DNA from: a virus
Direction: 5' to 3' (one strand)
Length of the DNA stretch: 64,000 nucleotides
Virus record (IMG/VR): IMGVR_UViG_3300038701_001713
The notes beneath the pieces are model-generated. The model saw only the letters and a list, made by a program, of their open reading frames with translations, had not been told where the DNA came from and made no database searches. The first letter of the stretch is position 1, and each line of letters opens with the position of its first letter. A program made the position numbers and the translations under genes. Positions 1-64,000 of this stretch are shown in pieces.

Positions 1-11
1 ACAGTTGGGGG

Positions 12-626
12 ATGAGGGTATTAGTAGCGTGCGAAGAAAGCCAAACAGTTACGAAGGAGTTTAGGAAACTAGGCGTTGAAGCTTACTCTTGTGATATACA
101 GGGTTGTAGCGGTGGACACCCTGAATGGCACATTAAAGGTGATGTCTTAGAAGAGATTGATAAGGGGTGGGACTTGATAGTAGCCCATCCACCATGCACC
201 AGACTTTGTAATAGCGGGGTTTGCTGGTTGGAGAAAAGGGACTTATGGCGTGAATTAGAGCTTGCTAAAGAGTTTTTCAACTCATTTAAGGGTAAAGCTC
301 CGTTTGTAGCAATAGAGAACCCTATTCCTCATAAATACGCTGTAAATCAAAGAACGCCTAATGTTGACGGGATAGGTAAGTACACCCAAATAATTCAGCC
401 ATATCAATTCGGACACCCTGAAAGCAAGGCCACTTGTTTATGGTTAGAGAATCTACCATTACTAAAACCTACGAATATCGTCAAAGAAAGGAATCAATCA
501 CTTCACAGATTACCACCTGGGCCTGAACGAGCAAAACTAAGGTCTAAAACATTCCCTGGAATCGCTAAAGCTATGGCTGAACAATGGGGAGGGTATATAC
601 TAGAACAAAGTTCAAAAAGAGCATAA
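12..626 (+). CDS. phage DNA (cytosine-5) methyltransferase-like protein
   Basis: N-terminal VLVACEESQ SAM-binding-like motif, SCDI, catalytic AHPPCT and ENP motifs. Confidence 0.8.
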   Translation: MRVLVACEESQTVTKEFRKLGVEAYSCDIQGCSGGHPEWHIKGDVLEEIDKGWDLIVAHPPCTRLCNSGVCWLEKRDLWRELELAKEFFNSFKGKAPFVAIENPIPHKYAVNQRTPNVDGIGKYTQIIQPYQFGHPESKATCLWLENLPLLKPTNIVKERNQSLHRLPPGPERAKLRSKTFPGIAKAMAEQWGGYILEQSSKRA

Positions 627-629
627 CCA

Positions 630-1079
630 ATGAAACAAGAAATACAAGTAACGATAACCACTAGAGAAGAAGATATATTCCGACCAATGAACAAGGTTTT
701 TTGTCCTATTGGAAACAAACATCTGGTTTCAAATATGCACGGGGAAATAGCAGTAACCGCTTACACAGGTCCGCAAGCTGGTCAAACATGCCCCTTAGAT
801 GAGATTCTTTTTAAAGAAAAGTGGACCCTCCACAAACTAGCCCCTCAATACAAGGAAGAAGAATGGGATGGGAGTGTTATTCTTAAACAGCATTATTTAC
901 ATAAGAATGGTGGTGTTTTAATACCTGTCTTTAAAGGTGATAAAGATAACCAATACCATTGTGTTTGTCATAGCTCTTGGGGTGGGTCTGATTATCTAAC
1001 TAATGCGTTAATAACAAAAGAAGAATGCACCCCCTTCAACGGAGATATAAACATATCAGTAACCCCTAAACAAGATTAG
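630..1079 (+). CDS. hypothetical protein
   Basis: 149-aa ORF in tightly packed plus-strand run. Confidence 0.6.
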   Translation: MKQEIQVTITTREEDIFRPMNKVFCPIGNKHLVSNMHGEIAVTAYTGPQAGQTCPLDEILFKEKWTLHKLAPQYKEEEWDGSVILKQHYLHKNGGVLIPVFKGDKDNQYHCVCHSSWGGSDYLTNALITKEECTPFNGDINISVTPKQD

Positions 1080-1081
1080 AA

Positions 1082-1579
1082 ATGGAAAGGAAGACAATAG
1101 AGAAAGACGGATTGCCGAACGGAAATGAAGTGAAAAAATACTATCCGAAAGAGCCAGTATTCGCAAGGGCTATTGTATGGACTGGGGATAACCTAGAACT
1201 GATTAAGGAATCTTTTAACCGTATTGAGTTTAACCTCAAGCCGAATAATTCATTAGGGTTTTATTGCGATGTTGGAAAAGAGGTATATACCGCTGTGGTG
1301 GGAGAAATTATAATCGAGAATGAGTTTGGCGAATTAGAAGTATTCTCAAAACCTGAATACATGCTAGATAGCTACCTGTCCGACATCCCCACCGAAAAAA
1401 CAATACCAGTAAGTAAGGTGGAGGAGTTGATTGAGAAAAAAACAGACGAGTTAATACCTGCCGCTCTTCAACTAGCGGAAAATTTAAAGGATTGGAGGAC
1501 AAAAAAGTGTCAAGATTTATCTGATAGGGTGAGAAAACTAAATACCGAAATATACCTACTACAATCCCTACTACAATGA
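1082..1579 (+). CDS. hypothetical phage protein
   Basis: 165-aa ORF; ARAIVWTGDNL resembles TALQWKGGNL of ORF 15815-16099. Confidence 0.6.
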   Translation: MERKTIEKDGLPNGNEVKKYYPKEPVFARAIVWTGDNLELIKESFNRIEFNLKPNNSLGFYCDVGKEVYTAVVGEIIIENEFGELEVFSKPEYMLDSYLSDIPTEKTIPVSKVEELIEKKTDELIPAALQLAENLKDWRTKKCQDLSDRVRKLNTEIYLLQSLLQ

Positions 1580-1758
1580 TAGAAGAGCTAGAGAGGTAAA
1601 TAAAAATATGGGAAGATAAAGTGAGTATGTACGACTATTCAAGACAAAACCTCCCTTTTAAAAGCTCCACAGCTTACAGCAGCGAAGATAAACAATACTT
1701 TGTAGCTAAAGACGCGCTCAACACTCTTAACCACCTACTAAAAATAGCAAAGGGATGA
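1576..1758 (+). pseudogene. 60-codon ORF broken by a single in-frame TAA (1597-1599)
   Basis: Reads MIEELER*IKIWEDKVSMYDY...KIAKG*; ATGA overlaps with neighbours at both ends. Confidence 0.45.
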
Positions 1759-1871
1759 TACCTAAGTACGTATATAAATTGACAAGGACCACAAGAGGTT
1801 GGGATTACATAAAGACCATAAATCCATATTCGGTTCATTTCTGTAATGAAATATTAAAGATAAAGCAATGA
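1755..1871 (+). CDS. small hypothetical protein (38 aa, MIPKYVYK...)
   Basis: Hand-translated; ATGA-coupled at both ends. Confidence 0.5.
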   Translation: MIPKYVYKLTRTTRGWDYIKTINPYSVHFCNEILKIKQ

Positions 1872-2284
1872 CCACACTACCAAAAACAATAGTAAACGAA
1901 GGATATAAGTATGTAACCCACCCTAGCCAGTTGGTGCAGGGGATGGAGTGTGAGTTTGATGAAGGTGGTCCTGATGAGGTTTGGAAGCCTTTTAAATGGA
2001 CTTGGTTAGGTGTTGTTTATGACGGGGTTAAAACCAACATTCAGAAAGGTTTGTATCGCATAACCCTACTAACAGAAGAACAACTAGCGGGGATTGAGGG
2101 GATTGGTAAGCACACACATCAATCAGGATTCTTTTGGGTTGTAGACGAAGAAAACTATTATGAAATAGAGTTTTACAACTTAGGTCACATAAAGATTTTT
2201 GACGGATATGCAGGGTGTTTAGGTAATACACATAAAAACCTCACCCTACCCGAAACAATAAGCATACTAAATACACTAGCATGA
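1868..2284 (+). CDS. hypothetical protein
   Basis: 138-aa ORF, ATGA-coupled. Confidence 0.6.
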   Translation: MTTLPKTIVNEGYKYVTHPSQLVQGMECEFDEGGPDEVWKPFKWTWLGVVYDGVKTNIQKGLYRITLLTEEQLAGIEGIGKHTHQSGFFWVVDEENYYEIEFYNLGHIKIFDGYAGCLGNTHKNLTLPETISILNTLA

Positions 2285-2484
2285 AAGACGAAATAACAGG
2301 AATAATACACCCGATAGGCTCTGGGATAGAATGTATAACTACATGCGGTCAATTCATAGTAGAATTTTTTGATGAAGATGAATATACCGTAGAAGAAATG
2401 ATAGATGAAGTGAATTGGGATTACGGGGTTGAATGTATATCTTACCTTATTATAGAACCAGATGAGCGTTTTATGTACTTATAA
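2281..2484 (+). CDS. small acidic hypothetical protein
   Basis: 67-aa ORF, last gene of plus-strand run before convergence. Confidence 0.55.
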   Translation: MKDEITGIIHPIGSGIECITTCGQFIVEFFDEDEYTVEEMIDEVNWDYGVECISYLIIEPDERFMYL

Positions 2485-3171
2485 AGACTTTGAAAACTTA
2501 ACTTCAACTCCTAATTCTGCCATTTTATTCCTGTAAACATTATTCAAATAACTAGGTTTGCCGTTAAGTGTAAACCCTATGTTCTCTTTTGAAATTTGGT
2601 ATTCGGTTTTATTCCCGTGATGGGTCATGTAAATTGGCTTGTTTACGGGAATTTTTTTATCCAGTAACCAATAAGCGGTATTAAAACAATATTCATCTGG
2701 TTTTCTCCCTACATAATCCATGTGTGGGGTATCCGCATCGAACACTTCTCTAGCTACTTCAAATACATCGGGACTGTCCCAACATAAAAACCCAGAGTAT
2801 ATAGCTGGCATACACCCATCTTTTTTACCCCAGTATTTAGAGTTTTCGTATGGGTCGCACCAAAAAGTACCTTCTCCAGTTCCTGTAGTTAAATCAAAAT
2901 GACCATCGCATTGGGTAGATTGGAACTCTGGCACCTCATACATAAAAGTATCAGCATCTATAAATATTCCTTTATCAACATACTTATCCAAATAACACTT
3001 TAACTTAAAAGGCTCGAACTTACCATTATGATAATAGTGTTCTGGATTAGCTATTACATGCGGAGTGTTTAACTTGCGGTCCGATATAATAAAAATGTCC
3101 CCGCCTAACGACAGGGACAAATTATTTGCTAGTTCGTGATAGAAGTCACCTATTGCTATAGTTACTATCAA
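2479..3171 (-). CDS. GT-A fold glycosyltransferase-like protein
   Basis: IFIDADT DxD motif after a hydrophobic strand; GFLCWD and KPDEYCFN resemble GT8-like segments. Confidence 0.65.
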   Translation of the reverse strand: MIVTIAIGDFYHELANNLSLSLGGDIFIISDRKLNTPHVIANPEHYYHNGKFEPFKLKCYLDKYVDKGIFIDADTFMYEVPEFQSTQCDGHFDLTTGTGEGTFWCDPYENSKYWGKKDGCMPAIYSGFLCWDSPDVFEVAREVFDADTPHMDYVGRKPDEYCFNTAYWLLDKKIPVNKPIYMTHHGNKTEYQISKENIGFTLNGKPSYLNNVYRNKMAELGVEVKFSKSL

Positions 3172-3611
3172 ACGTAAGGGCTGTTACCTACTATAATATC
3201 TTCCGTAACTAATTTAACGGTACTTCCCTTGTCGTTTAGCTTGTATTTGATTATGGTGCGTGCCGTTGGGATGTTATCGGCTGTTAATAGGTCGGCAGCA
3301 GATTCTACTTTATCTATATTCAATAAGAAGTTTCGGCCTCCTTCGTACTTAGCACTTCCTTTTTCATACACCGCTACTAATTGTATTCGGTTTTCGGTAT
3401 ATCCAGTAGCCTCTATAGCTGCTTTTAGTGCCGTTAATGATAAAGAAGTTACGTATGTGTCAGCAGTTGTTGTGCCATTCGTCCACAAAATAGTACCGCT
3501 TACTGGGTCTGTAGTTGCGAATAGGATACTGTCTACTGCGATTAGTTGGGTTCGGTCTACGGTTTTTCCGTTGAATTTAGTTAGTGGTATGCTTACGCCT
3601 GATACTGCCAT
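3168..3611 (-). CDS. hypothetical, possibly virion accessory protein
   Basis: Thr/Ala-rich 147-aa beta-type composition, starts MAVSGV. Confidence 0.45.
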   Translation of the reverse strand: MAVSGVSIPLTKFNGKTVDRTQLIAVDSILFATTDPVSGTILWTNGTTTADTYVTSLSLTALKAAIEATGYTENRIQLVAVYEKGSAKYEGGRNFLLNIDKVESAADLLTADNIPTARTIIKYKLNDKGSTVKLVTEDIIVGNSPYV

Positions 3612-3655
3612 TGCCTTTTTTCCTATAATAACAATAGATAAAGCTTAATGGTTTC

Positions 3656-3961
3656 CTATGAATACTTATGTATCTGTTCTTGCATCCACTTTTTATCAAA
3701 ATCAACCCCATAAGCCTCTAAGAAGTTATAATGGGTTGTTAAAAGGAATACGTAATACTCTGGTTTATCTCCGTACTCCTCATGCTGTTGCCTAGTAACC
3801 GCCATTAAGTTTTCTATCCTATCTTTGTTTTTAGAACCACCCATTCCTTTACAGAATATATGGTGTATATCTACGGCTGGGTCACCGTTTATTTCACTGG
3901 GAATGAAGTCAGAAGTATCATAACCCAGTGCTTCAAAGTAAATCTTAGTGTGATTTTTCAA
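3656..3961 (-). CDS. HNH-like nuclease
   Basis: DIHHI...GMGGS...IENLMAV...H pattern; TTG start. Confidence 0.55.
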   Translation of the reverse strand: MKNHTKIYFEALGYDTSDFIPSEINGDPAVDIHHIFCKGMGGSKNKDRIENLMAVTRQQHEEYGDKPEYYVFLLTTHYNFLEAYGVDFDKKWMQEQIHKYS

Positions 3962-4146
3962 ACTCTTATGCGAATAGCGTCATTGTTTATATAAGTACCG
4001 TATATTATATGGTTTTCAATAGGAAACCCATCACTAAGAAACCCATCACTAGAGGTGATTACTCTAGGTGACATATCTTTTTTAAAAGAACAGCTTAAAA
4101 CCCACGCATCATCTACTATAAAATCTTGTCTAAATCTAATTATCAT
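3958..4146 (-). CDS. YGVY-family microprotein A1 (62 aa)
   Basis: MIIRF...SPRV...HIIYGTYINNDAIRIRV*. Confidence 0.75.
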   Translation of the reverse strand: MIIRFRQDFIVDDAWVLSCSFKKDMSPRVITSSDGFLSDGFPIENHIIYGTYINNDAIRIRV

Positions 4147-4277
4147 ACTGATACGTTTATTTTTCGCTTCTGAATGTAAACTCCGTATGTATCAATAAGA
4201 TTGTTTTTTAATCTAGGGGTTAAATAACATGAATAATTATGCGTACCCCATAATGTGTCACTATATCTAAATATCAT
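4143..4277 (-). CDS. YGVY-family microprotein A2 (44 aa)
   Basis: Hand-translated MIFRYSDTLWGTHNYSCYLTPRLKNNLIDTYGVYIQKRKINVSV*. Confidence 0.75.
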   Translation of the reverse strand: MIFRYSDTLWGTHNYSCYLTPRLKNNLIDTYGVYIQKRKINVSV

Positions 4278-4438
4278 ATTCTTACACTTATTTTTAGTTT
4301 GTTAGGGTTTATATACACTCCGTACAAGTCGGTAATATCGCAATTAAACACCCTTCTATTGAATAATTTAGGGGTTAAAAAGGTAGAGATGGTTATCATC
4401 TGGTCGCTTCGTAATCCATACCTATATTTGAATATCAT
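4274..4438 (-). CDS. YGVY-family microprotein A3 (54 aa)
   Basis: Hand-translated MIFKYRYGLRSDQMITISTFLTPKLFNRRVFNCDITDLYGVYINPNKLKISVRI*. Confidence 0.75.
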   Translation of the reverse strand: MIFKYRYGLRSDQMITISTFLTPKLFNRRVFNCDITDLYGVYINPNKLKISVRI

Positions 4439-4560
4439 AACTTACTTTTTAAGTAATCCGCTAATTCTTCTAATTGAATTGGAGTAAATGAAAAATACAT
4501 TTGTCTAATGTTGTTTTTCTCTTCTTCGGTTATGTTAGCTTGGTCGATTAAGTCTTTCAT
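4435..4560 (-). CDS. small helical hypothetical protein (41 aa) inside the microprotein array
   Basis: MKDLIDQANITEEEKNNIRQMYFSFTPIQLEELADYLKSKL*; ATGA-coupled on both sides; not a YGVY member. Confidence 0.6.
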   Translation of the reverse strand: MKDLIDQANITEEEKNNIRQMYFSFTPIQLEELADYLKSKL

Positions 4561-4724
4561 ATTAATATACTTATTTCTCTTCCTACATAAACTCCATAAT
4601 TTTCATGGAAGTCAACTACATAAACTTGGGGATTGGTTCTGTTTTTTGTGGTAAAATCCCACACTCTATCCCCTAATACCCTACTTTTGGTTATCGCATT
4701 CCATCTTTGAAGTTTAAATATCAT
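4557..4724 (-). CDS. YGVY-family microprotein A4 (55 aa)
   Basis: MIFKLQRWNAITKSRVLGDRVWDFTTKNRTNPQVYVVDFHENYGVYVGREISILI*. Confidence 0.75.
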   Translation of the reverse strand: MIFKLQRWNAITKSRVLGDRVWDFTTKNRTNPQVYVVDFHENYGVYVGREISILI

Positions 4725-4882
4725 ACAACCACTAGTATTTTATTATCCCAATAACTACCTGTTCTTACATACACTCCAAAACATTGATTCTTACTAACTT
4801 TAGGTGTTAGTGCGTCTCTATGTAATCTAATCCAAACAGAGTGTTTGTTTATAACACTAAAATCTCTTATTTTGAATATCAT
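4721..4882 (-). CDS. YGVY-family microprotein A5 (53 aa)
   Basis: MIFKIRDF...LTPKVSKNQCFGVYVRTGSYWDNKILVVV*; internal start of track ORF 4721-4903. Confidence 0.75.
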   Translation of the reverse strand: MIFKIRDFSVINKHSVWIRLHRDALTPKVSKNQCFGVYVRTGSYWDNKILVVV

Positions 4883-5052
4883 ATTACTACTTGTATTGAA
4901 CATTTTATCACATATACACCGTAAGTAGATTGAACGAATGTGCTATCACTAATAACCTCACTTACCACTTTTGGTTTGGTTGAAGCAAAGATAGATACGA
5001 AAACTATGTCATCATCTACAAATATAAGACTGACCGTTCTTCGGAATATCAT
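4879..5052 (-). CDS. YGVY-family microprotein A6 (57 aa)
   Basis: MIFRRTVSLIFVDDDIVFVSIFASTKPKVVSEVISDSTFVQSTYGVYVIKCSIQVVI*. Confidence 0.75.
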   Translation of the reverse strand: MIFRRTVSLIFVDDDIVFVSIFASTKPKVVSEVISDSTFVQSTYGVYVIKCSIQVVI

Positions 5053-5411
5053 AACTCCATTAGTTTTTCAGCAGTCCACTTAACCATACTCCAAAACTTT
5101 TCATCTGCAACTATTTCTCTAGTTGGTCTAGGGTCTTTTTGAAGTAGTTCTTTGAAAGCTACTCCTTTAGTAACACCCCAGTTATCTGTTGATGATTGTT
5201 GGTCAATACGTTTTAATGTGGGTTTACCATTGTGTTCACCTTTTTCGTATTGTATTTCATTACCTACCTTTAAATAAGATGGAGGGTTTTTACTAGACAT
5301 TAATTGCCCAGCATACCCATCTTCCATTTCCACATCGAAAAAATAGACAATTCCTTTATTGCCTTTCCATTCTTTTCCCTCTGATATTGATTTTATTTTA
5401 CTTTTTGGCAT
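5049..5411 (-). CDS. hypothetical protein, possible OB-fold nucleic-acid-binding
   Basis: Beta-rich aromatic/basic N-terminal half (EWKGNKGIVYFFDVEMEDG). Confidence 0.35.
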   Translation of the reverse strand: MPKSKIKSISEGKEWKGNKGIVYFFDVEMEDGYAGQLMSSKNPPSYLKVGNEIQYEKGEHNGKPTLKRIDQQSSTDNWGVTKGVAFKELLQKDPRPTREIVADEKFWSMVKWTAEKLMEL

Positions 5412-5428
5412 TTGTTTGTTTTAAAGTT

Positions 5429-5454
5429 AAAAAGGCTGCACATCACATGCAGCC
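5429..5454 (-). terminator. rho-independent terminator
   Basis: GGCTGCA/TGCAGCC 7-bp stem followed by T run on minus strand. Confidence 0.7.
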
Positions 5455-5463
5455 TCTTATTAA

Positions 5464-5682
5464 TTAATCGAATGCTGCTTGCATGGCTCTCGTAACAGGG
5501 TTGTACTCCTGTTGGTTGCATTTACGCACATTGCCTTTTACAACAAATGCTCCATGCTCTCCATGTTTAACAACTCCTTTCTCTGTGGTAAATTGAAGGT
5601 CCGACCCTCTCTCCACCAATCCTTGAATGTCCCCCTCAACTGTGTGTGGGTGGGTACTAGGTTCTACTACTAGTGTTTTCAT
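5464..5682 (-). CDS. small His-motif protein, typical partner of DUF6745-like genes
   Basis: HPH...VKHGEHG...QQEYNP...FD pattern. Confidence 0.55.
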   Translation of the reverse strand: MKTLVVEPSTHPHTVEGDIQGLVERGSDLQFTTEKGVVKHGEHGAFVVKGNVRKCNQQEYNPVTRAMQAAFD

Positions 5683-5700
5683 AAATAAAACTGTTTTGAT

Positions 5701-6639
5701 TTAACTTTCAGCGACCAATAGGTCAAAATATTGTTCTTTAGTAAGAGGCACTTTATCTTGTCCCATTACTTCTTCGGAAACTTTACTCCCCTCATCGGTA
5801 AGTTCAAAGAAGAATATGTCTCCTTGTCTTTTTATTGCCGTTATGTGTGGTATTACTTCTTTTTCAATACGACATGTTGAAGCTACAGCGGCTAATGGGT
5901 CGTCCTTATACTCTTCTCCTTCTAACCATAACCAATGTTCTTCATCTGTTGTTGTACACCAGCACTTTAAAGCCCAAGCAATGTTTTCTCCGTCACCTAA
6001 AACATCACCTTCTACACCATCGACTAGTAGTTTGGTAATATCAACCTTATGTACTTCATACACAACATGTTTATCAATGGTTCCAATAAGGTTTCCTTCT
6101 GCGTCATATTGCTCACGGATTACTTTCTCCCCTGCTGTTTTATAACGTTCCGTTCCTAAAAAATCCATCATTTCACCTACATCCATCATTCCAGCAACAA
6201 TAGAGCGTATACGTGGATTGTCTATTTTCATCCACTCGGTGTAACTTAATTCGGTTTCATTTTCCCAATTGTCTAAAATTTCGTTAATAACTGGCTCGAA
6301 TACATATCGCAAATCAAGTCCTTTATCAATAGCATCGAACACTTCTTTGTGTATTCCTCCATTTTCGTACTCTTCATCTAAGTCAAAAGGAATGGTATCC
6401 CTGTTTACTTTAGCGTACAATTGCTCCAATCGGGCTCCTCTACCGACTTTTTCCATTCCTTCTGGGAATATGTCTGGGCCTTTACATGAAAATTGAAATG
6501 GCTCTTCGTTAAGCCATCTCTCAAATCGCTCTTTAACCCTAAAGTTGAGTTTAAGTATTTTAGCGTAATAAGGAGTGTTCCACTCTTTTGTTTCCGAGTT
6601 GTAAATCAACTGGAAATCTAAAAATCCTAGTTCAATCAT
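5701..6639 (-). CDS. DUF6745-like protein
   Basis: C-terminal IDNPRIRSIV...LKCWCTTTDEEHWLWL...PLAAVAST pattern; recognition only. Confidence 0.5.
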   Translation of the reverse strand: MIELGFLDFQLIYNSETKEWNTPYYAKILKLNFRVKERFERWLNEEPFQFSCKGPDIFPEGMEKVGRGARLEQLYAKVNRDTIPFDLDEEYENGGIHKEVFDAIDKGLDLRYVFEPVINEILDNWENETELSYTEWMKIDNPRIRSIVAGMMDVGEMMDFLGTERYKTAGEKVIREQYDAEGNLIGTIDKHVVYEVHKVDITKLLVDGVEGDVLGDGENIAWALKCWCTTTDEEHWLWLEGEEYKDDPLAAVASTCRIEKEVIPHITAIKRQGDIFFFELTDEGSKVSEEVMGQDKVPLTKEQYFDLLVAES

Positions 6640-6818
6640 AATACTGTTTGAATTTTGTTTGGTAAAATATATGTTCCGTAAACTGAATGTCTTGATAAAA
6701 ATGCTTTAGTTGGCGGCTTGTAGTGTGTGTTTTTTGAAAAAGCACAAATCGTAAGGTTGTCTACTACTGGAACATGCCATATAGGGTTGCCCCAGTGATC
6801 TAGTACTTGAAATATCAT
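6636..6818 (-). CDS. YGVY-family microprotein B1 (60 aa)
   Basis: MIFQV...KPPT...HSVYGTYILPNKIQTVL*. Confidence 0.75.
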   Translation of the reverse strand: MIFQVLDHWGNPIWHVPVVDNLTICAFSKNTHYKPPTKAFLSRHSVYGTYILPNKIQTVL

Positions 6819-6994
6819 ATAATTATGTTTATTTTGTTAACCCATACCCATTTACTAGACTTAATGTACACCCCGTAAGTAAAGTGTAAATCATGTACGG
6901 GCGCAACCAACGGAGGGGTTATGTAATCTGTGTAGGAATAATCCCGTACTCGATTAGGTCCCGTTAAGTGCCAGTCTTCTATTTTGAATATCAT
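6815..6994 (-). CDS. YGVY-family microprotein B2 (59 aa)
   Basis: MIFKIEDWHLTGPNRVRDYSYTDYITPPLVAPVHDLHFTYGVYIKSSKWVWVNKINIII*. Confidence 0.75.
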   Translation of the reverse strand: MIFKIEDWHLTGPNRVRDYSYTDYITPPLVAPVHDLHFTYGVYIKSSKWVWVNKINIII

Positions 6995-6998
6995 ACCG

Positions 6999-7030
6999 CT
7001 AAACTAAATATTAAATATCGTAATTCCAAA
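6999..7030 (-). promoter_or_regulatory. Bacteroidota sigma-A-type promoter (-33/-7), probably leaderless
   Basis: TTTG-N20-TAGTTTAG, 4 nt before ATG at 6994. Confidence 0.65.
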
Positions 7031-7052
7031 ACTTTTTTTGTAAATTTGTTAA

Positions 7053-7289
7053 ATGAAGTTATACAGTAGGAGATTTTTCAACAAACTAGAGGAATTAAGA
7101 AGTTTTGTGGAAGTAACATTCCATAAGTCGAACAATGGATACATGGTTATTCTGTTTTTTAAAGAAGAATACAGGAATGTAGATGTTTGGCACACTATGA
7201 AATGTAGGTTGTCCGAAACTAGATGGAAGGATTTGCACCAAGCTAGAAGGGATGTGTTCAGTCATTGGTTTAAAGAAGAGGTGGTTTAA
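7053..7289 (+). CDS. hypothetical protein, divergent
   Basis: 78 aa; TAAATTTG (7041-7048) 4 nt before ATG. Confidence 0.55.
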   Translation: MKLYSRRFFNKLEELRSFVEVTFHKSNNGYMVILFFKEEYRNVDVWHTMKCRLSETRWKDLHQARRDVFSHWFKEEVV

Positions 7290-9031
7290 AACGGTATATC
7301 GTCAGCGTCACCCCAGTTTCGTTTCTTAACAGCCCCGTAAGGCTGCCCATTGTCCACGAACCCCTCTTGGCTGCCATAATAATCAATGGTCTGTTGTTTT
7401 TCCCAAATGGGAATTGAGTTAGGCTGTAGTCCTTTTACGTAAAACCTACCATAATCAAAGTAATAAGTAAAACTTTTTTTAGGTTGACCTAAGTGTTCGT
7501 GCTTTATTTTGAGGGTGTGAAACTCGGTTGTTTTGGCATCATAGTCCCTATACACCCCAAATCCGTTGTGTATTTGTGCCTCGAAGTCATTGGAGCCTTT
7601 TATATCACCTAGGGTGGGCATTATTTCCCTCTGTTTGTCGTCTTTTCTAGTTTTGGTAGGATGGGCTATTAGTTTAATAGAACTCTCTGTGGATGTACAG
7701 AAATCAGCCATTTCACGCATCACCTCTTCTATGCGTTCTACTTTGTTGGAACCACCTATTTTAACTTTATTAAAAGCATCTATAAGGAATATATCTATGC
7801 CTTTACGTTTTCTTATTTCCTCCATTTTATTGAACATCCAGTCCCAATCAACCCCTTGTTTAGGCATTACCATATACAACCTGCCTTCCGCCCATTCTAA
7901 ATATTGCTTTAATTCTTCACGGGTAAACCTAAAGTTCTTGTCCAAGTAAGTCTTACCTATAGCTCTACCAGCCCATTTAGATTGATATAAACCAATAGGC
8001 ATGTGTTCAGGAGAGAATACCGCTAGTTTAAGGTCGTGTTCATTTATTAGATTCATTAAGTACCACTCTGTCCAATTTGACTTTCCGTGTCCAGCTATTC
8101 CAGTGGTAACATCAAAAGTACCTTTAGAATGGGTAAATATCTTGTCTAAGTGACTGAAATAAGGATTGTTCTCCATTTTATACAACGTGTCCTCTATTCC
8201 ATGGTCGTAAAAAGAGTATATGTCGTATTCTAAGTCTTTAATAGAGTATAACCCATCAACAGGATAACCTATTTTATTAGTCATTATCCTAAGCAACTCC
8301 TCTTTTCCTTCCTCTACGAGTACATCGTTAGCGTCTTTGTATTTACCAAAGTCAACCCGCCAACACTTACTTTTACCTAGTTTTTGGAGTATGTCGTTTT
8401 CCAACTCCCGACCTGCTTGGTCATTATCTACGGCAATTACAATACTATATACGTCTTTGAAGTATTTTTTACAGTTGTCGTACACGTCGTTGAAATCTTT
8501 GGCTCCATTAGGTACTGAAATAACGTTTTTTATACCAACTTCCCATAATGCTAGCTTGTCAAACTCACCTTCTACTATTATTGTTTCTTTTTCTATATGG
8601 TTTAATCCATAGAATATTTTCTTAGCATCTTTAAACTGGGCAAAACGCTTTTTACCATCTCTGTACTTCTTGTTGTAAAGAATAGTGCCTTCATAGTAAT
8701 TGAATACAATACAGTTTCTGTTGGCTCCAGCGATATAATGCTGTTCTTCCCCTACATAGTTTTCTAATAGAGTGTTTTCCGAAATACCTCTTGATTTGCA
8801 GTATTCTAAGAATTTAGGGGAGTGTTTTTCTTCCCATTTTTGGGGAGGTAGGGAGTATTTGAAGTCTCTAATAGCTACTTCACCGCAATGATGGCACTTT
8901 GCCACTCCATCATTCAAGTTAACGGAAAGTGAACGGTCTGATTTATTCTTTCTCTCGTGTGAACAAGCGGGACATTTGTATTTATGTTGCCCAGATTGGT
9001 GTTTTATACCTATTTCACTCCATTCTATCAT
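7286..9031 (-). CDS. bifunctional primase-helicase (T7 gp4/Twinkle-like)
   Basis: N-terminal CPAC...CHHC zinc-binding domain, TOPRIM (IIVEGEFD, AVDND, KDAND), SF4 helicase Walker A GIAGHGKS, IDAFN, LIAHP. Confidence 0.92.
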   Translation of the reverse strand: MIEWSEIGIKHQSGQHKYKCPACSHERKNKSDRSLSVNLNDGVAKCHHCGEVAIRDFKYSLPPQKWEEKHSPKFLEYCKSRGISENTLLENYVGEEQHYIAGANRNCIVFNYYEGTILYNKKYRDGKKRFAQFKDAKKIFYGLNHIEKETIIVEGEFDKLALWEVGIKNVISVPNGAKDFNDVYDNCKKYFKDVYSIVIAVDNDQAGRELENDILQKLGKSKCWRVDFGKYKDANDVLVEEGKEELLRIMTNKIGYPVDGLYSIKDLEYDIYSFYDHGIEDTLYKMENNPYFSHLDKIFTHSKGTFDVTTGIAGHGKSNWTEWYLMNLINEHDLKLAVFSPEHMPIGLYQSKWAGRAIGKTYLDKNFRFTREELKQYLEWAEGRLYMVMPKQGVDWDWMFNKMEEIRKRKGIDIFLIDAFNKVKIGGSNKVERIEEVMREMADFCTSTESSIKLIAHPTKTRKDDKQREIMPTLGDIKGSNDFEAQIHNGFGVYRDYDAKTTEFHTLKIKHEHLGQPKKSFTYYFDYGRFYVKGLQPNSIPIWEKQQTIDYYGSQEGFVDNGQPYGAVKKRNWGDADDIPF

Positions 9032-9207
9032 ACAATTACTGTTATTTTTTTAGACTCCATCCATTCATCAGCCTCAACGTAAACCCCGTAATTAGGGTGT
9101 ATATTATGTGCATTTGATGCGGTTAATTTAGGGGTTGTGTTATCTGCGTGGGAAAAACCCCATACTCGATTATGCGTTAAAATCCAGTTTTTTGTTTTGA
9201 ATATCAT
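9028..9207 (-). CDS. YGVY-family microprotein C (59 aa)
   Basis: MIFKTKNWILTHNRVWGFSHADNTTPKLTASNAHNIHPNYGVYVEADEWMESKKITVIV*. Confidence 0.78.
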   Translation of the reverse strand: MIFKTKNWILTHNRVWGFSHADNTTPKLTASNAHNIHPNYGVYVEADEWMESKKITVIV

Positions 9208-9725
9208 AACTCTAAAAATTTATCTAACAATGAATGGTTTTTTACTAGTTTTTTGTTGAAGTATTTTTGGTCTGCTTGTTCTACCCACCTCAATATACAA
9301 TATGCATCTGCCGTACTAAGTGTTGCTTTAACTCCTTGCTCTATTGCCCATGTTTTAAATCTTTCTTTTCTTACTTTATAAGTATCTCCTTTAACCCTTA
9401 AATCCAAATCATTCATCCATTTTACTGGAGGTACTAATAAGTAGTCTATACCTAATAAATCATAAACTATTTTGAGTTCATGGATATGTTGCATAAAACT
9501 AGCTTCTGTTTTAGCGGAGCCTTTTGATGACTTCTGCATTGCCCATATATGTTCTTGGCATATCAATACACTTCCCTTCCTCTGTAAATCTCTGAAAAAG
9601 ATGAGTTTTTTAAGTATTCCTTTAGGCATATTGTGTAGGGAGTAACCCTCGTGTTTAACGGCTATCCCACCATTAGATTCACTGGGGTCAATCCCTACCA
9701 ATATGTCGTAACTCAAATGTTTCAA
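9204..9725 (-). CDS. RuvC-like Holliday junction resolvase
   Basis: ILVGIDPS N-terminal motif, internal QE, PPVKW, ADAYCI. Confidence 0.7.
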   Translation of the reverse strand: MKHLSYDILVGIDPSESNGGIAVKHEGYSLHNMPKGILKKLIFFRDLQRKGSVLICQEHIWAMQKSSKGSAKTEASFMQHIHELKIVYDLLGIDYLLVPPVKWMNDLDLRVKGDTYKVRKERFKTWAIEQGVKATLSTADAYCILRWVEQADQKYFNKKLVKNHSLLDKFLEL

Positions 9726-9749
9726 TTAATTTCTTTACCAGCGGTAATT

Positions 9750-10112
9750 TTAAAAAGGGAGGTCGTCCTCGTATTCTACTGGAGGAGGAGGAGGTGTCTG
9801 CGCCTGTTGCGGGGCGACTGGTCTCTCTTGGTTAATGCCATTTGTTCTAATGGATATACCTCCTAAATTAGTAAACCACTTACCTTGCCACTCTCTACCT
9901 CTTACTACCCATTTAACGGTAACCTGTTCGCCTTCACCAACAGTGTCCAGCAGTGCGGTTTTTTCTTGGGTAAACTCAATTGGGTAGTCATCAGTGAATT
10001 TTTTACCGTTGTAATCTTTATCAACGGACACTACGATTAACCTCTTGGAGAATTTTTCACTCACTTGTTCGGTTTCTCCAACCTTTTTTACATAACCTTC
10101 TACTTCGTACAT
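9750..10112 (-). CDS. DUF3127-family single-stranded DNA-binding protein
   Basis: VSEKFSKR, PIEFTQ, RGREWQGKWFTNL and acidic DDLPF tail. Confidence 0.8.
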   Translation of the reverse strand: MYEVEGYVKKVGETEQVSEKFSKRLIVVSVDKDYNGKKFTDDYPIEFTQEKTALLDTVGEGEQVTVKWVVRGREWQGKWFTNLGGISIRTNGINQERPVAPQQAQTPPPPPVEYEDDLPF

Positions 10113-10291
10113 ACTTTGTCTATTTTGATTAAATTTTGTTTTACTGTTTCTTGCATTTTTTCGTTTTCTTTTATTAACCTATTGGTGTCCACCATTAATT
10201 CTGCATATCCTTCCAGTAATTCCTGTAAAGCCTCCTCTAAAGTAGAGTTTGCGTTACTTACGTTTTCTATAAGTTTTGTGAGCTTGTCCAT
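10100..10291 (-). CDS. small coiled-coil protein
   Basis: 63-aa heptad-rich ORF. Confidence 0.5.
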   Translation of the reverse strand: MDKLTKLIENVSNANSTLEEALQELLEGYAELMVDTNRLIKENEKMQETVKQNLIKIDKVCTK

Positions 10292-10689
10292 TTTTCGTCT
10301 TGTTCGTATTTAATTTGGTTTGCCATTGCGTTTAATACTTCTTTGAGTCCATCGCACAACCACCTCAATTCCTTATACTCTGCGTGTATGTTAGCCTCTT
10401 CCTCTCTTTCTTGCTTTGTTTCGTTCTCTGCTATTATTTCTGCTTTACTTATAGTTGTTTCGTTAATTGCTTCTCTTTTTACTTTCCAGTATTTTTGTTT
10501 CCTAGCAGATTCAGCACGTATATACATAGCTTCCAATTGTCCAGTTAATGAAGCAAGTGAAGCGTAAAAAGAAGATAATTGTTGTTTTTGCCCTAATACA
10601 ATTCCTTTGTTTCCTTCGTTTTTGTATTTAGCCACTATATCAGCAGCCTGTTTTTTAATCGGAGCGAATCTTTCTAATAACTCTTTCAT
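10267..10689 (-). CDS. helical protein, possibly UvsY-like recombination mediator
   Basis: All-helical 140 aa next to SSB and resolvase. Confidence 0.35.
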   Translation of the reverse strand: MKELLERFAPIKKQAADIVAKYKNEGNKGIVLGQKQQLSSFYASLASLTGQLEAMYIRAESARKQKYWKVKREAINETTISKAEIIAENETKQEREEEANIHAEYKELRWLCDGLKEVLNAMANQIKYEQDEKWTSSQNL

Positions 10690-10841
10690 ACAACTACACT
10701 AATTTTAATAACAGCAACATAAACTCCGTAAGTGCTTTGGCTAATTTCATTATTACATGGAGTAATTTTAACAGCCTGCATAGAACTTAAAATAATCCAT
10801 CTCCCTATTGGCCACCTTACGTACTTGGATTTGTAAATCAT
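10686..10841 (-). CDS. YGVY-family microprotein D (51 aa)
   Basis: MIYKSKYVRWPIGRWIILSSMQAVKITPCNNEISQSTYGVYVAVIKISVVV*; TAACTTAG box (10846-10853) 4 nt upstream. Confidence 0.75.
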   Translation of the reverse strand: MIYKSKYVRWPIGRWIILSSMQAVKITPCNNEISQSTYGVYVAVIKISVVV

Positions 10842-10875
10842 GGCACTAAGTTAAACTAAATTTGGTTATTATACA

Positions 10876-11064
10876 ATGGAATATGGAGAAATATTGAAAA
10901 AAAGATTGGATGAGAGGTGTGTGTGTTATGCTAAACTCGCTAGGCACTTGGATATTACTCCCCAATATTTGAATTTTATATTTACTGGAAGTAGAAAACC
11001 TAGTTTAAAACTACACAATAAATTCAATGAGTTCGTTGTAGAGCCTATCCCATATTTTCATTGA
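10876..11064 (+). CDS. XRE/Cro-type HTH regulator
   Basis: YAKLARHLDITPQYLNFIFTGSRKPS helix-turn-helix; divergent from the replication operon. Confidence 0.75.
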   Translation: MEYGEILKKRLDERCVCYAKLARHLDITPQYLNFIFTGSRKPSLKLHNKFNEFVVEPIPYFH

Positions 11065-11260
11065 GGTGGTATTCCCTTTGTTCGGGGTCCATTCTTGCCA
11101 ATAATTCCTCTTCTTCTTGTAAAGAGTGCGCTATTGTTTTCCTTGGTTTAGGTTTATAAGTGTATATTCTTGGATTCTCGTTAAACCCATAAGGTAAATT
11201 TCCTTCTTCTACTTTGAAGTGGTATTCGTCAAAACTATTTATTGTGTTATTCCAATTCAT
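11045..11260 (-). CDS. hypothetical protein
   Basis: 71 aa; TATATTTA box 4 nt before ATG. Confidence 0.5.
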   Translation of the reverse strand: MNWNNTINSFDEYHFKVEEGNLPYGFNENPRIYTYKPKPRKTIAHSLQEEEELLARMDPEQREYHLNENMG

Positions 11261-11290
11261 TCTTTAAATATACAAAACATTTAGGAAATA

Positions 11291-11322
11291 AAAAACCCCC
11301 TACGGTTCGCACGGTAGAGGGT
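11291..11322 (-). terminator. terminator shared with 53026-53057
   Basis: CCCTCTAC-CGT-GCGA-ACC-GTAGGGGG stem-loop plus T run; 30/32 identical to second copy. Confidence 0.75.
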
Positions 11323-11389
11323 TAGCTAAGAGTGCGGCTGGTGCGCTGTTCTCATGGGTAGCGTCCGCACTACTATTATCATTAAATAC

Positions 11390-11516
11390 ATTGGTGGGCA
11401 GGGGTCGAACCTGCAATGACAGAGCGGCTGTTCCTAATTCACGTTCAATTAGGATTTAGTTTACTGACTAACCTCATTTAAACGACCACCGTGTTTACCT
11501 GTTTCACCACCACCAA
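11390..11516 (-). ncRNA. tRNA-like RNA 1 (about 127 nt, non-canonical anticodon domain)
   Basis: Acceptor TTGGTGG/CCACCAA, class-II-like D arm TGGTGAAACAGGTAAACACG, T arm GCAGG-TTCGACC-CCTGC; roughly 57-nt insert in place of the anticodon loop; no encoded CCA. Confidence 0.7.
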
Positions 11517-11535
11517 TGTAAAAGAACTTTCAATA

Positions 11536-11567
11536 CAAATATAGTGAATTAATCCATTCCGTGCAAA
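11536..11567 (-). promoter_or_regulatory. promoter for tRNA-like RNA 1
   Basis: TTTG-N20-TATATTTG, perfect Bacteroidota consensus. Confidence 0.75.
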
Positions 11568-13399
11568 TGTTTATTGAATTTTCCATCTACTTCACGTAAA
11601 TAAAGTCCAGCGGGTGAGTTCTTAATGTCTACTTTTTGATGGTGTATGTTGTAGTATGTAGGTTCTGTTTCACGGTTGCCACTTGTTGATCCGCAAATGT
11701 CTATTTCCCGCACTTTAATAGCGGGGTTGTTACCGTTTGGTATACTGTACCTTAACTGCACGATTGATGCAGAAGTTAATCCGCTTAGTTCAAACTTAAC
11801 ATAAGTATCGTTTTCACCTTTGCTTACCGTTCGTAATACGTTGCCGTTTATCAATAATTCAACACGTGAGCAAGCCCCTTGTATTCCGTTTCCGTTATCG
11901 AACCCGTCCCAGCTTTCAATAGTGTGCAATTCGTAGATGTTATCCAGTTGGCAGGTAACCGTAACGGTAGGGTCAACCGTTGTGAATATTGCTCTATTGG
12001 TATTTGTTAGATTGTCATCGTTAGCCGCATTTATTCCATTAGGTGTGCGCCCTTGGTCGATAGGCGCATCTGCTGCAACCGTAAAAGGAACTTGACCACA
12101 TAAAGTAATGACTTCTTCCATCTCTCCGTATACCCACACCTCTACTGGTTTAATCCTGCCGTTAAAATTGATAGTATCGGGGTCGTGCCACGTTAAATGC
12201 AGTACGTTGGTATATTGGTCCACATTAACAGATATACGCCCTGTACGGCTCGATTTTGATGTTAATTGACCGTTTACGGATACCCTTGTAGCACAGCCTT
12301 GCCAATCTACCCCGTTAAAGTACCCATCTAGCATATCTACATAGCAGATGTAAGTGCTATCGGGAAGTAAGAAACTAAAGGTAACTACATCGCTTTCCGT
12401 TACGAACCGCCCATTGTTTGTGGTGTCACCGTCCGTAATGCTGTTTTCATCTCCTTTTATTCCTGTTGTGTTCAGGGTTGGAGTTGGTAGCTCCAGTAAA
12501 TTACATATAGGTTCAGGTGTTATCGGAGTAAAGCAGTTTTTTAAAGGTCTGTTGTAAACCCCACTTAAAGCTGTGTGCATCAAATTAACTTGGCCCTGTG
12601 TGAATAGATTCATGCATGGGTCATTCGTGTAATCCATGTAGTTCTCTACCATATCGGTAGTTCCGCAGCTTATAGTGCCACGTGGGCATCCGTAGTTAGG
12701 TCCGTCACTTGGTGGTGTGTCCGCTATAAAGTCATCTTGCGTACATCCACCAGCACCCCAAATGTGTCTAAGGTCTAACCAATGTCCTATTTCATGCGTA
12801 AGGGTTCTACCACCGTTAAGGCTTCCAGTTCCACGCCCGAAGTATTGCCATCCGACCACTACCCCATCCTGTGTAGGTTGGTAACGGTAATACCAAGGGT
12901 AAGTGGCATAACCCAATAGCCCAGGAGTCAGATTACAAACCCAAACATTCAACACGCTATCTACTCTGTCACTACCACCTAAATCGGAACGCTTCATGCG
13001 GTCGGACGTATTGAACTCGTAAACATCCGTTTCTACCATTCGCACTTCTTGTAAGCAGAATGAAATATTGGCACTTGCAGCTTGAGGCCATGTGTTATCC
13101 CTATTCGGGTTTAATCGGTTAAAATCTTCGTTTATCACATCTATATTATCCTGCACCCGTGTTCCCGCTTGTTGCTGGGCGTAGTTGTTGTAGATGATAT
13201 GCACGACCACAGGAATAGTATATCCTTGGTTCGTGGTCTTTCGGGCTACCTGCGCATATTGCCGTGTTGCTTGCTCGGCTTGCTGAATTTGCTCGGTAGT
13301 ATAGTTCGCTTTGATGTATTCATCTGTTGCGCATTGAGCGTTACCTGTTACCGCATACAGTAACAAGGTTAAAATGGTAATTAATTTATTCATGTTCAT
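11549..13399 (-). CDS. secreted M43-family (ulilysin/pappalysin-like) zinc metalloprotease
   Basis: Signal peptide, TIPVVVHIIY, LGYATYP, DGVVV, GRTLTHEIGHWLDLRHIWG, NYMDY Met-turn; two repeated beta-sandwich domains; C-terminal AGLYL motif like a T9SS CTD. Confidence 0.9.
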   Translation of the reverse strand: MNMNKLITILTLLLYAVTGNAQCATDEYIKANYTTEQIQQAEQATRQYAQVARKTTNQGYTIPVVVHIIYNNYAQQQAGTRVQDNIDVINEDFNRLNPNRDNTWPQAASANISFCLQEVRMVETDVYEFNTSDRMKRSDLGGSDRVDSVLNVWVCNLTPGLLGYATYPWYYRYQPTQDGVVVGWQYFGRGTGSLNGGRTLTHEIGHWLDLRHIWGAGGCTQDDFIADTPPSDGPNYGCPRGTISCGTTDMVENYMDYTNDPCMNLFTQGQVNLMHTALSGVYNRPLKNCFTPITPEPICNLLELPTPTLNTTGIKGDENSITDGDTTNNGRFVTESDVVTFSFLLPDSTYICYVDMLDGYFNGVDWQGCATRVSVNGQLTSKSSRTGRISVNVDQYTNVLHLTWHDPDTINFNGRIKPVEVWVYGEMEEVITLCGQVPFTVAADAPIDQGRTPNGINAANDDNLTNTNRAIFTTVDPTVTVTCQLDNIYELHTIESWDGFDNGNGIQGACSRVELLINGNVLRTVSKGENDTYVKFELSGLTSASIVQLRYSIPNGNNPAIKVREIDICGSTSGNRETEPTYYNIHHQKVDIKNSPAGLYLREVDGKFNKHLHGMD

Positions 13400-13426
13400 G
13401 TTTCGGCACGTTTTCTCTCTTGGTGC

Positions 13427-13918
13427 CTAGGGTTTAAGTCTTGCATATACATATCCTCCCCCGAACCCAAGTCCAGTTCCAAGTATTGCATACCCAAATG
13501 GTTTCCAAAATAATTTTCTTCTTTGTTTTTTAACAGTTCTATCGTTAATCTCTCCTTGTTTTACTATTTTCTGGAAAGCAACGTACCCACTATCTACTAA
13601 AGCAGTCAAACTGTCATTGGCCTCTTCAAGGTTTTGATTGATTGTTTCTAAACCAAATATCTTAGATTGGTACTTTATGTTTAACTGGGTCAACCTTTCG
13701 TTTTTATCCATGTAAAAAGGTACTAATTCCAATAACCTATTAGTAACCATAGCTTGATTAGGGTCCTCTATTATAAACACCTGCCCTTTATATACCAACC
13801 TAGAGCCTCTGTATTCTTTACTTAAATCTATCTGCAATTGAGTTGATGATGAGCTTCCGCTTTGCGAGTATGCGGTCAACGAGGACAGTATCAGCAATAG
13901 TGTTAGTAGGTGTTTCAT
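13427..13918 (-). CDS. membrane/coiled-coil protein, spanin-like candidate
   Basis: Signal peptide, coiled coil, C-terminal TM; overlaps the next ORF by about 100 nt. Confidence 0.4.
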   Translation of the reverse strand: MKHLLTLLLILSSLTAYSQSGSSSSTQLQIDLSKEYRGSRLVYKGQVFIIEDPNQAMVTNRLLELVPFYMDKNERLTQLNIKYQSKIFGLETINQNLEEANDSLTALVDSGYVAFQKIVKQGEINDRTVKKQRRKLFWKPFGYAILGTGLGFGGGYVYARLKP

Positions 13919-14222
13919 ATTTAGTAATTGAGTAGTAAACAGTATCCTTTTCTAAATTGTATATTTCATCCTCTAATTCACATATGTATGCTTCAAGTGT
14001 CTTATTTTCATCGTAGAGGGTATTTAATCGAGTTCTAACGCTGTCTGTTTTAATTAACATGTTTCTACCTACTGGCGTTAGAGATACGTAGTCTAAAGGG
14101 TGTTTATATGCGTCTATTAAATAAAAGAAGATAATCGAAGCAAGAACGATTATTGTTAACTCTCTCCAGTATTTCTTAAGGATGGGTAGAAAGTTACTCA
14201 ATATGGATTTTAACACTATCAT
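13818..14222 (-). CDS. N-terminally anchored coiled-coil protein, i-spanin-like candidate
   Basis: TM segment ELTIIVLASIIFFYLI followed by coiled coil. Confidence 0.4.
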   Translation of the reverse strand: MIVLKSILSNFLPILKKYWRELTIIVLASIIFFYLIDAYKHPLDYVSLTPVGRNMLIKTDSVRTRLNTLYDENKTLEAYICELEDEIYNLEKDTVYYSITKYETPTNTIADTVLVDRILAKRKLIINSIADRFK

Positions 14223-16277
14223 GTATTATTCTTCTCGAAACCGTACATAAGGCTTAACACTTTATCTGTAAGTTTGGTTGCTTCTACTGTGTTAAGTACT
14301 TTGCCATATCCATTCGTGTTCGGAAGAGTATGGATGTTACGTTGGGTAAAGTGTTTTCTTATAACTTCCGAAATTGCTTCCGTTAAGTCTTCTTTAACTT
14401 CGTTTGAAAGTTCAGTAATTAATTCTTTTGAAGAAGGTAGTGGGTTGTTCATTATTTAATCCTGTTTAGGTGGTAGTATTAATCCCCCGCTAGGTATGTT
14501 GGTTCTTTAGTCATTGCTAATCTCCTAGTTTTACCGTTTCACGAGCTTCATCCAGTAGGCCTTTTAGCTCATCATCGGTAAGTATGTGAAATTTTATATT
14601 TATCCTTCCGTATCCTAAACCACCATCTGCGTAATAAGCAGGTATATAAGCTTCAATATTGTCGATACACTCTTGTAGCATTCTTTTCTTGATGTGCGCA
14701 AGATAGTCTTCGTTAGATATTGAGTATTGCTCTTGACGGTTTAATTCTTTTACGTTTTGTATTAGCATCACTTCTCTTTTAGTAGTTCGTCTAGTTGTTC
14801 TCTGGTGGTGGCTTTTCCTAGAAATTTGCCTTTTATTTTTATACTTATAGGTTTATAAACTTTAGCGGCTTTGTTATCTAATATTACAGTAATATTAGGG
14901 GTTACAAAAGTAGATTCAGCAAACGGGTATCTTCTTAACCCCTTCTCTTTAGTTAGGTACTCTTCTGTTATCTCTTCTTGTGGGGTCATTCTTTTATCTT
15001 AATGCTGCACGTATTCGCTTACTAATCTTGTTGTATCGCATCATTTCCTTATGGTGCGCACTCTTTCCCAAGATTAAGTCAATCATAACTGGATCATCTA
15101 ATTTCTTAATTTGTTTTTCATGCTCAATTCTAACTATTGTTGAGCGTCCAACCCCGTGTGGGTTATATGGGTTTGTTTTCATCGGTCTTTCGTTTATACT
15201 ACAACTACTTCTTTCATATCATCCCATCCATCAACATCATCTTTATCATCCTCTGAATAAATCTCAAAAGAATAAATCTCTCTTGGGTCTACCCTGAACA
15301 CACTAGGTGCATATTGCAGATAATCAAAAGCTTGATGTTCTCCAGAAACAACCACATCCATATCGGCATCCAGTTTAGACAAATGTTCTATCAACTCTTT
15401 AACTTTCATTCCTTTAGCTTTTCTTTTAGTTCTTCTATGGAGTTGGTTTCTAGTATAAAAACGCCGTTATCCGCTAAATAGAGTTTAACACTTCCGTCTT
15501 CATGTAGTCCGATATGATACACAGATACATCAGACTTAAAATAGTCTACATCATCATAATAAACTACAGAGTAAAACCCTTGCGGCAACCCTAGTATCTG
15601 TTCTTCTGTTATTCCTTGCATGGGGTTACATCTTGTTTTTTGATTAAATCTTCAGCCCCGTATTCCTCCCCGTTAATAATAAAGAACCAATAATCATATT
15701 CAGGCTTAAAAACTGGTTTCACTATCACATCTTTAAACCAACTAGGAATACTAGGCCATATAGTAGGGTCATCACCGTATTCTAAGTATGGGGTTTTAAA
15801 TTCCTCTGCTGTTATCATTGCTCTTTGTTTATTGGGGTGTAGGTTTTTTGAAAGTCTTCATTCGACATAGTATTAAGGCTGCTAAAACTCATTTCAAAGT
15901 CCATTGTAGTCAACCAGTCGTATAGTTTTATTTGATACACTCCCTGCCATCCACTTTCCTGTTTCTCGTCGACCAGTAAGCGACCGTCATTATGTTTTCT
16001 AAATGAATAATCCTCAAACGATTTCTCAAACTCATCAAGATTACCTCCCTTCCATTGTAAAGCGGTTACCTCTATCTCCCTCTTATGTGTTGTTTTCATG
16101 GTTTTTTTTAAAAGGCTTAAACTCTAGTACCCAACTCCAAATTAAGTCTATCGCTTTTAACGCAATCCATGTAAGCACATATATCGCTATCAAAGCAAAC
16201 CCGTCTGTAAATTCGATTACACCTAAGTCTAAATGTAACGTGTTGTAATCCATAGCTTCCTTCATTTCAAGTTCCAT
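14219..16277 (-). other. cluster of short hypothetical ORFs (14219-14452, 14517-14771, 14768-14989, 14994-15182, 15194-15409, 15406-15621, 15609-15818, 15815-16099, 16083-16277)
   Basis: Tightly packed co-directional 60-95 aa ORFs; none carries the YGVY motif. Confidence 0.6.
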
Positions 16278-16513
16278 TTACCATTAGGGAGTATTATTGT
16301 GTCGCCTATTTCAAATCCGCTAGATATGATTTGGCTTTGGGGGTTGTTAAGTCCAACAAACCCAAACCTAAGCTTATGCAACATATAATCTCCATCAGAT
16401 ACATAACAATGTCCCGCATCTTGCCAAATAAATAAAACTGGATGTTTTAGATTTTCTACACGTGTATAACACCCAATCCCTAACAACGCTATTATAATTA
16501 GTAAGTACTTCAT
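16262..16513 (-). CDS. small lipoprotein
   Basis: MKYLLIIIALLGIGC lipobox-like signal. Confidence 0.6.
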   Translation of the reverse strand: MKYLLIIIALLGIGCYTRVENLKHPVLFIWQDAGHCYVSDGDYMLHKLRFGFVGLNNPQSQIISSGFEIGDTIILPNGKWNLK

Positions 16514-16517
16514 TGTT

Positions 16518-16548
16518 CAAATATAAACAATGTTTCGGTAAAAGCAAA
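16518..16548 (-). promoter_or_regulatory. Bacteroidota promoter, probably leaderless
   Basis: TTTG-N19-TATATTTG then 4 nt to ATG 16513. Confidence 0.75.
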
Positions 16549-16998
16549 CTATTCGTCTACTATTTCTATAAATAGTTTACCTTTTTGTAGTTTTTCCTCG
16601 CAGTATTCGTATAAATGCTTGAACCCGCTCCATGTATGTTTTAAGGATAATTTTCCTGTGGTTACATCTTTATGTTGTTCATGCCCTACTAATATACATC
16701 CATCCGTGTGGGATTCTAATCTACCTGTGTGTATGTATATATGGGTGAAATTGGGTACTTTTTGTAGCTCTAGGTGCCACTTAAAAAACGAGTACCTTTC
16801 TCTGTATTTTTTGGTTAAAGGGGATAATACTTTTCTGAATTTTATCTCGTATATCCCACAAGGTATTCGGGTTTCTCCAGTTAATTTCTTCTCTCTGTGT
16901 TCATCTTCTAGCGTGTAAGAGAAGTCATCACCATAATATAATATTCCTATGGTTTCATTACCGTTGTCAAATAATCTTTTTAGTTTTATGACTGCCAT
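16549..16998 (-). CDS. DUF5675-family putative endolysin
   Basis: TIGIL...YTLED...ETRIPCGIY...VPNFTHIYIHTG...TDGCILVG motifs. Confidence 0.75.
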   Translation of the reverse strand: MAVIKLKRLFDNGNETIGILYYGDDFSYTLEDEHREKKLTGETRIPCGIYEIKFRKVLSPLTKKYRERYSFFKWHLELQKVPNFTHIYIHTGRLESHTDGCILVGHEQHKDVTTGKLSLKHTWSGFKHLYEYCEEKLQKGKLFIEIVDE

Positions 16999-17312
16999 GG
17001 TTCTCCTTTAGTGTCTGGGAATAACGATTCCAATGCAGCATTAACAACATCTGTTCTAATTAGGTTAATGTACTTATTAAGTTGACTTCCCTTAAAAGGA
17101 ATGACCATCTGCACTTCTTCTGCGGAGTTTATTGATTTATCGTCATAAAACCTAACACTTAAGTTAAGTGTCTCTCGCTCAAAATCAAAAGCAACGTTTG
17201 ACACACTTATGTAACCTCCTTTCTTTTGCCTAGTGGTGAAGTCTGGGTTTAATGGGTCTGAATTACTTTTAGGGATATTTATAACTCCTTTGATTTCTTT
17301 AAACTCTCTCAT
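16986..17312 (-). CDS. hypothetical protein
   Basis: 108 aa between fibre gene and endolysin. Confidence 0.55.
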   Translation of the reverse strand: MREFKEIKGVINIPKSNSDPLNPDFTTRQKKGGYISVSNVAFDFERETLNLSVRFYDDKSINSAEEVQMVIPFKGSQLNKYINLIRTDVVNAALESLFPDTKGEPWQS

Positions 17313-18268
17313 TAATAATGTCTTCTTATGTATATGTAATTAGCCGTCAGCCCCCTGTTACGCTCCCCTAAACTACTTGAGCTAGTTGGATTGGCTGCTG
17401 TTTTAAACGTTGCTGGTGATGCTACTTGCCCACTCTCCGAAGTCCATAAGTTAGCGGAAGTAATACTAATAGGACTGAAATTCAAATTAGAACCCCCTCC
17501 CCCATCTCTCCTAAACAAAAGAGAATACACATAAGCATTAGGAACATACCAATCCGTGTAAGTTTCGGAACCAACTGTTATGCTGGCTGATTGAGAATTA
17601 GCTATTGCATCTTCCCATATATCAACTCCCTGTACGGTTAAGTAAAAACCTATACCATATAAGTGGTTTATAGCGTAATTATTTCCATACACCTGCAATC
17701 CATCTTCATCTGTCCATACATTAGTGTTGCCGAAAGCATTAAGTGTTGTGCCTAATAAAGTATCATTGTTCGATGGTAATGGGGTTATACCTAATACGGT
17801 TCTATCCCAAATATTGTTAGTCACCTGCCACCTAGCGTCACCAACTGCGTATTGAGTGGTGTTTTCAGGGAATGGTATTGGAATATACCCTATCCCTAAA
17901 GCAGTTGCTGTGTAATCTTTTACAGAAGGCCATGAGACTTCACTCCCACTTTCTAAAGTAATGGTTATATCTGGTAACGGAAAAGGTGAGTCGGCTGGAG
18001 TTAATGTTTGAGTATAAGTACTGTCAGAGTTAGCTATTTGTATAGAGCTTTCTCCGCTATCAAAAAAAGAATACACCACATCAGCTAATGACTGGGCTGA
18101 ATCATATCCTTCTTTAGTGTAGTTTATAAAAACAGGGTCGCCTTCCGTTAAAAGTATTTTAACACCACTATTTTCTATAGATAAAGATATGAAGTTGTCT
18201 TTGAATATCTGACGGTCTTGGTTATCTTCTCTTAGAACTATTAATTTTTCATAATTAATTAATGCCAT
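17312..18268 (-). CDS. tail/receptor-binding protein with DUF1566 (C-type-lectin-like) C-terminal domain
   Basis: WEDA...YTDWYVPN...LWTSES...YIYIRRHY pattern. Confidence 0.6.
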   Translation of the reverse strand: MALINYEKLIVLREDNQDRQIFKDNFISLSIENSGVKILLTEGDPVFINYTKEGYDSAQSLADVVYSFFDSGESSIQIANSDSTYTQTLTPADSPFPLPDITITLESGSEVSWPSVKDYTATALGIGYIPIPFPENTTQYAVGDARWQVTNNIWDRTVLGITPLPSNNDTLLGTTLNAFGNTNVWTDEDGLQVYGNNYAINHLYGIGFYLTVQGVDIWEDAIANSQSASITVGSETYTDWYVPNAYVYSLLFRRDGGGGSNLNFSPISITSANLWTSESGQVASPATFKTAANPTSSSSLGERNRGLTANYIYIRRHY

Positions 18269-18410
18269 TGTGTTCCTAACGTATCGACTCTTGTCGTGTC
18301 TAAATGCAGTTGCAGTTGCTCTAACTTATACTCTATTGAATTAAGCTTACAATGTATCACATCACAGGAATCTGTTGGGGTTGTTTGAAGTAATATGAAT
18401 ATCAATAAAC

Positions 18411-18683
18411 TCAATTTGTCAAACTTCTTTCAATCCTATCAATACCTTCTTCAATATTTCCCAATTGGGTTTGCAGCTTACCAAACTCTACCGCTTGTTT
18501 ATTAAAAGCGTTTGTGTTAGCCCTGACCTCAATCTTAAGAGCGTTGTTTGATTCTTTTAAAGATGATATTTCATTGTTGTTTGTAAATACCATTATATAT
18601 GCTGGGGATACGGTGGTGATTACGGCAAGTAAAATACCCAATAGTTTTAAAACGTCTTGATTTGTCCATTTTCCATTATCCAT
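18411..18683 (-). CDS. holin-like membrane protein
   Basis: One TM plus coiled coil; lysis region. Confidence 0.45.
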   Translation of the reverse strand: MDNGKWTNQDVLKLLGILLAVITTVSPAYIMVFTNNNEISSLKESNNALKIEVRANTNAFNKQAVEFGKLQTQLGNIEEGIDRIERSLTN

Positions 18684-18924
18684 AGATGATACTGTATAGT
18701 TCTCTTATTAACCAAATTAATCCCAATGTTATAACCATTCCTATATAACTCACTACATCAACGCTGTGGTAAGCTAAATACAGTGTGCCTACTATTAGCT
18801 TAATAAGCCCCAGTCTTCTGCTAGAGGGGTATTTTTGCCCAGTCTTCAACACCCCGCCTAAGTAGCCAAATAAAACAGCTAATGGGTATGATAATATTTT
18901 AAGCGTCTTTTTTAACGTCTCCAT
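18676..18924 (-). CDS. small multi-TM membrane protein (holin candidate)
   Basis: Three hydrophobic segments. Confidence 0.45.
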   Translation of the reverse strand: METLKKTLKILSYPLAVLFGYLGGVLKTGQKYPSSRRLGLIKLIVGTLYLAYHSVDVVSYIGMVITLGLIWLIRELYSIIYG

Positions 18925-19174
18925 TTGCCTTGAGTGTGAATATCTCTCCTAACTTGTTCTTACTCATTGCTCCTATTCCAAAAATAGATATACCCACAAC
19001 AGAGAACACTAGCATCTCATCTGGTTTATATACTGTGTTGTTGGCTTGTTTTACAACCATAAAGCATAAAAGAGCTACGGCAACATAAGTCACTAAACCC
19101 TTCCTTGATGTCTTGCCGTCAGAGTCTTCAAAAAACCCAGCGAACCACCTAACTATTTTTGTTAAAGTCTCCAT
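18899..19174 (-). CDS. two-TM holin-like protein
   Basis: Likely start METLTK; DGKTSRKGLV plus two TMs. Confidence 0.5.
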   Translation of the reverse strand: METLTKIVRWFAGFFEDSDGKTSRKGLVTYVAVALLCFMVVKQANNTVYKPDEMLVFSVVGISIFGIGAMSKNKLGEIFTLKANGDVKKDA

Positions 19175-19175
19175 G

Positions 19176-19469
19176 TTACATTTTGAATAAATCGAATAGA
19201 ATGTATTGGTCGAAATCTTGGTCCACGTAAGCCGCCTCATAATCACCTGAAATGGTTACAACTTGTTCTAGTTCGTTCACTGGCTCTAAGTACAACCAAT
19301 CTCCTTCTGGGTCTAATTCAGGTTCTGCTACATCCGAAACCTCTAGTCTTTTAATGTAGGTTTTACTTGTTGGTAAGTGGATTAATACCTTTACTGTTCC
19401 TAATGGAATCTTGAATTGTAAAGAATGGTCTTGTGTTCTAATTTCTGTTCTTACTGTTTTGAATGACAT
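19176..19469 (-). CDS. hypothetical protein
   Basis: 97-aa ORF. Confidence 0.5.
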   Translation of the reverse strand: MSFKTVRTEIRTQDHSLQFKIPLGTVKVLIHLPTSKTYIKRLEVSDVAEPELDPEGDWLYLEPVNELEQVVTISGDYEAAYVDQDFDQYILFDLFKM

Positions 19470-19479
19470 GATTAGGGTT

Positions 19480-20640
19480 TTATAGTTTTATTCTTAGTTG
19501 ATTACCGACACGGTACACATCACCCGTAGCGAGGCCGCTAGTGTCTGTTGGTGGTAAAGGGTCAAATGTTAATTCAGTAGTGGTTATCTGTGTAGCATCT
19601 AAGTTATTTGCATTCAAATTAAACCTGTTTCCAGCGGTTGTGCCGCCAATAGTGTAAGTGGTTAAGCTATCAATAGGTAAGATGGATTTTATTCTAACCC
19701 GTTCAGCATCCACAGTAAGCTGATTTTTAGGCTGTATAAATATTTCGCCATCTGTCGTTTGCAGATAGATGTTTTCAATTCCGCTTTCGTCACGTATTTC
19801 TATATTAGCTTTCCTAAGACCTGCACTATCGGCAAATATACCCGCCTTATTACCTGCGTCTATTAAGTTTCCTGTTATAAACTGCTGCGTACCGTTGGTG
19901 CTTACCATGCCTACGCCTGTGTAACTAGCCAAACCTAACTTTTCTTTTCTAACAGCTATGGAGTATTGTGCGCTATCCACTTGAAAAGAACCAGCTATCT
20001 GTAAAGTTCTTGCTGGGTTGGTGATACCTATACCTACGTTGCCTATTGCCCTGTAAATATTAGAACCACTTAAATCCCAGTATGCCGTGTCATAACCAAT
20101 TATAGAGTTGGGTGAAAGTACGTTAACATAAACTGAATCGGGACGTAAACTAGAAGTGCCTATATCATGGGTGTTGTTAGCACTCGGAATTAAATCTCCA
20201 TTAAACACTAAACTACTATCCGATGTTCGGATGGCTAATCCAGCGGCACCGTTCAATATATTTAAGTTAATTCCAAAACTATCTACCTTAGCTTCATTAG
20301 TCACTCCAACCAGACTCCCCCAATAAATCCTTGACTCTGCGCCCGAACCAAGATTACCTTGAAACAACCCACCCTGCCCACCTCCTAATGGAGCGTAGAA
20401 TAGTAATTGTCCAGATATACCAAAACCTAATAAGTCATCACTCATTAAAAGTGACTTATATCCACTAGAAGATTGACCTATAATCCTAGCGGTCCAAGTG
20501 CTGTCGTAGGAAACATCAATTCCAGCAACAGGTGTCGCCACCACACCTATAGGACCAGTAAATCTAGTTGATGTTTGCTCTCTCTGTGAGAAGACAAATA
20601 AACTAATTGATAGTAGAAATATTGTAAATAATGTTCTCAT
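19480..20640 (-). CDS. tail-fibre-like protein
   Basis: GNVGIGITNPARTLQIAG and LIPSANNTHDIGTSSLR fibre repeats; hydrophobic N-terminus. Confidence 0.6.
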   Translation of the reverse strand: MRTLFTIFLLSISLFVFSQREQTSTRFTGPIGVVATPVAGIDVSYDSTWTARIIGQSSSGYKSLLMSDDLLGFGISGQLLFYAPLGGGQGGLFQGNLGSGAESRIYWGSLVGVTNEAKVDSFGINLNILNGAAGLAIRTSDSSLVFNGDLIPSANNTHDIGTSSLRPDSVYVNVLSPNSIIGYDTAYWDLSGSNIYRAIGNVGIGITNPARTLQIAGSFQVDSAQYSIAVRKEKLGLASYTGVGMVSTNGTQQFITGNLIDAGNKAGIFADSAGLRKANIEIRDESGIENIYLQTTDGEIFIQPKNQLTVDAERVRIKSILPIDSLTTYTIGGTTAGNRFNLNANNLDATQITTTELTFDPLPPTDTSGLATGDVYRVGNQLRIKL

Positions 20641-20906
20641 CCGAATACTACTGATGTATATGTTCCGTTAGTAAATCCTGTTAAATCAACGCTTATGTTA
20701 TTTGCGTCCGTAATAGTGATTAGTGGTGTTGCTTCCTGACTAGATGGGTCGTAAATAGCTACTTCTATAGCTGATGTGTTAAGCCCGTGGTTATGGGTAA
20801 ACACTTGGTTTACGTCTGTCTTTGAGAAAGTAGTGGTATCTTTTACCACAGTTCCACTGCCGCCACCGCCACCGCTAGTAGCTCCTTTATATTGTGATAC
20901 GCCCAT
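20637..20906 (-). CDS. small virion/fibre-associated protein
   Basis: Gly run, THNHGLNT motif typical of fibre-associated domains. Confidence 0.5.
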   Translation of the reverse strand: MGVSQYKGATSGGGGGSGTVVKDTTTFSKTDVNQVFTHNHGLNTSAIEVAIYDPSSQEATPLITITDANNISVDLTGFTNGTYTSVVFG

Positions 20907-21397
20907 TATTTCTGTTCGATTACTTTAAGTGAAGTTCCTGTGCCGTCTATAGTGTAGGCATCCAGATAGTTGAATGAATGACCTCCTTTATAGATTATGC
21001 CTTCACTATTATCTATATCTGTTGGCTCTATGGTCACACCGTCAAATGTTCCGTTTGACGCACCTTGGTTGAGTACAGATACGCCTACTAGGTTTCCTGT
21101 TACTATTTGATAGTTTTGGGAGGCGGCACCAGTAGCGTCACCATCTATTTTCAAAATCTGTTTTTGAGGCACTATACCTATAACCCTAAATAACGTAGCG
21201 TCTGTTTCCAAGTATATCCAAATAGAGCTTTTTTGTCGGTTGGATTTAGCTATTTGAAATTCGGATATAAATGTTGCTTCGGTACTGGATGATATTACTA
21301 TTGTGCTTACATCATTTGAATCTACCGCTGCTGTTCCTGTGCCAGAAACTCCTTCTGGAACGGTTGATGCTGATGTTACGGTTCTTCTGTTCTCCAT
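20906..21397 (-). CDS. putative virion protein
   Basis: 163 aa in structural operon. Confidence 0.5.
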   Translation of the reverse strand: MENRRTVTSASTVPEGVSGTGTAAVDSNDVSTIVISSSTEATFISEFQIAKSNRQKSSIWIYLETDATLFRVIGIVPQKQILKIDGDATGAASQNYQIVTGNLVGVSVLNQGASNGTFDGVTIEPTDIDNSEGIIYKGGHSFNYLDAYTIDGTGTSLKVIEQK

Positions 21398-21431
21398 GTT
21401 TTATATAACGTTGATATTAGTTATTTAATTC

Positions 21432-24400
21432 CTACTTAAATCTATTATTACCAAACCTATCGTTCTTAAATCTATCACCTCCGAACCTATCGTATTTCTT
21501 TGTTTGAGGTTTAGGTTTAGACTCTTTATAATCCTTGAACTGCTCTCTTAGTATTAGGTTTCTTATGGTTTTAGGGAACGGTGCGCCAGCGATTTCCATG
21601 AAATATTCTGGTAATATTCTTTGGGTAAGCTCTCTAGCTTTTTTATCTCTAGTAGATTGTTTTTTCGCTGTATTGTATGAATATACTAATTCTGCCGCTC
21701 TAGTAGATGTCTTGGCTATTTTATTGTAAGAACCCATAAATTTAGGGAGTATCTTACTTAACTTGTAGTCGTATGCGTCACCATCAACGGGGAATGTACT
21801 AAACACAACCCCGTCCTTATACCCATCATAATCACCATCTCTTAAACCTAAATCCTCTCCAAACTCCGCATTAAGTTTTTCAACCGCAAACGATAAAGGC
21901 ACTTTAGCTACGTTACCCAGTCTTCTAAATAATATTGCGCTTATTATAGAACCAGCAAACCCTTGTTTAAGTTGCTCTGACCATTCATACTCCTCATCTT
22001 TAGCTTCATCATCAAAACCTTCTACGAATAATCCAATACCACTTTCTATTAAACCTAGTATTCCATTTGTAATTATACCCAAGAATGCCTGATAAACGGT
22101 CATTCTAGCTATTGTTGCCATCATTAGGGTAGAGGCTTCGGTTTTTGTTAATTCGTTTCTACCCACCATTCCTTCAATAGCATCAACCATGGATTGAAAT
22201 TCAAACCTTTGGAATCTAGTCATATATTTATCGAACTTACCCCATATACCATCATTTGTTGTAACCTGTGAAGATAACACTCCCTCATAAGGGTTTAATG
22301 TAGAAAGCCCTTGCGATAAAACAGCATCAGCCCTATCTCTCGCCATCTTTATCTGGGTAGAGTATTCTTCTTTGTAATTAGGGTCGTTATTGAATTTATC
22401 TATATCAAAATCCTTACCTGTTTTGTCTTTAAAATCTCTCATAAAACTCCCAATCCAAAGCGGTCGTGATAACGCTTGGTCTGGGTAAGCCATTAATCCG
22501 TTATTAATAGCTTGTATTCCCTTATCTAGACTTAAACCAACTTTCTTAGCCCACTTTATTGGGCGACTGGCGTTTATTTCATTGACTACGCTGCTTGCGA
22601 ATTTCTTACCTCCCCCCTGCTCTTGCATAATGCTCTGGGAAGAATTAAACATCCTGTCAAATTGAGCAGAGTCCAAATCCCTTACTAAGTCCTTTATTCT
22701 AGAAAAACTTTTGTTTTTATTATATTCTTTTGTCAATACCGATAACCCTACTCCAGTATCTGCTGGTCTAGCGGTTAATGCCCAAGCAACATTTGAACCT
22801 AACTCTGTTACACTTCTTTCAATAGACCCTAAGTCTGCCGCATAACCTAACCTACTTATTCTATCAAGTAACGCGTATTTTGTGTAGTACTCGTTTATGA
22901 AATTGTTCTTAGTAACTTCATTTAAAGTATTGTTAACAGCCTTCAAGAAGTCCTTACCCTCTGCATCCATATCAGATGAAAGCATCTTATTAATACCCCT
23001 TGAGGCGGTCCGTAAAGGCTCTCTCAAATAGTAATCCAATAACGTCCCCTTTATGCCTTTTTCAAAGTTATCGGCAAAGTTTAAGTATATAGGTTGGGCT
23101 TGTCCATCTCTCTGTATTAAATTACCAGAAGCTGTTGTTGCATTTATATTTTTATCTGATGCAAAATTTGTCCCTGCCGCCTTTATTTCGCCTAACTCTG
23201 AACGTTCTGTTAGCTTAACTGATGTAGGTGTGTAGAATTGCCTAATAGTTACGTTATCTCCGTTTCTTAAAGCTGATATTCTTGCTTTTTCTTGGTTATC
23301 AGCAAATGTTTGCTCAACAAAATCAAATACATCTTTCTCTGCTTGGGTAAGTTTTTTGTACTGTTTCACATAATTAAACTCACCGTTCTTCAGCATTTCT
23401 TCATATATTTTCACATACTCATTAGCTAAAGGTCTGTATTTATCATCATCCTTAGCCGCTTTCTTTATCTCTTCAATGTAATTTTTTAATGGAGATACTT
23501 CTTTATTGTTCGGGTTGGACGCATGTTCTTTATCCATTGCGATAAGTTGTAACTTAACCATGGACTCTTCGGGATTTTTTAACTTCTTTACTTTTTTGTT
23601 AAAATCATCCTGTATTTTCTTATAGGAAGTGGAGTACTTTTCGTAAGCTAAACTTATTGGTTGTATGAGTGTTTTGTAAAGCACGGTTCCTTTAGTGCCT
23701 TTGAGCATTGAATCAATCCTGTTTAAAGGAATGTTTTTAACATAGTCAACTAATTTATCGGACTTTGCTTTAAAAGGGTTAAAGAAGTCCCTTAATAAAG
23801 TCTTAAATTTTCTATCATTTATAACTGGGGCTACTACCTCTTGTATCCTATTGGCTTTAACTGTTCTTATAACGTCTGCCGTCTTTCCCGAAAATCCATA
23901 CCCTTCCCTCATGTTATATAAGGCTTGGGTTATTTCCGCTATTTCAGATGCTGATAGGTTTTCTAGGTCAGAATCCCTTATAGACATCAATGTGTCGTAA
24001 TCATCCTTGTAATCGGGATGTGGTTTGCCTTTTTGTTTTTGGGCTTTCTTAAAGTTAGCTACCTCAATGGTTTTATCTTGGGGTTTACTTTCTTTAGGGG
24101 TTTCTGTTGTTTCTTCTTTTTGCTTTATAGCAATGTCCTCAAACTTCTTTACGGAGTTGATGTTTTCTTTTGGGGAGTATGGTTTTGAGTTCAAATCTTC
24201 CAACCAACCATTGAAATCATTTAATTCCGTTTGAGATAATTTTCTAGGGTCTAATGAAAGAGCGTTTCTCATAGAGCCATTGTCCACGCCAAAGTAATTG
24301 TTTTTTAATCGCTTTTTGGATTTGGTTTGTTGTTTTTTGGCGGTAGATAATTCCGTTGTGTAGTTGGAATTGTCGATAACTTTTTCTGCGTATTTTAAGA

Positions 24401-27344
24401 AATTAGACTGCTGTGTAGGGGTTGCTGCTTTAGCCGCGCCTTCAATAAGCGATTTCTGTTGTGCTTTTGTTAGTTGACCTTTTGCTCCTTTGACTATTGC
24501 CTTTACACCTTCTGCGAAAGATTTAGCTTCCTTAACCACATCAGCCCGACCTTCTCTTATACCACGAGCATAGTTTCTTATCCTGTCTTTCAACATGGCT
24601 TTTTCAGAAACCTGCTTCTTTGGTGTTGTTGGTATTTTACCTTCTGTGGCTTGCTTTATTTTTTTCTTAACACCCGTTTTGTTTTTAGGTGCTTCCGTAA
24701 TACCCATTTCTTTCGCTACCCTTTTACGGGTTGCGGCTTCATATTGTTTTGGCAGCGTAAACTCGCCTTTATCATCTATTCCAAACTTACTATAAAAGTC
24801 TTTCTCTTTAAATTTATCTAAGTCTTCTGGTTTAGCGTTAGAGCGTATGTAATCTAATCCTTTTTTAACTGCATCTACGGTTATTTCAGCACCCTCTACG
24901 GCTGTAGCAACAACCTCTACTGCGCCATTGTAAACAGCAATAGGAAGTCCAGCGGTCGCATCTAATGCTTTACCCTTAGTGTCTATCTTAAGGTTGCGTA
25001 TTTGGTCGGAAAGTTTGACTGGCTTTACGTCTTTAGCCATTGAGGTGCCTTCCCTATATTTATATACCTTACCTCCTTCTTTGTGGATTATAGTGTCACC
25101 TACTTTAACACCCGTCTTTTTTAAGCCCATTTGAGTGAACGTAACAGGTGTACCCTTCTTGATTTCCTCTACAGCTTTCGGTTCTTCAATCTCCTCTTGC
25201 GTTTCTTCTACCTTTTCTGTAGCTATGGTTTCTTTGGGTTTTTCTGTAGTAGAAGAGGCTTCTTCTTTTGTTGGTATTTCCGTTTTTTCTTGCTTAACAA
25301 TTGGTTGCTCAACTTCTTGAACAATAAGCTCTTCTACAACCTCTTCTTTTTTCCCGTCTTGTAGCTCTGTTTTGTCGAGCTTTGGCAAATCTTTATCGCT
25401 GATACGGTCGACTTCTTCTTCTTTACTTTGTTCACGCACCGCTTCACCTTGCTGTTCTTTGGCATCTTCTTTTGGTTTTATTCTGCTGTTTATTATCTCC
25501 TTGGAGGCACCACTTAGTTCTGCTGTTTTTACTTCTTCTTCTAGCTGGGTGCTTAATCGCTCACTTACAACCTCATCTACCGCAGTAGGTAATTCCTCTG
25601 CTATCTCTTTATCTATTTGACTAACTTGATTCTCTAAAGCTTGAGCTATCTGCTGTGGCTGTCCTTTTGATAAATCTTCTTGAATAGCATCCTTTTGAGT
25701 TCTTAAGTCATTCAGTTTTTCATTAGAGAACATACTTGATGAAACTACAGCGTCTGGGTCTTGCTGTAATTCGTTTCCTAACCTAATTAATTCATCTGCC
25801 TTATCTGATAGTTCGGGGGTTATGTCTGGCTTACTACGGAGTGTCATTCCCAAACTATTCATTGCAGCACCTAATAAAAACCCAGCAGCACCGCCTTCTG
25901 CAACTCCTGAAATTATTTCTCTACCCTCGTCATAAGTTTGTTGGGCGGTAAAGTTTGTTAATCCTTGTTGGAATATCTCTTGAGTAGCTTCTTCTAAACC
26001 ACCCGTAAATCCTTCGGTTATTAACTTGGGTACACTATTTGGAAGTACTTTGTTAAGTTTGTTGAAAAACGAAGCAATAGGAATGGCTTCTGTGGTACCA
26101 ATAGCCATATTGTATTTAAAAGCATCCCAAGCTTTGTCGGGGTCGCCTGTTTCAGCTAGTGCTTGTTCGTACTCTTGTGAACCTAAAGATGTAGAACCAA
26201 GTAATAATGTGCCGTTGTTGAATGTGGTGTTTGCAAGGGTTTTCCCTAACATTGGAATTTTACTGACTTGCGAGGGTAGCTTACTCGCACCGCCACCCAT
26301 TCCTCCAACGGCAAATGATAACAATGTACCTGCGCCTGATGGTAGGGTGCTTTTTAAGAAAGAGTCTTGGTATTCAGAACTGGTAGGAAATAAGTCTTCC
26401 GCAAATTCATCCATGGCCTTACCAGCTTGATAACTAACATAATCATCAACTACCTTTTCTTTTTGTTCTTCCTTAACTAACCAATCAGGGCTTACATCAT
26501 CTAGTTTGTCTGCAAGTATAGCTACTGACTTAGGTATTCCAGCAAACCCTTTAATGAAAGATTGTCCTATAGAATTTAATACCTGTGTGGAGGTTGGGTT
26601 TAATATTGCGGAAGGAGATGAGTTAAACGCTCTATCTTGGTCTGTCTCTGTAAATTCTTGATTTACCCTATTGTAAAAAGACTCTGCTGTATTAGGGTCG
26701 TTAAGTATTTCTACCTTATGCTCCCCGTTTATAAATTGAAGTATAAAATCATCCTTACTTGCTTCTTGCGCAAATTCTTTTTCTGTTAGTTTACGTCCGT
26801 TAATGTTATAACTAGGTGGTTCTAAATTAGGTTTAGCGGATGCGGTATCTGGTTCTTTGTAGCTTAATACAGATTGACCTTGTACTTGCTCTATTGGTTT
26901 TTGAGCTTCGCTTGGAGCGGATAAATTACCTAAATTGGGTGGTCTTAATGCTGTGGTTTGACCCGTGGGTTTGCCAACGGGGAATGTTTGATTAGTGGCA
27001 GTGAACGGGGATATTCCATCCGTTATAATGTCATTAGGCTGTTGAGGTGATTGTACACTTCCAGTGCTTTGAACAGGTTTACTCGAAGTAGATTGGGCTT
27101 CTGAACCTGATGGTTTTCCAGATTCGGTAGATGGGGTTGGTGTAGATTTTTTTTTTAAACCTAACTCACTAGAAAAAGCGTCATAGCTCTCTGGTACTTG
27201 TATCCCCTCTTGTTTTAAATACTTGTAAAATTGCTGTGAGGTATTGTCATCTTGCATACCTTTAGCAAAAGCATTATAATCAGGAGGTACACTAACACCT
27301 TCTTGCTTAGAGTAATCGTATAACTGTTTTAGTTTATCGTCCAC
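21432..27344 (-). CDS. large internal virion/DNA ejection protein (1970 aa)
   Basis: Position after two smaller ejection-type genes; Gly/Ala-rich hydrophobic helices, charged linker, helical C-terminus. Confidence 0.7.
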   Translation of the reverse strand: MDDKLKQLYDYSKQEGVSVPPDYNAFAKGMQDDNTSQQFYKYLKQEGIQVPESYDAFSSELGLKKKSTPTPSTESGKPSGSEAQSTSSKPVQSTGSVQSPQQPNDIITDGISPFTATNQTFPVGKPTGQTTALRPPNLGNLSAPSEAQKPIEQVQGQSVLSYKEPDTASAKPNLEPPSYNINGRKLTEKEFAQEASKDDFILQFINGEHKVEILNDPNTAESFYNRVNQEFTETDQDRAFNSSPSAILNPTSTQVLNSIGQSFIKGFAGIPKSVAILADKLDDVSPDWLVKEEQKEKVVDDYVSYQAGKAMDEFAEDLFPTSSEYQDSFLKSTLPSGAGTLLSFAVGGMGGGASKLPSQVSKIPMLGKTLANTTFNNGTLLLGSTSLGSQEYEQALAETGDPDKAWDAFKYNMAIGTTEAIPIASFFNKLNKVLPNSVPKLITEGFTGGLEEATQEIFQQGLTNFTAQQTYDEGREIISGVAEGGAAGFLLGAAMNSLGMTLRSKPDITPELSDKADELIRLGNELQQDPDAVVSSSMFSNEKLNDLRTQKDAIQEDLSKGQPQQIAQALENQVSQIDKEIAEELPTAVDEVVSERLSTQLEEEVKTAELSGASKEIINSRIKPKEDAKEQQGEAVREQSKEEEVDRISDKDLPKLDKTELQDGKKEEVVEELIVQEVEQPIVKQEKTEIPTKEEASSTTEKPKETIATEKVEETQEEIEEPKAVEEIKKGTPVTFTQMGLKKTGVKVGDTIIHKEGGKVYKYREGTSMAKDVKPVKLSDQIRNLKIDTKGKALDATAGLPIAVYNGAVEVVATAVEGAEITVDAVKKGLDYIRSNAKPEDLDKFKEKDFYSKFGIDDKGEFTLPKQYEAATRKRVAKEMGITEAPKNKTGVKKKIKQATEGKIPTTPKKQVSEKAMLKDRIRNYARGIREGRADVVKEAKSFAEGVKAIVKGAKGQLTKAQQKSLIEGAAKAATPTQQSNFLKYAEKVIDNSNYTTELSTAKKQQTKSKKRLKNNYFGVDNGSMRNALSLDPRKLSQTELNDFNGWLEDLNSKPYSPKENINSVKKFEDIAIKQKEETTETPKESKPQDKTIEVANFKKAQKQKGKPHPDYKDDYDTLMSIRDSDLENLSASEIAEITQALYNMREGYGFSGKTADVIRTVKANRIQEVVAPVINDRKFKTLLRDFFNPFKAKSDKLVDYVKNIPLNRIDSMLKGTKGTVLYKTLIQPISLAYEKYSTSYKKIQDDFNKKVKKLKNPEESMVKLQLIAMDKEHASNPNNKEVSPLKNYIEEIKKAAKDDDKYRPLANEYVKIYEEMLKNGEFNYVKQYKKLTQAEKDVFDFVEQTFADNQEKARISALRNGDNVTIRQFYTPTSVKLTERSELGEIKAAGTNFASDKNINATTASGNLIQRDGQAQPIYLNFADNFEKGIKGTLLDYYLREPLRTASRGINKMLSSDMDAEGKDFLKAVNNTLNEVTKNNFINEYYTKYALLDRISRLGYAADLGSIERSVTELGSNVAWALTARPADTGVGLSVLTKEYNKNKSFSRIKDLVRDLDSAQFDRMFNSSQSIMQEQGGGKKFASSVVNEINASRPIKWAKKVGLSLDKGIQAINNGLMAYPDQALSRPLWIGSFMRDFKDKTGKDFDIDKFNNDPNYKEEYSTQIKMARDRADAVLSQGLSTLNPYEGVLSSQVTTNDGIWGKFDKYMTRFQRFEFQSMVDAIEGMVGRNELTKTEASTLMMATIARMTVYQAFLGIITNGILGLIESGIGLFVEGFDDEAKDEEYEWSEQLKQGFAGSIISAILFRRLGNVAKVPLSFAVEKLNAEFGEDLGLRDGDYDGYKDGVVFSTFPVDGDAYDYKLSKILPKFMGSYNKIAKTSTRAAELVYSYNTAKKQSTRDKKARELTQRILPEYFMEIAGAPFPKTIRNLILREQFKDYKESKPKPQTKKYDRFGGDRFKNDRFGNNRFK

Positions 27345-28731
27345 TATCGAAAGGGTTTTTTACTTTTCCAGATTCTTCATTTATCAATTCTTCCGTAACT
27401 TCACCGCTAAACACCTCTTCTAATGGTCTTCCACCAAAGTAATTAGATTCCAACTGTATTTTATTGGCAGATGTCACTGGGGCAATTATATTATAACCCC
27501 CAGCAGAGCCTATGTTTCCGAACATTATATAGCTGTTATCGCCTAGCTTTATTACCTTATTAATGAATAATTTATGACTCCCTATCATGTCGGTAGGGGT
27601 AAGTGAAGTTATTTTTTTAGTCTTTTCAACCTCACCGTCCATTTCAGGCAAACCAGTGACAGGGTCTATTACTGGCACATCCCTAGGTGTGTCAGTGTAA
27701 ATCTCACCTTCTACATGTATACTAGCCCCTTTTTTAGGCAGCCCGTCCACCTGTTTTACAGTAGCGTCAGCAGACATAAGCCCGTCCACATCTTCAGTGT
27801 AGGATTTCAAAATATCCCTCATTTTACTACCTAAAAGGTTGGGTAGTGATGATATACCCCTCAACTCTTTCATGTCTTTAAAAGCTAAGTCGGAAACCTT
27901 TATATTGCCTAATTCTTTAGCGGATTCAGTAGACTTATCCTCTAAAAGGATTTTTTGGGTTTCTTTAGGTAGGGATATTACAAAATCCTGATATATAGCC
28001 TCTTCGGCATCAGCCCGTGAAATACCTTCTTTTAACTGTCTAGTTTCAACTTTTGCTTTGTATGATTCTGGATTGTCCTCAATTGATTTTTTCCAAGCGG
28101 TTTTAATTTGATTAGCTGTATTTTGTACGGTTCTAACACGTTGTTTTTCACCAGCCCCTAATTTTTCCTCACTAACATTCAGGTTTCGACCCTTCAATAA
28201 TATGTCAAACATATTTTTTTCAATATCAGCCCAAGGAGTTACTGGTTTTTCTATTACAGGTTTCTTTAAATCAAACTGGCTGCGTTCGTTTATTTTTAAA
28301 CCAGACCATTGCTCAACAGAATCTAAATACTCTTGGTGTTCTTCTGGGGTTAAATCTTCGCTTACTTCATCTAGGTAGGACATGTAGTTGTCGACATAAG
28401 TTTTGTGCTGCATTGAATCTTGGGCAGCTTGTGTTACTTCTCGTCTTATCTTACGGGCTTGTGGGCTGTCCACACCGTAGTCCATGGCTGTTTGGGTATA
28501 TCTTTCATACCCTTTAGTTATTGCCTCTTTATCGTTCTCCCAGTACTTATCTACATCTACTTTAGGAACCTCTGGTTTCTTGCGTAGTTTATCTATTTTA
28601 GCTGGTAATCCCTCACGCAACCTCTCTTCCCTAGCTAAAGCCCTTGGGTCATTATATATAGTAGCAGCACCAGTTCCACCTTTACCTTGTGGCACTAATC
28701 CAAATGCTGCTTGTGTTGTGGTTTGAGCCAT
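27334..28731 (-). CDS. internal virion/ejection protein
   Basis: 465 aa charged helical protein; synteny. Confidence 0.55.
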   Translation of the reverse strand: MAQTTTQAAFGLVPQGKGGTGAATIYNDPRALAREERLREGLPAKIDKLRKKPEVPKVDVDKYWENDKEAITKGYERYTQTAMDYGVDSPQARKIRREVTQAAQDSMQHKTYVDNYMSYLDEVSEDLTPEEHQEYLDSVEQWSGLKINERSQFDLKKPVIEKPVTPWADIEKNMFDILLKGRNLNVSEEKLGAGEKQRVRTVQNTANQIKTAWKKSIEDNPESYKAKVETRQLKEGISRADAEEAIYQDFVISLPKETQKILLEDKSTESAKELGNIKVSDLAFKDMKELRGISSLPNLLGSKMRDILKSYTEDVDGLMSADATVKQVDGLPKKGASIHVEGEIYTDTPRDVPVIDPVTGLPEMDGEVEKTKKITSLTPTDMIGSHKLFINKVIKLGDNSYIMFGNIGSAGGYNIIAPVTSANKIQLESNYFGGRPLEEVFSGEVTEELINEESGKVKNPFDSGR

Positions 28732-29393
28732 TATCCGAATAAATCTTCTGTGGTTGGATTTCCGCCACCACCACCATTTGTGGGTTGTGGTTTAGTTTTC
28801 ATATACCCTTCCAAAAAACCACTTGTTCCAGCACTAGCAGCACCAGTCATGTTTTGGATGGCTGTCATTCTATTTATATCACTAGCCTCCGTTAAAGCAC
28901 CAGCCGCCATCATAGCTCTTTCATATGGCTGCTGTTTGTTTATTAAGTACTCTTTCTCCTGTTGTGCGCCCATTGTTGTTGCTAAATAATTAGCTAAGTT
29001 GCCTTGGTTTTGTTGTTGGAATTGAGCAGCTTGTATGCCAATATTTTGTAATTGGTCTTGTGTGGTTTGACCCGCTGATGTAATTGCGGCTAAGGCACTA
29101 GCTGGGTCTTGTGCTGTTTGTTGAATAGCGTTAGTGGTTCCAGCGAACTGCTCACCCATCCTACCTTCTAACTGGCTTTGTCCAGCAAAACGTGATTGAG
29201 CTAAAGCCCTCATTATAGATAAACTATCTTGGTAGGCCTGTGGAGTGCTGTATGTTGGAAACTCGGTTTCATTAAGTATTTCCTCGGCTTGTTTACGTTG
29301 CTTATTAGCTTGGCGCATTTGCATACCGCCAGATATAAGACCTCCAATTAAGTCTACACCAGCACCGATTCCAGCAGATATAGGTTCTATCAT
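28731..29393 (-). CDS. internal virion/ejection protein (pilot-like)
   Basis: N-terminal IGAGVDLIGGLISGG Gly-rich segment, Q/A-rich. Confidence 0.6.
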   Translation of the reverse strand: MIEPISAGIGAGVDLIGGLISGGMQMRQANKQRKQAEEILNETEFPTYSTPQAYQDSLSIMRALAQSRFAGQSQLEGRMGEQFAGTTNAIQQTAQDPASALAAITSAGQTTQDQLQNIGIQAAQFQQQNQGNLANYLATTMGAQQEKEYLINKQQPYERAMMAAGALTEASDINRMTAIQNMTGAASAGTSGFLEGYMKTKPQPTNGGGGGNPTTEDLFG

Positions 29394-32300
29394 GTTGTTA
29401 TTTGACTAAGTGCTTGAAATATTTCTGCCATTCGCAAAAATGTTTTATTCGTATCGTTATTGGTAAGTTCTACCTCCATTGTTTCTCCTCTCAATCTTCT
29501 TCCTCTCAATAACTTTTCCAGTTCTGTTACTAAGTTTGGGTTAGGGTCGTTTATATCCCTCCTAAAATCAGCCCACCAATCACCTTCTTCTAGTTTAAAG
29601 TTACCGCTTTTTACCCTCGATAACATTCCAGTTGGATAACTGCTGTTTGGTGGTATTATTATTTCTGAACAACTCCAAACACTTCCAGCTATTTCCCTTA
29701 TCCCCCAAAAGGTTTTATTAGCAACAGACTTACTTACAAAACGTAATATACTGCTATACTGTTCCCCATAGAAGTTATTGTATGTATTATTGGTGTCGTG
29801 CAACCATAACTCACCATCTTTAAATGATACGATGTTCTCTCCTAATGCTGAATATTGTTCGGGGGAGAAAGAGTAGAATGTAGTCCACTTCTTCTTAGGC
29901 TCACAATAAGCTAGGGTTGATTTTGATATAAGTGTTACAGATGTTCCTTCTACTGGAATTGAAGCTAAAGTTGATATAGATGTGTCACTGACTATTTCTG
30001 CTGGAATTAGTTTTACACCATCATCTATAAACAATGGGGTTTTCAACTGTCCTGAAAAACTGGATAGTTGGTATATGATTCTATCACCGTCAATTTCAGC
30101 ATCGGATAGTGTTGCTGTTCCGAGGTCGTCTTCGATGGTGATAATATACTCTTCGTGGTAATCGTCATATACAGATACTGCGGTTCTTGGGTTGAGTTTG
30201 TCAAAATAATTCTTAGCGTTTAAGTCACTTATTGGGAATAACTTATTTACTGAATAAGCTATCACCTTTTTTCTATTGGCATCCAAATAATATACTCTAT
30301 CATCCTCTTGGCTTACCGATTCAGGGTGTTGTGTGCCATAATCTCCTTGTAGAGTGTTTAGGTCACCTAACACAGAACTAGCGTATGATATTATTTGATT
30401 AGCATCCGAGTAGTTAGCTACTCTTCTATTTAAGTAGTATGTGCCTGTTTTTTGAGAATGGATTACAAGAAGGACTTGTGTTTGGGTGTCGTCATTCGTT
30501 AATATCGTTTTAGATATGTACCCATGGTCTCTTGGAGTTTCCTGTACGTTGGCTGGTTCAAATGAATTTATGCCATTGATTAATGCGCCTGTTGTGTACA
30601 CATTGGAAAACCTAGTAGCATTTGTTCTCAATAACCTTCCAAAATCCTCACCCTCTATATTTATTCTTCCGAAATCCTCTACTACACTTGGGAAAAAGTC
30701 ACTAGCTTCTGGGTCTTCCACAAATGAAACAAACGAACCAACACCAGCAACAGGAACCACTCTATTCCTTCTATAAGCACCTCCTGTGTTTACAGTAACG
30801 GAAGTAACAGCGGAACCGTCAATTATATAGTTTCCAAATTGATTTACCTCTATACATAAAGGTATTTCGTATATTGCTGGGTTTTCTTCTGTTAATCTAG
30901 GGGAGTACACTTCTATCAAAACCCCTGATTCAAGAACACCTAAATCCTCCAGTGCATCAATAACTATGTAACCATTAACCTCTCTTTTAATTGGCAACTC
31001 TATCGTGCTGAATAACTCTCCAGTTGATTTACGGATAAACTTAATCCTATCACCTTCCGTAAAAGCGTATCCTTTATTGGAGCCAGAATTGTAATCTTTA
31101 TAACTTTGTAGTGCTTCCGTTATATTCAGCCATATTTCCGTGGCTGTTGATGTTTCGGGAGACACCTCAAATATTACATCATTATTCTCATCATAATAGT
31201 CTACGTATTTAATGTCAGAAATAGGTATTTGAATAAAGTTGGATTGTCTGTTGAGGTCTGGAGTTCGTAATATTCTGGCGCCCGTAAAACCTTGGGTGTT
31301 GTTTATTACCCCAAGATTTATAGTTGCATTAAATACTCCGTCACCCACTACAGTACCTTGATATGTATCGGTGAAATACGGTATATCTGTTGAGCCGATA
31401 AACTTAGGTTGATGCTGTCTATTCACCTCATCGTGGTGGACTATGTACCAATTATATTTTCCACCCAACTTAAGCTGATTAGTAAACACGAAATCCGCTA
31501 TTGTTGCGTTTATAGTGCCTAAGTTGAAAGGATTGGTTGGGTTAAACCCACTTAAACCAATAGGGGTTATTTGAGGGGTGTTTTCATAAAAACTGTTGTT
31601 AGAGAAGGTAATTTTGCAATTAAGGGTTGTTTGTAGATAAATGGAATCTAACACCCTTTTAACCCCAGAAGTGATGTCTATGTTGTCAGAGTATATTAGT
31701 ATTTTAAAGTTACCATTAGCATCAGACAACTCTTGTCTCCCATTTCTTTCGTAAAGAACAGAAACATCAGGCACCCCATCACCATTACTATCTACTACCC
31801 TACCCTCAATAAAAGTAGAATTTTCGTTTCTGTAATCGGGACCATCTAAAAAACCTGCTATTTGGACGGCTTTATTACCAAATTCATTAGATAAACCAAT
31901 ATTATCGGTTAATAAAGACGATTTATTATCATATATATCTAACAATATAGATTCTGTAGATAAATAATAATTCCCACCGCCAATTTTGGTGTTTTGCTTG
32001 TCGTAAAAAAAGGGAGGTAGAACAGCAACGAATAATGGGTTAATGGCGTATGCGAAGTAACCATTGTGGTCGGTGTATGGGCCTAGTGGGGGGCTTGGTG
32101 GGGCGTCTACCCCTACTAAAACAAGTTCTGCGTTTGGAGATTGTGATATTTCTTCAATACTAGTAAGACCTAGCGAGTCAAATAAATAACCTGACAAAGC
32201 CCCACCTGTGCCAGCATCATATACAGCTAAGTCATCTACAAGAAATTGACCTATTTGGCAAATATTATTAGAAGCTACACCCTGAACTAAAACACCTAAA

Positions 32301-34231
32301 TAACAAGATACCGTAAAATTACCGTTACTATCTATCTCTACGGTTACCTCTTTTACATTTTCGACATCATTAGCGTTAGTCAAAGGTGAGGTTGGTATGT
32401 TGTCGACATAGATTCCATCTCCACTATTGTAAAACCTTAAATTTCCGCTTGTTTTATGCCAAGCCCTTCCGTTGTTAATATCGTACATACTACCGTAGCC
32501 CAAAACATCGCCATATGATATTAATGGAGAAGCCATTCTCACAACATATTTTCCAGCAGGTACGTTTTTTATTGAAAAAACAGAAAAGAAATCACCGCCA
32601 GAATTTATGTAATCTGCCACATCATCTATCTCATCTTGGGTGGATGTCAACACTGCGCCGCCATCGTTTTGTAATACAGTTGCTTGGTTTTGTTTAGAGG
32701 TTGCAAAATAATCTGTTCCAGCTAAGTAAAATGTAAATCCATTTAACGGAATCCATTGTTTTAATCTAGTGCCTATATCATCACTAAAGTTTGTGCCGAA
32801 CCGCCCTCCCCAATAACTATTGGTTTCTGAATCACTGTCTGGCCCATTATTACCTATATAACCCGACCTTCCAGCATCATCAACAACCCTACCCGAGCCG
32901 AAAAAGGCAGGGTTGTAAATTCTAACCAACCCCTCTAATGTAAACCTAGGTTCGTTGTTTGGGGTAAGGTTAATATCAACCGAATAATCTTCACATGGTT
33001 TTTCGTAGTTTTCCACACCATTTGAATACATTATCCTGTTATCAGCAAACTCTTGACATATAGAGTATTTGTTATCTGTTGGCTCTATAAATATATTATC
33101 CCATTGCCTTTGCTCTAAGGTTGGTTCTACTGCCCTACGCTGTTCGTTGTTGTAGAAGTTATAAGTGTTGGATGTAAAGTTTGAGGTCCAGAAATCTTTC
33201 TTTTCGATTGTTTGTACGATAAAAGAAGTACCGTCATTCTGCTCTCTTACAATTATATTTACCGACTTGATGTCGGCTAGGTCGTCTGCGTTATTTAATC
33301 TATCCTCTGTGTAGTCAACCTCTAAGTAGTTGCCTCTTTTACAAACATCAAAAGATATGTCCGACCATGGGGCTAGTGTAGATTTTTGATTATCCTCAAA
33401 AACCAATTGAGTAGTGAATTGGAATATCTTATCTTCTATTAGATTAGATGAAAATTCCGTATCGTTTTTTATGCTTACTGTAGGCGGGCAGTTTTTAGGG
33501 TATCTAGCTGCATCTACCTGATACTCTTTTATTTCTGTGTAGAAGTTTTCAGCAACCAGTATAGCATTAGCCGCTGTTTCTTCTATAATGTATTCGTTTA
33601 CGTCATCAAACTCCAGTTCTACATATCCATCACAAACACTAGCCGTTATATACTGTGATAATAACGATGTGTTTATATTAGTTGCCAACGTATCTGCGTC
33701 TGCTCCTGATAATGTCACTCCAGCTAAGACAGTTGTGCCGTCTAGTACTCTTATTTGCCCATTAAAGTTGCCTATTTGGTAGAGGTTATACTTACGCTGC
33801 TTATTATCTAAACACTTGTTAATATCTATCTTCCTAGGCTTGCTATCCGTCCATAGTAAATATTTATTGTCTACTATGTTTATGTGGTTTATCTTTGTTT
33901 TATCCCACCCGAAATCAAACTCTATTACTCTTTCAATAGTGCCGTTTAAATATCTTCTCCATTGATGTTGGGAGTTGGAGTTGTACACTGCATAATATAC
34001 CGAGTTATCTTGCTTGTTTTCGTACTCTCCTATGACTATATTCTGACCAGATGGTTGTACGTAAGGTGATAATGTGTTTCCTTTTACGTTAGTTACCTCA
34101 TTGAACGATTGACCTTCCCCTATACCATTCCTTACGTTAAGTGCGCTTATATAGTCATCTTCCGCTATTAAATAGCGAGAGTTGTCCATATCCATTCCCC
34201 CAGTAAAAATATTCTTCTGGCCTTGCTTCAT
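29390..34231 (-). CDS. tail stabilisation/muzzle protein (P22 gp10/crAss-like)
   Basis: FTGGMDMD...YISALNVR N-terminus, WTTFYSF..E, SFKDGELWLH C-terminus. Confidence 0.75.
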   Translation of the reverse strand: MKQGQKNIFTGGMDMDNSRYLIAEDDYISALNVRNGIGEGQSFNEVTNVKGNTLSPYVQPSGQNIVIGEYENKQDNSVYYAVYNSNSQHQWRRYLNGTIERVIEFDFGWDKTKINHINIVDNKYLLWTDSKPRKIDINKCLDNKQRKYNLYQIGNFNGQIRVLDGTTVLAGVTLSGADADTLATNINTSLLSQYITASVCDGYVELEFDDVNEYIIEETAANAILVAENFYTEIKEYQVDAARYPKNCPPTVSIKNDTEFSSNLIEDKIFQFTTQLVFEDNQKSTLAPWSDISFDVCKRGNYLEVDYTEDRLNNADDLADIKSVNIIVREQNDGTSFIVQTIEKKDFWTSNFTSNTYNFYNNEQRRAVEPTLEQRQWDNIFIEPTDNKYSICQEFADNRIMYSNGVENYEKPCEDYSVDINLTPNNEPRFTLEGLVRIYNPAFFGSGRVVDDAGRSGYIGNNGPDSDSETNSYWGGRFGTNFSDDIGTRLKQWIPLNGFTFYLAGTDYFATSKQNQATVLQNDGGAVLTSTQDEIDDVADYINSGGDFFSVFSIKNVPAGKYVVRMASPLISYGDVLGYGSMYDINNGRAWHKTSGNLRFYNSGDGIYVDNIPTSPLTNANDVENVKEVTVEIDSNGNFTVSCYLGVLVQGVASNNICQIGQFLVDDLAVYDAGTGGALSGYLFDSLGLTSIEEISQSPNAELVLVGVDAPPSPPLGPYTDHNGYFAYAINPLFVAVLPPFFYDKQNTKIGGGNYYLSTESILLDIYDNKSSLLTDNIGLSNEFGNKAVQIAGFLDGPDYRNENSTFIEGRVVDSNGDGVPDVSVLYERNGRQELSDANGNFKILIYSDNIDITSGVKRVLDSIYLQTTLNCKITFSNNSFYENTPQITPIGLSGFNPTNPFNLGTINATIADFVFTNQLKLGGKYNWYIVHHDEVNRQHQPKFIGSTDIPYFTDTYQGTVVGDGVFNATINLGVINNTQGFTGARILRTPDLNRQSNFIQIPISDIKYVDYYDENNDVIFEVSPETSTATEIWLNITEALQSYKDYNSGSNKGYAFTEGDRIKFIRKSTGELFSTIELPIKREVNGYIVIDALEDLGVLESGVLIEVYSPRLTEENPAIYEIPLCIEVNQFGNYIIDGSAVTSVTVNTGGAYRRNRVVPVAGVGSFVSFVEDPEASDFFPSVVEDFGRINIEGEDFGRLLRTNATRFSNVYTTGALINGINSFEPANVQETPRDHGYISKTILTNDDTQTQVLLVIHSQKTGTYYLNRRVANYSDANQIISYASSVLGDLNTLQGDYGTQHPESVSQEDDRVYYLDANRKKVIAYSVNKLFPISDLNAKNYFDKLNPRTAVSVYDDYHEEYIITIEDDLGTATLSDAEIDGDRIIYQLSSFSGQLKTPLFIDDGVKLIPAEIVSDTSISTLASIPVEGTSVTLISKSTLAYCEPKKKWTTFYSFSPEQYSALGENIVSFKDGELWLHDTNNTYNNFYGEQYSSILRFVSKSVANKTFWGIREIAGSVWSCSEIIIPPNSSYPTGMLSRVKSGNFKLEEGDWWADFRRDINDPNPNLVTELEKLLRGRRLRGETMEVELTNNDTNKTFLRMAEIFQALSQITT

Positions 34232-34947
34232 CGCTTAAGGGCGTTGGTGTTTTTCAATATTAAGTCGTGCCATTCAGTTATGTTGTGAGATACCCATAAA
34301 GCAACTGCTTTTTTTCGCTCACCTAAAGCCCAAGCCCTATACTGCGCTGCCGAATTAGTGTCGCGCCTAGACATGTATTGGCAACTTACCGCATAAAACC
34401 TTAGATAAGCCTGTGCTTCGGAAGGAACATGGGTAACACCTCCACTAGAAGCGGGGTCGGCTCGGTATTCTATAACAACTTCATCTTCGGAGCCAACATT
34501 GGTAAAATAAAACTCTTGGGTTTTGCGGTTGTATTTGTAAAATCCACCTCTACTAGCCCTATCACCCATCCAGTATTGCTCACCAAACCTAATATCGTTA
34601 CCATCCCAATTATAAAAACAAGGGTCTGCATAAGAAGATGTTTCATCACACCCGCAAGTGTCTGGCTCGCATAAATCTTCATTCAAACCCATCTCTATCA
34701 ACACTCCGTTTCTACAAACACCTATCTTAGTGTATGTGACCATATCTTTTGGGGCTGGTATTACACCATTACCTCCAGTAAATGAAGTTGATTTTACGGT
34801 TAACTTATCTGCCTCTGGGAGAAAGTGGGTGTATAAGTCACTCATGCCCTGATTGACAAATGCAACCATGCTTTCATAATATGACTTTGATGTATCCCCT
34901 ATTAACAAACAGGCATCTTGTACTACTTTATCAATTGGGACTAGCAT
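34228..34947 (-). CDS. tail ring/adaptor protein
   Basis: Synteny and size match crAss-like ring proteins. Confidence 0.55.
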   Translation of the reverse strand: MLVPIDKVVQDACLLIGDTSKSYYESMVAFVNQGMSDLYTHFLPEADKLTVKSTSFTGGNGVIPAPKDMVTYTKIGVCRNGVLIEMGLNEDLCEPDTCGCDETSSYADPCFYNWDGNDIRFGEQYWMGDRASRGGFYKYNRKTQEFYFTNVGSEDEVVIEYRADPASSGGVTHVPSEAQAYLRFYAVSCQYMSRRDTNSAAQYRAWALGERKKAVALWVSHNITEWHDLILKNTNALKR

Positions 34948-35542
34948 TGTTGTTTGTTATGTCTTCTGGAATTTGTAATTGCTGGAAGAAGTGTTGAAAA
35001 ACAATCTCCATTAATCGCACCTCTTGGGAAGCTGGAACAGGTAATTCACTATTGCCATCTAAGTCTTCCACACTTGCTATTAAAAACACCCTTAATTTAT
35101 CTACTAGGTTGGATAGTTTTTCCAACTCTATTTTATTACCTACTAAAGTGTATGTAGTGGAAAAGGAATTGGCGTAATACCTGTTGTGACCCCTGCTTGT
35201 TACTGTTTGTTCTTGTATCTCGAAATTACCCTTTAACGAAGTAATAGCTCTTATTCCCCTGTTTTTAGGTAGCGATATTACCGATGATGGAAGTTGTAGG
35301 TATTGTACACCATGGGTGTCAGTTAAAACATCTAACTCGTAAACAGTTAGGAAATCATCTGGTATTGATGCTATTCCTTCTGTGTTTCTAGTTATAAAGT
35401 ATTGTTCGGCTATTACGTTGTTGATAGCTATTGGTAGATAAGCCTTAATATCCTCATCACGTATTTCTCTTGAGGAGTCTTGGTTATCTATACCACCCTG
35501 TAGTTTTTGGGAAGCCAGCTTTACGAATACATCTACCTTCAT
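34931..35542 (-). CDS. tail ring/adaptor protein
   Basis: YLQLPSSVISLP motif; synteny. Confidence 0.55.
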   Translation of the reverse strand: MKVDVFVKLASQKLQGGIDNQDSSREIRDEDIKAYLPIAINNVIAEQYFITRNTEGIASIPDDFLTVYELDVLTDTHGVQYLQLPSSVISLPKNRGIRAITSLKGNFEIQEQTVTSRGHNRYYANSFSTTYTLVGNKIELEKLSNLVDKLRVFLIASVEDLDGNSELPVPASQEVRLMEIVFQHFFQQLQIPEDITNNNASPN

Positions 35543-35561
35543 GTCTTATATAACACACTTT

Positions 35562-36242
35562 TTAATTATTTAGTGCTGATTTTGCCATTGCGTATTCAAC
35601 TACTTGGGAATCCTTTATTTCAACGCCACTCATAAACATTATAAGATTGGCTAGGTTTTGGGTTTCTTGCTGACCCCACTCTAAATCAGTGGAGGTATTA
35701 GCGTCATAATTTTCAAAATCACCATCAGCAGTGCTTACCAATGTAGTAGAGTATAAACCGTATTGAGGTTGTCTAAAGTAGCGGAATATAACACTCTTGG
35801 TTTCTATTGGGTAAACGTATAAGTCCTTACCTATAAAAGTGTGTCTTACTATTTTCTTGGGTAGGGATGGTTTTCTTATTGGGTTGGATAGCGTATCGAA
35901 TACCTCATTTACCTGCATGTAGTCTACTGGTATGTCTTCTACTATCGGGTCTCCGCAGTCTTGGTTCTTTATCCATCTATAACCTACGGTCGCTCTATGC
36001 CAATAATTAGATGGCAAAGGGCTTACTCCGTTGGTTAAATTGAGGTTGGTCGTTACTAAGAAAGGAACAATAGCATCAACTATTTTTTGAGATTGCTCAA
36101 ATTGCTGGTAATAAAACTCGAATAAAGTTTGTTCTGCTGCTTGGAGCATCCTATTAAACTCATCAGTAGTTCGCCAACCCGCTTGGTCTTTCGCTAATAG
36201 GTCTTTAGTGAAATCATGTAAGTATTGTACACTAATCGGCAT
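35562..36242 (-). CDS. tail ring/adaptor (tail tubular A-like) protein
   Basis: DEFNRML..AE, LPSNYWH, VYP...YFRQP motifs. Confidence 0.6.
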   Translation of the reverse strand: MPISVQYLHDFTKDLLAKDQAGWRTTDEFNRMLQAAEQTLFEFYYQQFEQSQKIVDAIVPFLVTTNLNLTNGVSPLPSNYWHRATVGYRWIKNQDCGDPIVEDIPVDYMQVNEVFDTLSNPIRKPSLPKKIVRHTFIGKDLYVYPIETKSVIFRYFRQPQYGLYSTTLVSTADGDFENYDANTSTDLEWGQQETQNLANLIMFMSGVEIKDSQVVEYAMAKSALNN

Positions 36243-38128
36243 TACGAGTGTTTAGAGTCGATACCTATAATTGCAGCTTGCCAGTCTAAATTTTTATTAG
36301 CTTCGCCAGTTGCTGTAATACTTACTGATTCGTTAGTATCATCTGCTGTGATTACTATAGTAGCACCCAATGCGGCATCATTAGCATATGTCTGTGGGGT
36401 GGCTGAACCCGTTCCAGCATCTGTCCAGTAAGTAGGTGTGCCTAACAAACTAGTGGCGCTTCCTACACGCTTAATGCAAAAACTTATTTCCCAAGCTGCT
36501 GCGTCCCCCGCTGTTCCAGATGAGCCGCCAGTTTGATAACATGTCGCCTCTACTTTACACTTAAACATTCCTTCTGATGGAATAGATATTGTACCTGTTC
36601 CTGTGCCACCTATCTCTAAAGTAGCTGGAGTAGCGTCTGTTGTTGATTTAAAAGCGGTTATACCAGAAAGTTGTGCGTATGTAGATGCGTTTCCTGTATC
36701 TTGTTTTCCACTAGACAATGACCATTGTGCTGTTCTTGTCGGTTGAGCATACTCACCAAATGCACTAGATTTATCTCCAGAAGGACTATTGTTGCTGTTG
36801 GTTGCAAATGTATCTGAACCTGTAGATGTGTTGTTTCTTCCTGTTAAGGTTTGACCTGTACTACTTGCGTCTGAAACATTAGTGAAACCCGTAACAAAAT
36901 CATACTCACCTAACGCTTGGTTGGATTGACCGCCCCAAGCAGCAGACCTGTTTCCGCTTGCCGTGTTGCTTCGTCCACCAGCCATAGCATAAACCCCTGT
37001 TGAGCTACAGTTAGAACCTGCCGCAAATCCTGACTGGGTTACCGTGCAGCTATCTCCATGAACATTACCACCCGCTGACCCGCTTATTGTGTTGTTAGAG
37101 CCGTTAACGTGTGAGGTGTCCGCAGAAACAGTGTTATTAGTACCTGTTGCTGTGGAGTTTGCTCCAGTTACAGTGTTAGCTGTAGGTGAGCTATTACTCT
37201 CATCGTATTGCTCTAAAGAATTAGTGCCTGAATCTACATTAAGGGTAAACGTACCTGCTCCATTTCGATTATAGGTTACGTTAGAGTTACCTGTGTCTTG
37301 GGTTAACGATTTTATATCATTACCATCCCCTCCGACTATACTATCATCTGCTGAACAATCAAGTAAAGCAGGGTCTCCACTTGCGTCACCAACTATTGTG
37401 TTTCCCCTAGTTATACCTTGAAGTTTAGCTAAAGTTACACTGTTGTCTTGTAGAAAGGCTGTTTCCACCCAAGACGTAGTAGTTGCGTTTTGGGTGACTA
37501 CTGATTGCCAAGTAGTCCCGTCATATATAGCTGTTACAACCAAGTCTCCAGCTAATGCTTGGGATGATGTTAGTTGTTGTCCAAATATTGTTACAGTATT
37601 CGCACCTACAGTAAGTGTTGATGTGTATATTACCGTAAATTTATCTCCAGCAACGGGGGTTCCCGAACCTTGAACGGTCCAACTAGAACTTAAGGTTGCG
37701 CTGCCGTCTAATACTTGAGTGTTCTCACTTGTGTCTGGGTTAAGGTTTAATGTACCCCCACCAGATGTTAAAGTGGTTGTCTCGACTCCAGATAATAGGT
37801 TTACACCAGAAAGGTCGTTAATTACAACAATATCCCAACTAGAGCCATTATAAGTGGCTTCTATAATACCATCTTTATTAACCTCTTGTTGCTTCATGGC
37901 CCTACCTAGAACCGTTACTGTTTCACCGTTCAAAGTAACAGATGCAGCCCACAGTATTCGGATTACGGTGTTTATAACAGATGTTCCAGTGGTGTCTATT
38001 GTGTATCCACTGGTTAACGTTGCTGTTCCATCTACTACATATAAACTATCCGAACTAGATAAGTCTATCGTATCAGTACCACCACCGTTAACTACGGTAT
38101 ATCTTCGTGTAAGTTGGTTCTTAGGCAT
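36242..38128 (-). CDS. tail fibre/spike with YadA-head-like beta-roll repeats
   Basis: Duplicated N-terminal domain of about 100 aa; about 14-aa S/G/N/T repeats (NTASGNRSAAWGG). Confidence 0.7.
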   Translation of the reverse strand: MPKNQLTRRYTVVNGGGTDTIDLSSSDSLYVVDGTATLTSGYTIDTTGTSVINTVIRILWAASVTLNGETVTVLGRAMKQQEVNKDGIIEATYNGSSWDIVVINDLSGVNLLSGVETTTLTSGGGTLNLNPDTSENTQVLDGSATLSSSWTVQGSGTPVAGDKFTVIYTSTLTVGANTVTIFGQQLTSSQALAGDLVVTAIYDGTTWQSVVTQNATTTSWVETAFLQDNSVTLAKLQGITRGNTIVGDASGDPALLDCSADDSIVGGDGNDIKSLTQDTGNSNVTYNRNGAGTFTLNVDSGTNSLEQYDESNSSPTANTVTGANSTATGTNNTVSADTSHVNGSNNTISGSAGGNVHGDSCTVTQSGFAAGSNCSSTGVYAMAGGRSNTASGNRSAAWGGQSNQALGEYDFVTGFTNVSDASSTGQTLTGRNNTSTGSDTFATNSNNSPSGDKSSAFGEYAQPTRTAQWSLSSGKQDTGNASTYAQLSGITAFKSTTDATPATLEIGGTGTGTISIPSEGMFKCKVEATCYQTGGSSGTAGDAAAWEISFCIKRVGSATSLLGTPTYWTDAGTGSATPQTYANDAALGATIVITADDTNESVSITATGEANKNLDWQAAIIGIDSKHS

Positions 38129-39737
38129 TATCTATAAATCTTGTTCTTAATTGTGTACAGATAACATCATCGTCAGTATAAGGTGTGTCATTGTTCTGAC
38201 CAACCATTCTTATATCAAAGTTACTAGCCCAAAAGGAGCTAACACTAATTGTTTCTGTATTATGATATAGTAACTGCGCAGAAGAACCTGATAAACTCCA
38301 AGTGAATGTTTTAGTTACCTCAATAGTGTCAGCGTCTACTCTCTCTATATCTAAATCTACTTGAACCTCTTGAGCTACACCAGAGTTTGATGGTAAGTTT
38401 ACTAATACTTGGTCCCTAACGGATGATTGGAATATTTGAAAACCAACACCATGGCTCCTAGTGTTTGCTGCTATCGTGAATCTACCAGTAGCGTGTACCG
38501 TTTCTCCATCAGCTACTGGGTAAGTAGTAACGTTAAATGTTGATGATTTCAATGTTTCAACACTGCCAGAAGCCCCTGATGTTGTTCCGCTATCTGATAT
38601 TGAGTTGCTTATTTGGAAGAATTTATTGTCTACCAAGGCAGCTATAGCGGAAGTGTTGGCTGAAACCGCTGCGCTTAATGCGGTATCTACCGCTACGGTA
38701 TATGTAGTAGTAGAGCCTACAACGCTAGTTGTTATGTTTATATTACTTCCAGCTTGAACTACCGTTACAGAACTAGAGTTAGAGCCTGTGTTTACAAGCC
38801 TTACTTCTGTTCCACTAGTACAACCGCAGTCACATTGGGTTATTTCTTTTAACTTAGCATAATAAGTATCTGCCGCATCAAACTTACCGCAACTAATAGC
38901 TTGCTCAAATAACGATTTATAGGTAAGTATTGAAATAAGCCTATCATAATCAGATGTGGGTAGGGATTTAATGTTCGCCAACCCACCAACGTTACCCGCT
39001 GTAGTAAGTATATCATTAACCGTTGTGCTTATACAAGTATATAAAGCGCATAAATCAGTATCGCAGTTTATTAAGAATGTTTCTGTCCCTTTTACCCTTG
39101 CGTTTATAGTGAATATTCCACTAGTAACTGTTAGTGCGCTGTCTACGGTTACATCATATCCACCTGAATGGGTGAAGCTGTAAACGTTTTTGGCTGCACT
39201 CGTAGTTTGTGCGGTTTGCCCAGTGTTAGCTGGTGGGGTAACTGTGTGGCTTCTGGTTACAGTAAAATCAGGCGTTGCGGAAATACCCGTAACACTATAA
39301 TTTGTTGTGTCTGTAGAAGTAGCTACAAAAGTATAACAGTTGTTACTCCAAGTAATAGTTGGGTCATCTGGTACTGATGGGCAGAAGTTGAACGAGTTTC
39401 CTACGTTTTCATAATTACCTGCTTGTACAGCACCAACTACAGTTATGTAGTAAGAGAATGTATAAGTGTCCTTGACATAATCACCGTTAGCATCGGTAGG
39501 TATATTTATTGTATCAAAAACAAAACTAACACTTCCGTCAATGTCTGGAGAAGATATACTACCTGTGTGTATATTTCCGTTTACATTGTTGACTATGTTA
39601 AAGTAACCAGTTACGTCAGCGAGAGTAATACCCTCACCAACGTAATCGGTTGTGTCTTCTAGTACAAATTTTCCTACCGTAGAACTATCCTCGTCTAAAT
39701 CGAATAGTACGGTAAAACTTGGTGATGTTAATGCCAA
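38121..39737 (-). CDS. virion structural protein (tail/collar)
   Basis: Thr/Ser-rich, Cys cluster CDCGC, structural operon. Confidence 0.55.
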   Translation of the reverse strand: MALTSPSFTVLFDLDEDSSTVGKFVLEDTTDYVGEGITLADVTGYFNIVNNVNGNIHTGSISSPDIDGSVSFVFDTINIPTDANGDYVKDTYTFSYYITVVGAVQAGNYENVGNSFNFCPSVPDDPTITWSNNCYTFVATSTDTTNYSVTGISATPDFTVTRSHTVTPPANTGQTAQTTSAAKNVYSFTHSGGYDVTVDSALTVTSGIFTINARVKGTETFLINCDTDLCALYTCISTTVNDILTTAGNVGGLANIKSLPTSDYDRLISILTYKSLFEQAISCGKFDAADTYYAKLKEITQCDCGCTSGTEVRLVNTGSNSSSVTVVQAGSNINITTSVVGSTTTYTVAVDTALSAAVSANTSAIAALVDNKFFQISNSISDSGTTSGASGSVETLKSSTFNVTTYPVADGETVHATGRFTIAANTRSHGVGFQIFQSSVRDQVLVNLPSNSGVAQEVQVDLDIERVDADTIEVTKTFTWSLSGSSAQLLYHNTETISVSSFWASNFDIRMVGQNNDTPYTDDDVICTQLRTRFIDNA

Positions 39738-39742
39738 TTGAC

Positions 39743-40843
39743 TTAGTTTTTAAGAATCTTAACCGCTTGTAGGTTGAGTGTCCTCAACTGTTTAGCGGCA
39801 TCATCATTTGTTCTTATGTGTTCAATAAGTTCTGTCTTCCACCGTTTTCCTTCTGGTTTGAAAAACTCAACAACACCATCTTTCTTAGTTTCATAGCAAA
39901 CCGCTTCTTTTGCCCTATCCCAGAATAAGTTAGCGGCTTCTAAGCAGTTATCCACCATTTCAACGGTCTTATCATTCATTTTTTCCAACTTCTCTTCAAA
40001 GTTGACAGACCTTCCATCTAATAGCTTAAGTAACGCTTTATAATCTTCATCGTTGTCTAAAAAGTGAGAACGAAGTTTTTCCATTGGGTCGGTATTGGAG
40101 AAAGAGCATATCTCTCGCCCATCTAGTAACCAACGGTCTTTTCCGTTACTGTGCTTTTGCGTTAAGTGCGCATCGTCTACACCTCTCTGTATATTACCCT
40201 TGGATATTGTCATAGGGTCTTTAAGGGTGTTCATAAAACCCTCTGGGTCTAATACAGCCTTATCAAATAAGTAAGACTTAACCTCATCGACTTCTTTGCC
40301 TATACAAGAAAATTCGTAGGCACCAGCGATTTGACGAGCTTCATCTTCATCCATGTTTTGTACAGTAGATAAACATGTTGCCAATAGGTTGCGTACTTTA
40401 TTTTTAGCTTTTGCTTTATCGGCAGCTACATACACCTCGTAGGATTTTTCAGCAGTGTCCTTACCTCGTGCTGGGCTGTCTACACACCTAGGGTTTAGGT
40501 ATAAGCATAGGTATTTTTCTATCTCGTGTTCACTTACTGGTTTTACCAAAGTGTTCCACATTTCCCGACTTCTATCTAAAGGAACTTGAACTTGCGCTCC
40601 ACCCCTTGTTTTTGACGTAGTAATACCACTAGTGGCGAAAATAAGCTCAACGGTACCTAAGTCTTTATACTCTACCCTAAATCTGTTTTGAATAGGTTTT
40701 TTAGGGGTGTGGATGTTTCCTTGTTTGTCAACTCGAACTTTATTATCCAACCATCTAAAATAAGTGGTTCCTTTAGGTTTTGGTACACCAAACATTTCAA
40801 TCACCTCTGCTACACTCTTCTCTTCTTTGTTTACTAGTATCAT
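39743..40843 (-). CDS. hypothetical protein downstream of capsid gene
   Basis: 366-aa ORF. Confidence 0.6.
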   Translation of the reverse strand: MILVNKEEKSVAEVIEMFGVPKPKGTTYFRWLDNKVRVDKQGNIHTPKKPIQNRFRVEYKDLGTVELIFATSGITTSKTRGGAQVQVPLDRSREMWNTLVKPVSEHEIEKYLCLYLNPRCVDSPARGKDTAEKSYEVYVAADKAKAKNKVRNLLATCLSTVQNMDEDEARQIAGAYEFSCIGKEVDEVKSYLFDKAVLDPEGFMNTLKDPMTISKGNIQRGVDDAHLTQKHSNGKDRWLLDGREICSFSNTDPMEKLRSHFLDNDEDYKALLKLLDGRSVNFEEKLEKMNDKTVEMVDNCLEAANLFWDRAKEAVCYETKKDGVVEFFKPEGKRWKTELIEHIRTNDDAAKQLRTLNLQAVKILKN

Positions 40844-40857
40844 TTATTTAAAAATAT

Positions 40858-40880
40858 GCAGGGGGCATAAAACCCCCTGC
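40858..40880 (-). terminator. terminator after major capsid gene
   Basis: GCAGGGGG/CCCCCTGC 8-bp stem. Confidence 0.7.
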
Positions 40881-40897
40881 GTTAATTAATCAATCAA

Positions 40898-42337
40898 TTA
40901 CGGCTTCTGAATAACGAAGTTGTTTGGTGCGCAACCATGCCATGCAATGTGCGAAGTAACACCGAACAATTGACCGTCTTGCTCAATAGTAGTCGCTCCG
41001 TTAGCTCGTTGCGTACCATCTAGGTTAGTTACGAACTCTTCTCGGCTACCGCCATATTCACTTGCGCGGTACTCGTATCCAATAGTAGGTTTCTCTGTTC
41101 CTGTTGATGGGTCTTTATACATTCCCATTGGACAGAAAATAGAGTACTCTGGGTAAGAATATCCAGCAGTTCCAGCACCTTTATTATCGTTAAGAGCATC
41201 TAGCTGCTTAAACATATAGGTGAAACCGCTTTTCTTCAAGCCCCATGCGCCAGTGTCTATCTTAATAGAGTTTGGCCCCATTTCGCTACCAGTGTTCATG
41301 TCGATAGTTGCTCCAGTTACTTTTTGAGTACCGTAGTCAATCAACACATCTTCATAGTCTTGGTAAGCATTAATACCTTGAAGCACCATGTACTCATTAG
41401 ATAAAGCCAAGTCACGGGTTAAGATATTCGTGATGTTATCGAAATCTTGAACCGTTCTAAAACCAGCAACAATGTTGTCCTCATAACCAAACTGCTCAAT
41501 CCAATCTATCATACCTTGAGTGGTAGTCATTGTTTGAGAAGTGTTTACAAAGTTATTTGAGTCTAAAGTCGTAAGTGTATTTGTGTTTGCTTTACCAAAC
41601 AATAAAGCGTTGTCACACTTCAATTTAAACCTACGCTCCATATCCCAATCAGCTACAACGTTAATGTTCTGCTCTCCCTCAAACGTGAAGTAAGTGCTAG
41701 TCACTAAAGAAGTACCAGAACGTCTGTTGTTCTCTTTGATGATTTGAAACTCATTTTCGTAGTCGATAATCAAAGGAACTCGACCTTCACCGTATCCATC
41801 ACCATCAGCATAAACGCTAGTGCTAATCATAATAGGTGTTCCATCAGGTAATGTCTGAATGTATGTCCCTAAGTCAAAATTAGAGTTCGTTGGTCTAAGC
41901 GTGAAGCGATGCGGGTTGGTTGCCGTGTTCTTAAGAGTAATAAGGGCTTGCTCTCCGTTAGGGAAAATAAGCAACTCATTCTTAATAGGGTAAGAGTAAT
42001 TTACACCCGCAACAGTGTACATACCTGTAGTGTCTGTTGCTACGATTACGTCTGTACCTTGACCAGTACCTGAAACGAAAGCACCTTTTACAAAGTGTTC
42101 TATTTCACGGCCTTTTTCAAAGTGACCAGTTGTTGCCGTGTCAGAACCACGTGAGTAACCCCAAGTACGTATCAAGTCACGAAGCCCTATTGCGCTTTTG
42201 TAACGCATTTTAAGCTCCATTTGTTGAGGGTATGGGGTTTGATAAAACGATAGGGTTTGGGCTTCGGAGTTTGTTCCCGAAACACCTGATGGAGACCTAA
42301 ATTGACCTCCTGTTACTGCTGGATTATATTGTGCCAT
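40898..42337 (-). CDS. major capsid protein
   Basis: 479 aa after scaffold and portal; ENEFQIIKE, DNALLFG, TTTQGMIDWI motifs; followed by terminator. Confidence 0.85.
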   Translation of the reverse strand: MAQYNPAVTGGQFRSPSGVSGTNSEAQTLSFYQTPYPQQMELKMRYKSAIGLRDLIRTWGYSRGSDTATTGHFEKGREIEHFVKGAFVSGTGQGTDVIVATDTTGMYTVAGVNYSYPIKNELLIFPNGEQALITLKNTATNPHRFTLRPTNSNFDLGTYIQTLPDGTPIMISTSVYADGDGYGEGRVPLIIDYENEFQIIKENNRRSGTSLVTSTYFTFEGEQNINVVADWDMERRFKLKCDNALLFGKANTNTLTTLDSNNFVNTSQTMTTTQGMIDWIEQFGYEDNIVAGFRTVQDFDNITNILTRDLALSNEYMVLQGINAYQDYEDVLIDYGTQKVTGATIDMNTGSEMGPNSIKIDTGAWGLKKSGFTYMFKQLDALNDNKGAGTAGYSYPEYSIFCPMGMYKDPSTGTEKPTIGYEYRASEYGGSREEFVTNLDGTQRANGATTIEQDGQLFGVTSHIAWHGCAPNNFVIQKP

Positions 42338-42342
42338 TTGTA

Positions 42343-43449
42343 TTATTTAAAACCGAGCATCTTATCTAACATACCTATTTCAGGCTCGTAAGACGTTCGG
42401 TTGTTATTTTTTTGTTTTACTGTTTCTTTTCTAGGCGCAACATTCAACTCTGCTCGGACAGCTTCTTCTATCTTGTCGCTTACAGTGTTGGTTAATGCAC
42501 TTAGAATTTTTGATTTGTTAGCGTTAAAGTACTGCGCTCTTACCACTTCGTGTAAAAACCCTAACCCTTTTTGGTCTAACGTTAAATTATTTTTCTTCAC
42601 AACATCTGCCGCCATATCTAAATACTGCGGAAGTTCTTGGTCAGACATATCATAACTAAACGGAATTTCAAGTTCTTTTCCGTTTACGTTTGCTTTAAGG
42701 TTATCTTCTAACAACTTAAAGTCTTTAAGCAAAGCTGGCTTCGCAGCATCTACTTTATCATAAAACTCCTTTTGCGCAACTTTCTGTGCCTCCACATCTG
42801 GTCGCTTTAAGAGGTCTTTTTTATATTTTCCTAAAAACTCTACACTTTCTTTACTTTCAAGCCTAAGTCTTTTTTGTTCTCTTTCGATTTTCTTTTCAAC
42901 CTTAGCAACTTCTGCCTCATCATCTTCATCGAAGTCATAGTCTGATTTATCCAACTTATAGTTAAGCTCTATATAATCATCTATATCTGCCTTATCCCAA
43001 CCCTTCTCTAGTTGAAGTTGGTATTTCTTTGCCTCTAGTGGGTTTATTGTTTCTAGGTCTAGTGTTTGGAGTTTTAAATATGCTTCAAACTTAGCTGGGT
43101 CTGCTCCAGTTTTAGCTAATTCGTTAAGGTCTTTTATTGCATCGTTAGCGTATGGGTTTATATTAACCTGCGCCTCTAACTCTTTAATCTTGCTTTCGTA
43201 AGATTGACTAGCTTCCTTTAACTTACCATACTCATCAAATATTGATGGGTTCTCTTTAATGGTCGTAACAAACTTTTCAGCAGTGTCTTTTTCCAAACCA
43301 TATTCCTCAAACCAAGATTTATTTTCTTCAACCTTTGGTTTTTCGGTTTCTTTTTCTTTACTTTGCTCTTGAGGTTCAGTTTTCTGCTCCTCTGGCGTAG
43401 CTATTTCAAGCTCCTTACCTTCCTCCATCATTTCTCCTAACTTTCCCAT
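42343..43449 (-). CDS. capsid scaffolding protein
   Basis: Acidic coiled-coil between portal and MCP. Confidence 0.7.
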   Translation of the reverse strand: MGKLGEMMEEGKELEIATPEEQKTEPQEQSKEKETEKPKVEENKSWFEEYGLEKDTAEKFVTTIKENPSIFDEYGKLKEASQSYESKIKELEAQVNINPYANDAIKDLNELAKTGADPAKFEAYLKLQTLDLETINPLEAKKYQLQLEKGWDKADIDDYIELNYKLDKSDYDFDEDDEAEVAKVEKKIEREQKRLRLESKESVEFLGKYKKDLLKRPDVEAQKVAQKEFYDKVDAAKPALLKDFKLLEDNLKANVNGKELEIPFSYDMSDQELPQYLDMAADVVKKNNLTLDQKGLGFLHEVVRAQYFNANKSKILSALTNTVSDKIEEAVRAELNVAPRKETVKQKNNNRTSYEPEIGMLDKMLGFK

Positions 43450-43485
43450 TGCTTATTATTGCTATTATGTAAATCAATTTTTTAC

Positions 43486-45876
43486 CTAATTCGTTCCTTG
43501 TAGGCTCGCTTTATTTGCTTGAGCAGCCATTACGTCATATTGTTCTCTTAATAAATCAGCGTTTATCTTCTTGTCTGCTATCTGGGTTTGTATCTGCCCT
43601 TTAACTATTTCTTCTTCAATAGCTGACCTTCCCCTAGCTAATTCTACTTGAATATCTGCTTTCATTTTAGCTTCAATTTCCTGTAGTTTGGATTGTGAGG
43701 CTGATTGGTTGGACGCTATTTGACGTTGGGTGTTCGCTTCGTCTATCTGCTGTTGGCGTTGAGCGTCAATATCTCTTTGTTCCGCCACTGCATTTGATAG
43801 CATTAAGATTGCTGAATCAATATTTCCAGTTCTTATCTCTTCTGTTATCTTTAAATAAGAATCTATGCTAATACCACCAGTTCCACCACTTGCTAGGTTA
43901 GCCTCCCATAATTGGGATACTCTATCCATTAAAGCTTGACGCTCTCCAGCGGAAGGCATTATCTTAACATATAGACCGAAAGCTCTAAACGAAATGTCTT
44001 TAGTTACCTTTAACGTATCGTATCCTTTTCTTCCAATAGCCTTTATCAATCCCTCGTACTGCATGTACTCCCCTACATATTGCCATTTGGTTATGGCAGT
44101 TTCTAGGGTGGTTTGATATATTTGTTTACCAGCGTCCAATACTGGTCTGAAAATATCGTTTGTAGACGACACAGACATTTCAGCTATTCCCAATCCTACC
44201 CTTGCGGCTGGTGTAGTACCATCTGTTATTTCGTTAACACCAGTTACCTGTCTGATTTGATTGATGTTATACTCTATTTGCTGCTGGATTGAGTTTATCT
44301 CGTTATATACATCAATGTTTATCGCTTCTAACGGATTGGAGTTTGGTGCTACCAAATCTTCATCTGGGAGTTTGCTCCTGTAAAGCAACATACCTGTTTG
44401 AGAGAATAAGTCGTAGGCATCCATAGGGTCTATCTTGACACCCCCAAGAACAACGTTCTCCATTACCGCCATATCCATTTTAAACCTTGGGGAAGGCGGT
44501 ATCTTAGAGTTTATTATTCTCCCTCTTAATGTAAGTAGTTGTATATCGTCTATAAACCCTATACACCTTTCAACTATCCCGCCTTCGTTTAATTTGAAAG
44601 TGTGGTAGTTTAATTGCGCTCTTCCTCCTTTTATTCTTCTTTGGGCTTGGCATTTCCCGATATTGAACACTACATCAGTTCCAACAACGTGCATACATTT
44701 GTGCGTGTACTCTGTTCTTGTTTCTTTTAACTCTCTACCTTTCTTTTTATCTGTATCAGTTAGATTGTAATCTATTGGCACCTCTTTGGATATTGTGTTG
44801 CCTGTTTTGGAGTGTTTGCTTATTTTCTTCTTAGATAAGTCGGTGGCTATAAACTCCATGTCAAACACAAGAACACGCATATCATCATATGGGTATCCCT
44901 CACGGTCAGTAGCGTAACGTTGAACATTTCCTAAGTTAGACCAAGAATTGTCCCATTTTTGATTTCCATATCTACCACCGTATTTTTCTGCTACATCTGT
45001 TAACTCTTCTTCGGATAACTCCGTTTCTTGCCTTAATTGACGGACGGTCATATATCTAAACTCCCCTGCCATATCAGCATCTCGGAAGTCAGCGTATTGG
45101 TCGTATTTTATTACGTAGTTGTTGGGGTCTACGTATCTTATCTTAGGTACGTTCTCGTGGTCGAAATAATTCTTAACAACAGCCATACCTAGTATATCTA
45201 GATCTTCATATGTCATTTTTCTTATCTCGTGAAACTTGCTTACCTGCTCTGTTAGTCGTAAACAATTATAAAGGAGTGCTTCTATTTCTAACTTAAACCC
45301 TCCAGAAGCAGCATAAGCATCTACTTGTTGTGCGCTCTTAAACTCTAACTCATCTTTAGGTATATCTGCACCCGCTTGCCTTAGTAATTCTTTTGTCTCT
45401 TTAAACTCTTTATCTGCCTGTACTTTGTAGTATTTTTTTACAGCTTCTTTATCTGATAACGATTGACTGTCTATTGCCTCTACATCAGGCTTCATATCTA
45501 TATCTAGTACTTGACCTATACGTTTGCCAATAAACTTTGGCATTATTTGTACGTTATCAAAAGATATATTAAGAAGTGATGCTTTTGCTGTTTCTTTTAT
45601 TCCTAGGGCTTTCTTTAACTTAGGGCTTTCTATAATTGCATCACAAAGCCTATAATACTTATCTGTTGATTGCTTACCAGTAGCGTAAGCTCTTAGCTCT
45701 GCAAATGTTCTTTGCTTTTTACCAGTATAGTTAGGGTAGCAATTGTCGGACACATAATCACCTAAAAACGATTTTACGACAGATAGGTAAAATTGACTAT
45801 CGAATTTATCCCCATACATTCTTGGGTATCTGAACTGCTGTTTTAAATATTGTTCAGCGTGTTTATAGTCTATCAT
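43486..45876 (-). CDS. portal protein
   Basis: 796 aa after terminase; IRYVDPNN, IRQVTGVNEITDG, Q-rich C-terminus. Confidence 0.85.
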   Translation of the reverse strand: MIDYKHAEQYLKQQFRYPRMYGDKFDSQFYLSVVKSFLGDYVSDNCYPNYTGKKQRTFAELRAYATGKQSTDKYYRLCDAIIESPKLKKALGIKETAKASLLNISFDNVQIMPKFIGKRIGQVLDIDMKPDVEAIDSQSLSDKEAVKKYYKVQADKEFKETKELLRQAGADIPKDELEFKSAQQVDAYAASGGFKLEIEALLYNCLRLTEQVSKFHEIRKMTYEDLDILGMAVVKNYFDHENVPKIRYVDPNNYVIKYDQYADFRDADMAGEFRYMTVRQLRQETELSEEELTDVAEKYGGRYGNQKWDNSWSNLGNVQRYATDREGYPYDDMRVLVFDMEFIATDLSKKKISKHSKTGNTISKEVPIDYNLTDTDKKKGRELKETRTEYTHKCMHVVGTDVVFNIGKCQAQRRIKGGRAQLNYHTFKLNEGGIVERCIGFIDDIQLLTLRGRIINSKIPPSPRFKMDMAVMENVVLGGVKIDPMDAYDLFSQTGMLLYRSKLPDEDLVAPNSNPLEAINIDVYNEINSIQQQIEYNINQIRQVTGVNEITDGTTPAARVGLGIAEMSVSSTNDIFRPVLDAGKQIYQTTLETAITKWQYVGEYMQYEGLIKAIGRKGYDTLKVTKDISFRAFGLYVKIMPSAGERQALMDRVSQLWEANLASGGTGGISIDSYLKITEEIRTGNIDSAILMLSNAVAEQRDIDAQRQQQIDEANTQRQIASNQSASQSKLQEIEAKMKADIQVELARGRSAIEEEIVKGQIQTQIADKKINADLLREQYDVMAAQANKASLQGTN

Positions 45877-47933
45877 TTAAGCTCGTAAGTTTTAAAGAAT
45901 GATTGGTATCCTATAGCTTCTTTCTCTTGAAAAGTTGGTTTCTTCATATTGGCGAGTAAAGAAAACGCACATGCAATTGCTAAGTCATGTGTTCTTCTGT
46001 TATCCCCGTCCTGTGGATTAAACGTTAAAAGTTCGTTAATAATTTCAATGTGGTCTATTAGTTGCCCATAAGCTGCTACATAATGCATTAATTCAGTGCT
46101 ATATATACTTATTGTTTTTTCGTTTGACGGTAATCCCCTTTGCTTTTTACCTGATACTTTTCCAGCTTTAGCTGCTGGTACCTGCATAAAATGTCTTTTA
46201 CCCATTAGGTCAAACCAGTTCAAAATGCCAGGCTTGTTACTCTCTGGAAGCCCTTGACAACCGTAGAATTTCAACAACTTTAAACAATCTTCAAAAAACA
46301 TTAAAGGGTCAGCTTGACGGTAGTTGTATATGCAAACCCATTTACACGTTGACCATTTTGACCAAGCAATATCATTTCCATCAACTGATAAATCCCCTCT
46401 TCTAAATATTACTATAGCTCCGTCTGATTTCTTGTTAGACACACCCCTGTGGTCGTAAGGGTCAATTCCAGCGCAATACTCATGTATGTTAGCAGGTCTT
46501 TCCAATCCACCATCCCAAATAGTTTTATTGGGTTCGTCTGGCATTTGGGTTATCTTAACTGGGCCAGATGGGTCGTCAAAGAACTCAACATCCATATCAA
46601 GGAAGTTATCCCTTCCGTTATCTTTCCATTTTAACCAACCCGTTCTTACTGGGGTTTTTGTTAAGATAGGGTTATTATCCGCATCAAGGGCGTTGCGTAA
46701 TTGATATGCTCTTGTTTGTAGTTTTTTAGGGTCTAGTAATGCGTCTTCTTGGTTGGATTGAAAGCAGTCTGATATTGACATTGGCTCCAACCTTTGTAAA
46801 GATATTGCCTCCTGTCCGTCACCTTCTGCATAATACCTTTCTATTTCTTCTCTTCTTTGCTCTATGTATTTTTCCTTCATAGGCATTCCGAACTCATCAT
46901 GCTCTGCTGCTTCGTCTGCGGTTATGAGTACGCTTATTAAACCACTTTTTGTTCTGCCGTTATTAGTAGTGGACGGTAATCCGTCATTGAAGAACTCTTT
47001 AGTCCACTCTAATTGCTTCTCGGTAGCTGTTGCTTCCATAGTGGAAACATAAAGTGCCTTACCGACTATCTTAGCACCATTCTCAATATGGTAAGTTCTC
47101 TTAAGTGTTTTCCAGTGGTTCTTAGGTCTTACGTCTGTTTTTGCCCACTCGTCCTCCAATGATGTCTTGGTTCTACCACCATCACCTTGTCCTTCGGTAA
47201 CAGCAAGCGGTACTATAATTGATTGTATGCCTTCTACAATATCCCCATCCTCATCTTCTAAAACATTATAATCTTCCTTGTCTTTTTCTGACATTCGAGA
47301 AGTATCGGGCTTGTCTAGTGTTAGGTTGTTCTTTGGTATTTTTGCGCCAGTGTGCATTGGTTTGAAGTACCACATCATTTTCCGATGGGCTTTAACTATT
47401 TCACCAAGCAGCCTTTCTTTTGATTCTTTCTCCGTCTTGTGCCTTACGAAGTGTTGGGTGTTTTTAATTCTTGACGCTCTTTCGTAAACTATACATTCAG
47501 CTATAGCCGACAGACCGAAACGTCTACCCTTAAGCACACATATTCCATAAGCATTATCATCTTCAACTACGTGTTCCCATAACGCGAAGAACTTACGTTG
47601 CCCATCCCTATAATCAGGCTTGAACCCAGTGTTTAACGTCCAGTAGTTTAAAAAGTAATAGTAAGAGCCAGATATGTATGTTGCGGTTCCATTGATGTAA
47701 ACCCATACGCCATTAACCCTTTTATCCCATTCTCCAAAAACAAATTCATCCTGTCTTTCTCTGTTCCACTTATCTAAGTCGTGTGGGATTTCGGTCTTAT
47801 AAAACTTCTGCTGCCTCTTAGGTAAGTCCCAGTTAAGTATTTTTTTCTTAGGTGGTTTTTTTGGCACTGGAACGTCATAGCCCCATATGTGTTCTATAGG
47901 GGGTGTGTTGCTATATGATTTTATATAACTCAT
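45873..47933 (-). CDS. terL: terminase large subunit
   Basis: KGRRFGLS Walker A-like motif, LEDEWAK Walker B, nuclease GIDPYD, PESNK, HDLAIA. Confidence 0.92.
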   Translation of the reverse strand: MSYIKSYSNTPPIEHIWGYDVPVPKKPPKKKILNWDLPKRQQKFYKTEIPHDLDKWNRERQDEFVFGEWDKRVNGVWVYINGTATYISGSYYYFLNYWTLNTGFKPDYRDGQRKFFALWEHVVEDDNAYGICVLKGRRFGLSAIAECIVYERASRIKNTQHFVRHKTEKESKERLLGEIVKAHRKMMWYFKPMHTGAKIPKNNLTLDKPDTSRMSEKDKEDYNVLEDEDGDIVEGIQSIIVPLAVTEGQGDGGRTKTSLEDEWAKTDVRPKNHWKTLKRTYHIENGAKIVGKALYVSTMEATATEKQLEWTKEFFNDGLPSTTNNGRTKSGLISVLITADEAAEHDEFGMPMKEKYIEQRREEIERYYAEGDGQEAISLQRLEPMSISDCFQSNQEDALLDPKKLQTRAYQLRNALDADNNPILTKTPVRTGWLKWKDNGRDNFLDMDVEFFDDPSGPVKITQMPDEPNKTIWDGGLERPANIHEYCAGIDPYDHRGVSNKKSDGAIVIFRRGDLSVDGNDIAWSKWSTCKWVCIYNYRQADPLMFFEDCLKLLKFYGCQGLPESNKPGILNWFDLMGKRHFMQVPAAKAGKVSGKKQRGLPSNEKTISIYSTELMHYVAAYGQLIDHIEIINELLTFNPQDGDNRRTHDLAIACAFSLLANMKKPTFQEKEAIGYQSFFKTYELK

Positions 47934-48484
47934 TTAGCGTCCTCTACAGCTAGTCTTTCTGCAAATTGTCTTTTTCTACCAGCTACCGCTCTTGATACTA
48001 AAGATTTTAGTTGAGGGTCTTGGAATAGTTTTACTTCGGTTTTTGCTAAGTTGTTTGCCATATCTATTAGCTTTGTAGATATTTCGGCTTTAGTCTTAGT
48101 GTCCGACACCATATTCTTGGAATCTATCGGAAGGGTTAGCTGGTAACTAACATCATCGTAAGCAAGTAACTGTGTGTACCAAAGTTTGAAATAGATGTTA
48201 TTCTCCATGGAAAACAATCTATGCACCATTCTATTGATGTCTTTGTCGTATTGTATCTTTTCGGTGTACTCAACACCTGATAACTCGCACGACTTTTTAA
48301 CCCTTATTTCATGGTCTTTGTAGTCTTTGTATATTGGGGATGCTGCCGTGGATAGCATTATAGCCATCCTTACTTTTTCTATCGGCTGTTCTTTGAACTC
48401 GTCGTACTCAAATAAGTCTGGGTACTCTTTCTTTAAATTCTTCTCTAAAGGGTTATATTGCAGTTCCTTCCACCTCGTATCCAT
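47930..48484 (-). CDS. possible terminase small subunit
   Basis: Position directly upstream of terL; helical. Confidence 0.35.
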   Translation of the reverse strand: MDTRWKELQYNPLEKNLKKEYPDLFEYDEFKEQPIEKVRMAIMLSTAASPIYKDYKDHEIRVKKSCELSGVEYTEKIQYDKDINRMVHRLFSMENNIYFKLWYTQLLAYDDVSYQLTLPIDSKNMVSDTKTKAEISTKLIDMANNLAKTEVKLFQDPQLKSLVSRAVAGRKRQFAERLAVEDAK

Positions 48485-48785
48485 CCAACAGTTCTTTTAT
48501 CTTAGCGAACACTTTCACACCTTTTGGAGATAGTGAGTAAAGTGCGGGGATACCTTTGCTTCTAATATCCTTTCTCGCTTTATATATAAGCTTCTGTTGT
48601 TCTAACGAATTAACTGCTCTTCTAGTTTCAGAAATGGTTTTAAAATGTAAACTATCATGTATTCTTTCCGTGCTTAAACACAGACCGATAGCTGAATTGA
48701 TAGCTCCTATGTGAATTAATATAACACCTTCCGATATTGGTAAGTCTACTTCTTTTAAAGCTTTTGGAAGGTATTGTATTGTCAT
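48453..48785 (-). CDS. winged-helix (MarR-like) DNA-binding protein
   Basis: TRRAVNSLEQQKLIYK...YSLSPKG wing pattern. Confidence 0.55.
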   Translation of the reverse strand: MTIQYLPKALKEVDLPISEGVILIHIGAINSAIGLCLSTERIHDSLHFKTISETRRAVNSLEQQKLIYKARKDIRSKGIPALYSLSPKGVKVFAKIKELLDGYEVEGTAI

Positions 48786-49456
48786 AATATTTGATATATA
48801 TCTTTTCGGTTCATTGCAAACAACTTCTCTCCGAATGTATTAAATATTTCGTATTCTAATGTTATGTTCGCTGTTGCGTTAAATCTTACCTTATCGCCTA
48901 CTTTTAACTCTTCTTTGTCTTTGTATCCGTAGTCCCTATATTCTACACAGCTACCTAAATATCTTACAATTCCTTTTGTTGGGCTTTCTTTAACCATTTC
49001 GATTATGTTTCCGCCTAGGTTTTCGGGGGTTGGTTCTATTAATATTTTGCCATTAAGCGGGATGATTTTTTCTCCACGCTTTGCTACGTATAACTCATCG
49101 TATTTGATAAAGCAGTTATCTTCGTATTCTTTTCTTTGCTCATAACCCATCCATGAGAAATAAACATCGTCACCTACTTGTAGTTCTTGGTTGGTTTTAA
49201 ACCCTAAGCAAAGTGAGTTAAGTCTACCTAGTTCCATTTGCATGGATTGGTCTCTTGAGTTTCTACTACTGTATTTTAGTTTGTTTCTTAGTTCTTTGAC
49301 TTTATCTCCATACCAAATAAGTTTGTCGGGTACAGCAACTACAGTACCGTGTCTTGGATAAGTTTTGTTAGCTTGGTCCAAGTTAAGGTGTATGCTTCCA
49401 GCTTTTGTATTGGTTTCTGCTGGTTTAATTAAAACGTAGTTGTTTATTAACTTCAT
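48782..49456 (-). CDS. tandem two-domain GroES-like co-chaperonin
   Basis: NYVLIKP...HGTVVAVP...LQVGDDVYF and GKILIEP...KGIVRYLG...LKVGDKVRF. Confidence 0.7.
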   Translation of the reverse strand: MKLINNYVLIKPAETNTKAGSIHLNLDQANKTYPRHGTVVAVPDKLIWYGDKVKELRNKLKYSSRNSRDQSMQMELGRLNSLCLGFKTNQELQVGDDVYFSWMGYEQRKEYEDNCFIKYDELYVAKRGEKIIPLNGKILIEPTPENLGGNIIEMVKESPTKGIVRYLGSCVEYRDYGYKDKEELKVGDKVRFNATANITLEYEIFNTFGEKLFAMNRKDIYQIL

Positions 49457-49611
49457 AATACTACTTGTATTTTAATATTATTAACATAAACCCCGTAAGT
49501 TTTATGTTTCATACTTAATTCTTTAGAATTAGTGTGATGTGTAAATAAATCATCCGAAACTTCTTCTCCAATCCAAATTGGATACCCCCCATAATAAGCC
49601 CTGTAAATCAT
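49453..49611 (-). CDS. YGVY-family microprotein E1 (52 aa)
   Basis: MIYRAYYGGYPIWIGEEVSDDLFTHHTNSKELSMKHKTYGVYVNNIKIQVVL*. Confidence 0.75.
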   Translation of the reverse strand: MIYRAYYGGYPIWIGEEVSDDLFTHHTNSKELSMKHKTYGVYVNNIKIQVVL

Positions 49612-49790
49612 AATATGATTTGAATTTTCTTTGGAGCAATGTATGTACCGTAGAAATAATGAGTATAAGAAAAACGCGTATCGGACACTCTTGGATTTAC
49701 CGCCCCATTAAAGTTAAAATTATAAACAGTACACAAATAATCTTCAATTATATTCGGTCTTATTGGTTGGCGTTTACTAACAAATATCAT
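49608..49790 (-). CDS. YGVY-family microprotein E2 (60 aa)
   Basis: MIFVSK...VNPRVSDTRFSYTHYFYGTYIAPKKIQIIL*. Confidence 0.75.
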   Translation of the reverse strand: MIFVSKRQPIRPNIIEDYLCTVYNFNFNGAVNPRVSDTRFSYTHYFYGTYIAPKKIQIIL

Positions 49791-49945
49791 ATAACTATAC
49801 AAATTTTAACATTGTTAACATAAACACCATAAGTACTGTGTTTATTGCTTATCTCTTTGGAGCTAGTACGGTTTGTATATAAATAATCTGAAACATCATA
49901 ATCCATAAAAATTGGGTAGTAATCATATAATGCTCTGTAAATCAT
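49787..49945 (-). CDS. YGVY-family microprotein E3 (52 aa)
   Basis: MIYRALYDYYPIFMDYDVSDYLYTNRTSSKEISNKHSTYGVYVNNVKICIVI*. Confidence 0.75.
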   Translation of the reverse strand: MIYRALYDYYPIFMDYDVSDYLYTNRTSSKEISNKHSTYGVYVNNVKICIVI

Positions 49946-50184
49946 AATACGGCTATAATGTTTTCTTGTGGAACGCAAGTATATGTATTTCCGTTTTCAA
50001 TGTAAGATTGGAATGCACTGCTTCCATATATCACTTTGTCGCCCTCACTAACAGTGCATCCCTCTCCTACATCAATCACCAATCCAAACTTCTCTGATTT
50101 CCTATACGCCTCTGGGATTATGATGCTTCCAAAATTTTCTTTACTTACTATTTGAATAGTTATATGTCCAGCCGTTGTTTTCAT
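49942..50184 (-). CDS. groES: GroES co-chaperonin
   Basis: GSIIIPE...GLVIDVGEG..VSEGDKVIY...ENIIAVL. Confidence 0.8.
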   Translation of the reverse strand: MKTTAGHITIQIVSKENFGSIIIPEAYRKSEKFGLVIDVGEGCTVSEGDKVIYGSSAFQSYIENGNTYTCVPQENIIAVL

Positions 50185-50188
50185 TCGG

Positions 50189-50219
50189 CTAATATAAGAA
50201 CTTTGAAATTAAAAAGCAA
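50189..50219 (-). promoter_or_regulatory. promoter of morphogenesis operon, probably leaderless
   Basis: TTGC-N19-TATATTAG then 4 nt to ATG 50184. Confidence 0.6.
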
Positions 50220-50225
50220 CTATTA

Positions 50226-50819
50226 ATGAAATTTTTATTTACCTGTTATTACAGGGGTGCAAAAAAACGAAATAAGGAAATGGATAAATGCCTTAAAGAG
50301 AATTTAAAGGTGTTTGATACAATAGTATTGTTGGTTGATGACGGTTCAACTCCTCCAGTCAATGATAAGATAATTGTTCGGGAGTTTAAACATAGACCGA
50401 CATTCTCCGATTTTTTTAATACAGCAAGAGAATTTAATTGTGAGTATAGTGTGTTTGCCAACTCTGATATATTCTTTGATGATAGTGTATCTCACTTTTC
50501 GGACCTTAAAATAAGTGACGGGGTGCATGAATGTTATGCGCTTACTAGATGGGAGTATAAAAGCGGATTACAAGAAATGATATACGACAGTCAAGATGCT
50601 TGGGTGTTTAAAGATATATTCAAACCAACTTACTGTGATTATACCATGGGTAGGGCTGGATGTGATAATAGATTAGCTTATGAGCTTTCCAATGTAGGGT
50701 ATAAAGTAATAAACCCATCAAGTAAAATAAAGTGTTGGCATGTACACGATGAGAAACCTAGGAATTTTGATAACAAAGAGAGGGTTAAACCTCCGTATAA
50801 AATGGTAGAGATTGAATAA
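50226..50819 (+). CDS. glycosyltransferase-like protein
   Basis: FANSDIFFD, YALTRW, SQDAWVF, GRAGCDNRLA. Confidence 0.6.
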   Translation: MKFLFTCYYRGAKKRNKEMDKCLKENLKVFDTIVLLVDDGSTPPVNDKIIVREFKHRPTFSDFFNTAREFNCEYSVFANSDIFFDDSVSHFSDLKISDGVHECYALTRWEYKSGLQEMIYDSQDAWVFKDIFKPTYCDYTMGRAGCDNRLAYELSNVGYKVINPSSKIKCWHVHDEKPRNFDNKERVKPPYKMVEIE

Positions 50820-51717
50820 ATTATTGTATGTAGGACTTAATGCTGGTAACGGTGATGGGCTGCAAAGAGAGTTTGAGAAGAGATTTGATGTTAAGCACAT
50901 TAACACTAGTTTGAGGTGGAGAGAGGGTAAGGCTTTTTTTAACCAATTGATAATTGATGAATGCCAGTCGTTTAAGCCTGACTTGGTGTTTATGCAAATA
51001 CAGTGTGAGGATATTATATCTCCAGTTACCTTGACCCATATAAAGTGTAAGGTAGTTAATTGGACTGGTGATGTTAGGGATGAGGTGCCTAAATGGATGT
51101 TGGGATGTGCGCCTTATTGTGTATCTGCTTTTTCTAATTTAGATGATGTAGAACAAATGCGTTCTCTTGGTTTTAAAGCAGAGTATTTACAGATAGGTGT
51201 AGATGGTGATATATTCCATAATAAGCATGAGGGTATAGATGTTCCTGAAATAGTTTTTCTTGCCAATAATTGTGATGGTTTTGAGTTGTCGGATTACAGG
51301 CGTGAGCTGGTAGCTAAGATGAAAGAACACTTCAAAGAGCGATTTGGTGTGTACGGTTCGGGATGGGGTGACAGTTCAGGTGAGAACAACTCTAACCTAG
51401 AAGAGCAGGCTAAGATATACAACAGTTGTAAAATAGCTATTAACTGTTCCAATTACAACAAGAAGCGATATTCCTCCGATAGGTTGTACAGGATAACGGC
51501 TTCTGGTGCTTTTTGTCTATCGCATAATTATCCTCAAATCGAAGATGATTGGGGTGAGGAACTTCCTGTTTTTGTTAACGCATTTACACTTATACAGTTG
51601 TGTGAGTATTACTTGAAAAAGAATAAAGAAAGAAAGAAGTTGGCTAAAAAAGCAATGGAGAACGCTAGAGCTAATTTCTTATGGTCTAACTTCGTAGATA
51701 ACTTATTATGTCTATAA
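50812..51717 (+). CDS. CgeB-like GT-B glycosyltransferase
   Basis: VVNWTGD, IVFLAN, YNSCKIAIN, SDRLYRITASGAFCL. Confidence 0.75.
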   Translation: MNKLLYVGLNAGNGDGLQREFEKRFDVKHINTSLRWREGKAFFNQLIIDECQSFKPDLVFMQIQCEDIISPVTLTHIKCKVVNWTGDVRDEVPKWMLGCAPYCVSAFSNLDDVEQMRSLGFKAEYLQIGVDGDIFHNKHEGIDVPEIVFLANNCDGFELSDYRRELVAKMKEHFKERFGVYGSGWGDSSGENNSNLEEQAKIYNSCKIAINCSNYNKKRYSSDRLYRITASGAFCLSHNYPQIEDDWGEELPVFVNAFTLIQLCEYYLKKNKERKKLAKKAMENARANFLWSNFVDNLLCL

Positions 51718-52370
51718 AAGCATATTGCATATTACATTACGGTAAAGAGTATTTAGAAAGGGCTATTAAAGCCGTTGAGCCTTTGGTAGAAGAAATACAT
51801 ATTGTTTATACCTCCGTCCCTTCTCATGGAACTAGAGTAGATGTTGTTTGTCCAGATACTAGGGATGAACTAAAAGAAGTGGCAGAGAACGCTAGTGATT
51901 TGGTTGTCTGGCATGAAGGTGTTTGGAACGCAGAAGGAAACCATAGAGATGCCGCTATTAGTTTTTGCGGAGAGTGTGACCAAATAGTTGTTTTCGATGC
52001 CGATGAGGTGTGGGACACTAATGCCTTGGATAGATGTTTGAAAGAAGCTGCTAAGTTGGATGCTAGGAACATAGGTGTTTTGGGTTGGATTAACTTCTGG
52101 AGAGATGAAACCCACTATTGTGAAGATAGTTTTGCTCCTGTTCGTATAATTCAACCTAACAGGGCAAATACCCAATTTGATATATGGGGCAAGATATACC
52201 ATTATGGTTGTGCGCAGAACGCTGACATAATGCGCTACAAGTATTTAATCCATGGTCATAAGGATGAGATTAGACCTAATTGGTTGGACGAGGTGTATTT
52301 TTCAGATAGAATGGAAGATTTACATCCAGTAGCTATTGGACTTTGGAACGCTAAACCTTATACAGAATGA
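51708..52370 (+). CDS. GT2-like glycosyltransferase
   Basis: YLERAIKAV, EGNHRDAA, VFDADEVW DxD motif. Confidence 0.7.
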   Translation: MSIKAYCILHYGKEYLERAIKAVEPLVEEIHIVYTSVPSHGTRVDVVCPDTRDELKEVAENASDLVVWHEGVWNAEGNHRDAAISFCGECDQIVVFDADEVWDTNALDRCLKEAAKLDARNIGVLGWINFWRDETHYCEDSFAPVRIIQPNRANTQFDIWGKIYHYGCAQNADIMRYKYLIHGHKDEIRPNWLDEVYFSDRMEDLHPVAIGLWNAKPYTE

Positions 52371-52918
52371 ATGGACTTGTTATAGTTGAAGATAGGGATT
52401 TGGATTACCTTCAAAAAGTCATAGATAATCATGTAGAGAATACTGGGTGGGAATTATTTAAAATGGACTATCCTATTAACTCACTAGACGATTACAATAG
52501 ATTATTGACAAGTGTTGCATTTTGGAACATTGTTCCTTTTGATAAGTGCCTTATATTTCAACATGATAGTTGGTTGTTAAGGAAAGGTATTGATGAGTTT
52601 ATGGATTGGGATTATGTGGGTGCGCCATGGAATTTCCAAGAAGAAGGGGGTAACGGGGGTTTGTCATTACGCACTGTTTCCGTTATGAAGAAAATATGTG
52701 AGTCGGAAAAATGGGACGGAACTAATGAAGATATTTGGTTTTCAAAACATTTGCCTAAATACGGTAAGTTGGCACCACGAGATATTTGTGGTTCTTTTTC
52801 CGTAGAGTCCGTTTACTTTGAAAATCCTTTTGGGGTACATGCTCCTTGGAAGTATTTAACTAAGGGAGAATTAAATAGCTTAGGGATTCAACATCCTTGT
52901 AGTTTAAAGGCTACATAA
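52367..52918 (+). CDS. DUF5672-family (glycosyltransferase-like) protein
   Basis: LIFQHDSW, WDYVGAPW, GGNGGLSLR, NEDIWF, FSVES..FGVH. Confidence 0.75.
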   Translation: MNGLVIVEDRDLDYLQKVIDNHVENTGWELFKMDYPINSLDDYNRLLTSVAFWNIVPFDKCLIFQHDSWLLRKGIDEFMDWDYVGAPWNFQEEGGNGGLSLRTVSVMKKICESEKWDGTNEDIWFSKHLPKYGKLAPRDICGSFSVESVYFENPFGVHAPWKYLTKGELNSLGIQHPCSLKAT

Positions 52919-53025
52919 AGTCAAATATTTAATCTTAATGTTTGTTGTGGGCTACAATGCAGAAAGCGTATAACATCAAGGTTACACGCTTTCCGATTTC
53001 CTTCCTCCAAATGGTAGGACGAACT

Positions 53026-53057
53026 AAAAACCCCCTACGGCTCGCGCGGTAGAGGGT
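53026..53057 (-). terminator. terminator shared with 11291-11322
   Basis: Same hairpin with a compensatory pair change next to the GCGA loop. Confidence 0.75.
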
Positions 53058-53270
53058 AATACGTCAGCGATATCGCTGACTAAACAACTTATTTCTAAGT
53101 CGCGCCCCGCTCCACCTACATCAAAATCTTCTTGGGTTCGGTGGTTGCAGGGTTAAAGGTTAGGTCGCAACCAAGTTTATAAGTAGAGACAGGGGTTTCG
53201 CCTGCATTTGGATTTATTTAAGCTAGCTTCCACGTCCTAGTATATTAGACGACTCTATTAGGTTGCGACC
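53058..53270 (-). ncRNA. structured non-coding segment downstream of tRNA-like RNA 2
   Basis: 10-bp GGTCGCAACC/GGTTGCGACC stem (53163-53270) enclosing further hairpins; palindrome 53063-53080; no ORF. Confidence 0.5.
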
Positions 53271-53285
53271 ATTATCATTAAATAC

Positions 53286-53449
53286 ATTGGTGGGCAGGAT
53301 TCGATACCTGCAAACTGGAATAAGCTCCGTTTCCAAATCAGCTTTAGCTATTCACTAATCTTTGTGTCTCCCAGTATTTAGCATGTTTAGCGATACTTAT
53401 CGAACTGATATAGGTTCAAGACCGTCCAGAACGCTTCCGCCACCACCAA
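53286..53449 (-). ncRNA. tRNA-like RNA 2 (about 164 nt)
   Basis: Same acceptor TTGGTGG/CCACCAA and T stem GCAGG/CCTGC as RNA 1, unrelated longer interior; promoter TTTG-N20-TAGTTTTA at 53470-53501. Confidence 0.65.
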
Positions 53450-53552
53450 TGTAAAAGAACTTTCAATTGTAAAACTACAAATTATTTTCTATAGTTCCAA
53501 ATGTTTTTTACTTTATAGTGAGTTAATATTTCCGTATATTTGTTGTACTAGT

Positions 53553-53705
53553 ATGAATGATAGTAATACTAATAACGATAATGGGTCTAACACACAAACT
53601 CCTAAAGAAGATTTTGGAGAGGCTGATTTCTTAAACAACGTTCCATGTGAAACCCCAGTAAGGAGTTGTGATTTAGAAGAGGGATGTGAGAACTGTGGAA
53701 GCTAG
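53553..53705 (+). CDS. 50-aa acidic peptide with C-terminal CDLEEGCENCGS
   Basis: Hand-translated; TATATTTG box at 53535-53542. Confidence 0.55.
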   Translation: MNDSNTNNDNGSNTQTPKEDFGEADFLNNVPCETPVRSCDLEEGCENCGS

Positions 53706-53715
53706 AATATACAAT

Positions 53716-53862
53716 ATGCCAGAAGAAGGGCTTTCTAACTGGAAGGTCGATATTAATGGTATGTTTTTTTGTGGAGTAAAGGAAAAGAGGATTTGGAAAA
53801 TAGTAGGGATAACTTTGTTAAGTTGCCAAGGGGACTACATAATAATGGGGAAAATAGAATGA
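53716..53862 (+). CDS. small hypothetical protein (48 aa)
   Basis: MPEEGLSNW...MGKIE*, ATGA-coupled to next ORF. Confidence 0.45.
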   Translation: MPEEGLSNWKVDINGMFFCGVKEKRIWKIVGITLLSCQGDYIIMGKIE

Positions 53863-54035
53863 TATACGAATACGAAGAAGGAAAGTTTCATGTGATTATT
53901 GATGGGTTACCTTATCCGATACATCCAGAAGTTGCCAATATGATGATTGAGTTAATTACCGAGAATACTTCTAAAGAAGATATAATAAAAGACTTGACCG
54001 AAGGATTTGGTGAGTTGAGGATACATCCTAATTAA
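53859..54035 (+). CDS. small hypothetical protein (MIYEYEEG...)
   Basis: Internal start of track ORF 53769-54035. Confidence 0.5.
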   Translation: MIYEYEEGKFHVIIDGLPYPIHPEVANMMIELITENTSKEDIIKDLTEGFGELRIHPN

Positions 54036-54316
54036 TATTTCTCTTTGGATTTAAAAAGCTGTTGCATAGACTCGACTATCCTTTCAACAGAATAAGCTTG
54101 TACCTCCTGATTATCTTTATCTATAGATATATTACATAAAGAGTTTAGCCTCCAAGAAGGCGATTATATACATGTTTACACTAAAAATTTCCGACTTTTT
54201 ATTAACGCTGAACAAAATGAAGTTAGAATAACAAAGACTACAGAATGAACGTTATCCACAACAAATTAGTTTTTTAATTAAGTAGAAATGCCTACGTCAA
54301 TAAATACATTTGAACA

Positions 54317-54739
54317 ATGCTGGACACCAACTTAAGGTATCAACAACATTTAAAGATGCACCACATGTTCCCCGCAAAGGAAGGTGAGTGTGCTTGTGGT
54401 TGTGGGGTTAAACTTACAGGAAAGCAGAAGAAGTGGGCTTCACGTGAGTGTAACGATAATGCTTACAGAGGGTTTTCTATAGTAAAGGGAAACAACGGTA
54501 GTATTAGAGCGCAGGTGCTTGAGCGTGACGGGGGTTTCTGTGTCAGTTGTGGGGTTCATGATGAAAACTGGCAGGCTGACCACATAATACCCGTCTTTAT
54601 GGGTGGCGGTGCTTGTGATTTAGACAACTTCCAAACATTATGCGAAGATTGTCACAAAGAGCGTACTGCCCATCAAGCATCCCAGCGCAGCTTAATCTCT
54701 TCACATGCAGCGGAAAGGGCTGCAATATCACGTTTTTAG
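54317..54739 (+). CDS. HNH endonuclease (cassette cargo)
   Basis: CACGCG, CVSCG, ADHIIP..GGG..DLDNFQTLCEDCH. Confidence 0.85.
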   Translation: MLDTNLRYQQHLKMHHMFPAKEGECACGCGVKLTGKQKKWASRECNDNAYRGFSIVKGNNGSIRAQVLERDGGFCVSCGVHDENWQADHIIPVFMGGGACDLDNFQTLCEDCHKERTAHQASQRSLISSHAAERAAISRF

Positions 54740-55008
54740 ATAGGTTAAAAAACGTAAGCACATGGAAGAAGTTGGAGTTAATAAACAACACTAGCAAAGC
54801 GTTAAGATGCCATGATATAGAGTGGGAAGATGCTGGTGTGACAGAGGAAAGTTTCGGATTGAATAATGAGGAGCAGTTAGTAGATAAGCCTTACCAGTTC
54901 TCCATAACACAAAGCATGTATGGTAGGGTGCATGGTTTTTTTATCGAAGATATTTTTTTTATCAGGTGGATTGATAAAGATCACAATCTTTACGATAAAA
55001 AAGACTAA
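54640..55008 (+). CDS. RelE-like toxin homolog, probably N-terminally truncated/chimeric (cassette cargo)
   Basis: LRCHDIEW, YQFSI, YGRVHGFFIEDIFFIRWIDKDHNLY; start lies inside the HNH gene. Confidence 0.5.
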   Translation: MRRLSQRAYCPSSIPAQLNLFTCSGKGCNITFLDRLKNVSTWKKLELINNTSKALRCHDIEWEDAGVTEESFGLNNEEQLVDKPYQFSITQSMYGRVHGFFIEDIFFIRWIDKDHNLYDKKD

Positions 55009-55541
55009 CCTTCGATATACTTACTGTAATAAACCTTCATATCGTCCAATGAAATCACATTAACACATGGTGCATCAATAGATAAACCCTTTCTTGCATT
55101 CAACCAAGGGTCTTCTCTATGTGTTAATCTCTCTAACTCAAAACCCTCTTTAGGGAAGTAGAAATTTTCAATATCGTTTAGAAAATTTTGTTCATCATCG
55201 TTAAATGATTCTCTAAACATCTTTACCGTGTCCTCTCCTAAATCTTTTTGTATGGGTTTGTACCCAAAGTGCTTGTATTTATGGTAAAGGTCAGGTATAA
55301 CTGGCCCATGTACCCAAGCTTGAAAGTCTTTATCAAATAACTTCTCTTCAAACGCTGCATAGTACCAAGCTTGAAAGTAATACATCAGCTTTTGAAGTTT
55401 CAAATTGGATATGAAAGAACCACTCTCATTGCTTAACGCAATAAAGTAATTACTTACATCCTCGTATGATTGAAATTTTGCCATTTTCTCTCTTTCTAAT
55501 GATACAAACTTAGTTGTATTTACTGACACAACGCAAAACAT
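55005..55541 (-). CDS. Panacea (DUF4065/SocA-like) antitoxin (cassette cargo)
   Basis: ISNLKLQKLMYY, FQAWVHGPV..LY, LERLTHREDPW. Confidence 0.88.
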   Translation of the reverse strand: MFCVVSVNTTKFVSLEREKMAKFQSYEDVSNYFIALSNESGSFISNLKLQKLMYYFQAWYYAAFEEKLFDKDFQAWVHGPVIPDLYHKYKHFGYKPIQKDLGEDTVKMFRESFNDDEQNFLNDIENFYFPKEGFELERLTHREDPWLNARKGLSIDAPCVNVISLDDMKVYYSKYIEG

Positions 55542-56009
55542 TATAAGGAAATTCCATTAAGTATGTCCTTTTTAGTGTAAACATGTATATAATCGCCTCC
55601 AAGAAATATGCACTGCTTCATGTATAGCTGTTGAAATACTCTTATCGTAAAGTATGCAAACAACCCTTATTTCTTTTAATTCACCACAAGCATTCACTTC
55701 ACAAACAGTAGGCCGACCATCAAGTAGTTCTTCTACATAGTAATCACTACTGGCTCCATACAGCTTATTGAATACACTTGCTGTTTCTTTTATATCTTTG
55801 TAGTTTATTTGCCATATATCAACTATAAACTCTGTAGGAAGTAACTGGTGTTCTATTTTTTTAATCATTTACTACTAAAGTACTAATAACTATTTACAAT
55901 TACAACTTTCTTGAAAAAGAAACTATTGTGTTGTTTCTTTAGAAACCTATACCAGTATATCTGTCCACGCATAACTTTTTTTTTAATTAACAAAGTTAGT
56001 TTAATAATT

Positions 56010-56390
56010 ATTATAATACTAAACCTGCTTTGTTGAGCGAGGGAGTGGAATGTTTGATGCCTAAGAAAGTGTTGAACCCCCTATAATCCCCCTTTCGGGA
56101 AACTATAGGAGGTAACCTGCTTCGCGTCGCTCGGTCGTTACAGCCATCAGCCCAACAGAGGAAAGTGTTGTCATCCAAACCTGTTGTAGTGCTTTTTCTA
56201 TCGCCATACCGTCCCAAGGTCGTGGGCGAAGGGGGTACACATAAAACCCCCTGTTACAGTCTCTTATAGAGTTTGCAATGACCTGTCCACACCCTTTTGT
56301 CGAACCATCCTAGTCGTTTCATCTCCTCGAATCCACCAGTAGCCTAGGCATTTTAACATGACACCCAATACGACCAAAGTAAAGGGCAAA
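56010..56390. other. GC-richer, hairpin-rich non-coding region
   Basis: CCC-GAAA-GGG hairpin within CTATAG...CTATAG stem, GGGGG/CCCCC stem; no convincing ORF. Confidence 0.4.
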
Positions 56391-56503
56391 TAAAAACCCC
56401 GAACCTAGACGGAACGGGGTACAACTTCGGGAAGAAGATAGTTTAACTTAACTCAAGCATCGTTGTCTCAAGTAAATCGTACCACTTCTTCCCAAACTGT
56501 ACA
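56390..56503 (-). ncRNA. candidate sRNA or attenuator leader (about 110 nt)
   Basis: Promoter TTTG-N19-TACTTTTG (56508-56538), 9-bp GGGAAGAAG/CTTCTTCCC stem, then ACCCCG/CGGGGT plus T-run terminator. Confidence 0.5.
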
Positions 56504-56563
56504 ACTACAAAAGTAAAAAAACAAAACTAAAGTTCAAAACAATTAAACTTTTTTGTAAAAATA

Positions 56564-56594
56564 TTTGGAATTAAACAAAATAGTGTTAACTTAG
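56564..56594 (+). promoter_or_regulatory. promoter of plus-strand early region
   Basis: TTTG-N19-TAACTTAG. Confidence 0.65.
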
Positions 56595-56612
56595 CAAAGT
56601 AAAATTATAAAC

Positions 56613-57125
56613 ATGATACAATACGAGCTACTAATCCATAAAGGGGTAGAGATTAGAAAAATGAAAAATCTACAGTACCTACCTATACTAAATGACCCTG
56701 ACAGCATAAAAACAGGGTATTGGTTTGAGTACGGCCCAAATGAATACAGGATGAAACCTTATGTTATAGAGTTAATAGAAGATGACCAATATTCTTGCGA
56801 GATAAAGATATACGATGCAGATGGGTCTTATTCTTATCCAGATGAAGAAAATGCGGTTACAGGAGATTATTTAGTGCATTCGGGTGATGATTTTGATTTA
56901 GTCGCAACGGTTAGTGTTGGTCCAAAATATTTTTTACTAGATGTTAAAAAGTTACAATTTTATTGGGATGATTGGTATTATGGAGATGATTGGGAAGTGG
57001 GTAAACAATCCCGTAAAATAAATACTTCCTTTAAGGAAGAAACTAACGAAGTAATATCTTTAGCAAAAGCTATAGACTACAGTTTAAAGCTGGCTTCCGA
57101 GAAGTTTAACATGAAAAAATACTAA
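56613..57125 (+). CDS. acidic aromatic-rich hypothetical protein
   Basis: 170 aa, first gene after promoter. Confidence 0.55.
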   Translation: MIQYELLIHKGVEIRKMKNLQYLPILNDPDSIKTGYWFEYGPNEYRMKPYVIELIEDDQYSCEIKIYDADGSYSYPDEENAVTGDYLVHSGDDFDLVATVSVGPKYFLLDVKKLQFYWDDWYYGDDWEVGKQSRKINTSFKEETNEVISLAKAIDYSLKLASEKFNMKKY

Positions 57126-57134
57126 CTTACTAAC

Positions 57135-57320
57135 ATGAAAACAATATACGCATTACAAAACAATAAAGTTGTTCCTCTAATAAAATTCACTAAAACAGGC
57201 AGCGGAGTTTGCGTTTCTCATTTCGATTACGGCAAACAAAAACACATTGCATATATGGACAACTTACAGTTCAAAGAATTTGCAAACGTTATTAACGATA
57301 TTAAAACTTCTATACAGTAA
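57135..57320 (+). CDS. small hypothetical protein
   Basis: 61 aa. Confidence 0.5.
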   Translation: MKTIYALQNNKVVPLIKFTKTGSGVCVSHFDYGKQKHIAYMDNLQFKEFANVINDIKTSIQ

Positions 57321-57544
57321 TGGAGTTAGTAAAATCAATAACTCAAACGTCCAACACAATTGAATTTTTAACTGATGGTGAAAAACTTATTATTGAAGGC
57401 TATGGAAGATGGGATTTTTCCTACGCAGATTTAACAACCCATCCGTTGTTTGCATCAAACACACGTAATAGACACCTTACTTACGGAGTATATATTCAGT
57501 CTGGTAAAGGGGTACGGGTTAAAAAAATAAACGTAATAGTATGA
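57320..57544 (+). CDS. YGVY-family microprotein F1 with non-family N-terminus (74 aa)
   Basis: ...WDFSYAD...ASNTRNRHLTYGVYIQSGKGVRVKKINVIV*. Confidence 0.75.
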   Translation: MELVKSITQTSNTIEFLTDGEKLIIEGYGRWDFSYADLTTHPLFASNTRNRHLTYGVYIQSGKGVRVKKINVIV

Positions 57545-57702
57545 TATTTAAGTTTGTAAGGCCAATTAATTATGCTTATCGTGTAAAAAGAGATTTGTTT
57601 AACAAAGGTTTAAACCCTAGAGTTTCAAAACCAGAAATACGTAGTTGGCACAACACTTACGGAACTTACGTAAGCATAAATAAAATAACAGTTGCAATAT
57701 GA
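57541..57702 (+). CDS. YGVY-family microprotein F2 (53 aa)
   Basis: MIFKFVRPINYAYRVKRDLFNKGLNPRVSKPEIRSWHNTYGTYVSINKITVAI*. Confidence 0.75.
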   Translation: MIFKFVRPINYAYRVKRDLFNKGLNPRVSKPEIRSWHNTYGTYVSINKITVAI

Positions 57703-57890
57703 TTGATGTAAAACAAAAGAAAGAAGTTTTTCTGGAAGATGAAATATATAGGTATGCCGCAATTTTTAATAAAAATGGCAAAATAATATTAGAGTACTAC
57801 AACGAAGACGATGGGAAAGAAACTGAATTATCTAAACCACAACTACATACTTTAATATCCGAACTAACAGAATTATACCACAGTTTGTGA
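57699..57890 (+). CDS. small hypothetical protein
   Basis: 63 aa. Confidence 0.5.
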   Translation: MIDVKQKKEVFLEDEIYRYAAIFNKNGKIILEYYNEDDGKETELSKPQLHTLISELTELYHSL

Positions 57891-58208
57891 GGAGAACAAT
57901 GAAAATAAAGTTAGATAAAGGAATACTGGAATTAACCCAAAACAAAAAAGCATTAAAAATAAGAGCTTTTGCAAATAAAGAAGGATGTGCTTATTTGGAT
58001 AAAAACGGAGTTAAACTATTATTAGACTATGTACAAAACGTGTATGATAAGATTTAAAGCCATTTCCTTGCGTTCTAACGAACTATCTATATTAATCCAT
58101 ACATTACCTTCAAAATAAAATTAAACACGCTTAGAAACGAAAAATGATAACAATACTACTATACTACGGGTTCTGCCATTTTTTAGGAGACTTTAGCCAT
58201 TTAGCAAT

Positions 58209-58667
58209 ATGATAGCCTTAATCTTCATATACATAGCGGGAATGCTTAATTGGGTTTATGACATGAGTTTATTGAAGCCTGAATTGTTGCCCGATAAGTT
58301 TAATCCTGAAAATACTTGGCGGAATAAGTGGAAAATGTACTATTTAAAGCACATTCCCTGTTGCCAAGTTTACAAATATGTTAAGCCTCACTGGTGGTAT
58401 TTTGGGTTATACAAGCCCCAGTACGAAGAACGATTCCTCTACTCCTCCACCCTACTAGTATTCCTTACAGATTGGTTTCATGCTATACAGATGCTACAAC
58501 GTGTTATGTGGGTTACAGGGTTTGCGATTGCGGCCGTTTCACCTACACCCGATTGGAGTACGTTTTGGGTAATTCTTTTCTACATCAAAATATCAGCACT
58601 AGCTTATGGTGCTGGTTTTCATTCTTCACGAATAATCAACAAATGGCTAAGAAACCAGAAAAGATAA
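58209..58667 (+). CDS. membrane protein
   Basis: Multiple hydrophobic segments, W-rich. Confidence 0.55.
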   Translation: MIALIFIYIAGMLNWVYDMSLLKPELLPDKFNPENTWRNKWKMYYLKHIPCCQVYKYVKPHWWYFGLYKPQYEERFLYSSTLLVFLTDWFHAIQMLQRVMWVTGFAIAAVSPTPDWSTFWVILFYIKISALAYGAGFHSSRIINKWLRNQKR

Positions 58668-59122
58668 TAATAGTCGGAGCAGGTGCTAGCGGCAAAAACT
58701 ATTTATCTGAACGATATATTTCAAAGGGGTATTCTTTTGGTGTATCTTACACTACTAGACCTAAGAGAGAAGGAGAGGTTGAGGGGAAGGATTACTTTTT
58801 TATTGATAAAGAAAGTTTTAGGGAAAAGGTTAGAAAGGGAAAAATACTAGAATACGACATTAAGAACGATTGGATGTATGGCACCCCTATAAAAGAGTTT
58901 GAAACGAAAGACTTGTTTATTATGACACCTAGGGGCTTGTCTAGTTTAACCAAACAAGAGCGAAGTAATTGCTTTGTTATTTACTTAGATATTCCAGTGG
59001 AAGTTCGTAGAGAGCGGCTAGAGAAAAGAACCGATGGTGATGTAGATAGAAGGATTAGAGGTGATGGGTTTGATTTTGAAGGGTTTAAAGATTATGATTT
59101 AAGAATACAGTTTTTTGAATGA
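58643..59122 (+). CDS. guanylate kinase-like protein
   Basis: GAGASGKN P-loop, VSYTTRPKREGEVEGKDYFF; likely start MAKKPEK. Confidence 0.85.
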   Translation: MAKKPEKIIIVGAGASGKNYLSERYISKGYSFGVSYTTRPKREGEVEGKDYFFIDKESFREKVRKGKILEYDIKNDWMYGTPIKEFETKDLFIMTPRGLSSLTKQERSNCFVIYLDIPVEVRRERLEKRTDGDVDRRIRGDGFDFEGFKDYDLRIQFFE

Positions 59123-60008
59123 ATTTTAAAAAAAGCTTTTTAAAAAGATGTGTTGGATTTAGTGTTGGAGTAGATATACTTGATAATAATTATTGGGTTA
59201 AAATATATTATATTCAAAAAATATTTGGAATAGGTTTTAAAAAAACACTTAAGATAAGTTATTTTTATGCAAACGGCACTAAAAGCGGATATATAAAACC
59301 AACGGAAGAAATGATTAATGATGTGACATATCTTAGAGAATACTTTAATGAAAATTAACTATAAAGAAATAATACAGTCTACTAATTGCTGGCGGCTTCA
59401 AAAAGATATGGAGCGTGGAGAAAAAGGACAATTAGCTATTGCTTACAAAGGCGGCAAACCAGTTAAGGCGGCAACGAAAAAATGTTTGTTCGATGGGAAG
59501 TGTGGTAAGTATCAACCATGTATGTTACAGTCTCCAGAACAACAAGTGTTTGGCCCAGACATAGAAGAAATTCATGTTTACGGCAAATCTCCGTTAGACA
59601 GTTTAAGGGAATTAGGAGCAGGTGCCAGTAGTAAACTATTTTTAAAAACCATAGATGAGTTACCTGAATAAATACTTACACGAAATGCAATCAGAAATAC
59701 CTAATATAAACCCAGAAGGAAGTCTTAAAGAACTTCAATTCATATGTGAAGTAAGGGTCAAGTCGCTTAAACAATTGTATTATAAGACGATACAGTTAAG
59801 GAATGATACTTATAACAAAGATATTTCTTACACCTATTTAGAGAGATTAGCTGATAAATTAACGGCAAAATCCAAAGAGGGTAAGCAGTTAAGGGAGGAG
59901 ATTACGAGGTTGTTAAAGGAAATACTATATGGTGTGGGTGGATGTGATGAAAAAGAGAATAGTAATATATGCGAAGATAAAACGGAAAGTGCCGAAACAA
60001 ACGAATAG
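59119..60008 (+). other. three hypothetical ORFs (59119-59358, 59348-59671, 59655-60008)
   Basis: Overlapping co-directional ORFs. Confidence 0.5.
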
Positions 60009-60094
60009 GTTAAATTCGGACAAAAAAATAATAAGCCTTGAATTTTTTAAATGGGGTGTCAAATACGTAGACCCCGAAACTAAAACAATATATT

Positions 60095-60664
60095 TTGAAA
60101 TACCTTAGTATAGATATTGAAACGACAGGGGTTGACCCGCTAAACGACCAAATACTCTCTGTGGGTGCAATTGTAGAAGATACAAGTATTAAGTCTGATT
60201 TTAAAGATTTACCTAAAATACACTTAATATTAAAGCACGATAGGATTAACGGCAACCCTTATGCTATTCAAATGAACAATAGTATAATTAGATATATAAG
60301 CGGAAAAGAAAAACCACCATCCTTAGATGATGAGAAGTTTGGTTATACCGAAACAATAGACCCTAGTTTATTAGAGAGTTATTTAATACATTTCATTCAG
60401 TCACACATGGGTAATAAGAAAGTTGTGGCTGCTGGTAAAAACTTTGGGTCTTTTGATTTTCAGTTTTTGAAACAACATGGCTCTTTAGGTCTTTTTTTCG
60501 CACATAGATCTATAGACCCAGCTATGATGTATATTGACTGGAATGAAGATTACCCACCCAACCTTGAAACGTGTAAAGAGAAAGCGGGTTTACCCAAATT
60601 AGTTTCACACAACGCATTAGAGGATGCTTGGGATGTGATACAGTGTTTACGTAAATTTTACTAA
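60095..60664 (+). CDS. DEDDh 3'-5' exonuclease
   Basis: SIDIETTG, AGKNFGSFD, HNALEDA. Confidence 0.85.
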   Translation: MKYLSIDIETTGVDPLNDQILSVGAIVEDTSIKSDFKDLPKIHLILKHDRINGNPYAIQMNNSIIRYISGKEKPPSLDDEKFGYTETIDPSLLESYLIHFIQSHMGNKKVVAAGKNFGSFDFQFLKQHGSLGLFFAHRSIDPAMMYIDWNEDYPPNLETCKEKAGLPKLVSHNALEDAWDVIQCLRKFY

Positions 60665-61603
60665 ATGATACAGTGGCAGAATTATAAGGATTTTATTCAG
60701 AAGAGGGCCACTATAGGTCAGAGTTCTTCCGAAATATTGAACGCATTAAAAGAAACGTTTCCCGATGTTAAATGGAATTCATCGTCCGACAGGCATGTAA
60801 GACATATAGTTTATAAAATGAAAGAAGCGGGGGATATAGTGAATAAATCAGTAAATCTGCCAAGAGTACTTTTGTTTGACATAGAAACCGCTGCAATGTT
60901 GTTGAGGGGTTGGGATAAATGGAACCCCCCTATTAGCGTTGTAAAGGATTGGTATATTATATGCTGGTCCGCTAAGTGGATGTGGGAAACTAGAACGTAT
61001 AATGCTTGCGTAACTCCAGAAGAGGCTATAAACAGAGATGATGAGAGAGTTGTTAAAGCTTTATGGGGTCTGCTTAACGAGGCTGATGTGGTTATAGCAC
61101 ATAATGGAGATAAATTCGATATTAAAAAAGTAAACTCAAGGTTCTTCTTTCATAGGTTAGGTCCAACAAACCCATTTCAATCTATAGATACATTGAAGGC
61201 AACCAAAAAAGTGATGAAGAACTCATCCAATAGGCTGGATGACCTTTTGAAAATGCTTAACAAAGAAGGTAAGTATGAAACCCCTAGAGGTTTGTGGGAA
61301 GGATGCGAGGAGGGAGACCCAGAATCTTTGAAAATTATGCAGCATTATTGTGATGAAGATATAAGGGGCCTTGAAGATTACTATTTAGAATTAAGACCAT
61401 GGATAAAACCCCATCCTAACATTGGATTAATGATGGGTCAAGAAGAGGGTTGTGCTTATTGTGGTGAAGATGATGGGTTTACCCCTGCTGGATATGTTAA
61501 TACCTATGTAAGTACATTCGAAGTACATAAGTGTAATAATTGTGGCGGTCTGAACAAGACTAGGAAATCAATGAAAGATAAAAATAGCTTGAGAAGCTTA
61601 TGA
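60665..61603 (+). CDS. DnaQ/RNase H-superfamily exonuclease with C-terminal Zn ribbon
   Basis: LFDIET, AHNGDKFD, SIDTL, YCDEDI, CAYCG...CNNCG. Confidence 0.8.
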   Translation: MIQWQNYKDFIQKRATIGQSSSEILNALKETFPDVKWNSSSDRHVRHIVYKMKEAGDIVNKSVNLPRVLLFDIETAAMLLRGWDKWNPPISVVKDWYIICWSAKWMWETRTYNACVTPEEAINRDDERVVKALWGLLNEADVVIAHNGDKFDIKKVNSRFFFHRLGPTNPFQSIDTLKATKKVMKNSSNRLDDLLKMLNKEGKYETPRGLWEGCEEGDPESLKIMQHYCDEDIRGLEDYYLELRPWIKPHPNIGLMMGQEEGCAYCGEDDGFTPAGYVNTYVSTFEVHKCNNCGGLNKTRKSMKDKNSLRSL

Positions 61604-61854
61604 TGATTTTATATAATTTTAGCATGTTTATTGGAGGGGTGTTGTTTTTGTTATATGTTAACCTTTGGAAGAATAAAAAGAGTTTATCTCCAGAACATTA
61701 CTATTACTCTTCAAATTTTTTAAAATATCCCAAATACTCTTTATCTATAAGTATTTTTTTAGGTCCACTGTATTGTTTGGGGATTATTTGCTTAATGATT
61801 AAAGAACGAAAAGACTTTTCATGGAAACATGTAGATTCTTGGGATAAAAAGTAG
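61600..61854 (+). CDS. small membrane protein
   Basis: Two hydrophobic segments. Confidence 0.45.
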   Translation: MMILYNFSMFIGGVLFLLYVNLWKNKKSLSPEHYYYSSNFLKYPKYSLSISIFLGPLYCLGIICLMIKERKDFSWKHVDSWDKK

Positions 61855-61899
61855 TAAATTCTTTTTGATTTGCCAATAGGTTTTATTACTTTAGCCTAT

Positions 61900-62637
61900 A
61901 TGGGAAAAATAACAGAGAGGCTAACAAGCCATTATCATAAAGCTATAAAGTATGCGACTACTTGTTGTAAAGATGAAGAATTGGCTGTTGAGTTAGTGCA
62001 AGATGCTTATTTATCTTTAACTGTTGCCGAGAATAATGGGAGTATTAAAGAACATAATAATCAGTACGGTGTTTTTACTGCGGTTAAATATGCTTGGTAT
62101 TCTTATTTGAGGAACATTAACACAGTTGGAAGGAGTAAAGAAAGTAAGGAGAAATGGTTGTTTGAAAACCACACTTCTGATAAAAAAATAACTACTGTTA
62201 AAGAGGGTGAGGAAAAAAACTCATTTAAAATGAGGCGTTTTCCCATGGCGTATATAATGCCAAAAGAGGAGTTGTCTGATGAGTATGAGGTTGCTTTGAG
62301 TAAACTTTCCGCTAATGAAAAGAAAGCTATCCAATTACATATGGATGGATATAACGGTAGGGAGATTTCAGAACATTTACCAGTAGGTTTAAGGGCTGGT
62401 CAACAAACTTTATTAAGAGCAAAAGAGAAACTTGCTAAAGAATTAGGATATATCGACAAGCCAATAAAAGCCAATAATTCCTCAAAAATTATTAAAGCAT
62501 ACAGAGGTGAACAGGAGATAGTAATGGCTGGCAACAAAGAAATGATTAAACACGGGTTTACACCCCAAGCAGTTAATTTAGTTTTAAAAGGAAAAAGAAA
62601 CCACCACAAAGGATGGAAATTTAAGTATGATATTTAG
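61900..62637 (+). CDS. ECF-like sigma factor with C-terminal NUMOD1-like DNA-binding domain
   Basis: Region-2-like AVELVQDAYL; region-4-like LSKLSANEKKAIQLHMDGYNGREISE...LLRAKEKL; tail AVNLVLKGKRNHHKGWKFKY; promoter TTTG-N19-TACTTTAG upstream. Confidence 0.7.
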   Translation: MGKITERLTSHYHKAIKYATTCCKDEELAVELVQDAYLSLTVAENNGSIKEHNNQYGVFTAVKYAWYSYLRNINTVGRSKESKEKWLFENHTSDKKITTVKEGEEKNSFKMRRFPMAYIMPKEELSDEYEVALSKLSANEKKAIQLHMDGYNGREISEHLPVGLRAGQQTLLRAKEKLAKELGYIDKPIKANNSSKIIKAYRGEQEIVMAGNKEMIKHGFTPQAVNLVLKGKRNHHKGWKFKYDI

Positions 62638-62788
62638 GCACATATACTTCATAGACTCAAACAAAGAACAGCACGTTATTCATAAACCAAGTATATACCG
62701 TGGGCCATTTAATGTTTTGTATGGGGTGTATTTAGTTTCTAGCTCTATGAATAATACTCACAACGATAAAATACATGTACACGTATGA
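62627..62788 (+). CDS. YGVY-family microprotein G1 (53 aa)
   Basis: MIFRHIYFIDSNKEQHVIHKPSIYRGPFNVLYGVYLVSSSMNNTHNDKIHVHV*. Confidence 0.75.
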   Translation: MIFRHIYFIDSNKEQHVIHKPSIYRGPFNVLYGVYLVSSSMNNTHNDKIHVHV

Positions 62789-62937
62789 TATTTAAAGCTG
62801 GAAAGTATGGTAAATTAATGAGTGACAAAACATTTTACAATACACACCCTCACGTATACAACTCTAACGATTTATGGGAGGGCCACGATGTGTATGGAGT
62901 GTATTTGGGGAGGTGGGGAATAAACATAAGAGTATGA
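62785..62937 (+). CDS. YGVY-family microprotein G2 (50 aa)
   Basis: MIFKAGKYGKLMSDKTFYNTHPHVYNSNDLWEGHDVYGVYLGRWGINIRV*. Confidence 0.75.
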   Translation: MIFKAGKYGKLMSDKTFYNTHPHVYNSNDLWEGHDVYGVYLGRWGINIRV

Positions 62938-63104
62938 TATTTATAAATAAAAGAAGTCCGCATATTCATTTGTGGAAAAGTCGTGTTGATTCAATTATGT
63001 ACGCCCATGCAGGCCACCCTATTCTGTGTGAGGGTCATGATTTGAGTTATACACATATAAACTACGGTGTTTACACAGGAGAGAAAATAGAAATATTGAT
63101 ATGA
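62934..63104 (+). CDS. YGVY-family microprotein G3 (56 aa)
   Basis: MIFINK...GHPIL...THINYGVYTGEKIEILI*. Confidence 0.75.
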   Translation: MIFINKRSPHIHLWKSRVDSIMYAHAGHPILCEGHDLSYTHINYGVYTGEKIEILI

Positions 63105-63292
63105 TATTTAGATTAAAAGAATGGTCAATGATAACAGATGATGGTGAAGTTTGGGATTACTGTTACGCAAATAACACAACCCCTAAACTAACCGCATCAA
63201 ATACACGTAATATACACTCTACTTACGGGGTTTACATTGAAGGCAACAAACTAAAAGATTTCTATAATGACAAAATTACTGTGTTAATATGA
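63101..63292 (+). CDS. YGVY-family microprotein G4 (63 aa)
   Basis: MIFRLKEW...TTPKLTASNTRNIHSTYGVYIEG...DKITVLI*. Confidence 0.78.
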   Translation: MIFRLKEWSMITDDGEVWDYCYANNTTPKLTASNTRNIHSTYGVYIEGNKLKDFYNDKITVLI

Positions 63293-63447
63293 TATTTAAG
63301 AATACATACAGTCCTTTAAATCAATTAGATCCTCCAGTAAGGAGAATTGGTTTTAACTTAGGTTTTCTACCCACTTTTAACAACCAGCTATATACAAGAT
63401 ATTACGGAGTGCATGTTACTAAAGATAGTATAAGCGTAGTAATATGA
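63289..63447 (+). CDS. YGVY-family microprotein G5 (52 aa)
   Basis: MIFKNTYSPLNQLDPPVRRIGFNLGFLPTFNNQLYTRYYGVHVTKDSISVVI*. Confidence 0.72.
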   Translation: MIFKNTYSPLNQLDPPVRRIGFNLGFLPTFNNQLYTRYYGVHVTKDSISVVI

Positions 63448-63554
63448 ACACTGAACAAGAAGTAAAGTTTGTAACCCAACTAAAATCAGATTCTTTATTT
63501 AACAATAATTGTTATACCTTTGGTAGTGATAATTGTAAATCAAAATATGTATAA

Positions 63555-63953
63555 ATGAGAGAGATAAAGTTTAGGGCTTGGACAAAAGCTAAAAAAATGG
63601 TTTATGATGTAGTTCCTTTTCAATGGGATTACTGTATAAACCGAATGTGGCATAAGTGCATAGAAACAAACGGTAAAGGCATTCTTGGTTCTGGGGGTAC
63701 AGAGGCAAAGTTTGAAGTAGGTGGTTATTCTATAGTTGATGGCTCACTGATGCAATACACAGGTTTAAAAGACAAGAACGGTAAGGAGATATATGAAGGA
63801 GATATTGATAAAAAAGGAAGGGTTGTAAAGTACAGCGGAAGTTCGTTTCGGCTATATCAAGGTGAGCAAAGCGTGGACTACTTAGAGTGGATTTGCGAAG
63901 AAATTACTATTATTGGAAATATCCACGAGACCCCTGAATTATTAAACAAATAA
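63555..63953 (+). CDS. YopX-family protein
   Basis: MREIKFRAW...LMQYTGLKDKNGKEIYEGDI...IIGNIHETPELL. Confidence 0.9.
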   Translation: MREIKFRAWTKAKKMVYDVVPFQWDYCINRMWHKCIETNGKGILGSGGTEAKFEVGGYSIVDGSLMQYTGLKDKNGKEIYEGDIDKKGRVVKYSGSSFRLYQGEQSVDYLEWICEEITIIGNIHETPELLNK

Positions 63954-64000
63954 ATTATGAAGTTGTTAAAAAAAGTTAAAGAGAAATTAATAAGTATGGA

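Follow-up and report, generated by a model that had tools for sequence, protein, structure and literature searches.

The window analysed here is a 64,000-nucleotide stretch of IMG/VR virus record IMGVR_UViG_3300038701_001713, and it carries a family of 20 small open reading frames (ORFs) that share a YGVY core. The source is a phage not sampled before, found in a metagenome associated with algae, and its sequence is 100% identical between two independent runs. Judged by its sequence, the phage is a deep singleton, the nearest TerL being 28–29% identical; it is probably a novel podophage, with a host probably among the Flavobacteriia. A sequence-only reading of the window had described exactly 20 ORFs at seven loci as a phage-encoded family; all are present in the positions and on the strands described, and their phage origin has been borne out. 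The members are 44–74 aa long, use both strands and make up about one fifth of the phage's called genes; 16 of them are independently called as genes in public protein collections. The copy count covers the window and 4.4 kb upstream of it on the 75,028-bp contig, leaving out about 6.6 kb, and no additional copy was found in the 4.4 kb upstream.

Arrangement of the genes

The copies occur in arrays of six, five, three and two, and singly (m9, m10). The six-copy array, on the minus strand, consists of m1 (3958..4146, 62 aa), m2 (4143..4277, 44 aa, the shortest of the family), m3 (4274..4438, 54 aa), m4 (4557..4724, 55 aa), m5 (4721..4882, 53 aa from its MIF start, with FGVY as core) and m6 (4879..5052, 57 aa). 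m1 has an MII start, a YGTY core and an IRIRV end (profile E 1e-16), and ends in an overlap with the TTG start codon of an HNH-like gene. The array is split by an unrelated, non-member ORF of 41 aa (4435..4560, minus strand), which lies inside the same ATGA chain, is helical-looking and acidic in composition, and matches neither the family profile nor Pfam. Also on the minus strand are the pair m7 (6636..6818, 60 aa, YGTY) and m8 (6815..6994, 59 aa, long form), the single genes m9 (9028..9207, 59 aa, long form) and m10 (10686..10841, 51 aa), and the triplet m11 (49453..49611, 52 aa), m12 (49608..49790, 60 aa from a MIF start, YGTY) and m13 (49787..49945, 52 aa from a MIY start). The stops of m7, m9 and m11 overlap the starts of, respectively, a gene of 312 aa, a primase-helicase and a Cpn10-like gene of 224 aa; m13 is preceded by an 80-aa Cpn10-like gene. 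The plus strand carries the pair m14 (57320..57544, 74 aa, long form) and m15 (57541..57702, 53 aa, YGTY, pI 10.5), and the five-copy array of m16 (62627..62788, 53 aa), m17 (62785..62937, 50 aa), m18 (62934..63104, 56 aa from a MIF start), m19 (63101..63292, 63 aa, long form) and m20 (63289..63447, 52 aa, YGVH). m16 starts 11 nt within a sigma-factor-like gene. Longer alternative ORFs exist for m5 (to 4903), m12, m13 and m18 (from 62874), for which the family-consistent ATG starts at 4882, 49790, 49945 and 62934 were chosen.

Every copy is co-directional with its neighbouring genes. The stop lies in an ATGA stop/start overlap in 19 of the 20, as had been reported, and the twentieth, m1, has the analogous TTGA; in 16 copies the start lies in an ATGA overlap as well. 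Such 4-nt overlaps occur at 23 of 28 family junctions versus 13 of 68 others, which supports tight translational coupling. The 4-nt ATGA is the sole border common to the units and is also the phage's general style of gene junction. Two copies are the first gene after a promoter-like sequence: m8 follows TTTG-N20-TAGTTTAG-N4-ATG at 6999–7030, and m10 follows a similar ATTG-N20-TAACTTAG-N4-ATG. The genomic context points to no partner, target or defence gene.

Conservation, coding potential and descent

The common pattern opens with M-I-[F/Y], includes a Pro and H-x-x-YG[V/T]Y, and closes with K-I-x-V-x-V at the C-terminus. An M-I-[F/Y/I] start is present in 19 of 20 members, the exception being m14, which has an N-terminal extension of ~20 residues and no MIF start; the core is YG[V/T]Y in 18, FGVY in one and YGVH in one. 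The Pro is found in 15 members and a His three residues ahead of the core Tyr in 13; just ahead of the final strand, the K is present in 15 and the I in 19. The spacing from YGVY to the C-terminal strand varies by 3–12 residues. A profile built from all 20 members and run on all 1197 stop-to-stop frames of 25 aa or more separates the members (E 3e-24 to 1e-8, m16 being the weakest) from the 1177 other frames, the best of which scores E 0.38. With leave-one-out profiles, 19 of 20 are regained at E <= 8e-4, each ranking first among the sequences outside the training set; m16 has E 0.34 and nonetheless holds rank 20.

The proposal that this is a protein-level family and not a DNA repeat is upheld by profile separation, the leave-one-out searches, the codon mixes and pN/pS. 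Codons of the motif vary synonymously at the Tyr, Gly, Val, Tyr, Pro, His and Phe positions, as had been claimed for the core: the first core Tyr is TAC in 15 and TAT in 4, the second TAT in 12 and TAC in 7; Gly is GGA (10), GGT (5) or GGG (5); Val is GTT (8), GTG (6) or GTA (2); the motif Pro is CCT (10), CCA (3) or CCC (2); and the motif His is CAT (6) or CAC (7). In the motif columns synonymous sites are saturated, with pS 0.65 versus pN 0.17, and in the variable columns pN/pS is 0.90 over all pairs and 1.10 in the closest subgroup. Motif positions are thus kept at the amino-acid level, and the remaining positions are almost without constraint. Because relaxed constraint would equally give a ratio of about 1 in the variable columns, these values do not establish diversifying selection for binding. 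Codon log-odds are positive and highest in the annotated frame in all 20 copies, with a family score of 0.22, below that of the other genes (0.38). About 55 codons remain open per copy in DNA of 36% GC despite dS > 1, for which we estimate a chance of ~0.02 per ORF. From their sequence, the 20 ORFs look genuinely protein-coding. The Lys of the K-I pair is AAA in 15 of 15 cases versus 70% genome-wide, an excess that may reflect a further constraint, on the nucleotides themselves, close to the start of the next gene.

The family had been called hypervariable, a term that is not supported in its usual sense: the two runs are identical, there is no repeat of the type associated with diversity-generating retroelements (DGRs), and the copies are old, diverged paralogues. 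Pairwise nucleotide identity is at most 72%, the longest exact run in common is 17 nt and the median amino-acid identity between copies is 34%. Adjacent copies in an array resemble each other no more than distant ones do (0.350 versus 0.347), and the closest pair, m11 and m13, shares 62% amino-acid identity. The central 93 nt of m19 are 85% identical to m9, which lies on the opposite strand. DGR targets were rejected, since no template/variable repeat pair exists and the only long similar block is that of m9 and m19, both coding copies; no reverse transcriptase domain was found among the ten largest unassigned ORFs. Miniature elements such as MITEs or the mycobacteriophage MPMEs were likewise set aside, the copies reaching at most 72% identity and lacking terminal inverted repeats. 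The family probably expanded through ancient duplications, with copies now and then exchanging parts, as m9 and m19 did, and not through a mutagenic mechanism of hypervariation.

Predicted structure and database comparisons

Relative to the genome, the peptides are enriched in His (2.5-fold) and in Ile, Tyr, Val and Trp (1.5–1.7-fold), and depleted in Glu (0.33-fold), Ala (0.43-fold), Gln and Leu, so that helix formers are scarce and beta formers abundant. The pI is at least 8 in 14 members, Cys makes up 1.0%, and Ser and Thr match the genome average. GRAVY ranges from -0.49 to 0.9 with a median near 0, which argues against a transmembrane segment; this median and the beta-type composition also led us to reject small hydrophobic peptides like type I toxins. 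AlphaFold2 places strands at residues 2–5, 41–45 and 54–58 of m9 and at 2–4, 41–45 and 48–52 of m15. The three-strand scaffold put forward earlier (N-terminus, YGVY and C-terminus) agrees with the composition and with this strand placement; the two models are of low confidence (mean pLDDT 64 and 53) and gave no fold match, so the predicted scaffold is weakly supported and could be wrong.

Each of the 20 members was searched against Pfam-A, PHROGs v4, NCBIfam, PADLOC and PDB sequences. No single-member search gave anything below about 0.005 and no curated family was matched by more than one member, in keeping with the suggestion that this is not a named family. Searches outside the contig, which took in 5.8 billion protein clusters and 1.84 billion representatives as well as IMG/VR, JGI metagenomes and GTDB genomes, found no homologue. 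Beyond the contig the profile matches just one protein, a WD40 protein of 1398 aa (E 4e-5 summed over five repeats); WD40 or beta-propeller blades were rejected, with an hhalign probability of 2% and no member matching Pfam WD40. Kinship to the Cpn10/GroES-like genes flanking m11–m13 was also rejected (hhalign probability 0.1% to both). m19 aligns over 45 residues, at 44% identity, with an internal segment of DUF859 (PF05895), a tail-region protein of Streptococcus thermophilus siphophages, and the two share the motif order M-x-F-R, W, W-x-D-Y, T-P-K and aromatic-G-V. This match, made by one of 20 members, does not reach significance at database level (tblastn E 0.7), and the hhalign probability is 13%; phrog_16877 is matched at E 0.054, and no member matches Pfam DUF859 at E <= 10. 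On sequence, the likeness is an unconfirmed lead and not membership.

Function and comparison with known systems

The reading we favour, with a probability of about one half, is that the copies are translated, lineage-specific, beta-rich paralogues working as a binding repertoire. They would be proteins of 5–8 kDa, mostly basic and cytoplasmic, each made by termination–reinitiation together with its neighbours, namely replication genes, genes beside the sigma factor and those at the head of the packaging operon. The predicted fold is a small sheet with one strand from the N-terminus and two from a C-terminal hairpin, where a turn links the YGVY strand to the K-I-x-V-x-V strand; the turn and the variable middle would form the exposed surface. 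The set may act as binding modules with different specificities for host or phage macromolecules, in host takeover or counter-defence, and for the basic members nucleic acid is a possible ligand. A stricter form, in which the phage hard-wires one minimal three-strand scaffold 20 times, each time with another surface, as combinatorial inhibitors or as a hetero-oligomeric ring, we regard as unlikely. An inhibitor set would simultaneously cover numerous targets in host defence or takeover, and a ring would be a natural fold assembled from separately encoded, blade-size peptides; in either case the protein fold family would be new, and so would the strategy for so small a phage.

Somewhat less likely again is an explanation in which the copies are subunits of one or more hetero-oligomeric beta assemblies and not independent binders: the single-sheet units of a tandem set would join through strand pairing to form a ring or a layered structure. 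Tandem, co-translated arrays offer stoichiometric coupling, the conserved N- and C-termini are edge-strand-like, low-confidence monomer models are expected if folding needs partners, and the profile's only multi-stretch match is the non-significant WD40 propeller strand pattern. Against this, there is no consistent array size, some copies are single (m9, m10) or paired, the operons that hold them differ and both strands carry them, and the WD40 probability is 2%. We give a similarly low likelihood to the ORFs being cis-acting devices that load ribosomes and pass them downstream by ATGA reinitiation, the peptide itself mattering little. Such devices would suit a host without Shine–Dalgarno initiation, and the extreme enrichment of 4-nt overlaps speaks for them, as do the near-constant 5′ end (ATGAT[A/T]T...), the A-rich AAAAT[A/T] ~13–18 nt ahead of the next start with its invariant AAA, and the position of m8 and m10 directly behind TTTG/ATTG-N20-TAnnTTAG-N4-ATG, where they are possibly leaderless because the ATG lies 4 nt after the -7 box. 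Ribosome delivery, however, needs none of the YG[V/T]Y, His and Pro residues that are kept as amino acids while synonymous change is free, and tandem runs of five or six ORFs are useless for it. For ribosome-arrest or regulatory leader peptides the signs are mixed: the last ~15 residues are the most conserved and every stop overlaps a start, yet the gap from YGVY to the K-I strand is variable, which argues against an arrest motif with fixed tunnel geometry, and runs reach six ORFs.

It is quite improbable that the units are selfish mini-cassettes, spread by insertion at ATGA junctions, possibly with the aid of HNH-type nucleases nearby, and of no benefit to the phage. The same 4 nt bound each unit on both sides, so insertion spares both neighbours; an HNH-like gene immediately follows the six-copy array, a NUMOD-like tail ends the sigma-like gene ahead of the five-copy array, and copies lie on both strands. 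Near-identical copies are absent, however, neither terminal inverted repeats nor longer target duplications were found around the units, specific residues are under purifying selection, and no copy was found in other genomes, which one would expect a mobile element to reach. That the ORFs are not genes, being chance frames or a degenerate DNA repeat, would fit their shortness and the failure to find homologues elsewhere; it is effectively refuted by the profile and leave-one-out E-values, by amino-acid-level conservation in open frames despite saturated synonymous sites, and by the annotated frame scoring best in every copy.

Precursors of ribosomally synthesized, modified peptides (RiPPs) of the prochlorosin type have a long conserved leader, a variable Cys/Ser/Thr-rich core and a modifying enzyme. 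The YGVY family resembles them in its many small paralogous ORFs per genome with fixed and variable segments; it was rejected as a RiPP family because both ends and the internal YGVY are conserved, Cys is at 1% and no modifying-enzyme domain was found among the neighbours scanned. T4-type internal proteins are encoded together and carry a capsid-targeting sequence of ~10 residues that is cleaved by the prohead protease. Their hyperplastic loci are likewise clustered, with a short fixed N-terminal peptide before a highly divergent body; here, unlike there, the fixed N-terminal part is only four residues long, conservation extends to the C-terminus, and the copies are spread across replication, regulatory and packaging operons. 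Small early inhibitors, such as T7 Gp2, Gp0.4 and Ocr, the SPO1 host-takeover module, and anti-CRISPR and anti-defence proteins, are single-copy, mutually unrelated genes of early or middle operons whose products act by binding a host protein. The YGVY peptides are similarly tiny, orphan and fast-evolving, and differ in being 20 paralogues with no sequence or profile similarity found to those inhibitors; we know of no case of 20 same-fold paralogues in one phage. The ASFV families MGF100, MGF110 and MGF360 and the amplification of poxvirus K3L exemplify viral multigene families and gene-accordion expansions; they involve larger proteins of eukaryotic dsDNA viruses with homologues across strains, and are thought to diversify host-interaction specificities. 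The present family differs in belonging to a 75-kb phage, in its length of 44–74 aa, in having no homologue found and in showing no sign of recent amplification. What it shares with them is the presence, in a single viral genome, of many diverged accessory paralogues, partly in tandem arrays.

Extent of the family and its genomic setting

All 20 of the open reading frames (ORFs) of 44–74 aa that the sequence-only reading had placed at seven loci are present, as seen by ORF listing and direct extraction, and all are co-directional with their neighbouring genes, as it had also stated. Named m1–m20, they are located on the minus strand at 3958–5052 (m1–m6), 6636–6994 (m7, m8), 9028–9207 (m9), 10686–10841 (m10) and 49453–49945 (m11–m13), and on the plus strand at 57320–57702 (m14, m15) and 62627–63447 (m16–m20). 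Longer alternative ORFs exist for four of the 20; the starts that fit the family (4882, 49790, 49945 and 62934) each overlap the preceding stop codon as ATGA. The N-terminal M-I-[F/Y/I] described for nineteen members is seen in 19 of 20, the exception being m14, which carries an N-terminal extension. In the alignment of the 20 members, M1, I2 and the Gly of YGVY are invariant, while the Tyr residues flanking this Gly and the Ile of the K-I motif are near-invariant; the motif Pro is found in 15 members and the motif His in 13.

A profile built from the 20 members was searched against every one of the 1197 stop-to-stop frames that reach 25 aa or more; it returns 20 matches (E 3e-24 to 1e-8), and the next-best frame has an E-value of 0.38. 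Because of this gap, it can be stated that the earlier reader overlooked no copy and included no false one, and membership in the window remains at exactly 20. In leave-one-out tests, 19 of the 20 are found again at E ≤ 8e-4, every one of them as the top match outside the training set, with m16 marginal (E 0.34). No further copies are found in the 4.4 kb of contig upstream of the window, which together with the window covers all but approximately 6.6 kb of the contig. Sixteen copies are already called as genes in public collections, and 15 of the ORFs are shorter than 60 aa when the MIF starts are used; routine small-ORF cut-offs can conceal the largest gene family of a phage. The family accounts for about one in five phage genes and occupies ~3.4 kb, or 4–5% of the genome, a costly outlay for a capsid-limited virus.

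The window is from a phage, and includes genes for a primase-helicase, a DNA polymerase exonuclease subunit, a sigma-like factor, a P22-type portal and TerL, together with two Cpn10-like genes, DUF3127 and an M43 peptidase. The copies m1–m10 are found in replication operons, m11–m13 at the head of the packaging operon with a Cpn10-like gene on either side, m14 and m15 near nucleotide-metabolism genes, and m16–m20 behind the sigma-like gene (61870–62637, plus strand), which encodes Sigma70 region 4, matches a PHROG sigma factor and has a C-terminal NUMOD/I-HmuI-like helix-turn-helix tail. The Cpn10/GroES-like genes that flank m11–m13 just upstream of the terminase, both on the minus strand, encode 80 aa (49942–50184) and 224 aa (48782–49456), the latter with an N-terminal extension of ~130 residues; distant relatives (outside loci L018 and L019) have a single Cpn10-like gene of ~190–215 aa in the same place before TerL. 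A Cpn10 origin of the family was ruled out by profile comparison with the flanking genes. Elsewhere in the window, a repeat scan identifies perfect 30-nt inverted repeats at 54158–54187 and 55569–55598, 1381 nt apart, and the intergenic regions 11291–11534 and 53026–53467 have in common three blocks of 32–37 nt that are 92–94% identical. Neither a tRNA (ARAGORN) nor an Rfam family was found within the window.

Gene junctions are distinctive in the family, with 4-nt overlaps at 23 of 28 family junctions versus 13 of the remaining 68. The ATGA stop overlap reported for 19 of the 20 copies is found in that number; the stop of m1 is TTGA, overlapping the TTG start of an HNH-motif ORF (3656–3961, minus strand, 101 aa) that has no Pfam match at E 0.01. 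The start also falls within an ATGA overlap in 16 of 20 copies. Of the other four, m8 and m10 lack an upstream gene, m14 overlaps by a single nucleotide and m16 begins 11 nt inside the 3′ end of the sigma-like gene. Both m8 and m10 are the first genes behind promoter-like TTTG/ATTG-N20-TAnnTTAG boxes found by pattern match on the minus strand (6999–7030 and 10845–10880, with TA(G/A)(T/C)TTAG as the downstream half). Two matches to this pattern in the window do not stand out from chance (0.9 expected). A third match precedes the sigma-like gene (61864–61894). Since the ATG lies only 4 nt after the box, the m8 and m10 transcripts may be leaderless and start with a family member.

Selection on the peptide and divergence of the copies

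The proposal that selection acts on the peptide rather than on a DNA repeat was based on synonymous variation at the motif codons, and both parts hold. Nei–Gojobori counts for all 190 pairs show that the motif columns change freely at synonymous sites (pS 0.65) and far less at non-synonymous sites (pN 0.17). The variable columns have a pS of 0.69 and a pN of 0.62, and their pN/pS ratio is 1.10 within the closest subgroup (m8, m9, m14 and m19). This contrast indicates purifying selection on the peptide at a small number of positions, the remainder being either close to unconstrained or diversifying, alternatives that these data do not distinguish. Codon-usage log-odds, trained on the long genes of the phage, are above zero in the annotated frame, and greatest there, in 20 of 20 copies, with a mean score of 0.22 for the family versus 0.38 for other genes. 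By our estimate, about 7% of random codons would be stops at such a GC content, and dS among the copies exceeds 1, yet twenty frames of ~55 codons remain open, which is strong evidence that the ORFs are read. Chance ORFs and a DNA repeat are effectively excluded.

The copies are old. Pairwise identity has a median of 34% at the amino acid level and 49% at the nucleotide level, and is highest for m11/m13 (62% aa) and m9/m19 (53% aa, 70% nt). Neighbours in tandem resemble each other no more than copies far apart do (0.350 versus 0.347), and the longest exact run between any two copies is 17 nt, which rules out recent amplification and long gene-conversion tracts. A central 93-nt block of m9 and m19 is 85% identical despite these copies being 54 kb apart on opposite strands, and suggests an old partial exchange. 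The description of the family as 'hypervariable' is not borne out: a repeat scan of the window reveals no repeat of the diversity-generating retroelement (DGR) type, no reverse transcriptase is found among the large ORFs scanned, and the phage sequences from two runs, which belong to two studies of 'algae metagenome' samples (depths ~1500x and ~6x), are 100% identical. Given the depth of ~1500x in one of these samples, its source culture probably contains the phage together with a flavobacterial host. The contigs of public runs contain no variant positions of the phage's own, two apparent ones being due to cross-mapping of the paralogue m19. The copies should therefore be termed 'highly diverged paralogues'.

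Search for relatives and predicted structure

The family had not been recognised as a named one, and no curated match is found in Pfam, PHROGs, NCBIfam, PADLOC or the PDB, whether with a single sequence or per member. Searched against protein databases (5.8 billion clusters and 1.84 billion representatives), the profile recovers the contig's own 16 called copies and, outside the contig, only one WD40 repeat protein, which profile–profile comparison rejects as spurious. A feature search of the ESM Atlas gives a best score of 0.79, under the lead threshold. No IMG/VR relative is detected via the primase-helicase, no family profile match occurs in five related cultured Flavobacteriia phages (phi38:1, phi46:3, Gundel_1, elemoE and a Manatee Spring podovirus), and no member is present on the metagenomic contigs that carry the closest primase-helicases (46% identity) and TerLs (28–29%). 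A degenerate DNA pattern, which in the window matches 6 of the 20 copies, has 0 matches in IMG/VR, 5 in JGI metagenomes and 1 in GTDB. Three of these (L016, L017 and L021) were read back and prove to be antisense to a conserved haemolysin-III (PAQR) motif; L014 and L015 carry an identical peptide, and L013 has the forced motif alone. The PAQR antisense reads Q-Y-G-V-Y-V-P-A-I-K-I-K-I followed by a stop, and is a trap for motif searches on this family. One weak lead concerns m19 (63101–63232), which over 45 residues is 44% identical to, and has the same order of motifs as, a stretch within a DUF859 tail-region protein from Streptococcus thermophilus phages (L023:4731–6161); the match lacks significance at the database level and the relation was judged not significant.

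With no homologue in anything searched, the family is new at the sequence level. The nearest TerL is 28–29% identical and the nearest cultured relatives ~25%, which makes the phage a deep-branching singleton, and the absence of the family elsewhere thus partly reflects an unsampled lineage. Most structural ORFs, including those for proteins of 1970 and 1613 aa, have no Pfam match. Synteny in relatives runs Cpn10, a 95-aa ORF, TerL, P22-like portal and SU10-type major capsid protein, and a crAss MUZ-like giant protein is also found in relatives (L019).

The composition of the family is of beta type compared with other genes, with His at 2.5x, Ile, Tyr, Val and Trp at 1.5–1.7x, and Glu, Ala, Gln and Leu at 0.33–0.72x. 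The pI is at least 8 in 14 of 20 members, and composition analysis finds no hydrophobic segment of membrane-helix length in any of them. AlphaFold2 models, for which the 20 paralogues served as the input alignment, are of low confidence for both m9 (pLDDT 64, pTM 0.45) and m15 (pLDDT 53). Both models have predicted strands at the N-terminus, YGVY and the C-terminal K-I-x-V-x-V, and in m15 the latter two are modelled as a tight hairpin. The better model has no fold match (Foldseek against the PDB; exhaustive VIA-align wide, best Z 2.1). The three-strand scaffold put forward from sequence is thus matched in its predicted strands and is compatible with the models, but given their low confidence and the lack of a fold match it is not established.

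Interpretation and comparison with viral gene families

The best-supported reading, drawn from a single metagenomic genome without relatives, is that the copies form a genuine, lineage-specific multigene family encoding small, beta-rich proteins. These would be made by translational coupling, each probably combining a conserved strand core with free surfaces. Their most likely role would be as binding modules for host takeover or counter-defence, in keeping with the binder library originally envisaged. If the copies are such diversified binders, they would constitute a compact scaffold library of natural origin and could yield new activities for host takeover or anti-defence from Bacteroidota phages, a group in which, to our knowledge, these factors are barely known. 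Rival explanations give the copies other roles. They could be co-assembling subunits, in which case they bear on the origin of repeat folds from single units, or mainly cis-acting ORFs for ribosome hand-over, illustrating a translation strategy for hosts without Shine–Dalgarno initiation; alternatively, they could be selfish junction cassettes.

A full-text literature search for phage paralogue families of a comparable kind gave no relevant result, and we know of no description of microprotein family expansion in a 75-kb phage. The phenomenon is a new, extreme variant of viral multigene-family expansion, which is well known in large eukaryotic viruses.
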